From: a virus
Lineage: Duplodnaviria > Caudoviricetes
Length of the DNA: 64,000 nucleotides
IMG/VR virus record: IMGVR_UViG_3300044448_008243
Location: 8,088 to 72,087 of that record
Direction: 5' to 3' (one strand)
Under the pieces are notes generated by a model. It was not told the origin of the DNA. It saw nothing but the letters and a program-made list of their open reading frames with translations, and did no database searches. The position numbers were made by a program, and so were the translations under genes. Shown here piece by piece: positions 1 through 64,000 of this stretch; position 1 is the stretch's first letter; the number at the start of each line of letters is the position of its first letter.

Positions 1-1
1 T

Positions 2-832
2 CATATCCCAGCAGGAGTATTTTACGGCATCGAATCAATCATAGGTCCGGGGTGCGTTGTAGATCCAGAACAATTTTTTAAAGAAATCGAGGAGCTTGAA
101 TCGGCGGGTATACCTGCTTCAACTCTTGTATCGATTGCCAATAACGCGCATGTAATTACAAAAAATCATAAAACTGAAGACAGCAAGGATTCTAGAATTG
201 GCACCACAAAAAGAGGCAACGGTCCAGCATACAGAGATAAATACAATAGGACTGGCACTAGGGCAAAAGAACTTGAATGTTTTGAGGGGTACTTAATTGA
301 TATCTATGAAGAATTATATTCAAACCCCAACGCAGAAATACTATTTGAAGGCGCACAGGGATTTGGACTAGACATTGATCATGGCGACTATCCTTATGTA
401 ACTTCATCACATTGCACAACAGCCGCCGCACTTCTTAACGGAGTTCCTCCACAAGCAATCAGAAATGTTTGGGGAGTTGCAAAGATTTACGAGACTTACG
501 TCGGAGCAAAGACTTTTCAACCCAAGGGAAATGTCTTTAATGCCTTGCAGAGTATCGGAGAAGAATTTGGCGCTACAACTGGTCGAAAAAGACAGTGTAA
601 TTGGATGGACTTAGATAATCTCAAAAAAGCTATCCGCATGAACGGTGTAACTGACTTAGTATTTAATAAAATGGATGTTCTTAGAGAAATTGGAGAATGG
701 AAATTTTATAACAATGGCGAAGTCATGCGTCTCGATACCGAACAAGAAGTCAGAAGTTGGCTTACTTCATACTTCTCTACCTTCCCTACTATTTCCAACG
801 TCTACTTTTCAGGAAATAAAGATAGGATTTAG
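2..832 (+). CDS. purA: Adenylosuccinate synthetase, 5'-truncated by the window edge
   Basis: The frame is open from base 2 (HIPAGVFYG...IGPGCVVDP) and contains LFEGAQG, LDIDHGDYPYVTSS, EFGATTGRKRQCNW and NKMD. The track ORF 545..832 is only the C-terminal part. Confidence 0.95.
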   Translation, partial: HIPAGVFYGIESIIGPGCVVDPEQFFKEIEELESAGIPASTLVSIANNAHVITKNHKTEDSKDSRIGTTKRGNGPAYRDKYNRTGTRAKELECFEGYLIDIYEELYSNPNAEILFEGAQGFGLDIDHGDYPYVTSSHCTTAAALLNGVPPQAIRNVWGVAKIYETYVGAKTFQPKGNVFNALQSIGEEFGATTGRKRQCNWMDLDNLKKAIRMNGVTDLVFNKMDVLREIGEWKFYNNGEVMRLDTEQEVRSWLTSYFSTFPTISNVYFSGNKDRI

Positions 833-843
833 TTCTTTTCATC

Positions 844-851
844 ACTATTTA
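844..851 (+). promoter_or_regulatory. ACTATTTA recurrent upstream motif (putative phage late promoter)
   Basis: Sits just upstream of the 859 ATG; the same motif recurs on the coding strand before many genes. Confidence 0.55.
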
Positions 852-858
852 CTAAGTG

Positions 859-1656
859 ATGGAAAATACACAGAACATTAAAGATCTTGTCCAAAAGTTC
901 TACCCATATGCCAAGAATGCTTTAGGATTTGAGCATCCTGTACGTGTTATTATGCGACAAGATGCTGAAAATGCTGAACAATCATTAGGAAAAACGGCAT
1001 ACTATGATCCGGAGAATAAACTTATTGTTCTCTATGTAACAAATAGGCATCCAAAAGATGTACTTCGTTCCTTTTCCCATGAACTAGTTCATCATGCACA
1101 AAACTGTCGTGGTGATTTAGATGATATGACAACACAAGGTCACTATGCAGAAGATGGCAAAGGTAGAGAAATTGAGAAAGAAGCCTACTTACAGGGAAAT
1201 TTAAATGTAAGAGACTGGGAAGATCAGTTAAAGTTTAAAGGAGAAAACCAAATGAACGAACATTATCAAATCGCAAAAGAAGAATTAAGAAAACTAGTGG
1301 CAGAAACTTTTAAACAAGTTATGGCGGAAAAAGAAGCGAAGCCTGATTTTCTTGATTTAGATAAAGATGGCGACAAAAAAGAGCCGATGAAAAAAGCCGC
1401 CAAGGATAAAAAAGAAAAAGTTAAAGAAGCCGAAAAGCCTAAATATGATAAAAGTCAAGACAAAGAGCACGATGATGCTAAAGAACTTGGTGCCAAGCTT
1501 GCTGGCAAACTAGAGGAATCCAAACAAAAAGAAAAGCAAGTGGTAACAGAAACACCACAGCAACCCAAAGAAGTTAAAGAAACAAATAAGTCTTGGTATA
1601 ATACAAGTCTTTACAGTAAATTAGTATCCAAATGGACAAAAAAAGGAGATAAATAA
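859..1656 (+). CDS. Putative HExxH zinc metallopeptidase-like protein with a charged C-terminal half (possible head/scaffold protein)
   Basis: HELVHH motif with downstream EIEKEA; K/E-rich tail containing DFLDLDKDGDKKE. The track start is the GTG at 856. Confidence 0.55.
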   Translation: MENTQNIKDLVQKFYPYAKNALGFEHPVRVIMRQDAENAEQSLGKTAYYDPENKLIVLYVTNRHPKDVLRSFSHELVHHAQNCRGDLDDMTTQGHYAEDGKGREIEKEAYLQGNLNVRDWEDQLKFKGENQMNEHYQIAKEELRKLVAETFKQVMAEKEAKPDFLDLDKDGDKKEPMKKAAKDKKEKVKEAEKPKYDKSQDKEHDDAKELGAKLAGKLEESKQKEKQVVTETPQQPKEVKETNKSWYNTSLYSKLVSKWTKKGDK

Positions 1657-1657
1657 A

Positions 1658-1888
1658 ATGGGAAGCCCAAGAAGAAGAAGACTAAAAAAAGCAATGAGAG
1701 CTGGCATGCTAAAAGCTAAAGAAGCAGTTGAAGCAGTAGTGGATGTTGTTGTCGAAGCTGTGACACCGGAATTAGAGCCCGAGCCAGAACCACTAGAAGA
1801 AGCCCCTGCGGTAGAAGCCCCAGTGGTCAAAGAGGAGATTAAGACTAAACCCAAAGCGCCCGCAAAAAAAGCACCAAAGAAAAAGTAG
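1658..1888 (+). CDS. Small low-complexity K/E/P-rich hypothetical protein
   Basis: GGAG-type SD upstream; packs tightly between its neighbours. Confidence 0.7.
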   Translation: MGSPRRRRLKKAMRAGMLKAKEAVEAVVDVVVEAVTPELEPEPEPLEEAPAVEAPVVKEEIKTKPKAPAKKAPKKK

Positions 1889-1898
1889 GTAAATACTA

Positions 1899-3266
1899 AT
1901 GGCAACCGTATATGTTTCAAAATCTGGTAATGATAGTAACAACGGTACTGCTGGCGCTCCTGTATTAACTCTTGGAAAAGCTTTTGAAAAGGTTGACGTG
2001 GCAAACGAAGCTGGTAGCGAGATCATCATACAAGATAGCGGCGTCTATCAAGAGGGTGGTCTTGGTACAACATCTAATAACGGTGGGTCAAATGTAGTTG
2101 TATCTGATATAACTCTTATGGCTCTAACTGGATCAGATGGGCTACCCACAGTTACTCCAACTATTCAAGGATCTGGCAGTGCAGTTCAAAGCTATGCTCT
2201 TTACTGCTACAGAGGTTGGACAATAAAGGGTATTACATTTACAGATTGGATTACCGATGAGGGGGTTATATATCAGCGATCTACCGGCGCTGGAGACTAT
2301 GGATTAACTATTACTCTCTGTACATTCTATCATATAACTGGATCTTGTATTAACCTTAAAGGTGGAAACTCCGCTGCGAATGATCCGGGTATGCACATAA
2401 TCGATGGAAACACTTTTTACGATTTTCAAGCATCCGCAAGCGTTGGATCAGCAATCCACGCTGGGGGCACAAATCATTCAAGACAAATAACGGCTGTGAA
2501 TAATGTTTTTTATGATTGGAAACCGTTGCGTTCAGGTGATAATATTATATTTACGGGCACTACAAATGCTAAAAGACCCCTCAATGTTATTTCACACAAT
2601 ACTTTTGGTACCTCTAGTGTTGGAAGCAATTTCTTCCCCAATGTAGCGGTAGAAGTTGATTATGCGAAGTTTGAATACAATATAATAAAAGACCAAACCA
2701 ATGCTCAGTCTTTTGCTCAAGTAGATAACGGAGAAGCTAATTATAATATTTACCATGGTCTATCTCAAGGAAATGCTCGCGCACCCTTTGGCACCTCCGC
2801 CGATCCGACAGGATCAACTGGTAACCAGAATATAGATCCAATTTTGAAAGGTCCAGCATTTACAGGCGCTAATGCAAATTACAGATTAAAAGGTAGCAGT
2901 TCTCCAGCATTCGACGCAGCTATAGGCAGCGCTAATGCCACAAAAGATAGAACAGGGAGGTTGAGATCTGTTTTGGATGTAACTGCTTTCAATACAGGAA
3001 TATTTGATATTGGAGCCTATGAGGTAACTGGACTTTGGCAAGATGAATCGCCAGATTCTCTTTCTCAAATCGAATCTGATTTTACTATCAATAGAATTCC
3101 AAACGCTGACAATCAATGGAAAAAAGGATTGCAGGAGGGCAATTCAGCTGTTCTTGGCAAGGATGTTGATCAAGTTCCGCTTTCCACCGCAGTAAACGGA
3201 GCCGTTCCCTCATTTATAAGAAAAAGACCAACTGCGAATACTCAAGAATTAGGCAAGAAGGTATAA
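1899..3266 (+). CDS. Right-handed parallel beta-helix (pectin-lyase-like) protein, probably virion-associated
   Basis: N-terminal VYVSKSGNDSNNGT...PVLTLGKA (DUF1565-like), Asn-ladder repeats (NTFY, NNVF, HNTF, YNII) and a C-terminal DIGAYE motif. Confidence 0.75.
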   Translation: MATVYVSKSGNDSNNGTAGAPVLTLGKAFEKVDVANEAGSEIIIQDSGVYQEGGLGTTSNNGGSNVVVSDITLMALTGSDGLPTVTPTIQGSGSAVQSYALYCYRGWTIKGITFTDWITDEGVIYQRSTGAGDYGLTITLCTFYHITGSCINLKGGNSAANDPGMHIIDGNTFYDFQASASVGSAIHAGGTNHSRQITAVNNVFYDWKPLRSGDNIIFTGTTNAKRPLNVISHNTFGTSSVGSNFFPNVAVEVDYAKFEYNIIKDQTNAQSFAQVDNGEANYNIYHGLSQGNARAPFGTSADPTGSTGNQNIDPILKGPAFTGANANYRLKGSSSPAFDAAIGSANATKDRTGRLRSVLDVTAFNTGIFDIGAYEVTGLWQDESPDSLSQIESDFTINRIPNADNQWKKGLQEGNSAVLGKDVDQVPLSTAVNGAVPSFIRKRPTANTQELGKKV

Positions 3267-3270
3267 AGAT

Positions 3271-3555
3271 ATGAACATAGATTACTATAAAATGACAAAA
3301 GATTTTTTATTGCATGAAGGAGTGTTGCCCGAGGCTACTATATTGACATATGTGCAAGCTTTGTCAGAGACAATTGCAAATATGAAACCTCGCACTCAAT
3401 CAGAGAGCCGCCGATTATCGATGGCAAAGCAGCAATTAAAAGAGATCAAAAAGATGGCTCGTAGAATGCAAGAACAAATAACCGTCTTAGAAGAAAGAGT
3501 AAATGTCCTTGAAGAAATCAAAGAGGATTTAGATAATGGTAAAACTAATAGCTGA
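3271..3555 (+). CDS. Hypothetical protein with a C-terminal coiled coil
   Basis: Heptad-like KQQLKEIKKMARRMQEQITVLEERVNVLEE; overlaps the next start. Confidence 0.7.
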   Translation: MNIDYYKMTKDFLLHEGVLPEATILTYVQALSETIANMKPRTQSESRRLSMAKQQLKEIKKMARRMQEQITVLEERVNVLEEIKEDLDNGKTNS

Positions 3556-6271
3556 AGGTGGTGTTGCAGGTCACTTAGCACACCTCTATGACAACCGAAG
3601 CTTAACATTTGAAAAGCTAGCAGAAATTTTAACTTCTGCAAGCAGAGGTAAACTCGTCGGAACTGAAAAGACTGACGGGTTTAATGTTTATTTGGGCTTT
3701 AACAATGGAGAGGCTAAGGCTGCTCGAAATAAGGGAGACATGCAAAAGGGAGGCATGAATGCCGTAGACCTTGCCATGCGTGATTTTAAAGGCGGTCCAG
3801 ATATTAAAAAGGTTTATGTTGATTCTTTTAACGCTTTTGAAGCTGCCGTTGCCTCCTTATCTGAAGAAGAAAAGAAAGCTATCTTTGGTTCCGAAGGTGA
3901 GATATTTTATAATTCAGAAATCATGGGTCCCGGCGCGTCTAATGTTGTTAACTATGATTCCAATATTATCACCATACATAGCGCAGGACACAAAAGATAT
4001 GACGCAGAAACAGACAAAGTTGTCAATGCTGATGTAACAGAGGCGTCCAAAGCATTAGATAAAGTTGTAGATCGCTTTGAGCAAGCAACCCAAGGAAAAA
4101 ACTTTGGTGTTCAAAGAACCGCGATGGTCAATCTTCAAAAACTTAGTGGAGATTATGACCTTAAAATAGCACTTGAAAAAATCAAAAAAGCAGGATTCCA
4201 AGGTGATATGACCGTTGAAGACTACCTCGAAGAGAAACTTTCACAAGATGTTGAAGAAAAGTTTAGATCTCTTGATGAAAATCTGAGACAACGGATTGTT
4301 GATCGCATTCTGAAAAAAGAAGGAGCACCTACTCTTACACAGATCTATCGTGGGCTCGGAGCAGAAGCCGAGATAAAAGATCAAGTTAGGAGTTATGTTC
4401 AAACCGGTAATAAGACCATCTCTAAACTAATCTGGCCCATTGAAGATGCCATACACGATTTTGCTGTCGCCATGCTAGAGGGCATGGAGAGCGCTTACAT
4501 ACTTGATAATAACAAGGAAATTAGCCGCCTCAAAGGAGAGGTAGAGACAGCCATTAAATCTATTCAGGCTTACCAAGGACCCGGACAAGAGATGGCACAC
4601 GAAATCTTGGCTAAACAGCTCAGGAAAATAAAAAACTTAGACAATATTACATCTGTCGCAGAAGGTTTTGTTTTTGAGTATGATGGTCAACTTTACAAGT
4701 TTACTGGTAACTTTGCGCCAATCAACCAGATCTTAGGTCTTTTCCGCTTTGGAAGAGGTGGCGTTAAGATCCCAAGAGTTGATGAGGCAAAAGGTGCTAC
4801 TGAGACAGTTGCTATCGTCCCCGGCGCTTTTAAACCTCCACACAGAGGGCACCTAGATATGGTTAAGCATTACGCAGACAATGCCGACCGTGTTATTGTT
4901 ATGGTTTCACCCAAAGCGAGGCAAACTCCTTCAGGGCAAGATGTAGGTCAGGAACAGTCCATTGATATTTGGGAACTTTACTTAAATAAAGCGGGACTTA
5001 CAAACGTAGAAGTTATACCTTCTCCACATCCGTCACCAGTTAGATCTGCTTACGAATACGTAGAAAATACCGCACAACCCGGCGAAAATGTTATACTTGG
5101 GACAAGCACAAAGGGCGGTGACCAATCAAGGTTCGCAAAAAACGTTCAAGCATATGCTAAAGAGGGCGTTAGGGTATTAGATCCTATGAAGTTTGCTTTC
5201 GATCCAGTTGGCGAAGAACTTAGTGCTAGTGATTTTAGATCAGCGGCAGAAAGTAGCGATATCAATAGATTTTTACCTAGTGGTATTGAACCACAGGACG
5301 TGTTAGATATTTTAGGCATACAGGGCGGGACTGAAGAAGTTGTAGAACACGCTGCCCTCCCCTTGTTCTTTCGGCTGATTGAAGAAGTTCTGGATGAAAT
5401 GGAGCCAATTCAAAAGTTTTATGCAAAAGATCATGCTAAGAAAAGAATGTCTACCAAAGGTGAAAAAAAGAAAGGCGGAGTCCCTTACGATATAAACCCG
5501 CCAAAGGCTAGAGCAAAATCAGCCCCTCCGGGCTTTGGCGGAGCACTAGAGGAAGAGCATAGGTTATCCGAGGGCATTGAAGATGAAACTTGGTATTATT
5601 CAACGGATAAGCCCATTGGTGATAGTTTAGAGCCTATGTATCTTGTGCCAAACAGAGATACTGCCGAAATGACAGGCAAACATGTCTATGCTTTCAAATT
5701 TAAACCGGGAACAAAGTGGTTTGATCTTGGTGCCGATAAAGATATGAAAAATATGCTTCCATACAATATTGACACTCTTGGTTATTTGAGCTTTAGGTGG
5801 GAAGATTTCACATATAAAAATATTGATGTTGTTTGGGATATCCCTGATTTCAAACAAGGCTTTGAAAAGATCTTCGTTGTAAATCCAGACGCACTAGAGC
5901 AAGTTGATATGGAACTAGGTGAAATATCCTCTATGGCTGGTGGTTCTGTTGCGGGGTATTCTTTGCCTTTAGGTGCCAAGGCTAGAAAGAAAAAGAAAAA
6001 TAAAAAAGCAGGAAAGCCCTACATGGAACCACACATGCATCAAGATGGAAATAATCTTCAAGAGATTTCAACTAGTTCCGGTGGTTCTATTGAACAATTA
6101 AATTTTGACCTTACAGATGATACACAAACTTTGTATGTTAGAGAAAAAGAGGGCAGAAAAGGATATCCTTTTGCAGGTATTAAAATAAACATTAAAAAAA
6201 AGAAGTACAGGCATGATAAAATAAAATTTCCTAGACCAAGGAAAGACGCCCACAGGTATGGTAAAGAGTAA
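3536..6271 (+). CDS. 911-aa multidomain protein: ligase-like nucleotidyltransferase (DUF6267-like) + HIGH-family (NMNAT/cytidylyltransferase-like) domain + possible ART-like domain
   Basis: GHLAHLYD, EKTDG (KxDG), AEGFVF and YKFTG; then GAFKPPHRGH and LSASDFR; then WYYSTD...MYLVP...HVYAFKF. Confidence 0.65.
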   Translation: MVKLIAEGGVAGHLAHLYDNRSLTFEKLAEILTSASRGKLVGTEKTDGFNVYLGFNNGEAKAARNKGDMQKGGMNAVDLAMRDFKGGPDIKKVYVDSFNAFEAAVASLSEEEKKAIFGSEGEIFYNSEIMGPGASNVVNYDSNIITIHSAGHKRYDAETDKVVNADVTEASKALDKVVDRFEQATQGKNFGVQRTAMVNLQKLSGDYDLKIALEKIKKAGFQGDMTVEDYLEEKLSQDVEEKFRSLDENLRQRIVDRILKKEGAPTLTQIYRGLGAEAEIKDQVRSYVQTGNKTISKLIWPIEDAIHDFAVAMLEGMESAYILDNNKEISRLKGEVETAIKSIQAYQGPGQEMAHEILAKQLRKIKNLDNITSVAEGFVFEYDGQLYKFTGNFAPINQILGLFRFGRGGVKIPRVDEAKGATETVAIVPGAFKPPHRGHLDMVKHYADNADRVIVMVSPKARQTPSGQDVGQEQSIDIWELYLNKAGLTNVEVIPSPHPSPVRSAYEYVENTAQPGENVILGTSTKGGDQSRFAKNVQAYAKEGVRVLDPMKFAFDPVGEELSASDFRSAAESSDINRFLPSGIEPQDVLDILGIQGGTEEVVEHAALPLFFRLIEEVLDEMEPIQKFYAKDHAKKRMSTKGEKKKGGVPYDINPPKARAKSAPPGFGGALEEEHRLSEGIEDETWYYSTDKPIGDSLEPMYLVPNRDTAEMTGKHVYAFKFKPGTKWFDLGADKDMKNMLPYNIDTLGYLSFRWEDFTYKNIDVVWDIPDFKQGFEKIFVVNPDALEQVDMELGEISSMAGGSVAGYSLPLGAKARKKKKNKKAGKPYMEPHMHQDGNNLQEISTSSGGSIEQLNFDLTDDTQTLYVREKEGRKGYPFAGIKINIKKKKYRHDKIKFPRPRKDAHRYGKE

Positions 6272-6316
6272 AAGCAAGTAATTAATACTACTTAAGGTAT
6301 TAAGGAGAAACACCAA

Positions 6317-7045
6317 ATGTATATTGATAGACAAGAAATAGTTGAAGAACTTAAGCTTCGCAAGCTTATTCGCAAGGCAATCCGAATCGCAGAAGCAAAA
6401 AGACAAAATAACGAGCAAAAATTCTTATCTGAAGAAGAAAGACTTCGCAAGGTTATTCGTAATTTGATTGCCGAAGCTGAAGTTGGTGATACAGAGGATT
6501 CTCCCTATGATAGCACTGGCTTGAATGTTCTAAATACTTTGTTTGATAACATTCTTAAAACCATTGAGACAGGATATAAAGAACTTGCTTCATCAAGCGA
6601 TCAAAGGGATTCTTTTGCTGCACATATGCTTAAAGCTGTTGAGAATACTTTAGCGCCACTCCGCGCTTTAGACAGATCAGATCAAGTATCAGAAGATATT
6701 GATATTGAAGTGAGAAAAGACCGCCCAGAGGATATGTCAGATATTAGAGTTGACAAAGAAGAGCAGGCCGTAGATGACTTTGGTATCGAAGGACAAGACT
6801 TAACTGGTCGAGATAAGGCTTACGAGACATTTAATAAAGTTGAGACACAGATTGTAGAAGCCTACAAATCACTGCATAGCCAAGAAGACATCAAGGCTTT
6901 CTATGATGGACTGCTTATGAACTTGGATCTTTACTTTAAGAAATTCGAAGATGAAATCCAACCATCAGTCGCTGCACCAGAAACAGCCGCCCCAGCAGAG
7001 CCGGAAGCTGGTGATATGGACCTCGATGACATAGCCAATATGTAG
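6317..7045 (+). CDS. Acidic hypothetical protein, possibly a head-associated protein
   Basis: AAGGAG SD upstream; ACTACTTA motif at 6287-6294; helical, acidic sequence. Confidence 0.7.
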   Translation: MYIDRQEIVEELKLRKLIRKAIRIAEAKRQNNEQKFLSEEERLRKVIRNLIAEAEVGDTEDSPYDSTGLNVLNTLFDNILKTIETGYKELASSSDQRDSFAAHMLKAVENTLAPLRALDRSDQVSEDIDIEVRKDRPEDMSDIRVDKEEQAVDDFGIEGQDLTGRDKAYETFNKVETQIVEAYKSLHSQEDIKAFYDGLLMNLDLYFKKFEDEIQPSVAAPETAAPAEPEAGDMDLDDIANM

Positions 7046-7046
7046 T

Positions 7047-7151
7047 CTACTTCAATAACATCCACAAAATAGCACAAACAACCGCAAGTTGCCCTCTAGT
7101 CACAAGTTGACCTGAGTGTAAACTCCACATATCTTTTACTTTCTGTAACAT
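7047..7151 (-). CDS. 34-aa small protein with a hydrophobic C-terminus (not in the ORF track)
   Basis: Translates as MLQKVKDMWSLHSGQLVTRGQLAVVCAILWMLLK*. GGAGG SD at 7159-7163, ACTAGTTA motif at 7170-7177, and it fills the gap exactly. Confidence 0.65.
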   Translation of the reverse strand: MLQKVKDMWSLHSGQLVTRGQLAVVCAILWMLLK

Positions 7152-7183
7152 ATCTATTCCTCCATATATTAACTAGTAGAAAC

Positions 7184-7216
7184 AAAAAAAGCCCTCAACC
7201 TTAATTAGTTGAGGGC
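7184..7216 (-). terminator. Intrinsic terminator for the 7242/7946 gene pair
   Basis: GCCCTCAAC/GTTGAGGGC stem (7191-7199/7208-7216) followed by a 7-U run on the minus strand. Confidence 0.8.
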
Positions 7217-7241
7217 TTATATATCAAAATACTTTTTTACT

Positions 7242-7925
7242 TTAAGCTAGCCTAACTGTATTGGTAGATCCGTCTACGTTAGTTACGCGAGTTTCAAACC
7301 ACCCAACAGGCTGACCACCAACAGTAGCTGTTTCCCCATCGGCGGCGGTTGCAGCGACTTTTACTAACTGATTAGTTTGAACAGTCTGCCCTGTAGCGGC
7401 AGTCAAAACCAAGCTTTGATTAACTGTTCCGCTAGCGTTTACCAAGTGCCACCTAATTGTGTCACCAACTTTGATTTTATCTGATCCACCGAATAGGGCT
7501 AGAATTACTGACTTGGCTGGCATTGTTACGGCAACGCTAGTAGAATTAGCTGTAACAACAACGACAGAACTAGCTAGATTTGCAGCAGTCAGAGTATGAG
7601 CACCAGTTGCAACAGAACCGGCTGCTGGCGGTCTAGTTTTTCTGGCGACGTTAAGAACGCCAGTATCAATATTGGATGTCAGCACCCCTTGCGCTTGAGA
7701 GTGATTTCCAAGAGTTAACCTGTGATCTCCCCCATCCGGATTTTCTATAATCCCACCTGCTGTAACTGTACAACCTCCGGTATCAACAGTCGCTCCACCT
7801 GCGAGATGAAGCTTCTTTTCAATACCAATTCCACCTTTGAATTCAACAGCCGCTGTAGATTTATCCGACGCTTCTGTTACATTAGCGAAGGTTACCCTTC
7901 CGTTAAATTGTTTTTGATCTGCCAT
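7242..7925 (-). CDS. Putative virion structural/decoration protein, paralogue A
   Basis: T/A/G/V-rich; shares long blocks with 7946..8620 (MADxKQFNGRVTFA, NIDTGVLNV, MPAKSVILALFGGS, TRVTNVDGS). Confidence 0.7.
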   Translation of the reverse strand: MADQKQFNGRVTFANVTEASDKSTAAVEFKGGIGIEKKLHLAGGATVDTGGCTVTAGGIIENPDGGDHRLTLGNHSQAQGVLTSNIDTGVLNVARKTRPPAAGSVATGAHTLTAANLASSVVVVTANSTSVAVTMPAKSVILALFGGSDKIKVGDTIRWHLVNASGTVNQSLVLTAATGQTVQTNQLVKVAATAADGETATVGGQPVGWFETRVTNVDGSTNTVRLA

Positions 7926-7945
7926 TTTATTAGTCCTCCCTTATA

Positions 7946-8620
7946 TTAAGCCAAGCGAACAGTTGCAGAAGATCCGTCCACGTTAGTTACGCGAGTGGCA
8001 AATCTCCCTGCTGCTGTTCCACCTACTGTTGCGGTTTCACCATCTGCTGCATTGGCAGCAATCTTAGCCTGTTGACCCGAAGGCACTGTTCCGTCTCCAT
8101 CATCAGATACGGTTAAAACAATACTTTCATTAACTGTAGTACCCAGATTTGCAATTGTGTATTCAATTGTATCTCCAACTGTAATCTCGCCGGAGCCTCC
8201 AAATAAAGCAAGAATAACTGATTTGGCAGGCATTTTTACAACAGTACTAGTAGCATTAGCTGTAATTTGAATATATCCAGATGCCATCTGGGCAGCTAAC
8301 AGTGTAGTAGGACCAGTTACATTAGCATGTGGCGCTGGTGAAGTTTTTCTTTCTACGTTAAGAACGCCAGTATCAATATTGGCTGTTAAAACACCTTGAG
8401 CTTGGGATAAGTTTCCTAGCTTAAGTTTTCCAGCTGGCATTGTGATACCACCTGCGGTAACTGTAAGCCCACCTGTATTAACTGTAAGTTTTTCTCCGGT
8501 GTGTACTTTCTTTTCTACAGCAACTCCACCTTTGAATTCCACTCCTGCTTCAGAGGCACTAGCTGCGTCTGTTGCATCAGCAAAGGTTACCCTTCCGTTA
8601 AATTGTTTTCTATCTGCCAT
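7946..8620 (-). CDS. Putative virion structural/decoration protein, paralogue B
   Basis: Tandem paralogue of 7242..7925; AGGAG SD; ACTATTTA motif at 8699-8706 on the minus strand. Confidence 0.7.
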   Translation of the reverse strand: MADRKQFNGRVTFADATDAASASEAGVEFKGGVAVEKKVHTGEKLTVNTGGLTVTAGGITMPAGKLKLGNLSQAQGVLTANIDTGVLNVERKTSPAPHANVTGPTTLLAAQMASGYIQITANATSTVVKMPAKSVILALFGGSGEITVGDTIEYTIANLGTTVNESIVLTVSDDGDGTVPSGQQAKIAANAADGETATVGGTAAGRFATRVTNVDGSSATVRLA

Positions 8621-8731
8621 TTTATTATTTCTCCTATAGGTTTAAAATGTTTTTAATTTTCTATATTAACATGCATGTTAGGGTATAACCCAACGTAATA
8701 AATAGTTAATAGTTTGCGAAAATACCATTTT

Positions 8732-8989
8732 CTATTCTGTTGGGATTTGTTCGTAGATTATGCCGACTTTGTATCTCTTGCCAAACTTAGCTTGGATCTT
8801 TTCTTCTAGCTCAAAGAGGTGCCTAAACTGTAGCTCTTCCCTACCCTTGATTTGCAAGTCCCTAACATAAAAAGTTTGTACCTCAGAGTCGTACTTTTCT
8901 AAATCAAAATCAACACTCCAAATCTTGGAGCAATACTCTGCGTGGTCTCTTGTCCAATCTCTAACTAATTCAACATCATCTTTGTACAT
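8732..8989 (-). CDS. Hypothetical protein (85 aa)
   Basis: Start corrected to ATG 8989 (MYKDDVELV) because the track start at 9031 lies inside tRNA-Asn. Confidence 0.65.
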   Translation of the reverse strand: MYKDDVELVRDWTRDHAEYCSKIWSVDFDLEKYDSEVQTFYVRDLQIKGREELQFRHLFELEEKIQAKFGKRYKVGIIYEQIPTE

Positions 8990-9001
8990 TACAAGCTCGC
9001 A

Positions 9002-9076
9002 TGGCTGCGGAGGCAGGACTCGAACCTGCAACCTTGAAGTTAACAGCTTCCTGCACTACCATTGTGCTACTCCGCA
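9002..9076 (-). tRNA. trnN: tRNA-Asn(GUU), CCA encoded
   Basis: Acceptor TGCGGAG/CTCCGCA, anticodon loop CT-GTT-AA, T arm GGTTCGAGTCC, ends G-CCA. Confidence 0.92.
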
Positions 9077-9355
9077 TTAGCTCCTTTCCTTTAATTTTAC
9101 AAGAGTTTTTAGTGTTTTGTTAAGGTCTATTTTGTGGACATCATCGCAGCGATAATATTTGGGGATAAAGTGATTTTTGTCTTCTGATCTTAGCTTGGCT
9201 TTCCACCTTTGGGATGTAACATATTTCTCATCGTCAATCCAATCAATCTTAGCCCAAAGCCAGCCGTCTCCTTTAAAATTTTCTTTAACTTCTTCAACTT
9301 TACCATAGCGATGCAATCCGCCATAGTTTTGGAAAACTATATCATTTACCTTCAT
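9077..9355 (-). CDS. Hypothetical protein (small beta-barrel-like)
   Basis: ATGA-type coupling with the upstream gene; ends immediately before tRNA-Asn. Confidence 0.7.
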   Translation of the reverse strand: MKVNDIVFQNYGGLHRYGKVEEVKENFKGDGWLWAKIDWIDDEKYVTSQRWKAKLRSEDKNHFIPKYYRCDDVHKIDLNKTLKTLVKLKERS

Positions 9356-10488
9356 TCCTTCTCCATCTTATTTGCTGTAACCGGTTCAAAAAGAACCACA
9401 AGATCCATAGAGGGGGTAGAATAATAAGCACCAAGGTAATTTTTATGTATTGCTTTAAAAAGCTCAGTCCATTCAATATCATTTCTAAAACCATAAGTAG
9501 GGTGCCTAATAGATTTCATAATTCCTTCAGGATCGCTTTTTATACTATACAGCTGATTTGTAGGAATGTCAAGAGAAAAAAGATGCTTTCCTTGCTTAAC
9601 TTGGCTTTCTGCTTGGTCAAGGTTGACATAAAAGAATGAACGAGGATATGTTGATCTTTCCTTTTCTCTTCTGGAATATCTTTGTTTTCCAAACTGTGAA
9701 GGGTCAACTTGTATTTTATCAGCTTCAACTGGAGCGTAGTGATAAAGGGTGACTTTGCCGTTATCATCATAGGCAGACAAGTCTGCTTCGTTTAGATTGT
9801 ACACCATGTGCATCTCGTTGATTTCTCTATCAACTCTCTGTGCTATTAGTTTTGCTGCTTGCCTTTGTTTTCCGGGCAGATCTTCGTAAGTTTTTGTCTC
9901 TTCGTCTTCTTTCATAACAAAGGGCCGCCCACTAACACGAGACATAAATTCGCCTGTTTCGCCGCCCATAAACTTGCCAACAGTTTCTTTTTGGTCTAAG
10001 CCGGGGTACTTCCCTTTGTTTGTGCCGTAAATGTAACCTTCTTCACCTTTTGGAACGAGAATAACTGAATCTTGACAATATCTTTTACCAAGATTGATTA
10101 TTTCTTCAAAGAAATGCGGGTCGTCTTTTAGGTTAGTTACAAAGAAACTGGCTTCTTTAACCTCTCTTGGTACTTTTTCTGGGTCAATAGATCCAAAGTT
10201 CTCAATATAAGAGCCTTGAATGTTTTTAACACCGTAGCCCTGACTAAGAAGGAAAGCTGAGAGTTCTTTATTGTTTCTTTTATTAGTTTCGCCTCTTTTT
10301 CCCATCTTGTCTCTCTCGGAGAGTTCTTCTTCGGATGGAGGCATATAAACGCACATAGATTTGTCATTTATATCGCCACGAAATGCTGTGATGAAGGCAG
10401 TATCGTAGTCAGACATATCTTGTCTAATTTTATTTAAGCCTGCTTCATTGATAAGAAATTTTTGCCAGTTTTTGTGTGGATTGTTCAT
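9352..10488 (-). CDS. Two-domain hypothetical protein: DUF3293-like N-terminus and possible ART-like C-terminus
   Basis: AFITAFR...NKRNNKEL...GYGVKNIQGSY...EASFFV, then VTLYHY...SFFYVN...HLFSLDI. Confidence 0.55.
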   Translation of the reverse strand: MNNPHKNWQKFLINEAGLNKIRQDMSDYDTAFITAFRGDINDKSMCVYMPPSEEELSERDKMGKRGETNKRNNKELSAFLLSQGYGVKNIQGSYIENFGSIDPEKVPREVKEASFFVTNLKDDPHFFEEIINLGKRYCQDSVILVPKGEEGYIYGTNKGKYPGLDQKETVGKFMGGETGEFMSRVSGRPFVMKEDEETKTYEDLPGKQRQAAKLIAQRVDREINEMHMVYNLNEADLSAYDDNGKVTLYHYAPVEADKIQVDPSQFGKQRYSRREKERSTYPRSFFYVNLDQAESQVKQGKHLFSLDIPTNQLYSIKSDPEGIMKSIRHPTYGFRNDIEWTELFKAIHKNYLGAYYSTPSMDLVVLFEPVTANKMEKE

Positions 10489-10519
10489 AATGGTAAATAG
10501 TTTATAATATTTAAAAAGA

Positions 10520-10844
10520 TGGTGGAGGTGGGGGGAATCGAACCCCCGTCCTAAATAACTCTGCTAATGAGTCGTTCACAAGGTTAGTCTGTAAAATACT
10601 AGAAAATAACACAGACAATTTATTTTCCATAAGCCTGCTTTCGCACCACTCATTTTTAGGAAATGAGAAACCATATGCCATTTTGGTTTAGAAGGTATGG
10701 CTACCCCCGATTACGCAGCTAGTGCGTATTCAGAGTAAGTGTCAGTATTTGCACTTATAAGTTTCAGCGTTTTTACAGAGACCGTCGCTGCCCTCTGCCT
10801 TGCACACATTAGTTTCACTACCCAGTCGAAACCTGTACACCCCC
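10520..10844 (-). ncRNA. ssrA: Transfer-messenger RNA, one-piece, 325 nt; tag (A)ANTDTYSEYALAA* at 10752..10711
   Basis: 5' GGGGGTGTACAGGTTTCGAC, 3' GGGTTCGATTCCCCCCACCTCCACCA, acceptor GGGGGTG/CACCTCC with a G:U pair, and an internal tag ORF ending YALAA-TAA. Confidence 0.96.
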
Positions 10845-10859
10845 ATATTTCAAAGAACT

Positions 10860-11019
10860 TCGCCCCCTCGCCATCCTAAGCAAACGAGGGGGCATCGTTA
10901 AAAAGCGAACGGATACTCGCAGAGCCGTCGTGCTATCCCTTCTTCAATATTTATCCCCTTCGTTAAGGGCATGGAAGGTTAACCTACTTGTTATTTAGAT
11001 AACGCCTTTCAACTTCCTA
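10860..11019 (-). ncRNA. Candidate structured RNA or long leader co-transcribed with tmRNA
   Basis: GC-rich, with several hairpins (GTTAT/ATAAC, CCCTT/AAGGG, GGATA/TATCC, 9-bp GCCCCCTCG/CGAGGGGGC); lies between a promoter and ssrA. Confidence 0.45.
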
Positions 11020-11025
11020 ATCATA

Positions 11026-11053
11026 ACTATACAGGTTTCTGAGATTATGTCAA
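11026..11053 (-). promoter_or_regulatory. Sigma70-type promoter for the leader and tmRNA
   Basis: TTGACA (11053-11048), a 16-nt spacer, then TATAGT (11031-11026). Confidence 0.6.
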
Positions 11054-11394
11054 TCAGTTTCTTCAAAAAAACCTATTGTATTATATTTTTTCAACAAGTT
11101 GTCCATTTTATCAACATCCATTCCAATCAAATTTGCGGCATCAACTTTAGTTCTACAAACTGAGATAGCTGTTTTCAATACAGCATCTCTTACTATGAAA
11201 GGTATTGATTTCCAAATAGGAATGCCAAATAATTTGCCACTTACAGGTCTGCTGGAGATTTCTAGTTTTAATGCGATCAAATCTTCCAATGGCAGATTAG
11301 AAACGAATATTTCCATTTCTTCAGGCAACTTTCCTTCTTTCCTCAACTTCCTAATAATACTATAACTTTTCTTCTTTTTTGAATCTTTTTTCAT
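11050..11394 (-). CDS. Fis-like (HTH_8-type) DNA-binding protein
   Basis: C-terminal AVLKTAISVCRTKVDAANLIGMDVDKMDNLLKKY fits the Fis/NtrC HTH pattern. Confidence 0.65.
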   Translation of the reverse strand: MKKDSKKKKSYSIIRKLRKEGKLPEEMEIFVSNLPLEDLIALKLEISSRPVSGKLFGIPIWKSIPFIVRDAVLKTAISVCRTKVDAANLIGMDVDKMDNLLKKYNTIGFFEETD

Positions 11395-11401
11395 TTTTTA
11401 T

Positions 11402-11430
11402 TTGACATTGAAAATTTGCTGTGCTACCCT
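11402..11430 (+). promoter_or_regulatory. Sigma70-type promoter
   Basis: TTGACA, a 17-nt spacer ending TG-C, then TACCCT. Confidence 0.5.
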
Positions 11431-11460
11431 CAAAACAACTAATTACTAGTTATTATTAGC

Positions 11461-11937
11461 ATGTTAAAAACTACTTGGAATACTGGTTCTAAAGATATCA
11501 TAGAATTTAATGATATTATAGAACAGATTAAAAAACATACCTTATTAAATGGTACTGTATATATTGGTACTGATTCTTTCTTTATTAAAAATAAATGTAT
11601 ATTTGCTACTGCTATTTGCTTATATGGAGCAGATAAACAAAAAGGTGGTAGGTATTTTTATATTAAAACAAGTCTAAATAAGAAACAATTTCCTGAACTA
11701 AGTATCCGCATGATTAAGGAAGCAGAAAAGACTATAAATCTAGCAAATCATATTGTAGAATTAATTCCAACTGCTAAACTAGAACTACACTTAGATATTA
11801 GCCCACAAGAAAATAACGAAGGCACTAGTCACTTGGCTAAGATGTTAGTTGGCTATGTAAAAGGTTCTGGCTATGAATGCAAAATAAAGCCTGATGCTTT
11901 TGCTGCTGCGTCAATCGCAGATAAACACTCTAAGTAA
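11461..11937 (+). CDS. RNase H-like YkuK (DUF458) family protein
   Basis: VYIGTDS, FATAICL, GGRYFY, ELHLDI and GY.CKIKPDAFAAASIADKH. Confidence 0.85.
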   Translation: MLKTTWNTGSKDIIEFNDIIEQIKKHTLLNGTVYIGTDSFFIKNKCIFATAICLYGADKQKGGRYFYIKTSLNKKQFPELSIRMIKEAEKTINLANHIVELIPTAKLELHLDISPQENNEGTSHLAKMLVGYVKGSGYECKIKPDAFAAASIADKHSK

Positions 11938-11948
11938 AGGGAAATATT

Positions 11949-12464
11949 ATGATTACCACATCTGTCTTAATATGTATGACTGTTTTTTCTATTGATATGA
12001 GAAATGCGGATGTTATATGTGATAATGCTCATATTATTGAAGAAATGTCAAAAACATATGACCTAGACCCGTCTCTTATTATTGCTGTGGGTAGAATCGA
12101 AAGCGCTTGGACCCCAACAGCTAAAAGTCCTGCAAATGCTTGTGGGATTATGCAAGTTCTTCCAAAATACTCTAAGAAATTTGCTAATAAGGGAAGAAAT
12201 TTAACTTGCGAAGAGCTTAAAGATCCAGAAACCAGTATTAGAGTTGGAACTAAAATACTAAGCTATTGGCTTCATAAATATGCTAAGGGAAACGAAACTA
12301 CAGCATTGTGCGGATATAACGCAGGATTTAGATGCAAAGGCGAAAATAAGAACAAGCAAGGTTTAAAATACGCCAAAGCTGTGTTAAAATACAGAAAATA
12401 TTTTAAAAGAAAAATGAGAATACAAAAGCGAAAATACAAAAATGAAATGTTTGCCAACCACTAA
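11949..12464 (+). CDS. Lytic transglycosylase (SLT domain)
   Basis: DPSLIIAVGRIES (catalytic E), ACGIMQV and ALCGYNAG; hydrophobic N-terminus. Confidence 0.9.
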   Translation: MITTSVLICMTVFSIDMRNADVICDNAHIIEEMSKTYDLDPSLIIAVGRIESAWTPTAKSPANACGIMQVLPKYSKKFANKGRNLTCEELKDPETSIRVGTKILSYWLHKYAKGNETTALCGYNAGFRCKGENKNKQGLKYAKAVLKYRKYFKRKMRIQKRKYKNEMFANH

Positions 12465-12506
12465 CTATTTATTATCGTTGAAAAAAACATTTAGGAGATT
12501 AATAAA

Positions 12507-13658
12507 ATGAATGATTTAAACTTGCCAACTCTGGATATCGAAGACATTGATATTGATGAGATTGAACAATCTAAGATGGACCTTGTTGAAGACGAAAGTG
12601 GCGGAGCCCTTCGCTATGGTATAGTTGGCTCAGGTCAAGGCGGCGGAAGAATGGCTAAAGCATTCTTTGACTTGGGATATAGAAAAACAATCGCGTTTAA
12701 TTTGGCAAAGTCAGACCTTAATCATTTGGGCTTACCAGAGAACCACAAACATCATTTAGAGTATGAGGGCGCTTCTGGTGCTGGGAAAAACCATGCTGTA
12801 TCAAAGCAGGCTTTCGATGATAAAAGCCAAGAAGTATTTAATAAATTTAAAGAAATCTTTGGTGATAATATTGATCGCATTTTAATTTGCGTCGGAGTCG
12901 GCGGCGGAACAGGTGGCGGAAGTGTCATGTCCCTTCTGGACACTGCAAAGCGATATTTTGCATACATCGGCGTTGAAAATCCCAATGAAAGAATCGGCGT
13001 TATTGCTTCTCTGCCAACTACAGGTGAATGCGCTTCTCCAATTGTTGCAGAAAATTCTTACAATAGAATGACAGAGCTTTGCAAAGAAGCAGAAAAAGGT
13101 AATTTTGCACCTCTCATTATTATTGATAATGATAAGATTAAAAAATTATATTCTCGCTTAACTGTGAAGCAATTCTGGCCGACACTCAATAATACAGTCG
13201 CCGGTCTTTTTCACATCTTTAATCTTCTTTGCACCAAAAACTCTGATTATACTGTTTTTGACCCAGCAGATTACGATAGTATTATGAAAACGGCTGGTTG
13301 TATGATCTTCGGGGCTACAACAATCAAAGACCCGGAAAGCCCAACATCAGTTTCTCAAGGTCTTCGTAATAATCTAGAAAAAACACTTCTTGCCAGTGGG
13401 TTTGATTTGACTTCCGCAAAAGGTGCCGCATCTATTATTGTTGGCGGAACTGAACTATATGAAACAGTCCCCGGTCTCATGGATAATATTGAATATGGCT
13501 TTGATACTCTGGCTACCTTAACTGGCGGTGCTATCATCCATAGGGGTATTTATGAAGATCCAGAAAGAGAAAAGCTTGTAGCCTACACAATCGTTGGCGG
13601 TCTCAAATCCCCAAAGAAAAGAATTGAAGAATTGAAAAAGTTCTTGAAATTGAAATAA
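12507..13658 (+). CDS. Tubulin/FtsZ-superfamily GTPase (CetZ/TubZ-like, two-domain)
   Basis: GSGQGGGRM (T1), GAGKN (T3), GGGTGGGS (T4 signature), IIDND (T6), FDPADY (T7) and a C-domain RGIY...AYTIVGGL. Confidence 0.9.
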   Translation: MNDLNLPTLDIEDIDIDEIEQSKMDLVEDESGGALRYGIVGSGQGGGRMAKAFFDLGYRKTIAFNLAKSDLNHLGLPENHKHHLEYEGASGAGKNHAVSKQAFDDKSQEVFNKFKEIFGDNIDRILICVGVGGGTGGGSVMSLLDTAKRYFAYIGVENPNERIGVIASLPTTGECASPIVAENSYNRMTELCKEAEKGNFAPLIIIDNDKIKKLYSRLTVKQFWPTLNNTVAGLFHIFNLLCTKNSDYTVFDPADYDSIMKTAGCMIFGATTIKDPESPTSVSQGLRNNLEKTLLASGFDLTSAKGAASIIVGGTELYETVPGLMDNIEYGFDTLATLTGGAIIHRGIYEDPEREKLVAYTIVGGLKSPKKRIEELKKFLKLK

Positions 13659-13672
13659 AAATAAGCTATAAT
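13644..13672 (+). promoter_or_regulatory. Sigma70-type promoter, probably giving a leaderless mRNA at ATG 13680
   Basis: TTGAAA-N17-TATAAT, with the ATG 8 nt downstream of the -10 box. Confidence 0.6.
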
Positions 13673-13679
13673 GTCTCTC

Positions 13680-14033
13680 ATGAAGAGCGTTATAAAAATT
13701 ATTTCTATTCTTTTCTTACTCACTCCTCTTGTTGTTCAAGCACAAGATTATTCACAAATTAGAAGACATTCAAATGTTTGGGTAAACGAGTGCAAGTCTT
13801 GTCACTCACCTTATCAAGAATTAGCTAAAGATGTTGGCATCCAAACAGAACAGTACATGTTTAATTTTGTTTATTATCACAAAAATAAGGATGGTAAAGA
13901 ATTTAATAAAATCTTATCCGCCGAGGAGATAGACTTTGTTGCTAGATTTGTATTGATAGCTGCTTATCTACATAAGCTGGAAGCGGATATGCGAAAAGCT
14001 GGGGAGCACTTGAAGAAGAATTTTGAATTATAA
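13680..14033 (+). CDS. Secreted mono-haem c-type cytochrome-like protein
   Basis: Signal peptide ending VVQA, a CKSCH haem motif and a C-terminal helix LSAEEIDFVARFV typical of class I cytochromes c. Confidence 0.7.
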   Translation: MKSVIKIISILFLLTPLVVQAQDYSQIRRHSNVWVNECKSCHSPYQELAKDVGIQTEQYMFNFVYYHKNKDGKEFNKILSAEEIDFVARFVLIAAYLHKLEADMRKAGEHLKKNFEL

Positions 14034-14107
<74 letters not shown>

Positions 14108-14136
14108 CTACATATTGTATAAACACAGAGGTTTTT

Positions 14137-14757
14137 ATGAAAAAATATTGGCACTTAGAAGCAGAAGATGAAGAAAATGAAGGTCCAACTATGATGGCAG
14201 GATCTTCAGATGACAGCAGAGTTTCGGTAGAACAAAACAGGATATATTTTTATTCTGGTGTGACTAGGCAGGACAATCTTGCCCTCAACAAGTTGATACA
14301 CACCACAGGAAATAAACTAGCAAACATTCAGCAGATTTATAAACTTGAATGTCCTCCAAAATTAAATATACATATTAATTCTTATGGTGGTTCTGTTTTC
14401 GCAGGTTTCGGTTCAGTTGACTACATCCGAAATTGCCCCGTTCCAGTTGTTTCCATTATCGATGGCTGTGCTGCATCTGCTGCCACAATTATGAGTGTTG
14501 TTGCCGAAGAGAGACTTATGCACGAGCATGCTTTCATGCTAATTCACCAACTATCATCAGGCATGTGGGGCAAGTTTGAAGAGATGAAGGATGATATGAA
14601 AAACAACGAGTTGTTGATGAAAAAGATTATCGGAATCTACGAAGAACACACTAAAATACCTAAATCAAAAATCAAAGATATTCTAAAAAGAGATCTATGG
14701 TGGGACGCCAAGACTTGTTTAAAGTATGGTCTTGTCGATGATATTATCATCCCATGA
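14137..14757 (+). CDS. clpP: ClpP-family serine protease
   Basis: HINSYGGSV, CAASAAT (catalytic S), MLIHQ (catalytic H) and RDLWWDAKTCLKYGLVDDI. Confidence 0.9.
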   Translation: MKKYWHLEAEDEENEGPTMMAGSSDDSRVSVEQNRIYFYSGVTRQDNLALNKLIHTTGNKLANIQQIYKLECPPKLNIHINSYGGSVFAGFGSVDYIRNCPVPVVSIIDGCAASAATIMSVVAEERLMHEHAFMLIHQLSSGMWGKFEEMKDDMKNNELLMKKIIGIYEEHTKIPKSKIKDILKRDLWWDAKTCLKYGLVDDIIIP

Positions 14758-15221
14758 GTGAAAAAACAATACTAGTAAGCGGTGCTTTCAACCCACTTCA
14801 TTTCGGTCATTTGCTTCTTTTAAAAGATGCTAGCAAATATGGAAAAGTGATTGTAGCCTTAAACAGCGATGAATGGATCATGCAAAATAAAGGATATCTT
14901 TTATTTGATTTTGAAACCAGAAAAAGCCTACTAGAAGAGTGTGAGCATGTATCTAAAGTAGTTTCTTTTGATGACACCGATGGAGATGCAGTATACGCTC
15001 TGTTTGAGATTAGACCAACATATTTTGGAAATGGTGGATCTGCTACAGGGTGTTCTTTACCAGAGGTTGAGATGAGAGTTTGTGAATATCTTGGGATTGA
15101 ACCTGTTTTTAATCTAGGAGATACTGTAAAAAATATAGATAATAATGTGCTGGTATCCGCACAGAGATCTATAATCAATCACGCAAACAAAGAACTAAAA
15201 AATCTCAAATCTCAAAAATAA
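14754..15221 (+). CDS. Cytidylyltransferase-like (HIGH family; TagD/RfaE-II type) protein
   Basis: VSGAFNPLHFGH and IVALNSDEW. Confidence 0.85.
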   Translation: MSEKTILVSGAFNPLHFGHLLLLKDASKYGKVIVALNSDEWIMQNKGYLLFDFETRKSLLEECEHVSKVVSFDDTDGDAVYALFEIRPTYFGNGGSATGCSLPEVEMRVCEYLGIEPVFNLGDTVKNIDNNVLVSAQRSIINHANKELKNLKSQK

Positions 15222-15837
15222 CTTCTTGATCAATCCAAATCTTCACAGGTTGACCCTTATACATCGCTGGCTCAAAGGTCCAGTTAGCAACTGCTTTCAG
15301 GGCAGCATCGTCAAACACACTCTTTGGCAGAGACTTTGTAACACGGCTCTTTAGAACCCTACCTTCTTTACTCAACAATATTTTCAAAGTTATTTTACCC
15401 GTAATACCATCTCTTGCTGCTTGTCTTGGATAGGCAGGCGGTTTATTAGAAATGTTTGGTCTCGGCTTTGTATCAACAGATCCAGCAGTCATAAGTAAAT
15501 CTTTTGCGCTCTCTACCTCGCCAAGTAGATCATTACTAACAATATCCTTTATTTCTAGGGAAGGTATATCAAAGGATGCTCCCACAAGTGTGGATAGTAT
15601 AACTGGCTTGGGTGCTTTGGCTTTCGCAGCCTTTTTTACCCTTTCCTTCTTCTTTTTCTTTTTCGGCTTGACTGGTGGTTTTTTAACCTTCTCAACCTTG
15701 AAGACAGTTTGTTTTTGTTCTGGTTTCTTATCCTTGTCCAAACTTTTCTCGTTGAGGGCAATAATAAAAAACATCACACCAAAGAAGCCAGCAAAGCCTA
15801 TCAGTAGAGACATAAAAAATCTTTTTATCTTTTTCAT
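15205..15837 (-). CDS. tonB: TonB-family energy transducer
   Basis: N-terminal TM helix, K/P-rich linker, and a TonB_C domain PPAYPRQA...G.I.L.I.LSKEGRV...FDDAALKAVANWTFEPAMYKGQPVK. Confidence 0.88.
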   Translation of the reverse strand: MKKIKRFFMSLLIGFAGFFGVMFFIIALNEKSLDKDKKPEQKQTVFKVEKVKKPPVKPKKKKKKERVKKAAKAKAPKPVILSTLVGASFDIPSLEIKDIVSNDLLGEVESAKDLLMTAGSVDTKPRPNISNKPPAYPRQAARDGITGKITLKILLSKEGRVLKSRVTKSLPKSVFDDAALKAVANWTFEPAMYKGQPVKIWIDQEVIFEI

Positions 15838-15875
15838 ATCTATACTTATTTTTTGCTATTGTCATAAGATAAACC

Positions 15876-15905
15876 TTGACAAAGATGTAACAATAATGTT
15901 ATAAA
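15876..15905 (+). promoter_or_regulatory. Sigma70-type promoter for tRNA-Leu
   Basis: TTGACA, an 18-nt spacer ending TG-T, then TATAAA. Confidence 0.6.
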
Positions 15906-15921
15906 CTGTATAGATTAAAAT

Positions 15922-16007
15922 GTCGGGGTGGTGGAACTGGTAGACACAGCAGACTTAAAATCTGCCGCACTAAAGCGTGTGTGGGGGTTCGAATCCCCCT
16001 CTCGACA
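15922..16007 (+). tRNA. trnL: tRNA-Leu(UAA), long variable arm, CCA not encoded (followed by CTA)
   Basis: GCAGA-CT-TAA-AA-TCTGC anticodon arm; D loop GGAACTGGTAGAC; GGTTCGAATCC. Confidence 0.93.
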
Positions 16008-16835
16008 CTAAAGACTATTATCGCTCATATCAGACAGACCCAATCCTTTCCAAAAAGGCTCAACAACTCTGTCTTTTTTCTCTCCAAGTCTCAATCTCTC
16101 ATTCTTCCTTATACCATTAACGATAAAGGCTCTAAGCTCTTTAAGTGGGGGAGAGACTGACACAACTGGGAAATATACATTGACCGAGTGGATCATACCA
16201 ACGATTTCATTGTGTTTATTAAAGATAGGAGAACCAGAACTACCGCCCATTGCAGGCACAGAATAATATGCTCTAGTATCTCTATTTCCCATAAAGAATC
16301 CTTCTAAAAGAGGAACAACATCTTTATAAAAAATACCAACAGGGGCAGCAACGTTATAGACCCTCTCCCCTTCTTCTAAAGATCTAGAGTATGGTGCTAT
16401 TTTTGCTACTTTAGTCGTGTAAAGATTACGAGCAAACAACAAACAAGTATCAATAGTGTGATCCATACTAATAATGTCAGATACATACTCTCCAAGGCTA
16501 AAATTAACTGATCTCATTTGTACTAATATTTTTGAACCAGCAAATTCCGATGCTAGTTGCATCTCTTTCTCAAAAGAACAAACATGACCAGCAGTCAAAA
16601 CATAAGATCCTTCATCAGTTCTCATAACAACAGCACCAGATCCAGTTGATCTACTTGTTTTTGTTAAACATTCTTTAGGATCCGCAGGATTACAAACGGT
16701 AATAGCTACATTTTGTTTTATTTTAACAAATGTGTCTCTGGCATCTCTTTGAAAATCAAGATTAGATGTAGCACAAGAAAGTATTGAAAGACTAAATATG
16801 AATAATGATAGTATAGTTAAAAGTCTGTTTCGCAT
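16008..16835 (-). CDS. Trypsin-like serine protease with a lipoprotein-type signal
   Basis: ILSC lipobox-like, TGSGAVV, LTAGHVC (H), DTCLL (D) and GGSSGSPIFN (S). Confidence 0.88.
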   Translation of the reverse strand: MRNRLLTILSLFIFSLSILSCATSNLDFQRDARDTFVKIKQNVAITVCNPADPKECLTKTSRSTGSGAVVMRTDEGSYVLTAGHVCSFEKEMQLASEFAGSKILVQMRSVNFSLGEYVSDIISMDHTIDTCLLFARNLYTTKVAKIAPYSRSLEEGERVYNVAAPVGIFYKDVVPLLEGFFMGNRDTRAYYSVPAMGGSSGSPIFNKHNEIVGMIHSVNVYFPVVSVSPPLKELRAFIVNGIRKNERLRLGEKKDRVVEPFWKGLGLSDMSDNSL

Positions 16836-16905
16836 ATCTTAACTAGTTTCAAAAAAGTTTAAACTTTAATATTTTCTGGTAGTATTTATAATACGAGGTA
16901 TACCT

Positions 16906-18213
16906 GTGAAAAAAACATTTGTCCTAGACACCTGCGTTTTCCTATCCGATCCTAACTGCTTGAAACAGTTTGAAGAAAACGACATTGTTGTTCCCCTTAA
17001 AGTTTTAGATGAAATAGATAAAAACAAAGCTAGACAAGACGGAGCGGGGTTTAATGCTCGCTATGTCATCCGCATCCTAGACGTATACAGAACAAAGGGC
17101 AGCCTTTTCAAGGGCGTCTCCCTTGGCGAAGGCAAAGGAAAGCTTTTTGTACAACACTACGAAACGGAAGGGCTCCCCCATGATTTTGACTTAAGTGTAC
17201 CAGACAATCAAATCATAGCTACTGCTCTCACCGAAAAAGCAAAATACAAAAGAAAAAAAGTTATTGTTGTCTCGCAAGATATTAATATGCGTGTTAAATG
17301 TGACTCGCTTGGGCTATTATGCGAAGATTATGTAGCCCACGACACAGTTGAGAACAAGGACGAGGTATTTACGGGTTTATCCAAATATCTTGTTGACGAG
17401 CAAGTTGTTGATTCATTCTATGCAGGTGAAGATATTTTTGCCGACAAAGAAGAGATAAAACTCCAACCAAACCAATATGTGATGCTTGTGTCCAACTCAA
17501 ATGACAAGAAAACTGCTTTGGCTAGGTTTTATAGTTACAGCGACCCGCTTGTAAAAATGTATAAGATGGATAATGTATGGGGAATAGATGCTAGAAATAA
17601 AGAACAATCATTTGCTCTCGAACTCTTAATGGATCCAGATGTTGAAGTAGTATCTCTTATCGGTCAAGCCGGTTCTGGTAAAACTCTATTAGCCGTAGCA
17701 GCAGGATTAGAGCAGGTATTAGGCGACGACAATGAATATAAAAAACTTATTGTATCCAGACCTATTCAACCATTAGGAAAGGATATCGGCTTCCTGCCCG
17801 GAACACTTGAGGAAAAAATGGACCCTTGGTTGATGCCAATTAAGGATAATCTAGAGTTTTTGCTAGGAAATGACAGAGATACAGTTAAAATGTACTTCGA
17901 AAAGGGTGTAATTGAGATAGAAGCCATTACATACATCCGTGGGCGCTCTATCACAAATGCCTTCATTATTATTGACGAAGCACAGAACCTTACACGACAC
18001 GAACTTAAGACTATTCTTACTCGTGTTGGTGAGGGAACAAAAATAATTCTTACTGGCGATATCGAACAAATTGATAATATCTACATTGACGAGACCTCCA
18101 ACGGCTTAACCTATGCTGTTGAAAAATTTAAAGATTATGACATTTCAGGTCACATCACCCTCCAAAAAGGCGAACGGTCAAAGGTAGCTACCTTAGCAGC
18201 AAAGATTTTATAA
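16906..18213 (+). CDS. phoH: PhoH-family ATPase with an N-terminal PIN domain
   Basis: FVLDTCV, DNQII and VSQDINMRVK (PIN); GQAGSGKT, GFLPG and IIIDEAQN (PhoH). GTG start. Confidence 0.95.
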   Translation: MKKTFVLDTCVFLSDPNCLKQFEENDIVVPLKVLDEIDKNKARQDGAGFNARYVIRILDVYRTKGSLFKGVSLGEGKGKLFVQHYETEGLPHDFDLSVPDNQIIATALTEKAKYKRKKVIVVSQDINMRVKCDSLGLLCEDYVAHDTVENKDEVFTGLSKYLVDEQVVDSFYAGEDIFADKEEIKLQPNQYVMLVSNSNDKKTALARFYSYSDPLVKMYKMDNVWGIDARNKEQSFALELLMDPDVEVVSLIGQAGSGKTLLAVAAGLEQVLGDDNEYKKLIVSRPIQPLGKDIGFLPGTLEEKMDPWLMPIKDNLEFLLGNDRDTVKMYFEKGVIEIEAITYIRGRSITNAFIIIDEAQNLTRHELKTILTRVGEGTKIILTGDIEQIDNIYIDETSNGLTYAVEKFKDYDISGHITLQKGERSKVATLAAKIL

Positions 18214-18222
18214 CTTTTTTTC

Positions 18223-18251
18223 TTGACAAAACTTAAACATCACAATATAAT
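18223..18251 (+). promoter_or_regulatory. Perfect consensus sigma70 promoter
   Basis: TTGACA-N17-TATAAT, 12 nt upstream of the tRNA. Confidence 0.85.
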
Positions 18252-18262
18252 ATTATATATTA

Positions 18263-18339
18263 GGACCTCTAGCTCAGTTGGTTAGAGCACACCGCTCATA
18301 ACGGTTAGGTCCTCGGTTCGAGTCCGAGGGGGTCCACCA
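18263..18339 (+). tRNA. trnI: tRNA with a CAU anticodon, most likely Ile2 (lysidine-type), CCA encoded
   Basis: GGACCTC acceptor with an A discriminator resembles bacterial Ile2 tRNAs and lacks initiator features; anticodon CT-CAT-AA. Confidence 0.8.
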
Positions 18340-18353
18340 AATACGGAGAAAAA

Positions 18354-18650
18354 ATGGATATTGAGTTTAAAGATAATGTAGAGGATGTCAATGAAGTCCT
18401 TGGCGAGGTTGTAAGCCCGGAGAACGAACTAAAGTCAATGCTAGTAAATTATGTTGGCGAAAAACAATCCCCAGAGGGGGATAGTGTAACAGTTGAAATG
18501 ATTGTAGATCAGCTAGCTAATGAATTCCCTGAGTTTGTCTTAGCAGTTGCAGAAGAAAACTTTGTGCGTGGTTATCAACAAGCTTTGACTGATGTAGAGG
18601 TCGGACGAAAAGCGTGGGAAGAAGAACAGAAAGAAAATGAGCAAGAGTGA
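18354..18650 (+). CDS. Acidic hypothetical protein
   Basis: GGAG SD; coupled to the next gene. Confidence 0.75.
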   Translation: MDIEFKDNVEDVNEVLGEVVSPENELKSMLVNYVGEKQSPEGDSVTVEMIVDQLANEFPEFVLAVAEENFVRGYQQALTDVEVGRKAWEEEQKENEQE

Positions 18651-19332
18651 TTACATAAGGGAAAGTTTAAAAAAAGCTAAATCTATGAATCACTATAGTT
18701 TGTTTGGTTCTGAAATACCCATTTATATAAAAGATAAACTAATCTTCACAGATGATAAAAGCACACTTGAAGATGTAATAAAAATAGTAGAAAATTCACT
18801 TCCTTCCTTCCTTGTCTCTAATGTAGATGTAATCTACGTTGGGGACTTTTCTTTGTTTCAAGAACGGGATACAAATGCTGCATACGAAAACGGGGCAATT
18901 TATGTCATTAGTACACAAGATAATGCAGAAGATATGGCTGATGATATTGTTCATGAAATAGCGCATGCTGTAGAGGAAAAGTATTACGATAAAATTTATG
19001 GTGATGTAAGGGTAGAGAATGAATTTCTAGGAAAAAGAGCCAAGTTATATCAAATATTAAAAGCATATGAAGAGCCCCTTTTAGATTATGTGTATTTTCA
19101 GTACCCACTATACAATCATAAATTCGATGAATATTTATACACTCAAGTAGGTTATCCAGCATTGTCAGCATATGTAAATGGATTGTTTTATTCACCATAC
19201 GCTGTTACTTCCGTCAGAGAATACTTCGCAAGAGGTTTTGAAGCATATTTCTTGTATAAAGATTTAAAAACACTTGCAAACATTAGCCCCATACTGTATA
19301 ATAGGATAGAAACTTTAGCAGATATGGAGTAA
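18637..19332 (+). CDS. HExxH zincin-like metallopeptidase (anthrax-LF/Mtfa-like pattern)
   Basis: IVHEIAHAVE followed by SPYAVTSVREYFARGFE. Confidence 0.65.
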   Translation: MSKSDYIRESLKKAKSMNHYSLFGSEIPIYIKDKLIFTDDKSTLEDVIKIVENSLPSFLVSNVDVIYVGDFSLFQERDTNAAYENGAIYVISTQDNAEDMADDIVHEIAHAVEEKYYDKIYGDVRVENEFLGKRAKLYQILKAYEEPLLDYVYFQYPLYNHKFDEYLYTQVGYPALSAYVNGLFYSPYAVTSVREYFARGFEAYFLYKDLKTLANISPILYNRIETLADME

Positions 19333-19334
19333 AA

Positions 19335-20108
19335 ATGGGTCACATTAGCTTTTCTGAGGCAAAAAACTGGAACTTTTGCCCTTTTTACCATAAATTAATG
19401 AACATTGACAAGGTAAAAGGCTTTGAAGGTAACGCTTTCACTGCTTTTGGTAATGCTATACACGACACCTGCGAAAAAATGATGACCGAAGGTTTAGACG
19501 ATAAAAAGTCGTTTTTTGACCTAAAATTTAAGGAAATCCTTGAAAATCTGCCTGAAAACGCTAATAAAGACCCAAAATTAGTCAATTCTATGCAAAATCA
19601 AGGTCCTTTAATACTGGATGAAGTACTTCCCGCCATGGAAGAGCACTTTGGAGAGTATAAAGTCCTCGCTGCCGAGGAAGACTTGATGGAAATGATTGAA
19701 GACTTCCCCTGTAAAGAGAAAAATAAGTTTAAAGGCTTTATTGACTTGGTTATTAAGACTTCTGACGGTAAAACACACATAATTGATTGGAAAACTTGCT
19801 CTTGGGGCTGGGATGCAAGGCGCAAAAGCGACCCAATGATGACATACCAGCTTACTTTTTACAAACATTATTGGGCGAAGAAACATAACGCTGACCCAAA
19901 GACAATAGAGACTCATTTCGCGCTACTTAAGAGAACTGCAAAAAAAGATAGAGTAGAAATATTTCGTGTAACGAGCGGAAAAATAAAAACTCAAAATGCA
20001 CTTAAATTTCTTGAAAAAGCGATTTACAATATTGAGAAGAAAAACTTCATTAAGAACAGACTTGCTTGTCGCAAGTGTGAATTTCACAGAACGGAATATT
20101 GCCCATGA
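19335..20108 (+). CDS. PD-(D/E)XK Cas4/RecB-like exonuclease with an Fe-S cysteine staple
   Basis: GFIDLV, IIDWKT and QLTFY; one N-terminal Cys (CPFY) plus C-terminal CRKC...YCP. Confidence 0.85.
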   Translation: MGHISFSEAKNWNFCPFYHKLMNIDKVKGFEGNAFTAFGNAIHDTCEKMMTEGLDDKKSFFDLKFKEILENLPENANKDPKLVNSMQNQGPLILDEVLPAMEEHFGEYKVLAAEEDLMEMIEDFPCKEKNKFKGFIDLVIKTSDGKTHIIDWKTCSWGWDARRKSDPMMTYQLTFYKHYWAKKHNADPKTIETHFALLKRTAKKDRVEIFRVTSGKIKTQNALKFLEKAIYNIEKKNFIKNRLACRKCEFHRTEYCP

Positions 20109-21361
20109 CAGATAAGAAAATTACGGTTTTAACCATTAGTGATCACCCACTATCGCCATCCGGTGTAGCAACTCAGACAAAATACATGATAGAAGCTTTA
20201 CTTTCTACAGGTAGATACAGGGTTATTTCTTTGGGTGGAGCAGTCAAGCATAACAAATATGAGCCACACTACGTTGATCCCCATGGAGAAGATTGGATTA
20301 TATTTCCAGTCGATGGATATGGGGAGCCGGATATTATAAGATCCGTAACTAGAAAATATAAACCAGATATTTTATGGTTTATGACAGACCCAAGATTTTA
20401 CGAGTGGCTTTGGATGATGGATAATGAAGTCAGAAACAATATTCCAATGGTTTATTATCATGTTTGGGACAATTACCCAGCTCCAGTTTTTAATAAGCAA
20501 TATTATGAATCAAACGATTTGGTGGCTTCAATATCAAAAGTCACGCACGACATCGTTTCTCAGGTTACTGATAGTGTAGAAAATATTTACTTACCTCATG
20601 CTGTTGACCACAATATATTTAAGCCGCTTGATAAAGAAGAAGTGCAGAAAATTAGGAAAGAACAAGGGTTAGAAAACAAAACTGTCTTTGTTTGGAACAA
20701 TAGAAATGCAAGAAGAAAACAAAGTGGATCTTTGATATATTGGTTTAAAAAATTCTGTGACAAAGTTGGACATGACAAAGCAGTGTTAATTATGCATACA
20801 GACCCGGCAGATCCATATGGTCAGCCCTTGGAACACTTAATACAACACTTTGGTGTGAATAATGGTCAAGTAAGATTATCAAAAAACAAAATTCCTCCAC
20901 AACAATTAGCAATGATGTATAATGTCGCCGATTGCACAATAAACATATCAGACGCAGAGGGATTCGGGCTGGCTACGCTAGAGTCCTTATCGTGTGGCAC
21001 TCCTATTATAGCAACAATGACTGGAGGTCTCCAAGAACAAGTTACAGATGGAGAAAATTGGTTTGGAATTGGCATTGAACCGTCTTCGAAAGCAGTAATT
21101 GGTTCTCATCAGGTGCCATACATATATGAGGACAGAATATCTGAAGATCAATTTGTAGATTCGCTAACAAAAATACACGAAATGAGCGATAAAGAAAGGT
21201 CTGATTTAGGAAAATCTGGTAGAGAGCATGTGAAGAAAAATTACTCTTTTGAGAAATTTCAAAATCAATGGGTAGAAGTGATGGATGAGGTAAATGAAAA
21301 ACATGGCTCTTGGGAAAATAGAAAAATTTATAAACCATGGAAATTAACACGGATTAATTAA
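20105..21361 (+). CDS. GT-B glycosyltransferase (family 4-like)
   Basis: SDHPLSPSGVATQ, NRNARRKQ and SDAEGFGLATLESLSCGTP. ATGA overlap start. Confidence 0.9.
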   Translation: MTDKKITVLTISDHPLSPSGVATQTKYMIEALLSTGRYRVISLGGAVKHNKYEPHYVDPHGEDWIIFPVDGYGEPDIIRSVTRKYKPDILWFMTDPRFYEWLWMMDNEVRNNIPMVYYHVWDNYPAPVFNKQYYESNDLVASISKVTHDIVSQVTDSVENIYLPHAVDHNIFKPLDKEEVQKIRKEQGLENKTVFVWNNRNARRKQSGSLIYWFKKFCDKVGHDKAVLIMHTDPADPYGQPLEHLIQHFGVNNGQVRLSKNKIPPQQLAMMYNVADCTINISDAEGFGLATLESLSCGTPIIATMTGGLQEQVTDGENWFGIGIEPSSKAVIGSHQVPYIYEDRISEDQFVDSLTKIHEMSDKERSDLGKSGREHVKKNYSFEKFQNQWVEVMDEVNEKHGSWENRKIYKPWKLTRIN

Positions 21362-21372
21362 AAGGGAATAGC

Positions 21373-22644
21373 ATGAGAAAGAAAATTTTAGTAAGAGCAC
21401 CTGTTCTGAGTAGGTCTGGGTATGGCGAACAGTCAAGGTTTGCTTTAAGATCACTTAGGAAACATGAGGATAGATTTGAAATATATTTAATTAATACCTC
21501 ATGGGGAGGCACTGGCTGGGTTACCGAAGATGATGAAGAGAGACAGTACATTGATTTTATAATTGAAAAAACTTATCACTTTCTTAATAACGGAGGCAAA
21601 TTTGACCTATCACTTCAGGTTACAATTCCAAATGAGTGGGAAAAATTAGCTCCATATAATGTTGGATATACTGCTGGTATAGAGACAACAAAGATAGCAC
21701 CGGAGTGGATAGAGAAGTGCAACATGATGAATAAAATAATCGTCACTTCCAATCATTCCAAACAAACAATGATAAATACTCAGTATGATCTTTATAGAAA
21801 AACCGGTCCAGACTCAAGTGAAAAAGCTGGTACTGCAAGTGTAACAGCCCCTGTAGAGGCAGTAGGATATCCAGTAAAACTAACAAAGAAAGAAAATGTG
21901 GATTTGCAATTAGAAACAGATTTCAATTTTTTGGTCGTGTCTCAATGGGGTCCCAGAAAAAATACAGTTGATACAATAAATATGTTTGTTAATAAGTTTA
22001 AAGATAACCCCAATGTCGGCTTGGTGCTAAAAGGTTTTCTTAAAAATAACTCGACTATCGATTCTATACAAGCTGAAGAATCTTTAAAAAGAGGTATACC
22101 AAAAGACGCTAAGTGTAAAGTATATCTCCTTCATGGAGATATGACAGACGAAGAGATGATAGGCTTATATTCTCATCCAAAAATTAAATGTCTCATTTCT
22201 CTGTCCCATGGTGAGGGCTGGGGTTTGCCCCTTTTTGAAGCTTCTTATACTGGGCTTCCAATTATCACAACTAATTGGAGTGGTCAGTGTGATTTCTTGA
22301 ACGTACCAACGAAACAAAGAAAAAAAGGCTCAAAAACAAAAACTAAAACAGTAAATAAGGCAATGTTTGGAGAAGTAAACTACACTCTTGGTCAAATACA
22401 AAAGGAAGCGGTATGGGACGGAGTTTTACAAGAAGACTCAATGTGGTGTTATCCGGATCAAAAAAGCTTTTTAAATGTTCTTGGAGACGTACATGAAAAT
22501 TATAAAAAATATGAGGACATGGCTAAAAAATTAAAAACTTGGGTAAGAAAAGAGTTTGAAGCAGAAAAGCAATATGATGCTTTTGCAAATGCTGTTGATA
22601 TCGGTCCTTCGCTAGGAAACCTTGATGTGGTAGAATTTAGTTAA
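21373..22644 (+). CDS. GT-B glycosyltransferase (family 4-like)
   Basis: SRSGYGEQSR, WGPRKN and HGEGWGLPLFEA. Confidence 0.88.
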   Translation: MRKKILVRAPVLSRSGYGEQSRFALRSLRKHEDRFEIYLINTSWGGTGWVTEDDEERQYIDFIIEKTYHFLNNGGKFDLSLQVTIPNEWEKLAPYNVGYTAGIETTKIAPEWIEKCNMMNKIIVTSNHSKQTMINTQYDLYRKTGPDSSEKAGTASVTAPVEAVGYPVKLTKKENVDLQLETDFNFLVVSQWGPRKNTVDTINMFVNKFKDNPNVGLVLKGFLKNNSTIDSIQAEESLKRGIPKDAKCKVYLLHGDMTDEEMIGLYSHPKIKCLISLSHGEGWGLPLFEASYTGLPIITTNWSGQCDFLNVPTKQRKKGSKTKTKTVNKAMFGEVNYTLGQIQKEAVWDGVLQEDSMWCYPDQKSFLNVLGDVHENYKKYEDMAKKLKTWVRKEFEAEKQYDAFANAVDIGPSLGNLDVVEFS

Positions 22645-24251
22645 TGAAGCAGATCATCCACATAGCAGATTTTTATGCTTCGGAGATTAGGGGAGGCGGC
22701 GAACTCGTAGATGAGATTGTCGTCTCTTCGCTCGTTAATAGGGGATACCCTGTAGCCAGAATAAAGTCTAAGAATGTAACAGAAAGGTTCATAAAAGAAA
22801 ACGCAGATAAACTTTTTATTGTTTCCAACTTTGTCATGCTGCCCGGTATGTGTATTAACTTACTCAAGTCTTGCGACTATGTGATATACGAACACGACCA
22901 CAAATATATTGTTGGGAGAGACCCTTCCCCCTACAAAGACTATAAAGTACCAGCTAACAGATTACTCAATCTAGATTTTTACAGAAGTGCTAAAGCGGTC
23001 TTCGCCCAGTCTAAGTTACACGCTGAAGTAATTAGCAAAAACATCAGAGAAGCAAATGTTATAAATCTAGGGTGCTCTTTGTGGTCAGACGAAGAGTTTG
23101 AAACCCTTCAGCAGTATGTGGATAGTAAAAAGAATGGCAAGATGGCTGTCCTAAACAGCACCAATCAGGTCAAGGGAACAGCGCAAGCTAAAAGTTTTTG
23201 TGAGCAAAATAAGATTGATTACAACTTTATTGTTTCACTAGATTATAACAACTTCATTAAGCAACTTGCGGAGCACGATGGTTTAGTTTTCTTTTCTCAG
23301 GTCCTCGAAACTTTCTGCCGTTTGGCTGTTGAAGCTCGTATTGTAAATTGCAAACTTAAAACCAATAATAACCTCGGCTGCGCTAGTGAGGAATGGTTCT
23401 CCAAATACAAAGGGCAAGAGCTTTTAGATTTTGTAAAGTCGCAAAAAACAAAGGTTATTGACAAGGTTGCGGAGGTTTTGGAAAGTGACAAAAGAACTGA
23501 AGCTACTAAAGCCCCTATTACAGTTATTTTAAATGCTTATCGTCGCCCATATAATCTTAGAATGCAGATTGATGCGATCAGGAAGCAGACAACTAGACCA
23601 ACACAGATTTGGCTGTGGGTAAATCAACACGAGGACAATGATGGATTCAATTTTAAAGAACTTAACCTTGATAGAATATTCCACAATGATTACAACTGGA
23701 AGTTCTATGGAAGGTTTGCCGCTGCTTTGTTGGCTGACACTGAGTATGTAGCCATATTTGATGACGATACTATTCCGGGCGAGAGGTGGTTTGAAAACTG
23801 CTTAGAGACAATGAAGACCAGCGAAGGCATTCTTGGATCGGCTGGTGTTACACTTAACGACAAGTTTTATGTCCAGCACGACCGCTGCGGGTGGCCTACG
23901 CAAAACAGTGAAACAACAAGAGTAGACCTAGTAGGACACGCTTGGTTCTTTAAGAGGGAGTGGCTGTCTCACCTGTGGAGAGAGAAGCCAACGACTTGGG
24001 ATAACGGTGAAGACATTCAGTTTTCATACCTTGCCCAGAAATACGGCAACATCCAAACATACTGCCCTCCACACCCACCAGAGGATAAAAGTCTCCACGG
24101 ATCTATCTTGGGCAACGAGTTGGGCATTGATATAAAAGCAACCTCAACTAACCAAGCAGTATCACATCAGCGTTTTTTCAACGAAAGAGATGTCTGCGTC
24201 CAGACAGCGATCAAGGGCGGCTGGGAAACTGTACGAGGCATAAAAGTATGA
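22644..24251 (+). CDS. Two-domain glycosyltransferase (GT-B-like + GT-A/GT2-like)
   Basis: N-half GGGE...ETFCRLAVEA; C-half ITVILNAYRRP...IFDDDTIPG...GEDIQFS. Confidence 0.8.
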   Translation: MKQIIHIADFYASEIRGGGELVDEIVVSSLVNRGYPVARIKSKNVTERFIKENADKLFIVSNFVMLPGMCINLLKSCDYVIYEHDHKYIVGRDPSPYKDYKVPANRLLNLDFYRSAKAVFAQSKLHAEVISKNIREANVINLGCSLWSDEEFETLQQYVDSKKNGKMAVLNSTNQVKGTAQAKSFCEQNKIDYNFIVSLDYNNFIKQLAEHDGLVFFSQVLETFCRLAVEARIVNCKLKTNNNLGCASEEWFSKYKGQELLDFVKSQKTKVIDKVAEVLESDKRTEATKAPITVILNAYRRPYNLRMQIDAIRKQTTRPTQIWLWVNQHEDNDGFNFKELNLDRIFHNDYNWKFYGRFAAALLADTEYVAIFDDDTIPGERWFENCLETMKTSEGILGSAGVTLNDKFYVQHDRCGWPTQNSETTRVDLVGHAWFFKREWLSHLWREKPTTWDNGEDIQFSYLAQKYGNIQTYCPPHPPEDKSLHGSILGNELGIDIKATSTNQAVSHQRFFNERDVCVQTAIKGGWETVRGIKV

Positions 24252-25243
24252 TTTTATTAAGTTTTGGAACAAGACCAGAGTGGATTAAGATTAAGCCATT
24301 GCTAGACCAAATGGATGGCAACATACCATACCGCTTGCTTTTCACAGGTCAACACACAGACCTACTCTCAAAAGTAGGCGAGGGTAAAGATTTAATAAAG
24401 TTAGAAATCAAAGACGGTCCAAATCGACTTGACTCCATCGTGAGTTCCGTTATGAACTTAGAGGAGATTTTCGAAGGCGTAACCTCTGTTTTGGTACAGG
24501 GAGATACGACCTCTGCTTTCTCTATTGCGTTAGCTGCTTTCCACAGAAGAATTAAAGTAATCCACTTGGAAGCAGGTCTAAGAACATATGATAAAAATCA
24601 ACCATATCCAGAGGAATTTAATCGACAAGCCATCTCTAGGATTGCCGACGTTCATCTTTGTCCAACCACAATGTCGAAAGACTTTTTAAAAAATGAAACA
24701 ACTCAAGGCAGAGTAGAAGTTGTAGGCAACACCGTGTTGGATAATCTGCGAGGGATACAAACAGAATACACAAATAAAGTTGTTGTAACGATGCATCGTA
24801 GAGAAAACCACCACAACATGGAAGATTGGTTTAAAGCTATTGACAAGATTGCTGAAGTAAATAAAGACTTGGAGTTTATTATTCCTCTGCATCCAAATCC
24901 CAATGTTCAAAAGCATAAGCATTTGCTAAAAAACCTTAAAATTGTTGAGCCAGTAGAGTATAATGAGTTCATAAAGTTGCTGGCTAAAACAAGGCTCGTT
25001 ATCACTGATTCTGGCGGCTTACAAGAGGAAACTTCTTTTCTAAAAAAGAAATGTATTGTATGTCGAAAGAAAACAGAAAGACTTGAAGGTGTCGGCACTT
25101 TTGCTTTAATGTGTCTTGAACCAGAGGATTTGGAAGGTCTTTTCAATCAAGTCAACGCAGATCATATACCTGTTGGAGACTGCCCCTATGGAGATGGATA
25201 CGCTGCTGAAAAAGTGTACGAGGTCTTAAAGGATGAAGTTTAA
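24248..25243 (+). CDS. wecB: UDP-N-acetylglucosamine 2-epimerase (non-hydrolysing)
   Basis: FGTRPE, TGQH, VQGDTTS, HLEAGLRT, PEEFNR, HRREN and TDSGGLQEE. Confidence 0.95.
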   Translation: MILLSFGTRPEWIKIKPLLDQMDGNIPYRLLFTGQHTDLLSKVGEGKDLIKLEIKDGPNRLDSIVSSVMNLEEIFEGVTSVLVQGDTTSAFSIALAAFHRRIKVIHLEAGLRTYDKNQPYPEEFNRQAISRIADVHLCPTTMSKDFLKNETTQGRVEVVGNTVLDNLRGIQTEYTNKVVVTMHRRENHHNMEDWFKAIDKIAEVNKDLEFIIPLHPNPNVQKHKHLLKNLKIVEPVEYNEFIKLLAKTRLVITDSGGLQEETSFLKKKCIVCRKKTERLEGVGTFALMCLEPEDLEGLFNQVNADHIPVGDCPYGDGYAAEKVYEVLKDEV

Positions 25244-26024
25244 AAAAGATTTTAAAACCTTCCTAGAAAAAATAAAAACAGGTGAGCCATTTGCTTTCAC
25301 TAGGTTTTCCGATGGTGAGCTTTATATTCTACAAAACAGAAAGATTTTTATAAAAGAAAAAACTTGTTTTCTTCGAGAACAAGAACACCCCGGTAGTTGG
25401 GGCGAGGAAGAGCACAAGTCGTTTATTCCAGAGGAAAACCAAGACCTGCGGAAGCATTTATTCAAATGCTATACTCACAAGCAACACAATTATTACAAAG
25501 GAATATGCACAAAACAAGATGTTGGAAACGATGATTGGTCATGGCAGTATGATAATGGGTTATTAAAAGACGAACAAAACTTAACTTTTGCAAATCTTTT
25601 GATTAACGGAAATTACATTAACTTTATGACACAAATGTTACCGGCAATGAAGCAAAAGAATTATGAAGTTGTGTATGTGTGCAATAAAAAAGCAGACCTT
25701 TCAGGTTTTCCATTAAATTTAAAAAAAGATTTCAGAATTGGCAGCAACTGTCACGTTAATGATACTCATTTAATAAAAGAAATGCTAGACTGGGTAGAAA
25801 AAAACAATATTAAAAATCATTTATTTCTGTTTTCAGCAGCTAGCTTGACTAATCTTTTAATATATGAGTTGTATAAAAAATTTCCCAATAACACATACAT
25901 GGATATAGGTAGCACTTTAAATCCAATGCTGGGGCTTGACGGCTGGAAAGGGAGTCGTGGTTATCTTCGTGGATATTGGCTTAAAGAACCCAATCCTTAT
26001 TATTACCAAGATTGCGAATGGTAA
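25233..26024 (+). CDS. GT-D-fold/DUF1792-like putative glycosyltransferase
   Basis: FAFTRFSDGE and SAASL...YMDIGS. Confidence 0.6.
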   Translation: MKFKKDFKTFLEKIKTGEPFAFTRFSDGELYILQNRKIFIKEKTCFLREQEHPGSWGEEEHKSFIPEENQDLRKHLFKCYTHKQHNYYKGICTKQDVGNDDWSWQYDNGLLKDEQNLTFANLLINGNYINFMTQMLPAMKQKNYEVVYVCNKKADLSGFPLNLKKDFRIGSNCHVNDTHLIKEMLDWVEKNNIKNHLFLFSAASLTNLLIYELYKKFPNNTYMDIGSTLNPMLGLDGWKGSRGYLRGYWLKEPNPYYYQDCEW

Positions 26025-26030
26025 AAGAGC

Positions 26031-26666
26031 ATGAAGAATTTTGTCTATATTATTACTGGAACCACAAAGGGTCTAGGTAAGGAAATAGAAAATGCTTTAT
26101 TATTACAAAATAAACAAGTTATTTCTATAAACAGGAGAGACATTGATTTGTCAAAACCAAAAATTTTGGCATCCTACTTACAATCTCTAAGACAAAAAAT
26201 TAACAATGAATATAAGCAGAGTGTAATTGTTTTTGTGAATAACGCTGCTATGCTGGGTCCTGTCGCGCCCATGTCTGATGTCAAGCCTTTAGAAATTATA
26301 AACACTATAGATACAAATTTAACATCCCCTATTCTAATATGTAATTTTTTATTTTCTTTGACATGTGATTGGAAATATTTTAATATTACTTCTGGTGCTG
26401 CAAAATCAAAAAATAAATATTTAGGACTTTACAGTATTACAAAATTAGGACTAGAAGAATATTTGGAATTCATGAGACTTGAGAGAGAAAATACGAATTG
26501 TAAAGGAATATACAATTTTGATCCAAAAATCATAGCAACAAATATGAACAATCAGCTTAGAGAAAATTGTTTTTTTAATAATCAGAGATTTAAAAAAACA
26601 CAACCAAAAGATGTAAAGGCAGTGGCTAAAGAATTCTGTGACTTTGTTGAGAGTAAGTTGGTATGA
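26031..26666 (+). CDS. Short-chain dehydrogenase/reductase
   Basis: TGTTKGLG, VNNAA, NITSGAA and YSITK. Confidence 0.88.
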   Translation: MKNFVYIITGTTKGLGKEIENALLLQNKQVISINRRDIDLSKPKILASYLQSLRQKINNEYKQSVIVFVNNAAMLGPVAPMSDVKPLEIINTIDTNLTSPILICNFLFSLTCDWKYFNITSGAAKSKNKYLGLYSITKLGLEEYLEFMRLERENTNCKGIYNFDPKIIATNMNNQLRENCFFNNQRFKKTQPKDVKAVAKEFCDFVESKLV

Positions 26667-27634
26667 TAAATATTTTAGTTAGTGGTGTTGGGGGAGATGT
26701 TGCACAAGGCGTTATAAAATGTCTTGATAAATCGAGTATTTGCACAAGAATATATAAAATAGGTCATAGCGTGGAAGACTCTTGGCTATACAGAGATAAC
26801 TTATCTTTTATAAGTCCTTCAGTTGGCTCAGAAGAGTATGTGCCATTTTTAGTATCTTTTATAAAACAACATGATATAGATGTTTATATCCCATGTATTG
26901 ATTCGGAAATATTAAAGATATCAGAGAACAAAAGCTTTATTAGCGAAAAGACTGGGTGCAAAATTGTTGTTGGAGATTATCAAAAAATATTGATCTGCGA
27001 GGACAAGTTCAAAACCTATGAATTTTTAAAAGATAATTCATTTTGTTATCCAGAAACTTTCTTACCATTGGAGTGCGAGTACAACAGATTTCCATACATT
27101 TTAAAATCCAGAACCGGCTGTGGATCAAAAGAGGTATTACAACTAGAAAACAAAGAACAAGTTGAAAATGTAAATTTTTCCTCTGATAAAATTATACAGG
27201 AAAAGTTAGCAGGCGATGAGTACACAGCAGGTGTTTATTTGGGTAAAGATAAGAAGGTAAAGGGAATCTGTATATTTAAGAGAAAATTAAAGTGCGGATC
27301 TACAAACTTCGCCGAGAGAATTATTGACAAAAACATGGAGTCTTATTTGAGTTTGATCGCAACAAAGTTAGGACTAGATTATGTTAATATTCAGTTTAGA
27401 TTAAAAAATGGCTTACCATGCCCATTTGAGTTTAACGGGAGATTTTCCGGTACCACTGGCATGATAAGTAGAATATTTAACGCGCCAGAAATGTGGCTTA
27501 AAGAAAACTTACTGGGTGTGAGCTTGCCTGTATCTGATAATAAAGAAAAGTTTTGCGTTATGAGATATGCAGAGGAAATATATGCAACGCAAGACGAAAT
27601 AGAGTCTTTGATGAATAGGGGCGTAAATGATTGA
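26663..27634 (+). CDS. ATP-grasp ligase (carbamoyl-phosphate-synthase-like subfamily)
   Basis: CEDKFKTYEFL, KSRTGCGSK, IIQEKL.GDEYT and FEFNGRFSGT. Confidence 0.88.
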   Translation: MINILVSGVGGDVAQGVIKCLDKSSICTRIYKIGHSVEDSWLYRDNLSFISPSVGSEEYVPFLVSFIKQHDIDVYIPCIDSEILKISENKSFISEKTGCKIVVGDYQKILICEDKFKTYEFLKDNSFCYPETFLPLECEYNRFPYILKSRTGCGSKEVLQLENKEQVENVNFSSDKIIQEKLAGDEYTAGVYLGKDKKVKGICIFKRKLKCGSTNFAERIIDKNMESYLSLIATKLGLDYVNIQFRLKNGLPCPFEFNGRFSGTTGMISRIFNAPEMWLKENLLGVSLPVSDNKEKFCVMRYAEEIYATQDEIESLMNRGVND

Positions 27635-28307
27635 CACTGTTTTATTCGATTTTGTAAACACCATAGCTTTTTTGACACCCCGAAAAGAGGATATACTTAC
27701 AAAATATTGTAAAGAAAATAATTTAGAAGTAATATCTAGGCTGGATATATTAAGGTGTTATGCTGAATTAGATGGAGAGATGCCTTATAGTTCTGTAACT
27801 ATAAAAAAAGATAGTGAAAAAAGAAAATTCTACAATGAGTATAATAGGAAATTATTTAAAAAGCTTGGCATCCAAGGGCACAAAAAATTCTATGATTTTT
27901 ATCACTCCATAGAGAAAGAATGGACTCTAGATAGTAATGTGTATGAAGTGTTTAAATTTCTTAAAGAGAAAGAAGTAAGAATTGGAATTCTTTCTAATTT
28001 TGATGATAATTTAGAAAATATATTGTTAAAACTAAACATTTTGAACATGCTTGATTTTGTAGTGGTATCTGCAAAGGTTGGCTTAGAAAAACCAAACGTA
28101 GAATTTTACAATTATGCAAAAGCCAGATACAATATTGATACAAATAGTTCGATATACATAGGGGATAGTTATGAATTAGACTATGCTCCGTCAACAGAGT
28201 CAGGCTTTGTAAGTTTTTTAATTGACAGAGATGATGTTGTTGAAAAAAATATTAGAAAAATAAAAAATTTAAATGATCTAAAAAGAGAGGTTGATAATGC
28301 TGCATAA
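27627..28307 (+). CDS. HAD-superfamily hydrolase
   Basis: LFDFVNT, ILSNFD, EKP and IGDSYELDY. Confidence 0.88.
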   Translation: MIDTVLFDFVNTIAFLTPRKEDILTKYCKENNLEVISRLDILRCYAELDGEMPYSSVTIKKDSEKRKFYNEYNRKLFKKLGIQGHKKFYDFYHSIEKEWTLDSNVYEVFKFLKEKEVRIGILSNFDDNLENILLKLNILNMLDFVVVSAKVGLEKPNVEFYNYAKARYNIDTNSSIYIGDSYELDYAPSTESGFVSFLIDRDDVVEKNIRKIKNLNDLKREVDNAA

Positions 28308-28917
28308 CCCATATAAGGTAGTACAAATGTTTGAGGAAGAAGTTGCACATTATACGGGAGCACCCTATGCTGTATCTGTTAATAGTTGCACCAATGCTTT
28401 GTTTCTGGCTTGCAAATGGCATCAGGTGGAAGGGAGAGAAGTGATAATTCCTAAGCGAACCTACCTTTCTCCACCGCAATCCATCTTACAGGCGGGGGGT
28501 AAATTAATTTTCCAAGATATAGATTGGGAAGGCATTTACCAGCTTAAACCATTCCCAATCTATGATGCAGCAAAACGCCTGACATCTAACATGTATATTC
28601 CCGGCTCTATGATGTGCCTATCCTTTCATATCAAAAAACATTTAAAGATTGGAAAGGGTGGAATGATTTTACTTGATGATCCAGAAGCAGTAAAATGGTT
28701 AAAAGCTCGCAGGTATGAAGGCAGAACAGACGGAATGAAGTATCACGAAGATATGATCGATGAAGAAGGATGGAACATGTATATGACCCCGGAGCAGGCG
28801 GCTAGAGGACTCACTCTCATGCAGAACTACCCACAAAATATGCCTGACATTCCAGAAAGCCCTCCCTATAGAGATCTGACAGAATTTGAGTTGTTTCGAA
28901 ATACAGAGGTGAGATAA
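28297..28917 (+). CDS. DegT/DnrJ/EryC1/StrS-family PLP aminotransferase, short form
   Basis: AVSVNSCTNAL, YDAA and SFHIKKHL..GKGGM. About 206 aa; start corrected to 28297. Confidence 0.85.
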   Translation: MLHNPYKVVQMFEEEVAHYTGAPYAVSVNSCTNALFLACKWHQVEGREVIIPKRTYLSPPQSILQAGGKLIFQDIDWEGIYQLKPFPIYDAAKRLTSNMYIPGSMMCLSFHIKKHLKIGKGGMILLDDPEAVKWLKARRYEGRTDGMKYHEDMIDEEGWNMYMTPEQAARGLTLMQNYPQNMPDIPESPPYRDLTEFELFRNTEVR

Positions 28918-29775
28918 ATGGATTATTTAGAAGAATGGGACTTAGAGGAATGGAAAAAAGAACAAACTAGAAAATATGTTACAGACAAGGGGGATTATTA
29001 CGAAATGATAATTAATGACCCTCCACTAGCAGACCCGATAAAGATGTCTAAAAAAATTAAAGACTATTGGGGCTCTACAAGAGGGCTATACTTCTACGAA
29101 ATTCATTCTATGATTGCAAATCTTAGCAAAATGGTAACTGAAACAGAAAAAAGAAAGGATTTTAATGGAGAAATATTGTTTTTAGATATAGGGGCGAATA
29201 CAGGAAATTACTGTTTTCTAACTTATTACAAACCCAACATTAAATGTATCGCTTTTGAGCCGGGAGAAACAGTATATGAAATCTTGCAAGAAAATATAAA
29301 AATTAATAATTTAGAAAATAAAATAAAAGCTTACAATGTTGCCCTATGGAGCAAAACAGATTCCAAAAAATTAAAAATCGCTAAAGAGGGAAAAGATTCT
29401 GGATTATCTACATTGGCACCTAATCCCAAAAGATTTAATAGCGAAGGATTTTATGAGCAAGAAGTCAAATGTTGGTCTTTGGATGATTTCTTAGCAGCCA
29501 ATGAGGGTATTTTAGGCAACAATGTTATATCTGGGTGCAAAATAGATACAGAGGGAGCAGAGTTGGACATTCTAAAGGGATCGCAAGAGACTTTAAAAAA
29601 ATACAAACCATTTTTAATAATAGAATATGATCAAAAAAATACTGAGCAGTTTGGATATGATAAAGCAGACATTGTAAGATTTTTGGTATCCATAGGATAT
29701 ACAGATTTTTCTTTATCAGGATTTGATGGGAAAATAGATGGAGAACTGATGGCTTGGTTTACAGAGGAAGAATGA
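28918..29775 (+). CDS. FkbM-family SAM methyltransferase
   Basis: FLDIGANTG, AFEP and KIDTEGAE. Confidence 0.9.
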   Translation: MDYLEEWDLEEWKKEQTRKYVTDKGDYYEMIINDPPLADPIKMSKKIKDYWGSTRGLYFYEIHSMIANLSKMVTETEKRKDFNGEILFLDIGANTGNYCFLTYYKPNIKCIAFEPGETVYEILQENIKINNLENKIKAYNVALWSKTDSKKLKIAKEGKDSGLSTLAPNPKRFNSEGFYEQEVKCWSLDDFLAANEGILGNNVISGCKIDTEGAELDILKGSQETLKKYKPFLIIEYDQKNTEQFGYDKADIVRFLVSIGYTDFSLSGFDGKIDGELMAWFTEEE

Positions 29776-30653
29776 TAACTTTTTACGAATTAGGACAGTT
29801 GGGGAGATTGGGCAATCAACTATTTCAGTATGCTGCGCTAAAATCTCTAGGCTTGGAGAAGGGTTATGAGGTGATGATACCGAATCCTTCTACTAGAACT
29901 TGGCATGGTCAAGAATGTCTTTTAAATAACTTTAATATCAAATCATCTTATTTTAATCAAGGAGATTTAAACTTAATTAAGTACTCATATAGAGAACCTT
30001 CTCCTGAGCAGTTTGATAATAACTTCTTTAATATACCCGATAACACCAATATAACAGGCTTTTTCCAAAGCACAAAATATTTTAAAAATCATAAAGATAA
30101 ATTAATATCAGAGCTAACACCAAAAAAGCTTTTAGTGGACCAAGCCAAAGAAAAAATTGAAAAAATAAAAGAGGATAACAAAGGCTATGAAATAGTGTCT
30201 CTTCATATGAGACGTGGAGATAATACAGACAATACTGATCCTAATCAAGTTGTTTATAATAATTCATATGGGGGAAAACAACTAACAAGTGATAGTTTTT
30301 ATTATAAATATTTCCAAAACGCCACATCAGTATTTAAGAATAAAAAAGTAAAATTTCTTGTTTTTACTGGGGGCAAGCGTTGGCAAAGTAGCAATGTAGA
30401 AGATGTTCAATGGTGTAAGGATAATTTTAAAGGAGGAGATTTTCTTTTTTCTGAAAATAATTCACCCATTGAAGATTTTTGCTTGATTTCTTCGTGTGAT
30501 CATCATATACTATCACATATAAGTAGTTTTGGATGGTGGGCTGCATATATTGATCAAAAAGACAATTTAACAGTAGCACCGCTTAAATATGACCCGGAAA
30601 CAAGTTATAATCATCGTGACGGTTTTTACCCAAAAGAGTGGACATTGGTATGA
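29772..30653 (+). CDS. Alpha-1,2-fucosyltransferase-like protein (GT11)
   Basis: GRLGNQLFQYA, GFFQS, LHMRRGD and SSFGWWAAY. Start corrected to the ATGA overlap. Confidence 0.92.
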   Translation: MITFYELGQLGRLGNQLFQYAALKSLGLEKGYEVMIPNPSTRTWHGQECLLNNFNIKSSYFNQGDLNLIKYSYREPSPEQFDNNFFNIPDNTNITGFFQSTKYFKNHKDKLISELTPKKLLVDQAKEKIEKIKEDNKGYEIVSLHMRRGDNTDNTDPNQVVYNNSYGGKQLTSDSFYYKYFQNATSVFKNKKVKFLVFTGGKRWQSSNVEDVQWCKDNFKGGDFLFSENNSPIEDFCLISSCDHHILSHISSFGWWAAYIDQKDNLTVAPLKYDPETSYNHRDGFYPKEWTLV

Positions 30654-31645
30654 AATTAATTAAAAGCTTATCTCAAAACTATCCAGATTGTATAGTGACT
30701 CATTTTGATTATGAAAAGCATGTTTCCAACTATAGCGAAGATAAAGAAGTGTGTCTTTCAATTGGTTACGACTGTTTGTGGAACGAAAAAGTTCATAAAT
30801 ATATTGAGACATTTAAAAGAAAGATGTTTTTTAATGGAGAGCATCCGTGCTCTTACACACAAGATTTGAAGTATGGAACAAGAACATCTGGTCTGGCTGA
30901 TATATTTACAGATATTTATACAATTTGTCCCTACACGGCGCAATGGCTAAACGATAAATACAATGAAGGTACAAATAGATTTAAGCTTAGTCTATTTCCA
31001 ATAGATAAAGAAGCAGCACTAGCATACAACACAGATGAAAAAATATATGATTCTATTTTTTATGGTTCTATCTGTGGTAAAACACACGAAAATATTGTTA
31101 ATGAGATAAGCAAATTCAATTACAAATTCACAACAATAGGACACCAGCATTGGCATCCAAATGAGCCAGTTGACCTTCAAGGTCTTGCAGGCAAAGTAAC
31201 GGATGTAAACTTGACAACATTTCAAAAGTGGGATATTTTAAGTAAAACAAAGACTGTCCCCATTGTTAATCACATCTTTTTGCACGATAATCATATTAAT
31301 AATATTAAAAAATACGACGGTTGGGAAGATAATAGGGCTTTTTCAAACATTGAGGATCGAATTGCTTGCCAGCTTAAACCTAGAATAACTGAAGCAGGGA
31401 TGTTTAAGATGCTGATGTTAGTCAAGAAAGATCCATGGAATGCAATTGAATACTTCTACGAGCCAGAAAAAGAGTTTCTGTATTATGAAGAGGAAAAAGA
31501 ATTGCCGGATATGATTTCTGAAATAAGCAACAATTGGGAGAAATATAAACACATTGTGGAAAATGCCCATAGCAGAGCGATTAATAATTATACAACTGAG
31601 GCAGTCCTCAAAACAATGATGGAAAATAAAGAGGTTAAAAGATGA
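30650..31645 (+). CDS. Putative glycosyltransferase (CgeB/Glyco_trans_1_2-like C-terminus)
   Basis: KPRITEA...FYEPEKEFLYY...L pattern; island context. Confidence 0.55.
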   Translation: MKLIKSLSQNYPDCIVTHFDYEKHVSNYSEDKEVCLSIGYDCLWNEKVHKYIETFKRKMFFNGEHPCSYTQDLKYGTRTSGLADIFTDIYTICPYTAQWLNDKYNEGTNRFKLSLFPIDKEAALAYNTDEKIYDSIFYGSICGKTHENIVNEISKFNYKFTTIGHQHWHPNEPVDLQGLAGKVTDVNLTTFQKWDILSKTKTVPIVNHIFLHDNHINNIKKYDGWEDNRAFSNIEDRIACQLKPRITEAGMFKMLMLVKKDPWNAIEYFYEPEKEFLYYEEEKELPDMISEISNNWEKYKHIVENAHSRAINNYTTEAVLKTMMENKEVKR

Positions 31646-32574
31646 GTTTTTGGAAAGGCAAAAAAGTTTTAGTTACAGGCGCTCATGGTTTTGTTGGCAA
31701 CAATTTGATGAAATTGTTGAAAGAAAAAGATTGTAAAATTTTAGCACCAACAAGTAAACAATTGGATTTGACAAAAGAGGAGCAAGTCAAAAATTACTTC
31801 TTCTCACACAAGCCAGATATTGTTTTGCACCTTGCTGGCAAGGTCGGAGGCATCGCTGCCAATAAAGCCGCTCCCGGAGAATTCTTTTATAAAAACATTA
31901 CTATGGGCACTCTTGTTATGGAATATGCCAGATTAGCCGGATGTGACAAAGTTGTGGCACTAGCTGCTGGTTGTGGTTATCCAAAGCACCTCCCGGTTCC
32001 CTATACAGAGGAAGATTTTTGGAAAGATCTCCCCGATGAAAATTCTATTGGTTATTCAATGGCAAAGAAAAATCTTATCATTCAGTCTTGGACCTATAGA
32101 GAGCAGTATGGGTTTAATTCTGTGGTACTATTACCAGCCAATTTGTATGGACCATACGATAACTTTGATTTAGAAACATCGCATGTTGTTCCTGCTTTAA
32201 TTAGGAAGTTTCTAGAGGCTAAGGAAAGGGGCGATAAACAGGTGGAGGTCTGGGGTACCGGCGTTGCATCTAGAGAATTTCTATATTCTATAGACACAGC
32301 TCAGGCTATAATAGATATGGCTGAAAAGGTAAACGAAAGTGGACCTTTTAATCTTGGAACTGGAGTCGAAACAACAATTAGGGAGTTGGTGGAAACAATT
32401 AAAGATTTAACTGGCTTTGGGGGGAAAATTGTTTGGGACACCTCTAGACCAGATGGTCAGCCAAGAAGGTTTTATGATATGGCTAAATTCAAAAACGCTT
32501 TGGGATATGTCCCTTCGACCTCATTAAGGGACGGTCTTGTAGATACGATTGATTGGTACGGAGAAAATAGATAA
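31642..32574 (+). CDS. fcl: GDP-L-fucose synthase-like NAD(P)-dependent epimerase/reductase
   Basis: TGAHGFVG, HLAGKVGGI, YSMAK, PANLYGPYDNF, SHVVPALIRKF and WGTG..SREFL. Confidence 0.9.
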   Translation: MSFWKGKKVLVTGAHGFVGNNLMKLLKEKDCKILAPTSKQLDLTKEEQVKNYFFSHKPDIVLHLAGKVGGIAANKAAPGEFFYKNITMGTLVMEYARLAGCDKVVALAAGCGYPKHLPVPYTEEDFWKDLPDENSIGYSMAKKNLIIQSWTYREQYGFNSVVLLPANLYGPYDNFDLETSHVVPALIRKFLEAKERGDKQVEVWGTGVASREFLYSIDTAQAIIDMAEKVNESGPFNLGTGVETTIRELVETIKDLTGFGGKIVWDTSRPDGQPRRFYDMAKFKNALGYVPSTSLRDGLVDTIDWYGENR

Positions 32575-33542
32575 TGTCCTTCACTATATTAATTCAGGGT
32601 CCTTTGAATGAAATATCATTAAAAAATATAAATAATTATTTAAAATTTGGCAAAGTTGTTATATCTCACTGGTACGAAGACGATACTTCTTTGTTAGAGT
32701 TGATAGACCCATCACACCTTGACTCTAAAAGCGTTGCTGTTTGTGGTCAGTACATGCCATCAATGGAAGAGTGGGAGCCAACTTGGTACGGGGACGCTTT
32801 AAGTCGATCAACATTTCCTTGGGCAGTAAAGTCAACATACTACGGACTGCAAAATGTTGACACAGAATTTGTAATCAAAGTCAGAAGCGATGAAATGTTT
32901 GAAGATTTAAATCCAATTATAGATTTATTTTTAGAAAGCAAAAAAATGGTTTTTGGAAATATATATGCATACAAATTTAATAGTGATCCTTACAAGCTTG
33001 GAGATCATATTTTTGTTGACTATACGGATAAGCTTGTAAAGGCTTATGAAAAAATAATCGAATCAGACGAGTTCAGATATCCAACGTATTGCGCGGAACA
33101 TATTCTGATGATAAACTATATGAGAGCAAACTATGGTCATATGTCTGGAGATATATTTGAACATAGAGGGGGCTATCCTTTTTATGAAAAAGGTGACTTG
33201 AATTTTTCATATCTCTCCGAAGCCTCCCCGATACCCACCGCCAAAGATACAACTTATAGCTATGAGAGAAACGTTGGGAGTGTGATAACAACTGTGACAA
33301 GTGATGAACTTTATTCTCGCCAAGGTCCAAAAAGCTTCCCGGCCGGTAAGCCTGTCCATCAGAGAAGTGGAGAAGAGATGGAATCTCAACTTTATTTTTG
33401 TAAAATGGCATTTGAATGCATTGACCTTAATTTGCTTAAAGACTTTATTTTATGTCCTAGAGAAAATAATTTTAGCTCAAAAGAAAAAGGCTACTGGGAT
33501 TCTCCCGGAGTGGTTAAAAATACAAAGGAGTTCTTTTCATGA
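32574..33542 (+). CDS. WavE lipopolysaccharide-synthesis-like protein
   Basis: ILIQGP, VVISHW, STYYGL and IKVRSD. Confidence 0.7.
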   Translation: MSFTILIQGPLNEISLKNINNYLKFGKVVISHWYEDDTSLLELIDPSHLDSKSVAVCGQYMPSMEEWEPTWYGDALSRSTFPWAVKSTYYGLQNVDTEFVIKVRSDEMFEDLNPIIDLFLESKKMVFGNIYAYKFNSDPYKLGDHIFVDYTDKLVKAYEKIIESDEFRYPTYCAEHILMINYMRANYGHMSGDIFEHRGGYPFYEKGDLNFSYLSEASPIPTAKDTTYSYERNVGSVITTVTSDELYSRQGPKSFPAGKPVHQRSGEEMESQLYFCKMAFECIDLNLLKDFILCPRENNFSSKEKGYWDSPGVVKNTKEFFS

Positions 33543-34081
33543 TAGATATGTTAGTTTTAGATGTAGATGGTGTTCTCACCGATGGCACAAAAGTATATGA
33601 CTCAGACCATAACGTGCTCAGTAAAAAGTTTTTTTGTAAAGACTTTACCGCAATAAAAAGGTTTATCGCCGCTGGCGTAAAGGTGATTATGATATCTGGC
33701 GATAATTTTAATTCAACCATGGCTAATAAACGAAATATAGATTTTTATTGTTCAAGGGGCACCGATCTTAGTTTGGATAAGTCTAGGTTTTTAGATATGT
33801 TTGAAGAAAAATATGGTGTAAAAAAAGAAAAGATGGCATTTGTTGGAGATGACTATTTTGATCTATCCATGTTCAAAGCCCTTGATGTAACTTTCTGCCC
33901 ATCAGATGCTCCAAATACTATTAAACAAAACGCATCTTATGTGCTAGACTCTAGAGGTGGAACAGGGGTTCTTGTAGAGCTTTATGACTTCTTTTCAAAA
34001 ATGTCTTGGATCACTGACGCAGACGAAGAAGCAGTAGCAAATTTAGATAAACTAGAAGCCACCAGCGGAGAAATGAAATAG
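33539..34081 (+). CDS. KdsC-like HAD phosphatase (sugar-phosphate phosphatase)
   Basis: LDVDGVLTDG, AFVGDDYFD and GGTGVLVE. Confidence 0.88.
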   Translation: MIDMLVLDVDGVLTDGTKVYDSDHNVLSKKFFCKDFTAIKRFIAAGVKVIMISGDNFNSTMANKRNIDFYCSRGTDLSLDKSRFLDMFEEKYGVKKEKMAFVGDDYFDLSMFKALDVTFCPSDAPNTIKQNASYVLDSRGGTGVLVELYDFFSKMSWITDADEEAVANLDKLEATSGEMK

Positions 34082-34768
34082 ATGCAGACTTATGACTTGG
34101 CGCTCTATGGTCATATTACGATTGATCAAATGATAAACGAAAAGTTTGAGAAAAGTTATAGTCTTGGAGCGATGGCTAATGTTTGGAGTGCGCTAAAAGA
34201 AGTGGATTCGAACCTGTCCGTGGATCTTAATCCTACTGCAATCGGTGAAGCAATTATTTTAATTAATGAAAAGCAAGGTGTCCGTTTAGGTAGGGGAAAT
34301 TTAAATTTGAGAACCTGCGAAAACATAAGCCTCTCTAACGCTGGGTGGCACCATGTTATGTATATAAATAAGTTGAAAAATACAGATTTTGTCAAAGATA
34401 TTAACGGAACAGTATCAGCAGATATAACTTCGGGACCCATAAAAGATTTAGAAATATTAAAATATATTGATTATCTTTTTATATCAGATGAAGATTTATC
34501 AGTTAGTTTGGAAGATTTGGTTAAAAATGTCAAAGGGTTTGTCGTTCTACATTACCCAGCCGGAAGTATAATTGCGAACGGCGAAAAAGAAATTAAAAGC
34601 AGCACAAAAGTTATAGAAAATTTAAATGTTCTTGGGGCAGGAGATACTTTTGCAGCTTGTTTTATTGACCACAAGATACAAAACCCGTCTGCCACACTCG
34701 AAGAAAATGCAAAATATGCCCATCTTATGACAGAGAAAATATTAGTTAGTAGGAGAGATAATGAGTAA
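34082..34768 (+). CDS. PfkB/ribokinase-family carbohydrate kinase
   Basis: NVLGAGDTF anion-hole motif. Confidence 0.82.
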   Translation: MQTYDLALYGHITIDQMINEKFEKSYSLGAMANVWSALKEVDSNLSVDLNPTAIGEAIILINEKQGVRLGRGNLNLRTCENISLSNAGWHHVMYINKLKNTDFVKDINGTVSADITSGPIKDLEILKYIDYLFISDEDLSVSLEDLVKNVKGFVVLHYPAGSIIANGEKEIKSSTKVIENLNVLGAGDTFAACFIDHKIQNPSATLEENAKYAHLMTEKILVSRRDNE

Positions 34769-35492
34769 AGTAAATATACTTTTGCCTATCGCCGGTAGAG
34801 CACAAAGATTTGTTGATGATGGATACAATACGCCAAAGCCTTTGATATATGTTGATGAAAAACACATGATCGAAAGAGCTTTGGAGTCTGTTAATACTGA
34901 ATCAGCACATTATATTTTTATTGTAAGAAAAGAACATATTGAACAATATGAAATCGATAAAAAATTGTCTGATATTTTTGGCAAAGACATCGATGTTGTT
35001 GTAGTTGATAAGGTAACTCAAGGTGCAGCCTGTTCCTGCTTGTTAGCAGAAGAGTTAATTGATAATGAAGATCCACTTGTAATTTTTACACCCGATTGTT
35101 TTTTTGAGCCTAAATTTGATCCACATTCAGTCCCAGAAAAATATGATGGAATGGTAGGAGTCTTTAAATCCTCCAGTGATGCACATAGCTATGTGGCAAC
35201 TGATGAAGAGGGGTATGTTACAAAAGCTGCTGAAAAAGAAGTTATAAGTGAAGATGCTGTTGGTGGTCTTTATTATTATAGAAAAGGAAGTGACTTTGTA
35301 AAGTATTCCAAAATGATGATAGAAAGGGAATTAAAGATTAAGAACGAATATTACATTTGCCCCGTTTATAATCTATTGATAGAAGATGGAAAAAAGGTTG
35401 GCATTGATTGCCAAGACAGGCACGTTGTTTTAGGTACACCTAGAGATTTGAGGAGATATATTATGGAGGTTAGCAATGGCTCACAAAGCTGA
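34761..35492 (+). CDS. Sugar-phosphate nucleotidyltransferase (NTP_transferase family)
   Basis: LPIAGRAQRF, PKPLI, TQGAACS, GLYYYRKG, NEYYICPVYN and LGTP. Confidence 0.88.
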   Translation: MSKVNILLPIAGRAQRFVDDGYNTPKPLIYVDEKHMIERALESVNTESAHYIFIVRKEHIEQYEIDKKLSDIFGKDIDVVVVDKVTQGAACSCLLAEELIDNEDPLVIFTPDCFFEPKFDPHSVPEKYDGMVGVFKSSSDAHSYVATDEEGYVTKAAEKEVISEDAVGGLYYYRKGSDFVKYSKMMIERELKIKNEYYICPVYNLLIEDGKKVGIDCQDRHVVLGTPRDLRRYIMEVSNGSQS

Positions 35493-36126
35493 TAAAGAAT
35501 TAAAAAAGAGACTTTTAAAATTGTTGTATGATCATAACGAGGAGCATGTAGGAAGTTGCTTTACATGCATTGATATGATTGACGGCATATATAAAAAAAT
35601 GGATAAAGATGATGTCTTTATTTTATCAAATGGTCATGCTGCATATGCTCTATATGTTATTTTGGAAAAATATTATGATCATGTTGATGCTGATAATCTC
35701 GTTGAGAAGCATGGTGGGCACCCTAACTTAGATTTAGAAAATCACATAGATTGTTCGACTGGCAGTTTGGGGCTGGGAATCGCCGTAGCAGTGGGAAGAG
35801 CAGCGGCAAATCCAGATAAAAAAGTTTATGTTACCATAACCGATGGAGAGTGTGCTGAAGGAATTGTTTGGGAAAGCCTCAGATATATTAAAGTTGCAGG
35901 TCTTAAAAACATAGAGGTCCATGTCAATGCTAACGGCTGGGCTTGTTATGACCCAATTGATGTAGATTATTTGGAGCAAAGGTGTAAGGCATTTTTACCA
36001 GATATTGTTTTTCATAGAACAGAAGTTGAGCAGTTCCCGTTCCTTGTTGGGCTCGATGCTCACTATATGAAATTAACTGAGGAAGATTATAAACTAGGAT
36101 TGGAGATATTAGAAAATGAGTGTTAG
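35476..36126 (+). CDS. Transketolase-like N-terminal (TPP-binding) subunit
   Basis: HVGS, FILSNGHA, GHP, STGSLGLG and DGECAEG...N. Confidence 0.9.
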   Translation: MAHKADKELKKRLLKLLYDHNEEHVGSCFTCIDMIDGIYKKMDKDDVFILSNGHAAYALYVILEKYYDHVDADNLVEKHGGHPNLDLENHIDCSTGSLGLGIAVAVGRAAANPDKKVYVTITDGECAEGIVWESLRYIKVAGLKNIEVHVNANGWACYDPIDVDYLEQRCKAFLPDIVFHRTEVEQFPFLVGLDAHYMKLTEEDYKLGLEILENEC

Positions 36127-36598
36127 AAAAACTTTTGTTTCTCTTTTGCATGAAGAGATGAGAAAAAATGAAGATATTGTTTTGATTGCGGGTGATTTGG
36201 GCTATAAGCATTTTGATGATTTGAGGGACGAATTCCCAGACAGATTTTTCAATCCGGGTGCTGCGGAACAACTTTTGGTTTCCATGGGAGTCGGTATGGC
36301 TCTTGAGGGAAAAATTCCTATCTGTTATTCAATGACTCCCTTTTTAATTTATCGACCATTTGAGGTTATTAGAAATTACCTAGAGAGAGATCAGATACCT
36401 GTAAAATTGTGCGGTGCAGGAAGGGACAAGGATTATGACTGGCTAGGATGGTCTCATTGGGCTGTGGACGACAGAGCCCATATGAGTGGCTTTGAAAACA
36501 TCGTTAAAATTTGGCCAGAAGATGCACAAGAAACACAAGCACTTTTTAATCAAATTATTTATGATAAAAAACCATACTATGTAAATTTGTCACGATAA
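36116..36598 (+). CDS. Transketolase-like pyrimidine-binding subunit (no C-terminal domain)
   Basis: GDLG, FPDRFFNPGAAEQ and GWSHWAVDD. Confidence 0.9.
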   Translation: MSVRKTFVSLLHEEMRKNEDIVLIAGDLGYKHFDDLRDEFPDRFFNPGAAEQLLVSMGVGMALEGKIPICYSMTPFLIYRPFEVIRNYLERDQIPVKLCGAGRDKDYDWLGWSHWAVDDRAHMSGFENIVKIWPEDAQETQALFNQIIYDKKPYYVNLSR

Positions 36599-36599
36599 A

Positions 36600-37040
36600 A
36601 TGATAAAAATAGCACACAGAGGCAACACAGAGGGTCCAAAGCCGTCATTAGAAAATAGCCCTTCCCACATAAATTCAGCTCTACAAAAAGGATACAATGT
36701 CGAAATAGATGTATGGTATGTGGGCGGCTCTTTGTTTTTGGGGCACGACAAGCCAGACCACAAAGTTTCAATTGAATATTTGAAAAACGATAAATTCTGG
36801 TGTCACTGCAAAAACATAGAAGCATTAAAAATATTACTCTCTAATGATATCAGGTGTTTTTTTCATGATAGCGACGAGGCTACACTAACTAGTGACAATT
36901 ATATCTGGACTTATTCTGGAAAAGAAATAACTTCAAAGTCAATTTGTGTAATGCCCGAAAAAGACAATTGGAAAATTCCTCAGATCGCCGCTGGCGTTTG
37001 TAGTGATTATGTTGATAACATAGGAGAGATCATAGGATGA
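36600..37040 (+). CDS. Glycerophosphodiester-phosphodiesterase-like protein
   Basis: IAHRGN, VEIDVW, LGHD and WCHCKN. Confidence 0.75.
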   Translation: MIKIAHRGNTEGPKPSLENSPSHINSALQKGYNVEIDVWYVGGSLFLGHDKPDHKVSIEYLKNDKFWCHCKNIEALKILLSNDIRCFFHDSDEATLTSDNYIWTYSGKEITSKSICVMPEKDNWKIPQIAAGVCSDYVDNIGEIIG

Positions 37041-38026
37041 GTTTTTGGAAAGATAAAAAAGTTATGGTTACAGGAGGAGCGGGTTTGATTGGATCCGCTC
37101 TTTCTGCTAATTTGGTTAAGTGTGGATCAAAGGTTACAATTGTTGATAATTTTGAGAGGGGCAAGTTTGATTACATAGTTGATATCATGGACGATTGCAT
37201 TGTCAAAAACGCCGACTTAAGAGAAGCGAGATTTTGTGACCTGTATATAAAAGATTACGATATTGTTATTCATATGGCTTCCAAGGTCGGCGGCATTGGA
37301 TATTACACTTCGCGTCCATATGAGGTTATGAGTGAGAATTTAAAAATGGATTCCAATGTTTTATCAGCATGTGTAAAAAATAATATCCCAATGTTTTTCT
37401 ATGCCAGTAGCGCCCATGTGTACCCAAAAGAATTACAAGGAACACCAGACTCGCCGCTTATTAGAGAGGAACAAGCGGAACCTGCCAATCCAGAGTTATC
37501 TTATGGGTGGGCTAAACTAATCACAGAAAAGCAAATTGAAGCAGCGGTCCAGCAAAGTTCAAATTTTAAAGCAGCGATTGCAAGATATATTGGAATATAC
37601 GGTAAAAACCAAGACTTTGGTTTAGATACGGGCTCTGTAATTCCAGTATTTTGTAACCGAGCTATAAACCACCCGGATGTAGAATTTAATGTTTGGGGCA
37701 ATGGAAAAGAAACTCGTTCCTATTGTTTTATAGAAGATGCCATTGAGGGCACCAAAGCAATGATTGAGGCAATGGATTCCAAAAACATGGTCGGACCATA
37801 TAATCTTGGCAAACAAGAAAGGGTCTCAATCGGAGAAATAGCAGAAAAAGTTATTGCAATTTCTGATAAAAACATTATAATAAACTTTGACACATCTAAA
37901 GAAACTCTTATTTGGGGTCAATGGTGTGATTGTAGTAAAATCAAAAATGACTTAGGCTGGGAAGCTACAACCAGCTTAGAAGATGGACTAAAGGTGGTGT
38001 ACGAAGATGTCAAATCAAGAATCTAG
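37037..38026 (+). CDS. NAD-dependent epimerase (GDP-mannose 3,5-epimerase-like)
   Basis: TGGAGLIG, HMASKVGGIG, YGWAK and WGNGKETRSY. Confidence 0.9.
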   Translation: MSFWKDKKVMVTGGAGLIGSALSANLVKCGSKVTIVDNFERGKFDYIVDIMDDCIVKNADLREARFCDLYIKDYDIVIHMASKVGGIGYYTSRPYEVMSENLKMDSNVLSACVKNNIPMFFYASSAHVYPKELQGTPDSPLIREEQAEPANPELSYGWAKLITEKQIEAAVQQSSNFKAAIARYIGIYGKNQDFGLDTGSVIPVFCNRAINHPDVEFNVWGNGKETRSYCFIEDAIEGTKAMIEAMDSKNMVGPYNLGKQERVSIGEIAEKVIAISDKNIIINFDTSKETLIWGQWCDCSKIKNDLGWEATTSLEDGLKVVYEDVKSRI

Positions 38027-38420
38027 AAAATATTTACCAACCCTCTCAGAGTTAATTGACAGGCTTTCAATTTCTCAACTAAAGGAGGTTTTTATTACAG
38101 ACCATAAAGATGAATATTCCCAAGAAATTGCTGACATAGTACATGATATTCAGCTTTGCTTGGACCAGCAAGACGGCAAGGTTACTGCTGAGACAATAAG
38201 AGCTATCGTGGTTTTATCTCAAATGAATTTACATATCTGGCACAATGAGTCAAATTATCGTAAGGGAATTAAAGATGGCAACAATTTAGAATTAACTCAC
38301 GGACTCAATGGAATTAGAAATACGGCTAAAAATAAAATTCAAGAAATTGTAGGCGGAAGAAAAGATTATAAAGTTGACTGCCTCGCCGCAGATTTTGAAG
38401 ATTGGGAGATTAGCTGGTAA
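38007..38420 (+). CDS. Helical protein of the DUF4254/DUF6165-like type
   Basis: TLSELIDRLSI...NLHIWHNE...NGIRN pattern; island context. Confidence 0.5.
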   Translation: MSNQESRKYLPTLSELIDRLSISQLKEVFITDHKDEYSQEIADIVHDIQLCLDQQDGKVTAETIRAIVVLSQMNLHIWHNESNYRKGIKDGNNLELTHGLNGIRNTAKNKIQEIVGGRKDYKVDCLAADFEDWEISW

Positions 38421-39172
38421 TGAGAGTCTTGGTTGTTGGCGATGCTTGCGAAGATGTATATGTTTACGGACACTGTAAGAGGCTGGCACCCGAAGCACCA
38501 GTTCCAGTATTTGTTAAAGACAAAGAAAAACGAAATGGCGGCATGGCCTTAAATGTATATGAAAATTTGAAATCACTAGGTGTTGAATGCGATATTCTGC
38601 ACAATGAAAAACATATAGAAAAGACCAGATATGTAGAAGAGAAAACGAATCACATATTCATAAGAATTGATTCTGATGAATCAGACATTAAAAGAATTAA
38701 CAAAAAATATTTGACAAAAAAATATCTTTCACAATATGATGCGGTTGTAATATCTGATTATAACAAAGGATTCTTATCTGAAGAGGATATTGAGACAATA
38801 TGTTACAGGCACCCCCTCACATTCATGGATACCAAAAAATCTTTAGGTCGTTGGTGCAAAGATTGTAAATGGATAAAGATAAACGAAATAGAATTTGAAA
38901 AAACTAGTTCAAATCTTTTTGGCTTAGAGCACATATTTGAAGAAAAGCTAATTGTCACACTTGGGGATAAGGGATGTTCTTATAACGGCAAAACATACGA
39001 TGTTCAGAAAGTAGAAATAAAAGATCTGTGTGGCGCAGGAGACACCTTTTTGTCAGGCTTTGTAACAAGGTACTTGCAATCAAAAGACATTGATGAGGCA
39101 TTAAAATTCGCCAATGAGTGTGCTACAATAGTGGTACAACAGAAAGGGGTTAATGTCATCAATGGAATTTAA
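38420..39172 (+). CDS. HldE/RfaE domain I-like heptose kinase (PfkB family)
   Basis: VVGDA..D.Y..G...RLAPEAPVPV, GGMALNV, ISDYNKG and DLCGAGDTF. Confidence 0.92.
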   Translation: MRVLVVGDACEDVYVYGHCKRLAPEAPVPVFVKDKEKRNGGMALNVYENLKSLGVECDILHNEKHIEKTRYVEEKTNHIFIRIDSDESDIKRINKKYLTKKYLSQYDAVVISDYNKGFLSEEDIETICYRHPLTFMDTKKSLGRWCKDCKWIKINEIEFEKTSSNLFGLEHIFEEKLIVTLGDKGCSYNGKTYDVQKVEIKDLCGAGDTFLSGFVTRYLQSKDIDEALKFANECATIVVQQKGVNVINGI

Positions 39173-39452
39173 AGAGTACTATGAATATTATTTGACATTA
39201 CACCAAAACAAGTGGTGTCGCAGACTCCACGCCCTTGGGCAAGCAACAACAATTTCCTTTGTAGTTTTTTGTTTGTTTAATTCTTTCTTTCTTGCTTTGT
39301 TGGCTACCCCTTTTATTATCTATCCATTCGCGTGGTCAGGTCACTTCTTTTTTGAAAAGAATAAGCCAGCAGCTTGGTCCAATCCTGTGTGGGCAAAAGC
39401 TTGTGACTGGGTAATGCTCAAGGACATGATCACAGGGAGGATAAAATTTTAA
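39162..39452 (+). CDS. DUF962/Mpo1-like small membrane protein
   Basis: YYLTLHQN..CRRLHALG, AWSGHFFFEKNKPA and D..M. Confidence 0.85.
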   Translation: MEFKEYYEYYLTLHQNKWCRRLHALGQATTISFVVFCLFNSFFLALLATPFIIYPFAWSGHFFFEKNKPAAWSNPVWAKACDWVMLKDMITGRIKF

Positions 39453-40379
39453 ATGAAAATATTAATAACAGGCGGAGCAGGATATATCGGCAGCGAATTA
39501 GTTGGATATCTCATAGATAAACATCAGGTATATGTTGTTGATAGCTTACTCTATGATAGAACGTCCCTTTTAAGATACGTAAACCATCCCAATTTTCATT
39601 TTGAAAAGGCGGATGTAAGAGACCATTCTGTTTTGGAAAGATATATGAAAGAGTGTGATGTGGTTATTCCACTCGCTGCCTTAGTGGGATTTCCTTTGTG
39701 CGACCAGAGACCCCAAGAAGCTATTGATGTTAACTATGGAGCTTGTGAGTGGGTTGCTAAAAACAAATCTAAAGATCAGATGGTTGTCTATCCCTGTACT
39801 AATTCGGGATATGGGACGAGTGAAAATGGCAAGGTCATTACAGAAGATGACCCCCTAAATCCTATTTCCCTCTATGGGAGAACAAAAGTGGACGCAGAAG
39901 CCATCTTCAGAGAAACTGAAAACTGTACTACATTTAGGTTAGCAACTGTATTTGGTCCATCAACAAGGGCGAGGAGTGACTTGTTGGTAAATAATTTTGT
40001 TTTGAAAGCGATTAGGGACAGGGTACTTGTGCTTTACGAGTGTGAGTTTATGAGAAACTATGTTCACATTTGGGATGTATGTAAGGCGTTCACTCAGGTT
40101 ATTGAAAACTGGGACACATTCAAGAATGATACCTACAATGTTGGTAATGATATTATCAACATGAATAAACTCCAGCTCGCTGAAACTATTAAGAAATATA
40201 CTCCACTAGAAATCATCAAGGCTGAGTTTACTTCAGACCCAGATAAGCGAGATTACATTGTAAGTAGCCAAAAAATCTATGATAAGGGCTATTCCTGCGA
40301 CTATGATTTGGACGACGGAATCAAGCAGATGATTAAAGTTTATAACTTAATTGATGAGCCTTGGTATGCAAACTACTAA
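39453..40379 (+). CDS. NAD-dependent epimerase/dehydratase
   Basis: TGGAGYIG, LAALVG, YGRTK and RLATVFG. Confidence 0.9.
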   Translation: MKILITGGAGYIGSELVGYLIDKHQVYVVDSLLYDRTSLLRYVNHPNFHFEKADVRDHSVLERYMKECDVVIPLAALVGFPLCDQRPQEAIDVNYGACEWVAKNKSKDQMVVYPCTNSGYGTSENGKVITEDDPLNPISLYGRTKVDAEAIFRETENCTTFRLATVFGPSTRARSDLLVNNFVLKAIRDRVLVLYECEFMRNYVHIWDVCKAFTQVIENWDTFKNDTYNVGNDIINMNKLQLAETIKKYTPLEIIKAEFTSDPDKRDYIVSSQKIYDKGYSCDYDLDDGIKQMIKVYNLIDEPWYANY

Positions 40380-40770
40380 CATCTGGGTAAATGGTTGCTT
40401 CGACATTTTACATCGAGGTCATATAGAGCTTTTAAAATTTGCTAAATCTCAAGGAGATACTCTAACCATCGGTATCGACACTGATGAGAGAGTAAAAAGC
40501 TCAAAAGGTCCCAGCAGACCTTTCAATAATACTGAAGACCGAAAAGCTTTCTTGGAGGCAATCAAGTATGTTGACAGAGTTGTGACCTATGGATCTAACG
40601 AAGAGCTAGAAAAACACTTAGTAGACAATAACATCGATGTGATGATCATTGGTTCAGACTGGAAAGGGAAGACCGTTGTAGGAGAAAAACTAGTGAAAAA
40701 AGTAGTTTTTTTTGATAGAATAGGGACATACTCAACAACGAGAATTTTAGAAAATGAAATACGTATTTGA
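40366..40770 (+). CDS. HldE/RfaE domain II-like adenylyl/cytidylyltransferase
   Basis: NGCFDILHRGH, GIDTD, KGPSRP, GSDW and YSTT. Start corrected to 40366. Confidence 0.92.
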   Translation: MQTTNIWVNGCFDILHRGHIELLKFAKSQGDTLTIGIDTDERVKSSKGPSRPFNNTEDRKAFLEAIKYVDRVVTYGSNEELEKHLVDNNIDVMIIGSDWKGKTVVGEKLVKKVVFFDRIGTYSTTRILENEIRI

Positions 40771-41089
40771 CATTGACGGCACAATTTGCGACAAAAATAA
40801 TAACGACGATTATGACAAATCGTATCCGTTTTTAGAGAGAATAAGAAAAATTAATAAACTCTACGATGAGGGGCACTACATAGTATTTTTTACTGCAAGA
40901 GGCATGGGTAGGCACAATAACAATGCGTCATTAGCGATCCGTGACTTTTATTCTTTGACAGAAAAACAACTAAAACATTGGGGTGTTAAGCACCACCAAC
41001 TAATTCTTGGTAAGCCCAGTGGAGATTTATACATAGACGATAAGGGGATTAAAGATGGAGACTTCTTTGCCAATGAACTTCGTCCCTAA
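40754..41089 (+). CDS. Small HAD phosphatase (capsule-biosynthesis phosphatase type)
   Basis: FDIDGTIC, FTARGM, GKP and YIDDK. Confidence 0.88.
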   Translation: MKYVFDIDGTICDKNNNDDYDKSYPFLERIRKINKLYDEGHYIVFFTARGMGRHNNNASLAIRDFYSLTEKQLKHWGVKHHQLILGKPSGDLYIDDKGIKDGDFFANELRP

Positions 41090-41414
41090 AGGATGGGGTT
41101 TTGAAAAGTGGATTGTAAATAATGAAGAATACTGCGGAAAACTGCTTTATTTTGTTAAAGGCAAACGATGCTCTTGGCATTATCACGAATTGAAAGACGA
41201 AGTATTTTACATCCAATCTGGCAAGATCTTAGTCAAGTATTCTGACGGCGATGACATTAATAATGCAAAGGAAAAAATACTTTCTAGAGGAGACAATTTC
41301 CACGTCTATCGCGGTCTAAGGCATCAAATGATTGCCTTGGAAGATACAGAATTATTTGAATTTTCAACACAACACTTTGACAGCGACAGTCACAGGATCC
41401 AAAAAGGTGATTAA
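41073..41414 (+). CDS. Cupin sugar isomerase-like protein (mannose-6-P/D-lyxose isomerase type)
   Basis: KGWGFEKW, SWHYHELKDEVF and RHQM. Start corrected to 41073. Confidence 0.85.
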   Translation: MNFVPKGWGFEKWIVNNEEYCGKLLYFVKGKRCSWHYHELKDEVFYIQSGKILVKYSDGDDINNAKEKILSRGDNFHVYRGLRHQMIALEDTELFEFSTQHFDSDSHRIQKGD

Positions 41415-42371
41415 ATGAAGTTGGTTGTAATCACAGGCTGTTTAGGTTTCATTGGCTCTCATGTAACTAGGAAATGTCTTGATCTGGGATGGAAAGTCTA
41501 CGGAGTTGATAGCATGACATATGCTTCCAATCCTGATTTGATAGACGATTTTTGCTATGAATACCCTGATAATTTCACGTATGTAAACGAAGACATCGCA
41601 GATTTAAAGTATCTACCTGATTGTGATTACATTATTAATACGGCCGCTGAAACCCATGTTGGGAACAGCATTATAGATAGCAAAGACTTTCTAAGGTCCA
41701 ACATTGATGGAGTACAGAACCTACTTGATTTAATAAAGTCAAAACCAAACAATGTTGACAATCGACCGATTTTGTTTCATTTTAGTACAGATGAGGTATA
41801 CGGAGATATTGTAGAGGGAGAACATTACGAAACAGATCACCTAAACCCAAGCAATCCTTATTCCGCTTCCAAAGCAGCTGCTGACATGTTAATTACTGCT
41901 TGGGCGAGAACCTACGGAATAGAATACATTATTTTCCGCCCAACAAATAACTACGGGGAGTATCAATACCCAGAGAAACTTATTCCTTTATCAGTAAAAC
42001 TTTTGCAGCGAGGTAAAAAGATTAGACTTCACAACGAAGGAAAGCCAATTAGGAACTGGCTACATGCCGAAGATACGGCAAGTGCAGTTATAAGTATTAT
42101 AAATAGTGGGAAAACAAACGACATCTACAACGTTGCCGGTGGTTTTGAGCAAGAAAATCGTGAAACAGTGAGGAAAATTATTAAAGCCTATTATGGAACT
42201 GATAAAAACTGGGAACAATATGTTGATTTGGGATATAAAAGACTCGGACAAGACGTAAGGTATGCTCTAAACGATGACAAATTGAGGTCTTTGGGGTGGA
42301 AACCACAAAAAATATTTAACGAAGAGATACAAAAAGTGGTACAATTCTATGTAGATAACTTTAAATGGTAG
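41415..42371 (+). CDS. rfbB: dTDP-glucose 4,6-dehydratase
   Basis: TGCLGFIG, AAETHV, STDEVYG, PYSASK, NNYGEYQYPEKLIP and R.GQDVRY. Confidence 0.92.
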   Translation: MKLVVITGCLGFIGSHVTRKCLDLGWKVYGVDSMTYASNPDLIDDFCYEYPDNFTYVNEDIADLKYLPDCDYIINTAAETHVGNSIIDSKDFLRSNIDGVQNLLDLIKSKPNNVDNRPILFHFSTDEVYGDIVEGEHYETDHLNPSNPYSASKAAADMLITAWARTYGIEYIIFRPTNNYGEYQYPEKLIPLSVKLLQRGKKIRLHNEGKPIRNWLHAEDTASAVISIINSGKTNDIYNVAGGFEQENRETVRKIIKAYYGTDKNWEQYVDLGYKRLGQDVRYALNDDKLRSLGWKPQKIFNEEIQKVVQFYVDNFKW

Positions 42372-42378
42372 GAGAACT

Positions 42379-42582
42379 ATGAAACTTTCAAAACAAGCAA
42401 TGGGATCACTGATGATGGCTCTACAGAAAAGTCTTTTGGAACAAAGCGATATTACAGAAACCCTTCAAAATATGGATTTTGTTCCCGCTGCCGAAGAAGA
42501 AGGCGGAGAAGCAGAACTTTATGTAAAAAATCCACCCTTGGTTAAGTTTAATAATCCAGAAGCTTCACAAGAAGACAAATAA
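42379..42582 (+). CDS. Hypothetical protein
   Basis: AGGAG SD; coupled to the next gene. Confidence 0.7.
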   Translation: MKLSKQAMGSLMMALQKSLLEQSDITETLQNMDFVPAAEEEGGEAELYVKNPPLVKFNNPEASQEDK

Positions 42583-42824
42583 TGCCAAGTTATGTATATG
42601 AGTGCTCAGATTGCAGAGAAATTGTTGAAGTCTATCACTCAATAAAAGAGGAAAAAACCGATTGCGAGATATGCGGAGCAGAAAATACACTAAATAAAAT
42701 ACCAGAGGTGCCAATTTATTTAAAAAATAATGATACTGGTAAAGTTGTTAAGCAACATATCGAGGACGCCAAGCAACAAGTTCGTCAGGACAAGGAAAAA
42801 ATGAAAGAGGACTATACAGGGTGA
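42582..42824 (+). CDS. FmdB-family zinc-ribbon protein
   Basis: MPSYVYECSDC...CEICG. Confidence 0.85.
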   Translation: MPSYVYECSDCREIVEVYHSIKEEKTDCEICGAENTLNKIPEVPIYLKNNDTGKVVKQHIEDAKQQVRQDKEKMKEDYTG

Positions 42825-43123
42825 CGTGGATTATAATCATTTGTGCAATTTCAATAAGCATCAATATTCTACTGATATGGTATATCAGAAAAATGTTATC
42901 AAAATTGCTGTATATTTCAGATAGTATAGGCTCTCTTTTATTGTCGGCTAAGAATTTTTCTAATCATTTAAATGGATTACATGAGATGGAAACTTTCTAT
43001 GGAGACGAAACCCTTGGTGGTTTGATTAAACACTCTAAACAAGTTGTAGAAGACATAAAAGAATTTGAAGACATCTATACTCTAACTAACGATGGCTTGG
43101 AAGAAGATGAAGAACAAGAATAA
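42821..43123 (+). CDS. Single-pass membrane hypothetical protein
   Basis: Hydrophobic N-terminal helix; GTG start. Confidence 0.7.
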   Translation: MTWIIIICAISISINILLIWYIRKMLSKLLYISDSIGSLLLSAKNFSNHLNGLHEMETFYGDETLGGLIKHSKQVVEDIKEFEDIYTLTNDGLEEDEEQE

Positions 43124-43809
43124 TGCCAAAAAAAGCAAAAAAGAAAAATCACTACTTTACGCAAGATCACGAAGATGCAATAGTTAAGTACGCACAAACA
43201 AACGATATTAAGATCCGCACAGACCTATATATCCAATGGATAGAGCCTGCCTTTAATGAGATGGTTGACAAGATCATCTACACTTACAAATTTACAAACC
43301 TTCCAAATATTGATGTTCTAAAAGATGAGTGCAAAATATGGCTAACGACCATTCTGGATAAGTATGACCCCAACAAAGGATCCAAAGCATTTTCATATTT
43401 TTCAGTTATCACCAAAAATTGGTTTATCCACAAAGTAAAAAAAACCACCCTAGAGAACAAAAGAGAGGTACAATTTGATAAAATACCTAAAAACGTGGAA
43501 ATAAGACAATTTACAGTTCAAAACGAATATGAATCAAAAAGAATAGAAAAAGAATTTTGGATGGGATTTTGGCAAGAGGTAAATTCTTGGGAAACATCCA
43601 GCATGAAGCCAAATGAAGAGAAGGTATATGAAGCCATTAGGCTTATCTTTTCAAATCCAGATCAAATAGATATATTCAATAAAAAAGCAATATATTTCTA
43701 CATCCGAGAAATTACTGGTCTCAACACAAAACAGGTAGTTAACAATCTAAATAAGATGCGTGTAAAGTATAGAGTATTTAAAAAGAAGTGGGATAAAGGT
43801 GATTTGTAA
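43123..43809 (+). CDS. Putative phage sigma factor (sigma70 region-2 / gp55-like late sigma)
   Basis: HYFT..HEDAIV.Y and LDKYDPNKGSKAFSYFSVITKN resemble region 2 (F/YDP...F.YF). Confidence 0.6.
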   Translation: MPKKAKKKNHYFTQDHEDAIVKYAQTNDIKIRTDLYIQWIEPAFNEMVDKIIYTYKFTNLPNIDVLKDECKIWLTTILDKYDPNKGSKAFSYFSVITKNWFIHKVKKTTLENKREVQFDKIPKNVEIRQFTVQNEYESKRIEKEFWMGFWQEVNSWETSSMKPNEEKVYEAIRLIFSNPDQIDIFNKKAIYFYIREITGLNTKQVVNNLNKMRVKYRVFKKKWDKGDL

Positions 43810-43826
43810 TACTTTTTTGCTCTTTA

Positions 43827-43834
43827 ACTATTTA
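43827..43834 (+). promoter_or_regulatory. ACTATTTA motif at the head of the baseplate module
   Basis: 8 nt upstream of ATG 43843, which has no SD. Confidence 0.55.
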
Positions 43835-43842
43835 TTTTTGTT

Positions 43843-44133
43843 ATGAAAGACTTAGAATCATATATTGGCGAAGCAATAAAAAATATAAGAAGTGATCGCG
43901 CCATTACAACAACTTTATTGATGGAGTTAATGGAGTATATCAAGAAGGATGAAAACAGAAAAGAGTCTGTTGGCACAATAGCGGCTAAATATGTCGAAAC
44001 ACTACAGAGATCAAATGAGCAGCTTGTAAAAATCAGTGCACTACTTCAAAAAAAATCAGGTGCAGAGCAGGGTCTAACGGACGAAGATAAGAGCGAATTG
44101 TTTGACTTAATAAAGGAGTCCGGAAGTGGCTAG
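43843..44133 (+). CDS. Helical hypothetical protein
   Basis: Amphipathic helices; overlaps the next start. Confidence 0.7.
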   Translation: MKDLESYIGEAIKNIRSDRAITTTLLMELMEYIKKDENRKESVGTIAAKYVETLQRSNEQLVKISALLQKKSGAEQGLTDEDKSELFDLIKESGSG

Positions 44134-46171
44134 TGATAAAAGCGACAAGAGCAAAGGTAACCCGTATGCAAAGATCTTGCAGATTGGTTATGGGGTTTTG
44201 AATCCAGTTTCTGACACCCTTACATCAAAAAATTATGATGGTTCGGACACGACTTGGTTTGATAAAGTTAGAGAAGCCACCACCAGATCTTTTTCGGCAA
44301 ATACCTTTGAAGGCACAGGACCATTCATAGGCATAGTATTGAGGGACGAGGGACTTACAACTATAAACGGAGTTGTAGACCCTTCAAGTTGGGTAGCAGG
44401 TCCTTTTGCACACAGAATAGTTAAGGACGACGATGAAGCAGAAGATGCAGGTGGAATCGATAGATCAAAGCTCGCACAATTACCCGGACTAAGACAATTG
44501 AGGGTGAGAATACCTGAGATACATGCCTCTTTGCCCATCCCGCCTGATCTCCCAAAAAGAAACGAGAGCGCCAATGACAGACAAAAAGAGGCGCACCAAA
44601 TAATAAATTTGTATCCTGTTTTTATCGCACAAAATGCTGCCATATCTTCAACAGAAATAAAACCCGGATCTTTAGTTTGGGTTGATTTCCAAAATAAGAA
44701 CACCTTGACTGGTGGAATATTTTTATCAGAGTTAGATCCAAAGCCAGTAGTGGAAGAAACTAGTGGAAGATCCAGAAGCGCCAGAGCAGCATTATCTAGC
44801 GAAGAATGCATAGATCGAGGGGGGAGTGAAGAAGAATGTTCAATATATACTGCATCTGATGTTGATTACACTAGTGGTGGTTCAACATCAGATTTAGAGC
44901 TGTCAATAGCCAAGCCATTAATTGTACAAGGATCAGGATTTCCTTATGAAGTAATCGACACGTTTAGTCAATCTCTTTCTATTAGGTCAAAACTCCACAC
45001 TCATCCAAAATATGGAACAATGGTTTCTAAGGTCAGAGGATCAGGCTTGAATTCAAAAAGACCATTTTTTTGGTGCTATGGTGTACCTGAGTCCTCCCAA
45101 TTGGAGAGACCGATAGGTTCTGCCGAATCATGCCATAAGTTGATTATCCCCCGCTTCACAGCTTTGTTGGACATGTGGGATGTATACAGAAATAGTGTAT
45201 TGAATGCATCATCTGGTACTGCTGTAGGGGCAGCATCAGGCGATGTAACCTACAGGCAGATGAATGGTAATGATTACAAAAGGAAGAACTGGTCTTCGCG
45301 AACCTATACTCGAACAATGGACGTGACATCTGGCTATAGACGACCGGGAGGTGGCGGATCTTTTCTTGAGGCAGAAAAAATCAAAGATTGGATGATCACA
45401 ACACTGCAAACTAAGGGATATAAAAGCTTGTCGGATGGGGTTCGAAAACGAGCGCTCTTTGGTGCTCATACAGCTGGATTAGCGATTGATCTTGGAGGAA
45501 ATGGAGTCGCCGAGCCCGGAGCCACTATTCATGGTTTTGATAAGACAACCCTAAGCGCCTACAAGAAACAGTTCAAGAGTGACGCTATCGCCCCGAACAA
45601 CAAAAATTGGATTCCTCAATACGCATCTGGGTTCTACATATTCATGCTGAAATATGCTTGGTTATTCGGTTTCAACAATTATAAAGCTGAACCTTGGCAT
45701 TGGGAATTAAGAGTACCCCGACAGGCTTGGAAAAATGTTGAAGAGTATAGTTTCTTCGCTGGTGATAAAAACCCTTACTACGATGCATATTATAATTCTA
45801 AAAAAATTATAACGTCTTTAGGTGAATTTAGGTCTTTACAAGCCAGCGATATTATGAATACAGGCACCATCATCACAGATCCAAAATTAGCAGCAATATA
45901 TAATGCAGAATTGATGCAGATGTTTTATACAGAACAAAAATTCCCATATGCTATAAGCGTAGAGGAAAGGGCAAAAAGCGGAGTATATGCGGGTAAAGAT
46001 ATGGATTTTTTCGGTCGCTATGGTACCCAGCATATAGTGGAAGAGTATTTGGGTCAGCTTGGAAAAAGTACTAGGTTGGGATCCTATAAGGCAAACTCAA
46101 AAACAATAGAAGAGATAAGGGGTCTTCCAACTTCATTTAGTTTTAGGGTTCCGTGGTTTGCATCTAAATAA
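44126..46171 (+). CDS. Baseplate hub-like protein: gp5-type OB-fold N-terminus + peptidase M15 (VanY/endolysin-like) domain
   Basis: FIGIVL...LRVRIPEIH...PGSLVWVDF; then TSGYRR, HTAGLAID (H-x6-D) and EPWH. Confidence 0.7.
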   Translation: MASDKSDKSKGNPYAKILQIGYGVLNPVSDTLTSKNYDGSDTTWFDKVREATTRSFSANTFEGTGPFIGIVLRDEGLTTINGVVDPSSWVAGPFAHRIVKDDDEAEDAGGIDRSKLAQLPGLRQLRVRIPEIHASLPIPPDLPKRNESANDRQKEAHQIINLYPVFIAQNAAISSTEIKPGSLVWVDFQNKNTLTGGIFLSELDPKPVVEETSGRSRSARAALSSEECIDRGGSEEECSIYTASDVDYTSGGSTSDLELSIAKPLIVQGSGFPYEVIDTFSQSLSIRSKLHTHPKYGTMVSKVRGSGLNSKRPFFWCYGVPESSQLERPIGSAESCHKLIIPRFTALLDMWDVYRNSVLNASSGTAVGAASGDVTYRQMNGNDYKRKNWSSRTYTRTMDVTSGYRRPGGGGSFLEAEKIKDWMITTLQTKGYKSLSDGVRKRALFGAHTAGLAIDLGGNGVAEPGATIHGFDKTTLSAYKKQFKSDAIAPNNKNWIPQYASGFYIFMLKYAWLFGFNNYKAEPWHWELRVPRQAWKNVEEYSFFAGDKNPYYDAYYNSKKIITSLGEFRSLQASDIMNTGTIITDPKLAAIYNAELMQMFYTEQKFPYAISVEERAKSGVYAGKDMDFFGRYGTQHIVEEYLGQLGKSTRLGSYKANSKTIEEIRGLPTSFSFRVPWFASK

Positions 46172-46221
46172 TAATTTTTTATTTAAAACATAGATATTTT
46201 AATCTATAATGGTAAGAAGAT

Positions 46222-47193
46222 ATGTCAATTACAGAAGAATATGGAACAGAAAGCAAGAGCGATTACACCAACACTGTAATCAAAAAAAACGATTTAAAAA
46301 ACCTATCAGATGCTGTTAAGAGATCGTGGGATGCTTTAGATGAGGAAACCAGAAAAAGACTAGAGGGCTTTGGTGGTGGAGAAAAAATAGAGCCCATACC
46401 TCAATTGATTACAACTCCTTGCGAAAAAGTATACAGTGGAAAAAATAATACTTGGATTGTTTTAGGTAGAGATAGACCCGGATCTGGAGGCTCTGGTTAT
46501 GGTGGTGATGGCTCAACTAATGCTGGGTGCATTGACATATGTGTTGGTCGCGCTGGTCGCCAAGCCAAGCAAACAGCACCAGACGGAACACCCCTATTTG
46601 TTGACAACGACTTTGTTAATGATGCCGCAAGGATTTATATAAGTCAGAAGACATCAATAGATAGGAACTTTGGTATTGTTCCGGGATGGCAAGGCAGCCC
46701 AACACCAAGATCTGGTATAGGAATTAAGGCAGATCTTGTTAGGATTGTTGCGAGAGAAAATATAAAGCTGGTGACTAGGACGGATGATACAAACTCTCAA
46801 GAGGGAAAAATTGGAACGGTTGGCGGAATTGATTTAATAGCAGGCAACGATGATTCCAAGCTACAGCCACTTGTTTTGGGTAAAAACTTAAGAGAGTGTC
46901 TTTTTTATATCCTACAAGACATATCAAGTTTAACACAAGCTGTTCACGACATGGCTTTAACTCAAATGTCCATAGAGACCGTATTGGCTGGTCATATTCA
47001 CACTGCTGCTGGAGCCGTTACTGCTCCGTCTGCGGAGATGGCAGTAGCAGTCGCGCTTAAATCATTAAAGCAAATAACTTATGATTATCCGGCGCACATA
47101 GCACAGATCATAAATCACATTATGATGAGGTTTAAGTTTATTACTCCTTCTATTGGTAGTTATATTTGTAGCGAAAGAAACAATACAAACTAA
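46222..47193 (+). CDS. gp5 C-terminal-like baseplate central spike protein
   Basis: Short beta-strand repeats (WIVLGRD, ARIYISQK, IGIKADLVRIVARENIKL), then a coiled segment with an HxH motif (GHIH). Confidence 0.65.
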   Translation: MSITEEYGTESKSDYTNTVIKKNDLKNLSDAVKRSWDALDEETRKRLEGFGGGEKIEPIPQLITTPCEKVYSGKNNTWIVLGRDRPGSGGSGYGGDGSTNAGCIDICVGRAGRQAKQTAPDGTPLFVDNDFVNDAARIYISQKTSIDRNFGIVPGWQGSPTPRSGIGIKADLVRIVARENIKLVTRTDDTNSQEGKIGTVGGIDLIAGNDDSKLQPLVLGKNLRECLFYILQDISSLTQAVHDMALTQMSIETVLAGHIHTAAGAVTAPSAEMAVAVALKSLKQITYDYPAHIAQIINHIMMRFKFITPSIGSYICSERNNTN

Positions 47194-47201
47194 GTAAGAT
47201 T

Positions 47202-50200
47202 ATGGCAAACGATTATTTTTTTAAAGTTAAATTAAGTAAAGATCCGGTAAAAGTTTCTTCAACAGCTACGATTCATCTTCCCTTTATTGATGATGGCTCA
47301 GAAGCCAGCACAGTCCCGTACTTGCATGGGTGGGGTGTCCCCGTTGATGGAAAGATCAATAAACGCATTTCAGATGATATGGGGACAAATTATTACAATA
47401 ATCTTTCTGCATATTTAGCTCACAAAACAGATTGGCAAAACATTCTGGCTAATGAGGAAATCGCCGATACAGATATGACAGGATTTCCTGATGGGTATCC
47501 AACAGATCAGTTAATTTTTGATTTAAATGATTTTTTAACAAGAGAATTAACCGCAGAAGCAATCTTTCAAGATCGCCACCTTTCACCAGCTTCACTAATG
47601 TCAATTTACAAACATTGGACTCCCACAAAATTTGGCGATTTTGTTCTTGAAACCTTAGTAGGAAAGTCTCTTAAGCAGGCACTTTTATACAACTATTTTG
47701 GTTTTCCTGTTAGAAATTTGAGCGATTACTATGGCGTGAAGTATCCCGGTCCAAAAAGCACTCTTCAACAAAATTGGGTACAAAAGACGTACTACAAGTC
47801 CGGTGACTCGGGCGCACCACTCTTGCCCGACACCTCCAATAAAGACGGATCAAACTTCTATTCCATGGGAAATATTCCCAGCTTTGGAACATCGGATTCC
47901 ACAAGTATACCATTAGCTTCTTTTGACTGGGGCTCTTCAACAACAAACTTAAATTCTTTTGGAACTGGCACGGGTTATATGCAAAACCCGAACATGTCAA
48001 TTGTAGCTCAATTGGCTGGGTCTTCAATGCAAGACTTTGTAGATATGGGATATCAGGGGTTTACGCCCCTAAATCATCTTTATCAATCTAGGACACCAAA
48101 GATTGTAATGCCGCCAGACTTTGGAACAGCGGTATATAAACATGCCTTTGTTCTTGCTAGTGACGGTAATTTTATCGATGGACTTGGTATAACCTTCGGC
48201 ACCGGCACTGCGTTAGAAAGACCTGACGTTACTTCCAATATTTTATATTATGGAGGTGCCACCGGGGAGTATTATTATGACCCTATGGCTCCTCAAGAAG
48301 CCCAAGACTCCATGACACATGGCGGTGAGTTTCCACCAATGTTCAGTCTGTATGATAGCCCTTGGAATCATTTGACACCAACACATGCAAAAGTATTCAT
48401 GCCGTCGCTCCCAGCTGCCATGAGCGGTCAACTGCACAAGGTAATGAACGGAGCAAACGGTCTTTTGCATTCAAAATTCTTTTACAGATTTTATAAATTT
48501 CTAAATTCTGTGGGATTCGACCCAGTTGAAGATCTTACAAGCTCAGACAACTTCGACGAAGCTATAGCCGAAAAACTTCCTCTTTTGATTCCATCGGGAG
48601 ATGACCCAGAATTAAGCTTTAAATTTACAAATCTTGCTAGTGCTATGAAGCTTGTTCCGTATGGCACAAAAGAAGAAAATTTGCAGTATTATCTTGAGAA
48701 CCCCAATCAAACATTGAACGAAATGAGAAGAAGAATTTTTGATTTTGTTTTATATGTTGTGCCTGATAATGTAAGACATGCGTGTCCAAGACCAGCCACA
48801 TTGGAACCGGACTCTAAAGCTTTGGTCACCTCTGTGAAGCCAGAAGCCATTGAAAATCCAGCCCTTGCAACGACTGTACAATTAAAAAGAATGGTTTCAG
48901 GAAGTTTCTTTGAGCTTTCCTGTGTGCCACCCCTCGTTGGTTCCGCAACAGAAAATAAAACAAACTATTTGGGCGAAAGGTCTCAAATGGAAGATGTGCT
49001 TGAATCCGCGCATAGAGATACTTTAATTAATATACAAGCTAATGTTATTGCCAATAAAGGGATTGATTCTATATTCACATATAATAGAGCGAACCAGAGA
49101 TTTAAAGAAGCACCGGGAGAGGCGGGAAATTACATGGTTGATGTTGCCTTCAACCCACAATCGGATCTCGGAGTTAAAAAGCCTAATGATATGGACCCTA
49201 GCGCTATATTATATAAATATGGCGTGACTTTCGGTCCCTATCTGCTAAATCCAGCTGGAATAAGTGTGGATACATCCATACCAAAATTTACCGACGAGCA
49301 GATAGATTATTCATTTAAGTTTGGGTTACCCGCGAATTATTTTATTGGTCACAGAAATCAATTCGGAGAACCACCACTTTACGCAGATGATGTATTAGTG
49401 CATCATCCACAGTTGGCTGGTGAGTTGGTGCACAATAATCAACAGTTTGCTGTAATGCCTGTTAGTCCTCAGACTCTTTATTCCATGATTGATTCACTGC
49501 CAAATGTGGTCAGAAGAATTTTATCAACAAATACAAACCCTCAGTTCAAAGACTTTAAATATTTTTCTACAAACGAAAATATTAATTTTGAAGATCCCAT
49601 TGAAAGAACAAGGTTTATCACAAATTTATGGATGATATATCATTTTGCAGCCATACCCATTAATTTATATGAGCAAGGACATAATTTTCTGTTAGACAGT
49701 TCGAATATATTTAGTTCAAATTACTGGAGTGACACAGTAGGTTTAGCAGCCACACCTGCCCCTGCGGAGGGCTTACAGTTTAAAGTAGATTTTGCTAAAG
49801 AAAGGGGTATTTTTATAGATTACCCACCCTTGTTACTACATGCCCTAGCCAGTGATCCAACAAGAAACATAGTGAAAAACTATATGCCATCTGTCGCAGT
49901 GAAACAGGGCAGGTATACTGAAGGTACGGGAAACCTTGCGGGGTATGCTATGGATGTTCTACAGCTTCTTACCGGGGCTTATCCAAAGGATGACGGCACC
50001 ATTATGTCATCCGACTCTCTCCTCGGATCAGGAGCAACCACCATCCGTGACTTGCTCGGAGGAAACCCCGGCAACGAGACTCGCTATATTGTAACACAAA
50101 AATCAAAACTTCTTTTTCCTGTTTGGGATTATCAACGCGGTGCATCAAATTCTTTCGGAAAGTTTGAACAATTTTCAGCCGGTCCTTATGATTTGAACGC

Positions 50201-53200
50201 TATTAATTGGCCTCTAACAATAAACTCTTCTCCTTCCTCTGGCATGAGCTTAACAAGAATGAAGCAGTTTCTAGAAGACGCAGAACCGTTGGTGCCAGAT
50301 TTTGACTTTGAAGCACTAACAGAAGACAACCCAAAGCTGCTAGATAAGCCAAGAGAATGCGTACCAAATTGGTGCACCAAATTACAAGTTTACCCAACAA
50401 TACACAAAAGTTCTGCAAAATTTGGATTTATAAAGGAAGAATTAGATTTTATAGGAACTAAAATATTTAAAACTGGAGAAGACAACGACGACAAAGAGGA
50501 TTTGGTTGATGGTTTTAATTCTGGCGCAGGAGTCTCAACAGATGGCATACAATATTTGACTGCTGATGACCCCGCAGATTTAGCCAAAACAATAGATTTT
50601 AACTCTGCATTATTAACAAATTATAAAAATGAAAATTTGCCGTTAAAAGACAAGGCAAAGCCACACATCGCTGTGAGATTCCAATATAATACAGATGTTG
50701 CCAAGGGAATCCTGTATGAAACGGCACCATTTGGCACCGTTAACTTTGACTTTAAAACTGCTGCTTATAGAAAAGGCGAAGAGACCTCTCCAAACTACAG
50801 AAATGAAGCTATTGGATACGCAGAATTAACATACGCTACTGATTTAGAAATAGATGAAAGAAAATTATTTTTGGACATGTTGCGTCACGGTGTGTTTTCC
50901 TTGGCGGGAACAGGAGATGAGTACAAGGAAGCAGGTTTTGAATTGGATGAGTTATTTGAAAATGGCTCTCCTGATTCTTTTTTGTCTGCTGATTTAAAAG
51001 AAAAATACAGAATATACATTGAGTCTATAGCAGGTATTTTGGGGGCAGTAGATTTTAGTAATCTTCCAAGTTTTCTTCAAGGAACAGATGTAACGCAAGA
51101 GCTTGCAAACGCGCTAGTAGAAAAAGAGCAAGAGTTTTATGATAAGTATATTAGTCTAACAAATGAGGCTGGTAAGTGTGGGGCAACTAGCATAGTATTG
51201 GTTGACCGGGGCAAAGCGCCAACAACAAAGGAAGCGTTATCGGTAATGAGGGTTGCTCCGGGTCTCAACGCAGATGTTGTATCGGAAACAAGAACCTATC
51301 CTCTAAAAAACCTTACGGTTGTTAAAGTTTTACAAGAATGGGTTAATGGGAATGGACCAGAAGGTGGAGATTTTAATTACATAGAAGTTGTAGATCCTGA
51401 CTCTCCTTTGAATGGAATTCAAGGATATGTGTTAGCTATTGATTTAGCACCTATAAAAGCGTTTTTGCCTCAATTTAATTACAAAGACGACCTATTCTTT
51501 ACGTCATATCCTCCACCTGAAAGTCCAGAGTTAGAATATAACACTAACTTCGCATTGAAAGAAAATGGAGGCTTAAGATTATCTCCCCTAGAGGGAAGAT
51601 ATGCGGTAAGGGCATACGAAGAAGGGCAAAGATTAACGACTCCTATATGGTGGAAAACAGATCAACCTTATTATAATTCTGAAGAGGGTAACTTTTGGTA
51701 CTCCGTCGAACTTGAAGGTGAGACATGTATTATTGATAGATCTGATTTGGAGACCAAAAAAATTGAAGCTATGAAAAAGGGAATTGCTGAAGTTTTAGAT
51801 TTCTTTGGTAAAGGCTATACAACTGACCAAGTTGAAATGCTCATGAACTGCTGTTTGGGCGCTGAAATAGCAAATTATTATATTGATTTGCGCCCCGGAG
51901 AGAGTATAAAATTTTTACTTAAGCTTGGGGCGATTTATGTAAATTCTTTTCCAAATTCTTATGAAACCCTCGATGAGTTAAAACAAAAAAGCACAAAAAT
52001 ATTAACTTTAGATACAAGATATTACGTCAATCATTTAGCTCAAGCAAATTTTGGTCTGAACAAAATGTATTTAGATATATTGAATTCAGTATACCGTGTC
52101 GAGGGTGTTAATTTTGCACTTGAAGCAGGTAGAATGGATAAAATTCCTATTTTACTAAAACAATTAATATCACTAAATGATTTTTCACTTAACGTAGAAG
52201 AGCAAAACTTAATAAATATTGGTTTTGATAACGATTACAATGTGATATTTATTTCTTACAATGAGGGTGCAAAGGAAGAGGGGGAAGCTTTACTTTCAAT
52301 AGGTTTTGATTACATAAAAAACAAAGAACCTTTTAATGTTCAAAACACAATGTCTCTGTTCTATCACCACAGGCAGCTTAAAAATCCTTTGCTTGATTGG
52401 AAATATGCTATAGAAGAATTTTTTGTAGAACCAAAACCTTTAATTGTTTTAAAAGATCAGACAACTTTGCCTGATCTACCCTCTTCTAAGTGCAAGCCCC
52501 CAAGATTTCAGCTTCCAACGTGGCAAGAACTTCTGGGTCCAATAGCTGCACAACTAGATGACGCACTTCAATTAGATCCGAGATATGATTTAGGCTCATT
52601 TCAGTTTAATCTAACGGAATTTTTGCCACCATGTCCAAAACCTCCATCTGGTAGGGGACCAGTATACTTTAAGGGAGAAATTGAAACAGTAACTGAAAGA
52701 GCTTTCTTTGAAGATATTGAATCCTTAAAAAGAATGGCAGACATTCGCGCTGGATACGATGAATATGTCGGAGATTTTATGGGGTCAGCGGAAGACTTAC
52801 AAGACATGGCTTCGAAGGTGTTTGACTTAGATGACTTGTATGATGTATTTCTGAGAAGAGTCGGAGGTTTCCCAGAGATTTATAATAAAATTTGCCGGTG
52901 TTTTATTGATTTAGCAGGCTTAGAAGATCTTGCTGTTCCAAATCTATCTGTAGATTTACAGGGTGGTTCTGGGGGACTAAATATTAAGCCCCTATCTTAT
53001 ATACCTTCTCTAGACCCAGATGCTCCATCTGATGTTTCAATAACAGGAGGGAAAAAAGCTGGATGGGATGATGGAGAGGAGTATGAGCTTGACGGAGGGT
53101 CTTTTGGGTCATTTCAAGCTTTTAAAGATTCAATTAATACTGATCCAACAATAATTGATGCTAAAGATTTAATATGTTCATTTTGCTTAGAAGTACCAGA

Positions 53201-56200
53201 TTTTTTCATCAGGCTACCAACTACAAACATACTAGATGTTTTAATTGATGCACTCCTGAAAGCCTTAGAGTTTATCTTAGCTCAACTTTTATTAGGTCTA
53301 TTAGCCACATTATTAGACTTATTATTACAATGCCCAGAAATAACATGTCCAGAGGGTGCCCAACGTGTAAAAGATTATGGAGCACAAGACTTGAATGATA
53401 TAATGTCAGGAGATACAACACCCGCCCAAATGATGGAGTTGTGTGGACTGGTTGTTGATGATCAATCTGTTACAGCTGGAGATGTACAAGATTTCTTAAT
53501 AGATCTTTCGGAAGTTCTTAGTTCAAGCGAGGTACTACAACTTTTTGATGGCTCAATGTCAGACAGGTTAATAAAAGTTGTTGATTCAAAAATTTCAAAT
53601 TATCCGGGCTTAAAACAGCAGCTCCCAAATACAGCAAAAATAAGAGACTTTTTTAGGTGTTTAGGATTTAAATTACCACCGGGCGCATTAGCTACAATTG
53701 AAGATGTCATAATTGAAAAATATCAAGACCCTGATGTATGTCAATCAATTTACGATGATGCAGTGGCAAAGCTTGGTGAAAAATGCGGCATAGTAGAAGA
53801 TAAAGACAAGATAATTAAAGACGCAACAGAGGCAGAGCTTGACAGATATAAGGCGTTAGCTAATTTGATCAGAGAATTGCCTGATTTAACTTCTCAAATA
53901 CCTCCTATTTTTGCTGACAATAAAGGAAACAAAGGGCTCTTATCTGGGTTGTCAAACCCTACTATTGATTACGCAGTAGAAAAAACGATAGAAAACGTCT
54001 TTAAGCCTGTATCTAGATCTTTAAACGAGGAGAGCAAAGCGTTTTTTAATCCAAGATCTAATGTAATGATTAAGATAGACCCGGACAAAAAAGCTGTTAT
54101 CGATAATGATTTGAGATCTTCTGCATTTTATATTCCTATAATGTCAACTATAGCCCTCGGACCAATAGGAGGAGTTGCTGCACTCATCTCGGCAGGCGTA
54201 CTTACAGGAACAGCATTGTTTTTTGATAAAGATGTGGGGCTGGGAGTTGGGAACTTTTTCCCAATGAATGACAACTTCGCCCCCGCCCTACCAAAAGGCT
54301 CTTCAGTAAACATTCCCTCTGTCGTGGGCATTCTAGAATCATTTGCTAGCGGAATCGTTGATGAAAAAAATTATTTAAAATTAGATGTAGAGAACAATTT
54401 TATATCAATAAAGGTGGGAGCATACAATGAAATTAGTAGCGTTTTAGTTGATGGTGGGTACATCGATGGTAACATAGATTTTAATTACCAGCTAACTGCG
54501 CCTGACAAAATCAATGGCGTTCCTGTATATACAAATAACCAAACAATTACAGCGAACGTGCCCTCAATTTCTTCTGGTTACAATGCATCGTCTAGCGAGA
54601 TTGTTTTATTCCCAAACGACAAGGACTCAAAAACAATTGACCAAGGATTGCTTGATCTTTTGAACCAATATGAATTAGATGATAGTACAATACCTCCACA
54701 AATACAATACTTTATGAAACTCCTTGCAGATAAAGTTTTTGCAGGCTTAAACACAAATAACGAGCAATTGAAAAATGCTAAAAACAAAATAGAGAATGTT
54801 TCTAGGCAAATTTATTCTGCTACGTTACAATCACTTGTTTCTGGTGTAGCTAATAGAATGGCTGGTGCAGAATACAGCAAAAAATTCTCTAGGAATCTTT
54901 TTGATGAGATAGAAGAGACAAGCATGGGGCTCGTTCCATTTCTTATAGATATCATAGACAAAACGCTTGCAATAGGCGGAGGCGAACTCGTAGCTGAAAC
55001 ATCGCACTGGGAATTAGAAAGATTTAATTTAACACCATCTGCTACAAATGACAAAAAATTCTCAGCTGGATTAATAGATTTAAATAGGGTAGCAAAAATT
55101 GCACAAGACAAGTACGATTTTTCTCAATACACTGATCCAAACTCATCAGAACTTGGAATGCCGCATTATGCGTTGCTTGAAGCAACCATTTCCGCTATTT
55201 TCCAAATGGTTTGCGGAGAGATGCTGTCAAGGGGCTTAATTTCGTTTAGCCAGTTCCCCTCGTATGTATTTACATCTCCTGACGATGCTTTTGTTGAGTT
55301 TGTTTACGAGGAGTTAAAAAGCTTTTTAACTGGAGTTGCAACAGAGCAATCTTGGGAGTCTGGTCTTGATGTAGCATTTCAGTTAAAGTTTCAAAATGTT
55401 ATTAAATTTATTGTATCTTCTAGGGCAGATTATGTTACTAATGAAGAAATCGACCCATATAACCCTCCTTCTTTAAATAATTTCTATCCCGGCAAGATAT
55501 TTGACACAAGAGACGGTCGTGAATATATCATTGACAATGCTAAGGATGCAATAAAATACTATATTAGACAAGAATTGCCTTCATCAATAGAGTTCTTAAC
55601 AAGCAGAGTGGCTAGTTTTGCATTAACTGATAATTCAAAAGCAACTCAGGCAAACCCTCTGGAACTTATATCTTATAGCACTCCTCTTTATGTTCATGAT
55701 GAAGTCTTTTCTACTGATATAGATGCAAAAGGGACTAGTGGTGCGAAAACCATAGAAGAAGAAAGCCCTTTTGATTTGCCATCATCTTTGTTTGACAATG
55801 AAAGATATGAATACTTTTTAAATGGAAGATTCTTTTTTCAACAATACTTTGAAATAGAAGAGCTTAGTTCAACTGAGGATAATTACAGAGAAGACCTTGT
55901 TAACAGGGATAGCACTACAAAGGGCATAATCAGCCAAGATAATTTATTTTTATTGATGGAGCAAATGACTGGCAATAAACTAGGCACAAAAGACCCATCA
56001 GGGTTAACGCCTTTGTTAAATGAAGAAGACATCAATGGAGATTTGGCTTTTAAAGACTTTTTTAAATCAATCAAGTTTGGTATGAGATTGTGTTATGGAT
56101 TCATAAGATCTGATAGAGAGTATGGCAACACTGAAGGAGCTATAGCTGGATATGAAGAAATAGATGCAGAGGGAGAACCTTATAAGCCTTATTCTGATAA

Positions 56201-56819
56201 TCAGGCAGAGCTATTTAAAACAATTTCTGATGTTATTGACGAAGCGCTTTGCGGAGAAAAAACCGCAATATCAGATTTAGATGGCACATATAATGAAAAA
56301 ATACAAGATGAGTTAAGGGAGTATATAAAGTTAACTAAAAGTATTGTGATAACAGAGTTTGATGAAGATATAGGCAATAATATAAACACAGTTCTAAAAT
56401 CTTATATATTCCCATTGCTTTTGAGAACCGTAGAAATAACAAATAACTCAGAGGATAAATTTAATTTTGAGCTGTTTGATCAAAACCCAGCTGATGTTGC
56501 ATTTAAGCCTGAATATCTCAGAGAGTACCTATATGTTAGTCAGGGACAACTTGCCCAACAGAAGTGTTTGCAGGAAATTGTTTTGTCTGATGAATACTCA
56601 GGTTTATTTAGATATAGCCTTTCTGTGCCACAAATGATATACATGTTTTCCATGATGAATATTGCAGTAGTTTCTGTAGATCCTAAAGTAAGAGGCGCAT
56701 TTTCGGACACAAGAACACACCTAAAAACAATATTTAATAGTATTTATACTATGACAGGACCCGAGAGGTATAAAAAATTAGATTCAGTTTCTGTCCCAAC
56801 AAATTTAAAAGAAAAATAG
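47202..56819 (+). CDS. 3205-aa giant protein of unknown function (baseplate/tail-associated)
   Basis: Uninterrupted ORF between the spike and gp25 genes, with an SH3-like segment and two hydrophobic helices. Confidence 0.75.
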   Translation: MANDYFFKVKLSKDPVKVSSTATIHLPFIDDGSEASTVPYLHGWGVPVDGKINKRISDDMGTNYYNNLSAYLAHKTDWQNILANEEIADTDMTGFPDGYPTDQLIFDLNDFLTRELTAEAIFQDRHLSPASLMSIYKHWTPTKFGDFVLETLVGKSLKQALLYNYFGFPVRNLSDYYGVKYPGPKSTLQQNWVQKTYYKSGDSGAPLLPDTSNKDGSNFYSMGNIPSFGTSDSTSIPLASFDWGSSTTNLNSFGTGTGYMQNPNMSIVAQLAGSSMQDFVDMGYQGFTPLNHLYQSRTPKIVMPPDFGTAVYKHAFVLASDGNFIDGLGITFGTGTALERPDVTSNILYYGGATGEYYYDPMAPQEAQDSMTHGGEFPPMFSLYDSPWNHLTPTHAKVFMPSLPAAMSGQLHKVMNGANGLLHSKFFYRFYKFLNSVGFDPVEDLTSSDNFDEAIAEKLPLLIPSGDDPELSFKFTNLASAMKLVPYGTKEENLQYYLENPNQTLNEMRRRIFDFVLYVVPDNVRHACPRPATLEPDSKALVTSVKPEAIENPALATTVQLKRMVSGSFFELSCVPPLVGSATENKTNYLGERSQMEDVLESAHRDTLINIQANVIANKGIDSIFTYNRANQRFKEAPGEAGNYMVDVAFNPQSDLGVKKPNDMDPSAILYKYGVTFGPYLLNPAGISVDTSIPKFTDEQIDYSFKFGLPANYFIGHRNQFGEPPLYADDVLVHHPQLAGELVHNNQQFAVMPVSPQTLYSMIDSLPNVVRRILSTNTNPQFKDFKYFSTNENINFEDPIERTRFITNLWMIYHFAAIPINLYEQGHNFLLDSSNIFSSNYWSDTVGLAATPAPAEGLQFKVDFAKERGIFIDYPPLLLHALASDPTRNIVKNYMPSVAVKQGRYTEGTGNLAGYAMDVLQLLTGAYPKDDGTIMSSDSLLGSGATTIRDLLGGNPGNETRYIVTQKSKLLFPVWDYQRGASNSFGKFEQFSAGPYDLNAINWPLTINSSPSSGMSLTRMKQFLEDAEPLVPDFDFEALTEDNPKLLDKPRECVPNWCTKLQVYPTIHKSSAKFGFIKEELDFIGTKIFKTGEDNDDKEDLVDGFNSGAGVSTDGIQYLTADDPADLAKTIDFNSALLTNYKNENLPLKDKAKPHIAVRFQYNTDVAKGILYETAPFGTVNFDFKTAAYRKGEETSPNYRNEAIGYAELTYATDLEIDERKLFLDMLRHGVFSLAGTGDEYKEAGFELDELFENGSPDSFLSADLKEKYRIYIESIAGILGAVDFSNLPSFLQGTDVTQELANALVEKEQEFYDKYISLTNEAGKCGATSIVLVDRGKAPTTKEALSVMRVAPGLNADVVSETRTYPLKNLTVVKVLQEWVNGNGPEGGDFNYIEVVDPDSPLNGIQGYVLAIDLAPIKAFLPQFNYKDDLFFTSYPPPESPELEYNTNFALKENGGLRLSPLEGRYAVRAYEEGQRLTTPIWWKTDQPYYNSEEGNFWYSVELEGETCIIDRSDLETKKIEAMKKGIAEVLDFFGKGYTTDQVEMLMNCCLGAEIANYYIDLRPGESIKFLLKLGAIYVNSFPNSYETLDELKQKSTKILTLDTRYYVNHLAQANFGLNKMYLDILNSVYRVEGVNFALEAGRMDKIPILLKQLISLNDFSLNVEEQNLINIGFDNDYNVIFISYNEGAKEEGEALLSIGFDYIKNKEPFNVQNTMSLFYHHRQLKNPLLDWKYAIEEFFVEPKPLIVLKDQTTLPDLPSSKCKPPRFQLPTWQELLGPIAAQLDDALQLDPRYDLGSFQFNLTEFLPPCPKPPSGRGPVYFKGEIETVTERAFFEDIESLKRMADIRAGYDEYVGDFMGSAEDLQDMASKVFDLDDLYDVFLRRVGGFPEIYNKICRCFIDLAGLEDLAVPNLSVDLQGGSGGLNIKPLSYIPSLDPDAPSDVSITGGKKAGWDDGEEYELDGGSFGSFQAFKDSINTDPTIIDAKDLICSFCLEVPDFFIRLPTTNILDVLIDALLKALEFILAQLLLGLLATLLDLLLQCPEITCPEGAQRVKDYGAQDLNDIMSGDTTPAQMMELCGLVVDDQSVTAGDVQDFLIDLSEVLSSSEVLQLFDGSMSDRLIKVVDSKISNYPGLKQQLPNTAKIRDFFRCLGFKLPPGALATIEDVIIEKYQDPDVCQSIYDDAVAKLGEKCGIVEDKDKIIKDATEAELDRYKALANLIRELPDLTSQIPPIFADNKGNKGLLSGLSNPTIDYAVEKTIENVFKPVSRSLNEESKAFFNPRSNVMIKIDPDKKAVIDNDLRSSAFYIPIMSTIALGPIGGVAALISAGVLTGTALFFDKDVGLGVGNFFPMNDNFAPALPKGSSVNIPSVVGILESFASGIVDEKNYLKLDVENNFISIKVGAYNEISSVLVDGGYIDGNIDFNYQLTAPDKINGVPVYTNNQTITANVPSISSGYNASSSEIVLFPNDKDSKTIDQGLLDLLNQYELDDSTIPPQIQYFMKLLADKVFAGLNTNNEQLKNAKNKIENVSRQIYSATLQSLVSGVANRMAGAEYSKKFSRNLFDEIEETSMGLVPFLIDIIDKTLAIGGGELVAETSHWELERFNLTPSATNDKKFSAGLIDLNRVAKIAQDKYDFSQYTDPNSSELGMPHYALLEATISAIFQMVCGEMLSRGLISFSQFPSYVFTSPDDAFVEFVYEELKSFLTGVATEQSWESGLDVAFQLKFQNVIKFIVSSRADYVTNEEIDPYNPPSLNNFYPGKIFDTRDGREYIIDNAKDAIKYYIRQELPSSIEFLTSRVASFALTDNSKATQANPLELISYSTPLYVHDEVFSTDIDAKGTSGAKTIEEESPFDLPSSLFDNERYEYFLNGRFFFQQYFEIEELSSTEDNYREDLVNRDSTTKGIISQDNLFLLMEQMTGNKLGTKDPSGLTPLLNEEDINGDLAFKDFFKSIKFGMRLCYGFIRSDREYGNTEGAIAGYEEIDAEGEPYKPYSDNQAELFKTISDVIDEALCGEKTAISDLDGTYNEKIQDELREYIKLTKSIVITEFDEDIGNNINTVLKSYIFPLLLRTVEITNNSEDKFNFELFDQNPADVAFKPEYLREYLYVSQGQLAQQKCLQEIVLSDEYSGLFRYSLSVPQMIYMFSMMNIAVVSVDPKVRGAFSDTRTHLKTIFNSIYTMTGPERYKKLDSVSVPTNLKEK

Positions 56820-56831
56820 GAATTTAAACTT

Positions 56832-57230
56832 ATGGCTTTTTATGCACCAGAATTACCATTGCAAAGAGATTCAAAAATGGGTTACAAGATGATTGAAACC
56901 TTTAAGAACACAGTAAAGCAAAATTTTAAAATGTTAATTTTAACAGTCCCCGGAGAAAGAGTGATGATACCTGACTTTGGTGTTGGTTTATATCAATTTT
57001 TATTTGAACCAGTGCCAACTGCGGAATTGCAAGAAAAAATCAGAGCAAGAATACTAGATCAGGTGGAAATATATCTTCCATTAGTTTCCATAAAAGATAT
57101 TAGTTTTTTCTATGATGACTCGCCAAGTCCAACGTCAGAACCAAACACATTGCAGGTCAGAGTGCAGTATTATATAAAAACACTAAATCAAAATGATACA
57201 TTAGAGATTAATGCTGGTACAAATTTTTAA
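56832..57230 (+). CDS. gp25: Baseplate wedge gp25/GPW-like protein
   Basis: VKQNFKMLILTVPGERVMIPDFGVGL..FLFE. Confidence 0.93.
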   Translation: MAFYAPELPLQRDSKMGYKMIETFKNTVKQNFKMLILTVPGERVMIPDFGVGLYQFLFEPVPTAELQEKIRARILDQVEIYLPLVSIKDISFFYDDSPSPTSEPNTLQVRVQYYIKTLNQNDTLEINAGTNF

Positions 57231-57237
57231 TAAAAAT

Positions 57238-57245
57238 ACTATTTA
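57238..57245 (+). promoter_or_regulatory. ACTATTTA motif upstream of the gp6-like gene
   Basis: Exact copy of the motif in a short intergenic gap. Confidence 0.55.
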
Positions 57246-57271
57246 AATAAAACACAAGAGGGTTAAAAAAA

Positions 57272-59077
57272 TTGAGCGATTTATTACAAACGCCCCCAAT
57301 AAATTATACAAGTAGAGAATTTGCTACCATTAAGCAGGATCTGGTGTCTTATGCAAAGAGATATTATCCAGACACCTTTAGGGATTTCACAGATGCCTCG
57401 TTTGGATCCATGGTTTTGGACATGGTGGCATATGTCGGAGATGTAATTTCATTTTACCTAGACTATCAGGTAAACGAATCTTTTTTAGATAGTGCGATTG
57501 AATATAACAATATTATGAGGCTAGCTAGACAGGCAGGCTTCAAAACCTCTCGCTCTTTTTCCTCTACTGGAGAGATAACACTATACATAATAGTTCCTTC
57601 CTCAACAACATCTGGTGTAGGACAGCCAGATTTAGCATATGCTCCTATATTAAGGGCGGGATCAAAATTTATTTCTAATTCTGGTGCAACTTTTACTTTA
57701 GTTGATGATGTTGATTTTGCTAATACAAATAACGAGATAGTTGTAGCAGAGGTAAATTCAGTAAATGGCAGCCCAACCTCGTATGCTGTAAAAACTTTTG
57801 GCAAGATAATATCGGGAGAACTTAAAGTAGAATATATTTCTGTAGGAGAATATAGAAGGTACCCATCGTATGTACTGTCGGATGATAACATAGTTGAAAT
57901 TGTGTCCATTACAGATAGCAGCGGTAACAAATATTATGAAGTTGAGCACTTAAGCCAAGATAGTATCTATGTTCCTGTAAAAAACACTAAAGATGATAAA
58001 TCACTTGCTCCCTATGTGATCAAGCCATTGTCTGTTCCAAGAAGATTCACCGTGGAGCCCACTGGTAGAAAAACTGTTATACAATTTGGTCAAGGATCAG
58101 ACAAAAGAATGTCAGATGATAAAATAACGGACCCATCTAAAGTAGTTTTAAAAGCTCACGCAAAAAATTATATAACAGATAAAACATTCGATCCAACTAA
58201 ATTGTTGGAAACTGATAAGTTAGGTGTAGCACCATCAAATACGACACTAACGGTTATATACAGGTCAAATCATGCAAACAACGTAAACATAGCTGCTAGA
58301 ACCATAAGTGATGCAGCAGATTTAGATTTTTCTTTTAATAACGCAGCTGCATTAAATCAAACTAAAATTTCAACAGCAGTGGCTTCGTTGGAATATGAAA
58401 ACGAAAGCCCAATAGTGGGTGACACTTCAATACCAGATGTTGAAGAAATAAGACTCCGCGCCTTGGGCTTTTACTCAGCCCAATCAAGGGCTGTTACAAA
58501 GCAAGATTATATTTCGCTTGTTTATAATATGCCACCAAAATTTGGCTCTGTTAAAAGAGTGAATTTAATGCAAGATAAAGATTCGTTTAAAAGAAACTTA
58601 AACATGTATGTGGTATCTGAAAACGCCTCTGGGCACCTCATCCAAACCCCATCGACCATTAAGAGTAACTTAAAAACATGGTTAACAAATTATAAGATGA
58701 TAAATGATACGATAGATATAATGGATGCCAAAGTCGTAAACCTAGCAATAGAATATCAAGTTATGATTGATACAGATGAGAACCGATTTGGAGCACTAGA
58801 TTTTATAAATGAAAGTTTAGGTTCGTTTTTTGCAAATAAATATGATATAGGCGAACCATTTATGTATTCAGATATATTCAATGTATTGAAAGAAATAAGT
58901 TTTGTGCTAGACGTAAAAGACATAGATATAAAATTGCAGACTGGTGCACTATATGCTAGCAGCTTCTTTGATGTAAAGAGAAACAAATCAGCTGATGGAA
59001 GAATGATAATTTGCCCAAAAGACCACATTTTTGAGATAAGATATCCTAATGTTGATATAAGAGGATCAATAGTATAA
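57272..59077 (+). CDS. Baseplate wedge subunit (T4 gp6 / baseplate J-like)
   Basis: INYTSREFATIKQDL, DFTDASFGSMVLDMVAY...FYLD...NESFLDSA and Q.RAVTKQDY. TTG start. Confidence 0.9.
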   Translation: MSDLLQTPPINYTSREFATIKQDLVSYAKRYYPDTFRDFTDASFGSMVLDMVAYVGDVISFYLDYQVNESFLDSAIEYNNIMRLARQAGFKTSRSFSSTGEITLYIIVPSSTTSGVGQPDLAYAPILRAGSKFISNSGATFTLVDDVDFANTNNEIVVAEVNSVNGSPTSYAVKTFGKIISGELKVEYISVGEYRRYPSYVLSDDNIVEIVSITDSSGNKYYEVEHLSQDSIYVPVKNTKDDKSLAPYVIKPLSVPRRFTVEPTGRKTVIQFGQGSDKRMSDDKITDPSKVVLKAHAKNYITDKTFDPTKLLETDKLGVAPSNTTLTVIYRSNHANNVNIAARTISDAADLDFSFNNAAALNQTKISTAVASLEYENESPIVGDTSIPDVEEIRLRALGFYSAQSRAVTKQDYISLVYNMPPKFGSVKRVNLMQDKDSFKRNLNMYVVSENASGHLIQTPSTIKSNLKTWLTNYKMINDTIDIMDAKVVNLAIEYQVMIDTDENRFGALDFINESLGSFFANKYDIGEPFMYSDIFNVLKEISFVLDVKDIDIKLQTGALYASSFFDVKRNKSADGRMIICPKDHIFEIRYPNVDIRGSIV

Positions 59078-61017
59078 TGGCTATTAAAAGATATATTGCT
59101 AACGCAGACAATACAATAACGGATGCATTACAGGTGGATCTATCAACAAGAGGTACTGGCTCTAATATGGGTGCAGCCGATATTTTAGAAGCTTTTTACA
59201 TTTATGGTCAAGTTTCGGAAGGCACATCTTCCCTTGTGAATACATCAGAAAAATCTAGGATTTTGATTCAATTTGATGTAGATAAAATGAATGAGGACAG
59301 AACTAGTGGGCTAATACCTGCAAGCGGTAATGTTGCTTGGCATCTTAATTTATATAACGCGCCCCATGCATTTACAACGCCAAAAGATTATAAAATGGTA
59401 GTTAAAGTTTGTTCTGGTTCTTGGCAAGAAGGTCGCGGCTTGGATATGGAAAACTACGCCGATCAAACTTTTGAAGGCACTGGATCAAACTGGATAAGAA
59501 AAGGCGCACCCGGCGATGGATATTCTACGTGGCTAACTGAAGGCGGAGATTTTGCAGAAAGCAGCTTATCACCCGCATATACAGCCTCTTTTACTGATGG
59601 TACAGAAAATCTGTCCATTGATATTAGTAATATTGTTGAGGACTGGATGACAGGCGGTGTAAAAGCAGCGGGAACATTTAGATGCACCGAAGGCGGAACA
59701 GTGCCAGCCGATTACAATAACGCCGAATTCACCTTAACAGACGCCCAAGGGACATCATTTGTTTACCACCTCGATTCATCAACCGCAACTAATTCTGGCA
59801 ATACTATAGGAATAAGTGGTCTAGGAACCAATAGTCTTGTAGCATCAAAAATTAAAGATGCCATTAACGCAACTGATATACTGAGAATAACAGCAACAGT
59901 TGACACCGCAGATGTCACAGTTACGATGGATGATTTAGGTTTGGCAGGGAACAATGCTGGAGGATTAGGAAGTATAGACATAACAGGGTCACAAGGGGGC
60001 GGCGCGGATCGGTTTAATGTAAGTTCAAATTTTCAAAACGGAACAGGTATACCAAACTACGGGCTAGGCGTGTTCTTGTCAGCTAGCTTTGAAACAGGCT
60101 CTTATTCACATTACACCAAAAAGTTCTTCTCTAGATCAAGTGAGTATTTTTTCAAAAGACCAAACTTAGAGGCTAGATGGGATGATTCTAAAAAAGATGA
60201 CGCTGCTTATTTTGTACAAAGTAGTTCTTTAGCAACAGCAGATGATAATATAAACACTTTATTTTTGTACAATTATGTCAAAGGAAAATTGCAGAATATA
60301 CCTGCGAACCCAAGTCATGCTAACACGAGCGTTATATATGCTAGCGTATACTCGAATTCGGTGGGAAATGTTTATGATAAAATCCCGCTACCAGTCGGTG
60401 GCGGCGTAACAACAACTGGATTTCATAATGTTACAGGCGGAATTTACATAGGACCTGAAGGCGCAGTAGCTGGGGTGTACACCGCTTCTTTTGCGATGTC
60501 TCATTCATTAAGCGAAGTGTACCCTGTGTGGCATTACGAAGATGATGTAGTATATCATACTGGGTCAAAAATAGATGTAAACACAATCAATGCATCAAAT
60601 TATAACCCTAATCCAAAATACATAACAACAATTGAAAACATGAAGCCATATTATTCAGCGGAAGAGAATGCTAGGTTTAGGTTATTCGTGAGAAGCAGAA
60701 ATTGGGATCCAAATAATTATACAGTTATGCAGGGCACTCAAACTGGAATAGCAATTGAGGATGCCTACTATAGCTTATGCAGAACCAGTGATGATTATGA
60801 AATAATTTCATATGGCACTGGGTCTTCTGTAACACCTCAGGCAACTGGATCAGCTGGATCATACACAAGATTATCTTACGATCTCTCTGGCAATTATTTT
60901 GATTTAGATATGTCCTTGTTGCAAAAAGGATACCAGTATGAATTGAAATTTGTTTATTATGTAAATGGTTCTTATGAAGAACAGAAGGAATCTTTTAAAT
61001 TTAAGGTCGAGGAATAA
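59077..61017 (+). CDS. Virion structural protein (DNRLRE-like N-terminal domain with an internal insertion)
   Basis: DNTI...SRILIQFD...W.EG.G...W...GGD and FFSRSSEYFFKRPNLEARWDD. Confidence 0.65.
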   Translation: MAIKRYIANADNTITDALQVDLSTRGTGSNMGAADILEAFYIYGQVSEGTSSLVNTSEKSRILIQFDVDKMNEDRTSGLIPASGNVAWHLNLYNAPHAFTTPKDYKMVVKVCSGSWQEGRGLDMENYADQTFEGTGSNWIRKGAPGDGYSTWLTEGGDFAESSLSPAYTASFTDGTENLSIDISNIVEDWMTGGVKAAGTFRCTEGGTVPADYNNAEFTLTDAQGTSFVYHLDSSTATNSGNTIGISGLGTNSLVASKIKDAINATDILRITATVDTADVTVTMDDLGLAGNNAGGLGSIDITGSQGGGADRFNVSSNFQNGTGIPNYGLGVFLSASFETGSYSHYTKKFFSRSSEYFFKRPNLEARWDDSKKDDAAYFVQSSSLATADDNINTLFLYNYVKGKLQNIPANPSHANTSVIYASVYSNSVGNVYDKIPLPVGGGVTTTGFHNVTGGIYIGPEGAVAGVYTASFAMSHSLSEVYPVWHYEDDVVYHTGSKIDVNTINASNYNPNPKYITTIENMKPYYSAEENARFRLFVRSRNWDPNNYTVMQGTQTGIAIEDAYYSLCRTSDDYEIISYGTGSSVTPQATGSAGSYTRLSYDLSGNYFDLDMSLLQKGYQYELKFVYYVNGSYEEQKESFKFKVEE

Positions 61018-64000
61018 TGTCAACGAAGCAAGATAGAATAAAATATCTTTTTAAAGAAACAAAAACTCTTAGTTCTGCTAGCTTAGATGAGCAAGCAAGA
61101 AAGGCAGAATCACCAGATTATGTAAAAGAGTTTTTAAAAGACAAGAAGAGATTTTTTCCAAACACTGATTTTAGTAATCCTTGGTATTTTGCACGTTTTG
61201 GTTCAGCCGAACAATATTATAAAAAATCAATAGAAAATATCTATAAAACATATCCTTATGATGGATCATTGAAGGAGAAATATGAGTGGCATAATTCTTC
61301 TTCTTACATGGATAATTACATATTTGAATACGAGTACCCAAGAACAAATGGGTACGTTGTTTTAGGGCAGAACTGGGGAACTGTTGATGATTCAGAAACT
61401 GTATCTGGTGTAGCAGGGGAATCAACATATAAAAAATCTACAACTCCACAATATATTTCTATCAAAGGAGGACCAAATGCTGCATCTAAAATGTCTTATG
61501 AGCTTGATGCGACATCTCCTTTAGATACCCCAACTTTTAAAAACAAAAAATTTAAAGCAAATGTTTATAGCTCTGGGAGTTCTCAAGCAGAAAACTTAAC
61601 TGTAGATGGGATTAACGGAAACACTGTTGAGTTTTGGTTAAAATTACCCAGCAGCCCAACAACTAGCCAAACTTCACCAGCTCATGCATACTTTGATTTG
61701 TGGAATGGGAATGCAATAAACTCACACAATTATGGTCGTTTCTTAATTGAGACAATATATGACGTAGATGGTTCAGGGGATCCAGACGGCACGTATCAGG
61801 GTGGGTTTATTTTTCACTTAAGTTATGCATCCGGCTCTTCTGGTGTCCAAAGAGCAAGAATAGGTAGGTACACATTTCCTGCATATGAAAATGTGACTCT
61901 TTCTGATTGGAATCATTATGCATTTTCTGTGCAAAACAACCCAACCGGATCTGATCACTTGTTAATGAAATTGTATGTAAATGGGCACCTCATCGATACA
62001 ATACATACAGGTTCTCAAATAAGCAACGTTGGCTCTCTTCCAATGAATGCTAATATTGGTGCGTATAGGACCGGACCAACGCCCTCTTTGGTTGCCGCTG
62101 GTGTAGGTGATGGTCACGGGTCTTTGTCTGGTTCCTCGATTGATGAATTTAGATTTTGGAAAAAAATAAGAAATTCAGAACAAATAGGCATTAATTGGTT
62201 CAAACAAATTTCAGGTGGAACAAATAGCGATTTTGGGCAGAAAGGAACAAAATTTAGCGGTTCTACACACCCTGTTGACTTAGGTGTATATTTTAAATTT
62301 AACGAAGGAATTTCAGGCATAACCCCCCTAGATTCTTCTGTTTTGGATTATTCAGGCAGAGTATCAAATGGTACGATTCAAAACTACAACTCATCGCCAG
62401 AAATGAGATTTGTTGGTTCAGCTATTGTTAGCGCTTCTGCGGCAGAACGAGAATTTAAAGATCCAATCTTGTATAAAAACCACCCATCAGTAAAATCTTA
62501 TTATGATTCTTCTGTATTGAAGGGCGTAGAGCACGATTCAAGAAATACGTCGGCAATCTACGATATGATACCCCAGTGGATATTGGATGAGGATGCAGAA
62601 AAATCAGGGTTTAAAGTAAAAGAGCTAACACAAATAATGGCTAGCTATTTCGATGAATTGTTTATACAAGCAGAGAACATAACATCTTTCAAGGACATAG
62701 ATTATCTTAGCGGCAGTTTAAGTTCCAGCGTCAATAGACCAATTCCGTTTGCCAATAGATTATTAACAAGCAAAGGCTTTCCCGCCCCAGAGTTGTTTTC
62801 AAATGCAGATGTTTTGTCATCTCTGGCAAACAGAGATGATGAGAGGGAGTATGAAAAGTCTTTAAACGATGTAAAAAATCAATTATACACAAACATACAC
62901 AACAATTTTTTGGCAATTAACAAATCAAAAGGTACAGAAAAATCAATTAGAAATCTTTTGAGAAGTGTGGGTGTCGATAACGAAATATACTCAATTAATT
63001 TTTATGCAAATAATGCTGACATATCGCTAAACCAGTCTATAGTTCCCACTACCATTGAAAAGAATTTTATTGATTTTACACACACAGGCAGCTTCGGTGG
63101 GAGCATATATCAAAGTAGTGCTTCTTCAGACACAAATACGGTAACGTTCTTAACAGGTAGTGATACTACGGGAGGATTTGATAGAGAATTAGGTTTTACA
63201 GTCGAACTTGAGACTGTTTTCCCTAGACAACCATCCTTTGAAAACCCGGATTACGCAGACAGATTTTTTGAACCAGTATCAGCTTCTCTTTTCGGAATGC
63301 ACTCCGCAGTCGGCGTAAGCGATACAATGGCAGACGTGGGTGATACGTCTTTTGATGCAATAGATTATGCAAACTTTCAAGTTTATGCAATAAAAGAACC
63401 ATTGGCAATAGGAGCCAATGCAAACAATCCCAATGCAAATCAGGTATATTTTCTTTTAACAAGTGAACCTCCAAACGATTCTACTAGCAGATTATTTGAA
63501 AGCGTGGCTTCTCAACTCTATACGGGTGTTTATGATACGGAAAAGTGGAACTTTGCAGTTAAAGTGTTACCCACCAACTATCCAAATGTTGGTATTGTAA
63601 GTGGGTCAAATCCTTACACGATAGAATTTCACGGATACAACACCATCGGTGATCAAGTTAAAAATTCATTTGTTTTAACATCTAGCATGACTAATGCAAA
63701 CGGAAGAAGGTTCTTATCTCAGAAAAAAAGAATATATGTCGGAGCCCATAGGCAAAACTTTACAGGTTCCATTCTTGCCAAAACTAATACAAAAGTTTCT
63801 GCTTGTAGATATTGGGCTCTTCCGCTAGAAAGAGACGAGTTGGTATCTCACGCAATAGACGCCAGCAATTATGGCTTATTTAATCCAAATGAAAATGCTT
63901 ACTTATTTCAAAATTTCCAAAATGTAAATGTTTCAAAAATAGATACTCTGGCTCTCAATTGGGAATTTAGCACAATAACTGGCTCAAATTCTAATGGTCC
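61017..64000 (+). CDS. Large baseplate wedge/structural protein with LamG (concanavalin A-like) domains, 3'-truncated; missing from the ORF track
   Basis: ATG overlaps the previous TAA. Spot checks keep the same frame: FGSAEQYY...YPYDGS, TVEFWLK, WNHYAFSV (61908), LYVNG, IDEFRFWK and KWNFAV (63546). Confidence 0.85.
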   Translation, partial: MSTKQDRIKYLFKETKTLSSASLDEQARKAESPDYVKEFLKDKKRFFPNTDFSNPWYFARFGSAEQYYKKSIENIYKTYPYDGSLKEKYEWHNSSSYMDNYIFEYEYPRTNGYVVLGQNWGTVDDSETVSGVAGESTYKKSTTPQYISIKGGPNAASKMSYELDATSPLDTPTFKNKKFKANVYSSGSSQAENLTVDGINGNTVEFWLKLPSSPTTSQTSPAHAYFDLWNGNAINSHNYGRFLIETIYDVDGSGDPDGTYQGGFIFHLSYASGSSGVQRARIGRYTFPAYENVTLSDWNHYAFSVQNNPTGSDHLLMKLYVNGHLIDTIHTGSQISNVGSLPMNANIGAYRTGPTPSLVAAGVGDGHGSLSGSSIDEFRFWKKIRNSEQIGINWFKQISGGTNSDFGQKGTKFSGSTHPVDLGVYFKFNEGISGITPLDSSVLDYSGRVSNGTIQNYNSSPEMRFVGSAIVSASAAEREFKDPILYKNHPSVKSYYDSSVLKGVEHDSRNTSAIYDMIPQWILDEDAEKSGFKVKELTQIMASYFDELFIQAENITSFKDIDYLSGSLSSSVNRPIPFANRLLTSKGFPAPELFSNADVLSSLANRDDEREYEKSLNDVKNQLYTNIHNNFLAINKSKGTEKSIRNLLRSVGVDNEIYSINFYANNADISLNQSIVPTTIEKNFIDFTHTGSFGGSIYQSSASSDTNTVTFLTGSDTTGGFDRELGFTVELETVFPRQPSFENPDYADRFFEPVSASLFGMHSAVGVSDTMADVGDTSFDAIDYANFQVYAIKEPLAIGANANNPNANQVYFLLTSEPPNDSTSRLFESVASQLYTGVYDTEKWNFAVKVLPTNYPNVGIVSGSNPYTIEFHGYNTIGDQVKNSFVLTSSMTNANGRRFLSQKKRIYVGAHRQNFTGSILAKTNTKVSACRYWALPLERDELVSHAIDASNYGLFNPNENAYLFQNFQNVNVSKIDTLALNWEFSTITGSNSNG

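What the first reader, a model, noticed from the sequence alone, without database searches (positions are those of the whole stretch)
20105..42371. 22-kb glycan-synthesis island lacking any export machinery: candidate cytoplasmic virion (or DNA) glycosylation system
About 27 co-oriented, mostly overlapping genes encode at least five likely glycosyltransferases (GT4-like x2, a GT-B+GT-A fusion, GT11, GT-D-like), a methyltransferase, an ATP-grasp ligase and several NDP-sugar pathways (ManNAc, fucose, dTDP-deoxysugar, amino sugar, heptose-like). Bacterial O-antigen and capsule loci normally include Wzx/Wzy or ABC exporters and an undecaprenyl priming transferase. None is visible here; the only clear membrane protein is a 96-aa Mpo1-like one. 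The acceptor is therefore probably soluble. The island sits directly before the baseplate genes, and several virion proteins are S/T/N-rich. Capsid glycosylation is known in some actinobacteriophages and giant viruses, but a self-contained multi-sugar pathway of this size in a myovirus would be notable. Alternatives are LPS-core remodelling on the cytoplasmic face and hypermodified DNA.
Basis: partly seen in the sequence, partly recalled or inferred. Interest (0 to 1): 0.8.

Follow-up and report, generated by a model that had tools for sequence, protein, structure and literature searches.

The report
Exporter-free glycan island of Far-T4 phage
An uncultured marine T4-like phage gives 22 kb to soluble sugar-making and sugar-joining enzymes with no export machinery; this type of island is already known from ocean phages, but here its first third is conserved across a whole phage clade, and it may sugar-coat the phage's own tail proteins.

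Summary
Bases 20099-42371 hold 29 co-oriented, mostly overlapping genes: 7 glycosyltransferase proteins (8 GT domains), WecB, a methyltransferase, an ATP-grasp ligase and several NDP-sugar routes. No priming transferase, Wzx, Wzy or ABC-2 exporter is present on the contig. Five 95-100% complete relatives (175-192 kb) have no Wzx, one of them scanned whole has no exporter-sized membrane protein, and 79 related loci have none either.

It is not a new kind. P-SSM2/S-SM2-type cyanophage "LPS" clusters share its 3' module at 43-66% identity and also lack exporters. This scan has met such islands in more than 100 genomes.

New points:
- The island has a conserved core (GT4-GT4, an EXT-like two-domain GT, WecB, a GT-D-fold GT, a truncated DegT) and a swappable shell.
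- The GT4 pair is syntenic in cultured Far-T4 phages of Flavobacterium and Microcystis; Rhodothermus phage RM378 keeps the first GT4 in the same place.
- The ordered tripeptide S/T-G/A-S is 5-fold enriched in the two proteins after the baseplate wedge, and its positions turn over between orthologues. T4 lacks it; phage immuto has it.

Best reading: cytoplasmic O-glycosylation of distal tail proteins (0.45). Rivals: host envelope glycan via host exporters (0.3), DNA (0.06). No chemistry exists.

The parts
19335..20108 (+). PD-(D/E)XK nuclease; the conserved upstream anchor of the island
   Evidence: Pfam PF12705, E 2e-17. Found in 63 of 79 related loci. Lies in the same place in phages immuto and Mel-JY01 at 27% identity.
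20099..21361 (+). GT4a, a retaining GT-B glycosyltransferase (conserved core)
   Evidence: Glycos_transf_1, E 1e-15. The EX7E motif (E287-E295) is at least 95% conserved. Found in 68 of 79 loci at median 60% identity. 31% identity in immuto, 29% in Mel-JY01, 28% in RM378. Best solved sequence relatives are BshA and the chlorovirus GT B736L.
21373..22644 (+). GT4b, a second GT4 (conserved core)
   Evidence: Glycos_transf_1, E 1e-9. EX7E motif E281-E289 is conserved. Found in 69 of 79 loci at median 46%. 31% identity in immuto, 29% in Mel-JY01.
22644..24251 (+). 535-aa two-domain transferase: GT-B-like N half plus GT-A C half with a DDD motif (conserved core)
   Evidence: GT2 domain at residues 293-413. 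AF2 model pLDDT 89. The fold resembles EXT1/EXT2, KfiA (TM 0.64 on the target), PmHS2 and K4CP. More than 600 full-length homologues at 56-94% identity in marine metagenomes and 298 stretches in IMG/VR.
24248..25243 (+). Non-hydrolysing UDP-GlcNAc 2-epimerase (WecB), makes UDP-ManNAc (conserved core)
   Evidence: TIGR00236, 240 bits, above the curated cutoff of 210. Found in 60 of 79 loci at median 58%.
25233..26024 (+). GT-D-fold glycosyltransferase, no Pfam hit (conserved core)
   Evidence: AF2 model pLDDT 94. Foldseek hits 4phr, 4pfx and 5v4a (DUF1792/dGT1), E 2e-5, TM 0.5. D27-G28-E29 is invariant in 32 sequences. The model also matches giant-virus GT fusions. Found in 69 of 79 loci.
26031..28307 (+). 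SDR, ATP-grasp ligase and HAD hydrolase; a rare insert where most relatives carry a GNAT acetyltransferase
   Evidence: Pfam and NCBIfam hits. Present in only 2 of 79 loci. The GNAT gene in a relative is at L009:13409-13831.
28291..28917 (+). Truncated DegT-family PLP enzyme, 208 aa (conserved core)
   Evidence: DegT, E 3e-27. Keeps the SFHxxK lysine motif but lacks about 65 internal residues and the C-terminal domain. Found in 62 of 79 loci at median 73% identity. 39% identical to a 214-aa gene of immuto.
28918..29775 (+). FkbM-type methyltransferase (variable shell)
   Evidence: PF05050, E 4e-20. Found in 1 of 79 loci.
29754..30653 (+). GT11 fucosyltransferase-type GT (semi-conserved)
   Evidence: PF01531, E 6e-26. 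Found in 28 of 79 loci. 28% identical to the S-SM2 GT11.
30638..31645 (+). CgeB-like Glyco_trans_1_2 transferase (variable shell)
   Evidence: PF13524, E 7e-9. Found in 21 loci at about 33% identity.
31642..32574 (+). GDP-L-fucose synthase-like SDR
   Evidence: NF047922, 283 bits, below the curated cutoff of 500.
32574..33542 (+). 322-aa protein with a weak WavE hit; possibly a further transferase
   Evidence: PF07507, E 7e-4, below the cutoff. No NCBIfam hit.
33539..35492 (+). KdsC-like HAD phosphatase, weak PfkB-like kinase and sugar-1-P nucleotidyltransferase (second NDP-sugar route)
35476..37040 (+). Split transketolase (N part, pyrimidine-binding part) plus a 146-aa unknown
   Evidence: PF00456 and PF02779 hits. 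The same split occurs in L046. The 146-aa protein is 38% identical to an S-SM2 gene.
37037..38026 (+). Extended SDR epimerase/dehydratase
   Evidence: PF01370, E 5e-41.
38007..38420 (+). 137-aa protein seen mainly in viruses, function unknown, very conserved
   Evidence: No Pfam, NCBIfam or PDB match. 83-90% identity in 14 loci. The nearest Atlas clusters are 78-100% viral.
38420..39172 (+). RfaE-domain-I-like PfkB sugar kinase (3' module shared with cyanophages)
   Evidence: TIGR02198, E 3e-38. 51% identical to the S-SM2 gene and 43% to the P-SSM2 gene.
39153..39452 (+). Mpo1-like small membrane protein; the only hydrophobic product of the island
   Evidence: PF06127, E 1e-28. One strong hydrophobic segment. 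Found in only 2 loci.
39453..40379 (+). SDR epimerase/reductase
   Evidence: PF01370, E 2e-30.
40351..41414 (+). HIGH-type nucleotidyltransferase, small HAD phosphatase and cupin (ADP-heptose-like route; cyanophage gene clusters T4-GC 304, 306, 307)
   Evidence: 43-66% identical to the S-SM2 and P-SSM2 genes.
41415..42371 (+). dTDP-glucose 4,6-dehydratase-like SDR; the conserved 3' end of the island
   Evidence: TIGR01181, 292 bits, below the cutoff of 365. 69% identical in G002, at the same junction.
59077..61017 (+). 646-aa protein directly after the baseplate wedge; candidate glycan acceptor
   Evidence: [ST][GA]S occurs 11 times against 2.2 expected (0 of 1000 shuffles). Five permuted tripeptides are at expectation. 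The G002 orthologue has 12 sites, only 3 of them in shared alignment columns.
61017..63998 (+). Fibre-like protein of more than 994 aa with a ConA-like lectin domain; candidate glycan acceptor (runs off the window end)
   Evidence: Laminin_G_3 domain. [ST][GA]S occurs 16 times against 3.0 expected (0 of 1000 shuffles), but the reverse motif is also raised, at 10.
18223..18339 (+). Perfect sigma-70 consensus promoter followed by tRNA-Met, at the head of the gap-free gene array that contains the island
   Evidence: TTGACA-17-TATAAT, 12 of 12 matches. tRNA-Met at 18263-18339. Conserved only in close relatives.

Best explanation
The island is the glycan-assembly locus of an uncultured marine Far-T4-type myovirus, probably of a Bacteroidota-like Gram-negative host. 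All of its enzymes work in the cytoplasm.

Shell (variable middle and 3' genes): makes activated sugars. These are UDP-ManNAc, a GDP-fucose-type sugar, a dTDP-6-deoxy/amino sugar and one or two NDP-heptose-type sugars fed by a phage transketolase. It also tailors them by O-methylation and by amide ligation through the ATP-grasp enzyme.

Core (conserved in the clade): GT4a, GT4b, the EXT-like two-domain GT, the GT-D GT, WecB and the mini-DegT. These lay down an inner oligosaccharide. GT11, the CgeB-like GT and other swappable enzymes extend it.

Acceptor (inferred): the phage's own distal baseplate and fibre proteins, O-glycosylated on Ser/Thr in S/T-G/A-S contexts before or during tail assembly. 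No lipid carrier, flippase or polymerase would then be needed.

Shown: the gene content, the lack of membrane machinery, the core/shell anatomy, the clade-wide synteny and the motif statistics.
Inferred: the sugar identities, the order of transfer and the acceptor.
For: 1. No priming, flipping, polymerising or ABC-2 gene on the contig. No Wzx in five 95-100% complete relatives. No exporter-sized membrane ORF in a complete 186-kb relative or in 1.43 Mb of related loci. Cellular homologues of the GT-A half lie next to a fused ABC exporter.
2. The core genes are as conserved as PhoH and the nuclease: mean pairwise identity 49-60%, mini-DegT 75%, against 61% and 52%. Their pairwise distances correlate with those of PhoH (rho 0.37-0.47).
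3. Nuclease-GT4a-GT4b is syntenic in Flavobacterium phage immuto and Microcystis phage Mel-JY01. GT4a is in the same place in Rhodothermus phage RM378. The hosts belong to different phyla, which argues for an acceptor that does not depend on the host.
4. The conserved 263-aa protein has the GT-D fold with an invariant DxE motif. The solved members are the Fap1/serine-rich-repeat protein O-glycosylation enzymes. GT-D look-alikes also occur in giant-virus GT fusions.
5. The island lies between the PhoH/nuclease genes and the baseplate module in a complete relative too.
6. Ordered [ST][GA]S: 11 against 2.2 and 16 against 3.0 in the two proteins after the wedge (0 of 1000 shuffles each). In the 646-aa protein the permuted tripeptides are at expectation. 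The wedge, gp25 and the giant protein show none. In complete relative G002 the most enriched ORFs lie in the structural region or match fibre and sheath families. Orthologues at 50% identity keep the density (11 and 12 sites) but share only 3 positions. Thirteen T4 structural proteins have 4 against 11.6 expected. Cultured phage immuto shows the same pattern: gp111 5 against 0.8, gp102 9 against 2.2, spike gp101 53 against 12.2, wedge 0.
Against: - No chemical evidence exists for any phage of this clade.
- The motif could be a structural turn of fibre folds or the mark of another modification. In the 994-aa protein and in immuto gp101 the reverse tripeptide is also raised, so local composition contributes.
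- The motif came from an earlier unchecked note of this scan.
- RM378 gives only low counts in unannotated proteins.
- The gene families (WecB, DegT, GT11, heptose route, KdsC-like) are those of LPS and capsule loci. The 535-aa enzyme most resembles capsule and heparosan polymerases, whose products are lipid-anchored and exported.
- The island is contiguous with PhoH, a nuclease and a sigma-70-driven tRNA. It lies upstream of the candidate late box at 43827 rather than behind it.
- GT4 sequence relatives include enzymes with small-molecule and lipid acceptors.
Confidence: 0.45

Rival explanations
1. Host envelope remodelling. The soluble transferases build on a host lipid-linked acceptor at the cytoplasmic face: Und-PP-GlcNAc, lipid A-core, or a Bacteroidota O-glycan precursor. 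Host MsbA, PglK-type or Wzx flippases and host ligases then move the product outward. The changed cell surface would block superinfection or stop progeny phage being trapped on cell debris. This is the standard literature reading of cyanophage and pelagiphage 'LPS' clusters.
For: - The gene families are typical of LPS and capsule loci.
- The literature proposes this role for the P-SSM2 and pelagimyophage clusters (PMC1079782, PMC7824862, PMC7029224).
- The 3' module is shared with those clusters at 43-66% identity.
- The 535-aa GT resembles capsule polymerases.
- Cellular homologues work beside ABC flippases that a host could supply.
- A PAP2 (Und-PP or lipid A phosphatase-type) gene is present in a complete relative.
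- The island shares a transcription unit with non-structural genes.
- From general knowledge: LPS-core assembly and prophage TarP need no dedicated exporter.
Against: - The GT4 pair and the mini-DegT are conserved, in the same order, in phages of Bacteroidota and Cyanobacteria, and GT4a also in a Rhodothermus phage. The envelope glycans of these hosts differ.
- The core evolves like the vertically inherited phage backbone.
- From general knowledge, every characterised seroconverting phage system includes membrane proteins (GtrABC, Oac, Wzy). None is present here.
- This reading does not explain the ordered tail-protein motif.
- No experiment has ever supported this role for any T4-like phage cluster.
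Confidence: 0.3
2. DNA hypermodification. The conserved transferases glycosylate a modified base in phage DNA, as in T-even phages or the roughly 1-kDa thymidine adduct of YerA41. This would protect the DNA from restriction, and the shell genes would diversify the glycan.
For: - The GT4 pair sits among nuclease, RNR and replication genes in RM378 and Mel-JY01.
- Clade-wide conservation fits an acceptor made by the phage itself.
- There is precedent for an oligosaccharide-like DNA adduct in a large myovirus that carries several GT genes (PMC9023294).
Against: - No thymidylate-synthase-family (dCMP/dUMP hydroxymethylase) gene on this contig, in five complete relatives, in Mel-JY01 or in RM378. 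Where dTMP synthesis is encoded it is ThyX or, in immuto, an ordinary ThyA hit, so no hydroxymethylase is co-conserved with the GTs.
- No Tet/JBP hit, although that search had no positive control.
- Eight GT domains plus heptose, fucose and methyl tailoring, and a polymerase-like enzyme, are hard to reconcile with packaged DNA.
Confidence: 0.06
3. Another soluble product: a free cytoplasmic oligo- or polysaccharide released at lysis, a glycosylated small molecule or secondary metabolite, or glycosylation of a host or non-virion phage protein.
For: - The closest solved sequence relatives of GT4a include BshA, MshA, sucrose-phosphate synthase and TreT, which act on small soluble acceptors.
- Iyer et al. 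proposed secondary-metabolite roles for neighbouring cyanophage clusters.
- There is no exporter.
Against: - Nothing specific points to this.
- Five conserved GT domains plus a hypervariable sugar shell is the pattern of a surface-exposed heteroglycan.
- It does not explain the tail-protein motif.
Confidence: 0.1

Closest known systems
P-SSM2 / S-SM2-type 'LPS' gene clusters of T4-like cyanomyoviruses (Sullivan 2005, PMC1079782; Iyer 2021, PMC7824862 section 3.4.10)
   Same: - A large marine T4-like myovirus with a co-oriented block of 15-26 genes.
- Several SDR epimerase/dehydratase paralogues, a cupin, a PfkB kinase, a HIGH nucleotidyltransferase, a HAD phosphatase, a transketolase, GT11 and other GTs.
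- Direct homology of the kinase-NTase-HAD-cupin module at 43-66% identity.
- Both complete cyanophage genomes also lack Wzx, WecA and WbaP.
- The function has never been tested.
   Different: - The 5' core (GT4a, GT4b, the 535-aa two-domain GT, the GT-D GT, the mini-DegT) has no homologue in cyanophages.
- It belongs to the Far-T4 lineage: the major capsid protein is nearest Mel-JY01, immuto and RM378.
- Here the island has a fixed slot between PhoH/nuclease and the baseplate genes.
Pelagimyophage host-recognition cluster glycosyltransferases (Zaragoza-Solas 2020, PMC7029224)
   Same: Glycosyltransferases and rfaE-type sugar genes lie beside tail and fibre genes in abundant marine T4-like phages, and their role is only inferred.
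   Different: That paper reports mainly GT8 enzymes and reads them as O-chain modification. The core genes of this island have no match in the cultured pelagiphage or any other GenBank phage apart from Far-T4 relatives.
Mycobacteriophage virion O-glycosylation (Che8, Corndog, Myrna; Freeman et al. 2023, cited in PMC12619734 ref. 45)
   Same: Phage-encoded soluble transferases decorate the phage's own structural proteins in the cytoplasm with no export machinery. This is the mechanism proposed here.
   Different: - From memory: two to four GT genes, Gram-positive-type hosts, acceptors at the C-terminal tails of the capsid and tail-tube subunits.
- Here: 8 GT domains plus full sugar pathways, a Gram-negative host, and candidate acceptors that are distal baseplate and fibre proteins with an internal tripeptide motif.
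- No sequence homology was tested.
Giant-virus autonomous glycosylation (chlorovirus capsid glycans, Mimivirus fibril glycans; general knowledge)
   Same: A virus-encoded NDP-sugar pathway works with cytoplasmic GTs and methyltransferases, independent of host secretory machinery. GT-D-like and GT4 relatives occur in giant viruses.
   Different: Those are eukaryotic viruses. The similarity is at the level of fold and family only.
Streptococcal serine-rich-repeat adhesin glycosylation (Fap1: GtfA/B, Gtf3, dGT1 with its GT-D domain; PDB 4pfx, 4phr, 5v4a)
   Same: Cytoplasmic, stepwise O-glycosylation of a protein by GT4-type, GT-A and GT-D enzymes. The GT-D fold and DxE motif are shared.
   Different: - Both phage GT4s keep the catalytic EX7E motif, so this is not a GtfA/GtfB catalytic-plus-chaperone pair.
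- GtfA is not among the solved sequence relatives of GT4a.
- There are no serine-rich repeat acceptors.
Seroconverting phage systems (GtrABC, Oac, Wzy variants) and prophage TarP (general knowledge)
   Same: Phage-encoded modification of host surface glycans. TarP shows that a soluble phage GT can rely on host exporters.
   Different: Those are one to three genes in temperate phages, and the Gtr, Oac and Wzy types include integral membrane proteins, which are absent here.

Membership tests
Bacterial Wzx/Wzy- or ABC-transporter-dependent O-antigen/capsule locus | Initiating polyprenyl-phosphate transferase (WecA PF00953 or WbaP PF02397) | tested here: not met
   No hit on the contig, nor in complete S-SM2 and P-SSM2. 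The controls hit 10-13 of 14 genomes.
Bacterial Wzx/Wzy- or ABC-transporter-dependent O-antigen/capsule locus | Flippase, polymerase or ABC-2 permease (PF01943, PF04932, PF01061) | tested here: not met
   No hit on the contig. No Wzx in five 95-100% complete relatives. No exporter-sized membrane ORF in complete relative G002 or in 79 loci.
Bacterial Wzx/Wzy- or ABC-transporter-dependent O-antigen/capsule locus | NDP-sugar synthesis genes clustered with several glycosyltransferases | tested here: met
P-SSM2-type glycan cluster of large marine myoviruses | Lies in a T4-like marine myovirus genome, flanked by phage genes | tested here: met
   PhoH, gp25 and the baseplate wedge flank it. The major capsid protein of a relative hits Gp23.
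P-SSM2-type glycan cluster of large marine myoviruses | SDR paralogues + cupin + PfkB kinase + HIGH nucleotidyltransferase + several GT families (as described by Iyer 2021) | tested here: met
   Five SDR-fold epimerase/dehydratase genes, a cupin, two PfkB genes, a HIGH NTase, and GTs of the GT4, GT2, GT11, GT-D and CgeB-like types.
P-SSM2-type glycan cluster of large marine myoviruses | Sequence homology to the cyanophage module T4-GC 304-307 | tested here: met
   43-66% identity over the full length.
Phage virion glycosylation system (mycobacteriophage type) | Glycans shown on capsid or tail proteins by mass spectrometry | not testable with these tools
   Needs virions. The cultured relative immuto could be used.
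Phage virion glycosylation system (mycobacteriophage type) | Soluble phage GTs beside structural genes, with no export machinery | tested here: met
   The 3' end of the island abuts the baseplate module here and in G002. No membrane machinery is present.
Phage virion glycosylation system (mycobacteriophage type) | Recognisable acceptor feature on structural proteins | tested here: inconclusive
   There are no S/T-rich C-terminal tails or serine-rich repeat tracts. However, ordered S/T-G/A-S is 5-fold enriched in distal tail proteins, with positional turnover. It is not shown to be a sequon.
T-even-type DNA glycosylation | dCMP/dUMP hydroxymethylase (thymidylate-synthase family) that provides the acceptor base | tested here: not met
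   PF00303 is absent from the contig, from five complete relatives, and from Mel-JY01 and RM378.
GT-D (DUF1792) glycosyltransferases | GT-D fold | tested here: met
   Foldseek against 4phr, 4pfx and 5v4a: E 2e-5 to 2e-4, probability 1.0, TM about 0.5, on a model with pLDDT 94.
GT-D (DUF1792) glycosyltransferases | DxE metal-binding motif | tested here: met
   D27-G28-E29 is invariant in 32 homologues. That this is the family's motif is from memory of the dGT1 paper.
GT-D (DUF1792) glycosyltransferases | Match to Pfam PF08759/PF22882 | tested here: not met
   No Pfam hit at E 0.01, so this is a distant member at best. A relative's neighbouring gene gives weak GT-D hits.
Seroconverting Gtr/Oac/Wzy phage modules | Integral membrane components | tested here: not met
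   No multi-pass membrane ORF.

The most novel reading that the evidence does not exclude
Far-T4 phages as a clade, abundant in oceans and lakes and including the cultured phages immuto, Mel-JY01 and RM378, sugar-coat their own distal tail proteins at S/T-G/A-S sites. They would use an ancient, vertically inherited GT4 pair, extended in the marine lineage to five conserved GT domains, together with a rapidly swapped shell of rare-sugar pathways. This would be the first virion glycosylation system in T4-like phages of Gram-negative hosts. It would also give a function to the 'LPS clusters' of marine myoviruses, which have lacked one for about 20 years.
Probability: 0.4. Interest if true: 0.75.

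Novelty: new variant of a known kind. Interest (0 to 1): 0.55.

Why it matters
Marine T4-like phages spend 10-14% of their genomes on such islands: 25.6 kb of 186 kb in a complete relative. Since 2005 these islands have been called 'LPS genes' without any test.

If the glycan ends up on the virion, two things follow. Phage particles in the sea would carry strain-specific sugar coats that could affect adsorption, stickiness to particles, grazing and decay. And many 'auxiliary metabolic gene' annotations would be wrong.

This work makes the question directly testable. It identifies a conserved core, candidate acceptor proteins with a candidate motif, and a cultured phage (Flavobacterium phage immuto) that carries the same GT4 pair, mini-DegT and motif pattern.

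Tried and rejected
- Megablast of the island against GenBank phages: no match.
- tblastn of the 535-aa GT and of the GT-D protein against GenBank phages: no match.
I used the search for related loci instead.
- Moraphage lineage (PMC12619734) considered as the home clade. Rejected: different genome size and not shown to be related.
- GtfA/GtfB-like catalytic-plus-dead GT4 pair. Rejected because both GT4s keep EX7E and GtfA is not among the solved sequence relatives.
- Late-promoter timing. The ACTA[TGC]TTA box from earlier notes is not enriched overall (13 found, 9.1 expected), and TATAAATA is at chance. Timing arguments are therefore weak. The perfect sigma-70 promoter at 18223 mainly serves a tRNA and is conserved only in close relatives.
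- Tet/JBP search: no hits, but no control genome hit either, so it is uninformative.
- Only multi-pass ORF in the related loci (L063): a PHO4-like phosphate transporter, not a glycan exporter.
- Serine-rich repeat acceptors: none.
- RM378 motif scan: 2.2-fold enrichment genome-wide and a cluster of enriched ORFs at 64.8-78.5 kb. These ORFs are unannotated, my tail proteins find no match there, and PHROGs gave only two weak structural hits, so the result is inconclusive.
- P-SSM2 fibre region: only weak enrichment (26 found, 19 expected). The motif is therefore not established for cyanophage clusters.
- Chimeric or host-derived contig. Rejected: the GC content of the island (0.31-0.40) matches its flanks, and the island with both junctions recurs in dozens of viral contigs.

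Full report
WHAT IS THERE

The window is bases 8088-72087 of a 72,087-bp linear IMG/VR contig, which is a fragment. From 20099 to 42371 there are 29 + strand ORFs. They overlap or are at most 12 nt apart. GC content is 0.31-0.40, like the flanks.

Pfam and NCBIfam assign these functions:
- two GT4 transferases
- a 535-aa protein with a GT2 domain
- a non-hydrolysing UDP-GlcNAc 2-epimerase (above the curated cutoff)
- an SDR, an ATP-grasp ligase and HAD hydrolases
- a 208-aa DegT fragment
- an FkbM methyltransferase
- GT11
- a CgeB-like Glyco_trans_1_2 protein
- a GDP-fucose-synthase-like SDR
- a KdsC-like phosphatase
- a sugar-1-P nucleotidyltransferase
- a transketolase split into pieces
- three more extended SDRs
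- a kinase like RfaE domain I and a HIGH nucleotidyltransferase like RfaE domain II
- a small HAD phosphatase and a cupin
- an RmlB-like 4,6-dehydratase

Two structure predictions, each built on an alignment of natural relatives, added two points:
- The unannotated 263-aa protein (pLDDT 94) has the GT-D fold of DUF1792/dGT1, with an invariant D-G-E motif.
- The 535-aa protein (pLDDT 89) is a GT-B-like plus GT-A fusion. It resembles exostosins and the bacterial heparosan and chondroitin enzymes KfiA, PmHS2 and K4CP.

NO EXPORT MACHINERY

- A hydropathy scan found no multi-pass membrane ORF on the contig. The 99-aa Mpo1-like protein is the only clearly hydrophobic island product.
- Six-frame searches for WecA-type, WbaP-type, Wzx, Wzy and ABC-2 families found nothing on the contig. 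Each family hit 10-14 of the 14 control genomes.

Because the contig is partial, I went to relatives:
- The 535-aa transferase has more than 600 full-length homologues at 56-94% identity in marine metagenomes and 298 stretches in IMG/VR.
- Five of the contigs carrying it are 175-192 kb and 95-100% complete. None has a Wzx.
- I fetched one complete genome of 185,927 bp. No ORF has more than five hydrophobic segments, and the single five-segment ORF is a PAP2 phosphatase far from the island.
- In 79 related loci (1.43 Mb, 2,439 ORFs) the only ORF with five or more such segments is a PHO4-like phosphate transporter.
- In real bacterial chromosomes (Vibrio splendidus, Marinomonas), the stand-alone homologue of the GT-A half sits beside a fused ABC_membrane+ABC_tran exporter and RmlA/RmlB/DegT genes. 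The phage version has lost, or never had, what the cellular loci carry.

NOT A NEW KIND

The kinase, nucleotidyltransferase, HAD and cupin genes at the 3' end are 43-66% identical to a module of the T4-like cyanophages S-SM2 and P-SSM2.
- S-SM2 has a 20-kb block of about 26 genes with the same mix: transketolase, kinase, nucleotidyltransferases, epimerases, two GT11 and one GT25.
- P-SSM2 was described in 2005 as carrying 24 'LPS' genes, proposed to alter the host surface.
- Iyer et al. 2021 describe this composition almost gene for gene.
- Pelagimyophages carry GTs beside their fibre genes.
- The complete S-SM2 and P-SSM2 genomes also lack Wzx, WecA and WbaP.
- Earlier notes of this scan show look-alike stretches in 137 windows of 103 genomes, several with the same 'no exporter' remark.

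WHAT IS NEW: CORE AND SHELL

I ran tblastn with every window ORF against the 79 loci. The following syntenic block is conserved:
- PhoH (60 loci)
- a 98-aa and a 231-aa protein
- the PD-(D/E)XK nuclease (63 loci)
- GT4a (68 loci, median 60% identity)
- GT4b (69 loci, 46%)
- the 535-aa GT (71 loci)
- WecB (60 loci, 58%)
- the GT-D GT (69 loci, 41%)
- the truncated DegT (62 loci, 73%)

Most relatives have a GNAT acetyltransferase in front of the mini-DegT. This window instead has SDR + ATP-grasp + HAD, which only 2 loci share.

The middle of the island varies. Relatives carry carbamoyltransferase, C-methyltransferase, GDSL/SASA esterase, SIS isomerase and other GTs.

The 3' module is conserved again. 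In the complete relative the island is 25.6 kb and has the same junctions on both sides, ending directly before the baseplate genes.

The core genes are as conserved as PhoH and the nuclease. Their pairwise distances correlate with those of PhoH about as well as the nuclease's do. They therefore belong to the vertically inherited, recombining backbone and are not recent host loot.

THE LINEAGE

- The major capsid protein of the complete relative is nearest those of Microcystis phage Mel-JY01, Flavobacterium phage immuto and Rhodothermus phage RM378. This is the Far-T4 group.
- The literature predicts marine Bacteroidota as hosts of marine Far-T4 phages.
- GT4a has full-length GenBank-phage homologues only in immuto (31%), Mel-JY01 (29-30%) and one uncultured 484-kb phage, with a 74% match in RM378 (28%). 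The few other hits are partial.
- The order nuclease-GT4a-GT4b is kept in immuto and Mel-JY01.
- RM378 keeps GT4a in the same place, followed by an unassigned 425-aa gene.
- immuto also has a 214-aa mini-DegT at 39% identity.
- Both GT4s keep the EX7E catalytic motif.
- The paper on Far-T4 genomics does not mention these genes.

A transferase pair kept in place across phages whose hosts lie in different phyla argues for an acceptor that does not depend on the host's surface chemistry.

WHICH ACCEPTOR

DNA is unlikely. No thymidylate-synthase-family gene, the source of hydroxymethyl-pyrimidines, is found on this contig, in five complete relatives, in Mel-JY01 or in RM378. Some of these genomes have ThyX instead. 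YerA41 does show that oligosaccharide-like DNA adducts exist, so I keep the DNA reading at 0.06.

- In this window it occurs 11 times against 2.2 expected in the 646-aa protein directly after the baseplate wedge, and 16 against 3.0 in the next, fibre-like protein. In both cases 0 of 1000 composition-preserving shuffles reached the observed count.
- In the 646-aa protein, five permutations of the same residues are at expectation.
- The wedge, gp25 and the 3205-aa protein have none or one.
- In the complete relative the most enriched ORFs are the orthologue of the 646-aa protein, the 2896-aa protein that follows it, a 445-aa ORF with no family match, a fibre-like protein and the tail sheath.
- The two orthologues are 50% identical and carry 11 and 12 sites, but share only 3 alignment columns. 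Density is kept while positions turn over, which is not how a fixed structural motif behaves.
- Thirteen T4 structural proteins show 4 against 11.6 expected.
- P-SSM2 fibres are only weakly enriched.
- Cultured immuto repeats the pattern: gp111 5 against 0.8, gp109 8 against 2.4, gp102 9 against 2.2, gp101 53 against 12.2, wedge 0.
- RM378 is inconclusive.

This is correlation only. In two proteins the reverse motif is also raised. Fibre folds could favour such turns.

WEIGHING

For the host-envelope reading:
- the gene families
- the polymerase-like enzyme
- the PAP2 gene in relatives
- contiguity with non-structural genes behind a sigma-70 promoter, which mainly drives a tRNA
- the fact that LPS-core assembly and TarP-type enzymes need no dedicated exporter

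For a phage-own protein acceptor:
- the cross-phylum synteny
- backbone-like evolution of the core
- total absence of the membrane parts that all known seroconverting phage systems have
- the GT-D fold
- the fixed place before the baseplate genes
- the tail-protein motif

I put virion protein glycosylation at 0.45, host envelope remodelling at 0.30, another soluble product at 0.10 and DNA at 0.06.

VERDICT

The island is a new variant (the Far-T4 core-plus-shell form) of a known kind of phage island, and this scan has seen it repeatedly on other DNA. Its value lies in making an old open question testable on a cultured phage.

Noticed in passing
window 2-832 (+, 5' open): Adenylosuccinate-synthetase homologue (Pfam E 1e-63), 60% identical to a gene in complete relative G002 (172755-173741). 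It could be a purine auxiliary gene or a PurZ-type enzyme of 2-aminoadenine DNA. Not examined.
   Followed up: no
window 28291-28917: A DegT-family protein of only 208 aa. It keeps the SFHxxK lysine motif but lacks about 65 internal residues and the whole C-terminal domain. It is nevertheless the most conserved island gene (median 73% identity in 62 loci; 39% to a 214-aa gene of phage immuto). It may be a repurposed PLP enzyme.
   Followed up: partly
window 38007-38420: A 137-aa protein with no Pfam, NCBIfam or PDB match. It is 83-90% identical in 14 related loci, and its nearest Atlas clusters are 78-100% viral. It sits inside the sugar island and its function is unknown.
   Followed up: partly
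window 18223-18339: A perfect sigma-70 consensus promoter (TTGACA-17-TATAAT) directly in front of a tRNA-Met gene, between PhoH and the gene array that leads into the island. It is conserved only in close relatives.
   Followed up: yes
window 12507-13658: A TubZ/PhuZ-like tubulin-family GTPase (Tubulin, Tubulin_2 and TubZ-like_C domains). It was found in only 7 of the 79 related loci.
   Followed up: no
window 15205-15837 (-) and 14137-14757 (+): A phage-encoded protein with a TonB C-terminal domain and one N-terminal hydrophobic segment, which points to a Gram-negative host. A ClpP-family protease lies next to it.
   Followed up: no
G002:C1:169479-170135 (L093:17479-18135): A PAP2-superfamily phosphatase (Und-PP or lipid A phosphatase type). 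It is the only 5-segment membrane ORF in a complete 186-kb relative and lies far from the island.
   Followed up: partly
L063:6476-7429: A PHO4-like phosphate transporter inserted between the nuclease and GT4a in one relative; a phosphate auxiliary gene inside the conserved block.
   Followed up: partly
whole contig (G000): CheckV completeness is given as 10%. Relatives rated 95-100% complete are 175-192 kb, so a 72-kb piece should be near 38%. The estimate looks wrong for this lineage.
   Followed up: partly
window 47202-56819: A 3205-aa ORF between the island and gp25 with no Pfam hit and hydrophobic segments near residues 2010-2340. A 2854-aa (open-ended) counterpart lies in L002. It is not enriched in the S/T-G/A-S motif.
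   Followed up: partly
window 1899-3266: A 455-aa protein of unknown function that also shows the S/T-G/A-S excess (5 against 1.4 expected; 14 of 1000 shuffles reach 5). It lies in the region that earlier notes read as packaged head proteins.
   Followed up: partly
window 9352-10488 (-) and 14754-15221 (+): A protein with an S-adenosylmethionine-lyase-like domain (a possible anti-restriction function), and a separate 155-aa cytidylyltransferase-like protein outside the island.
   Followed up: no
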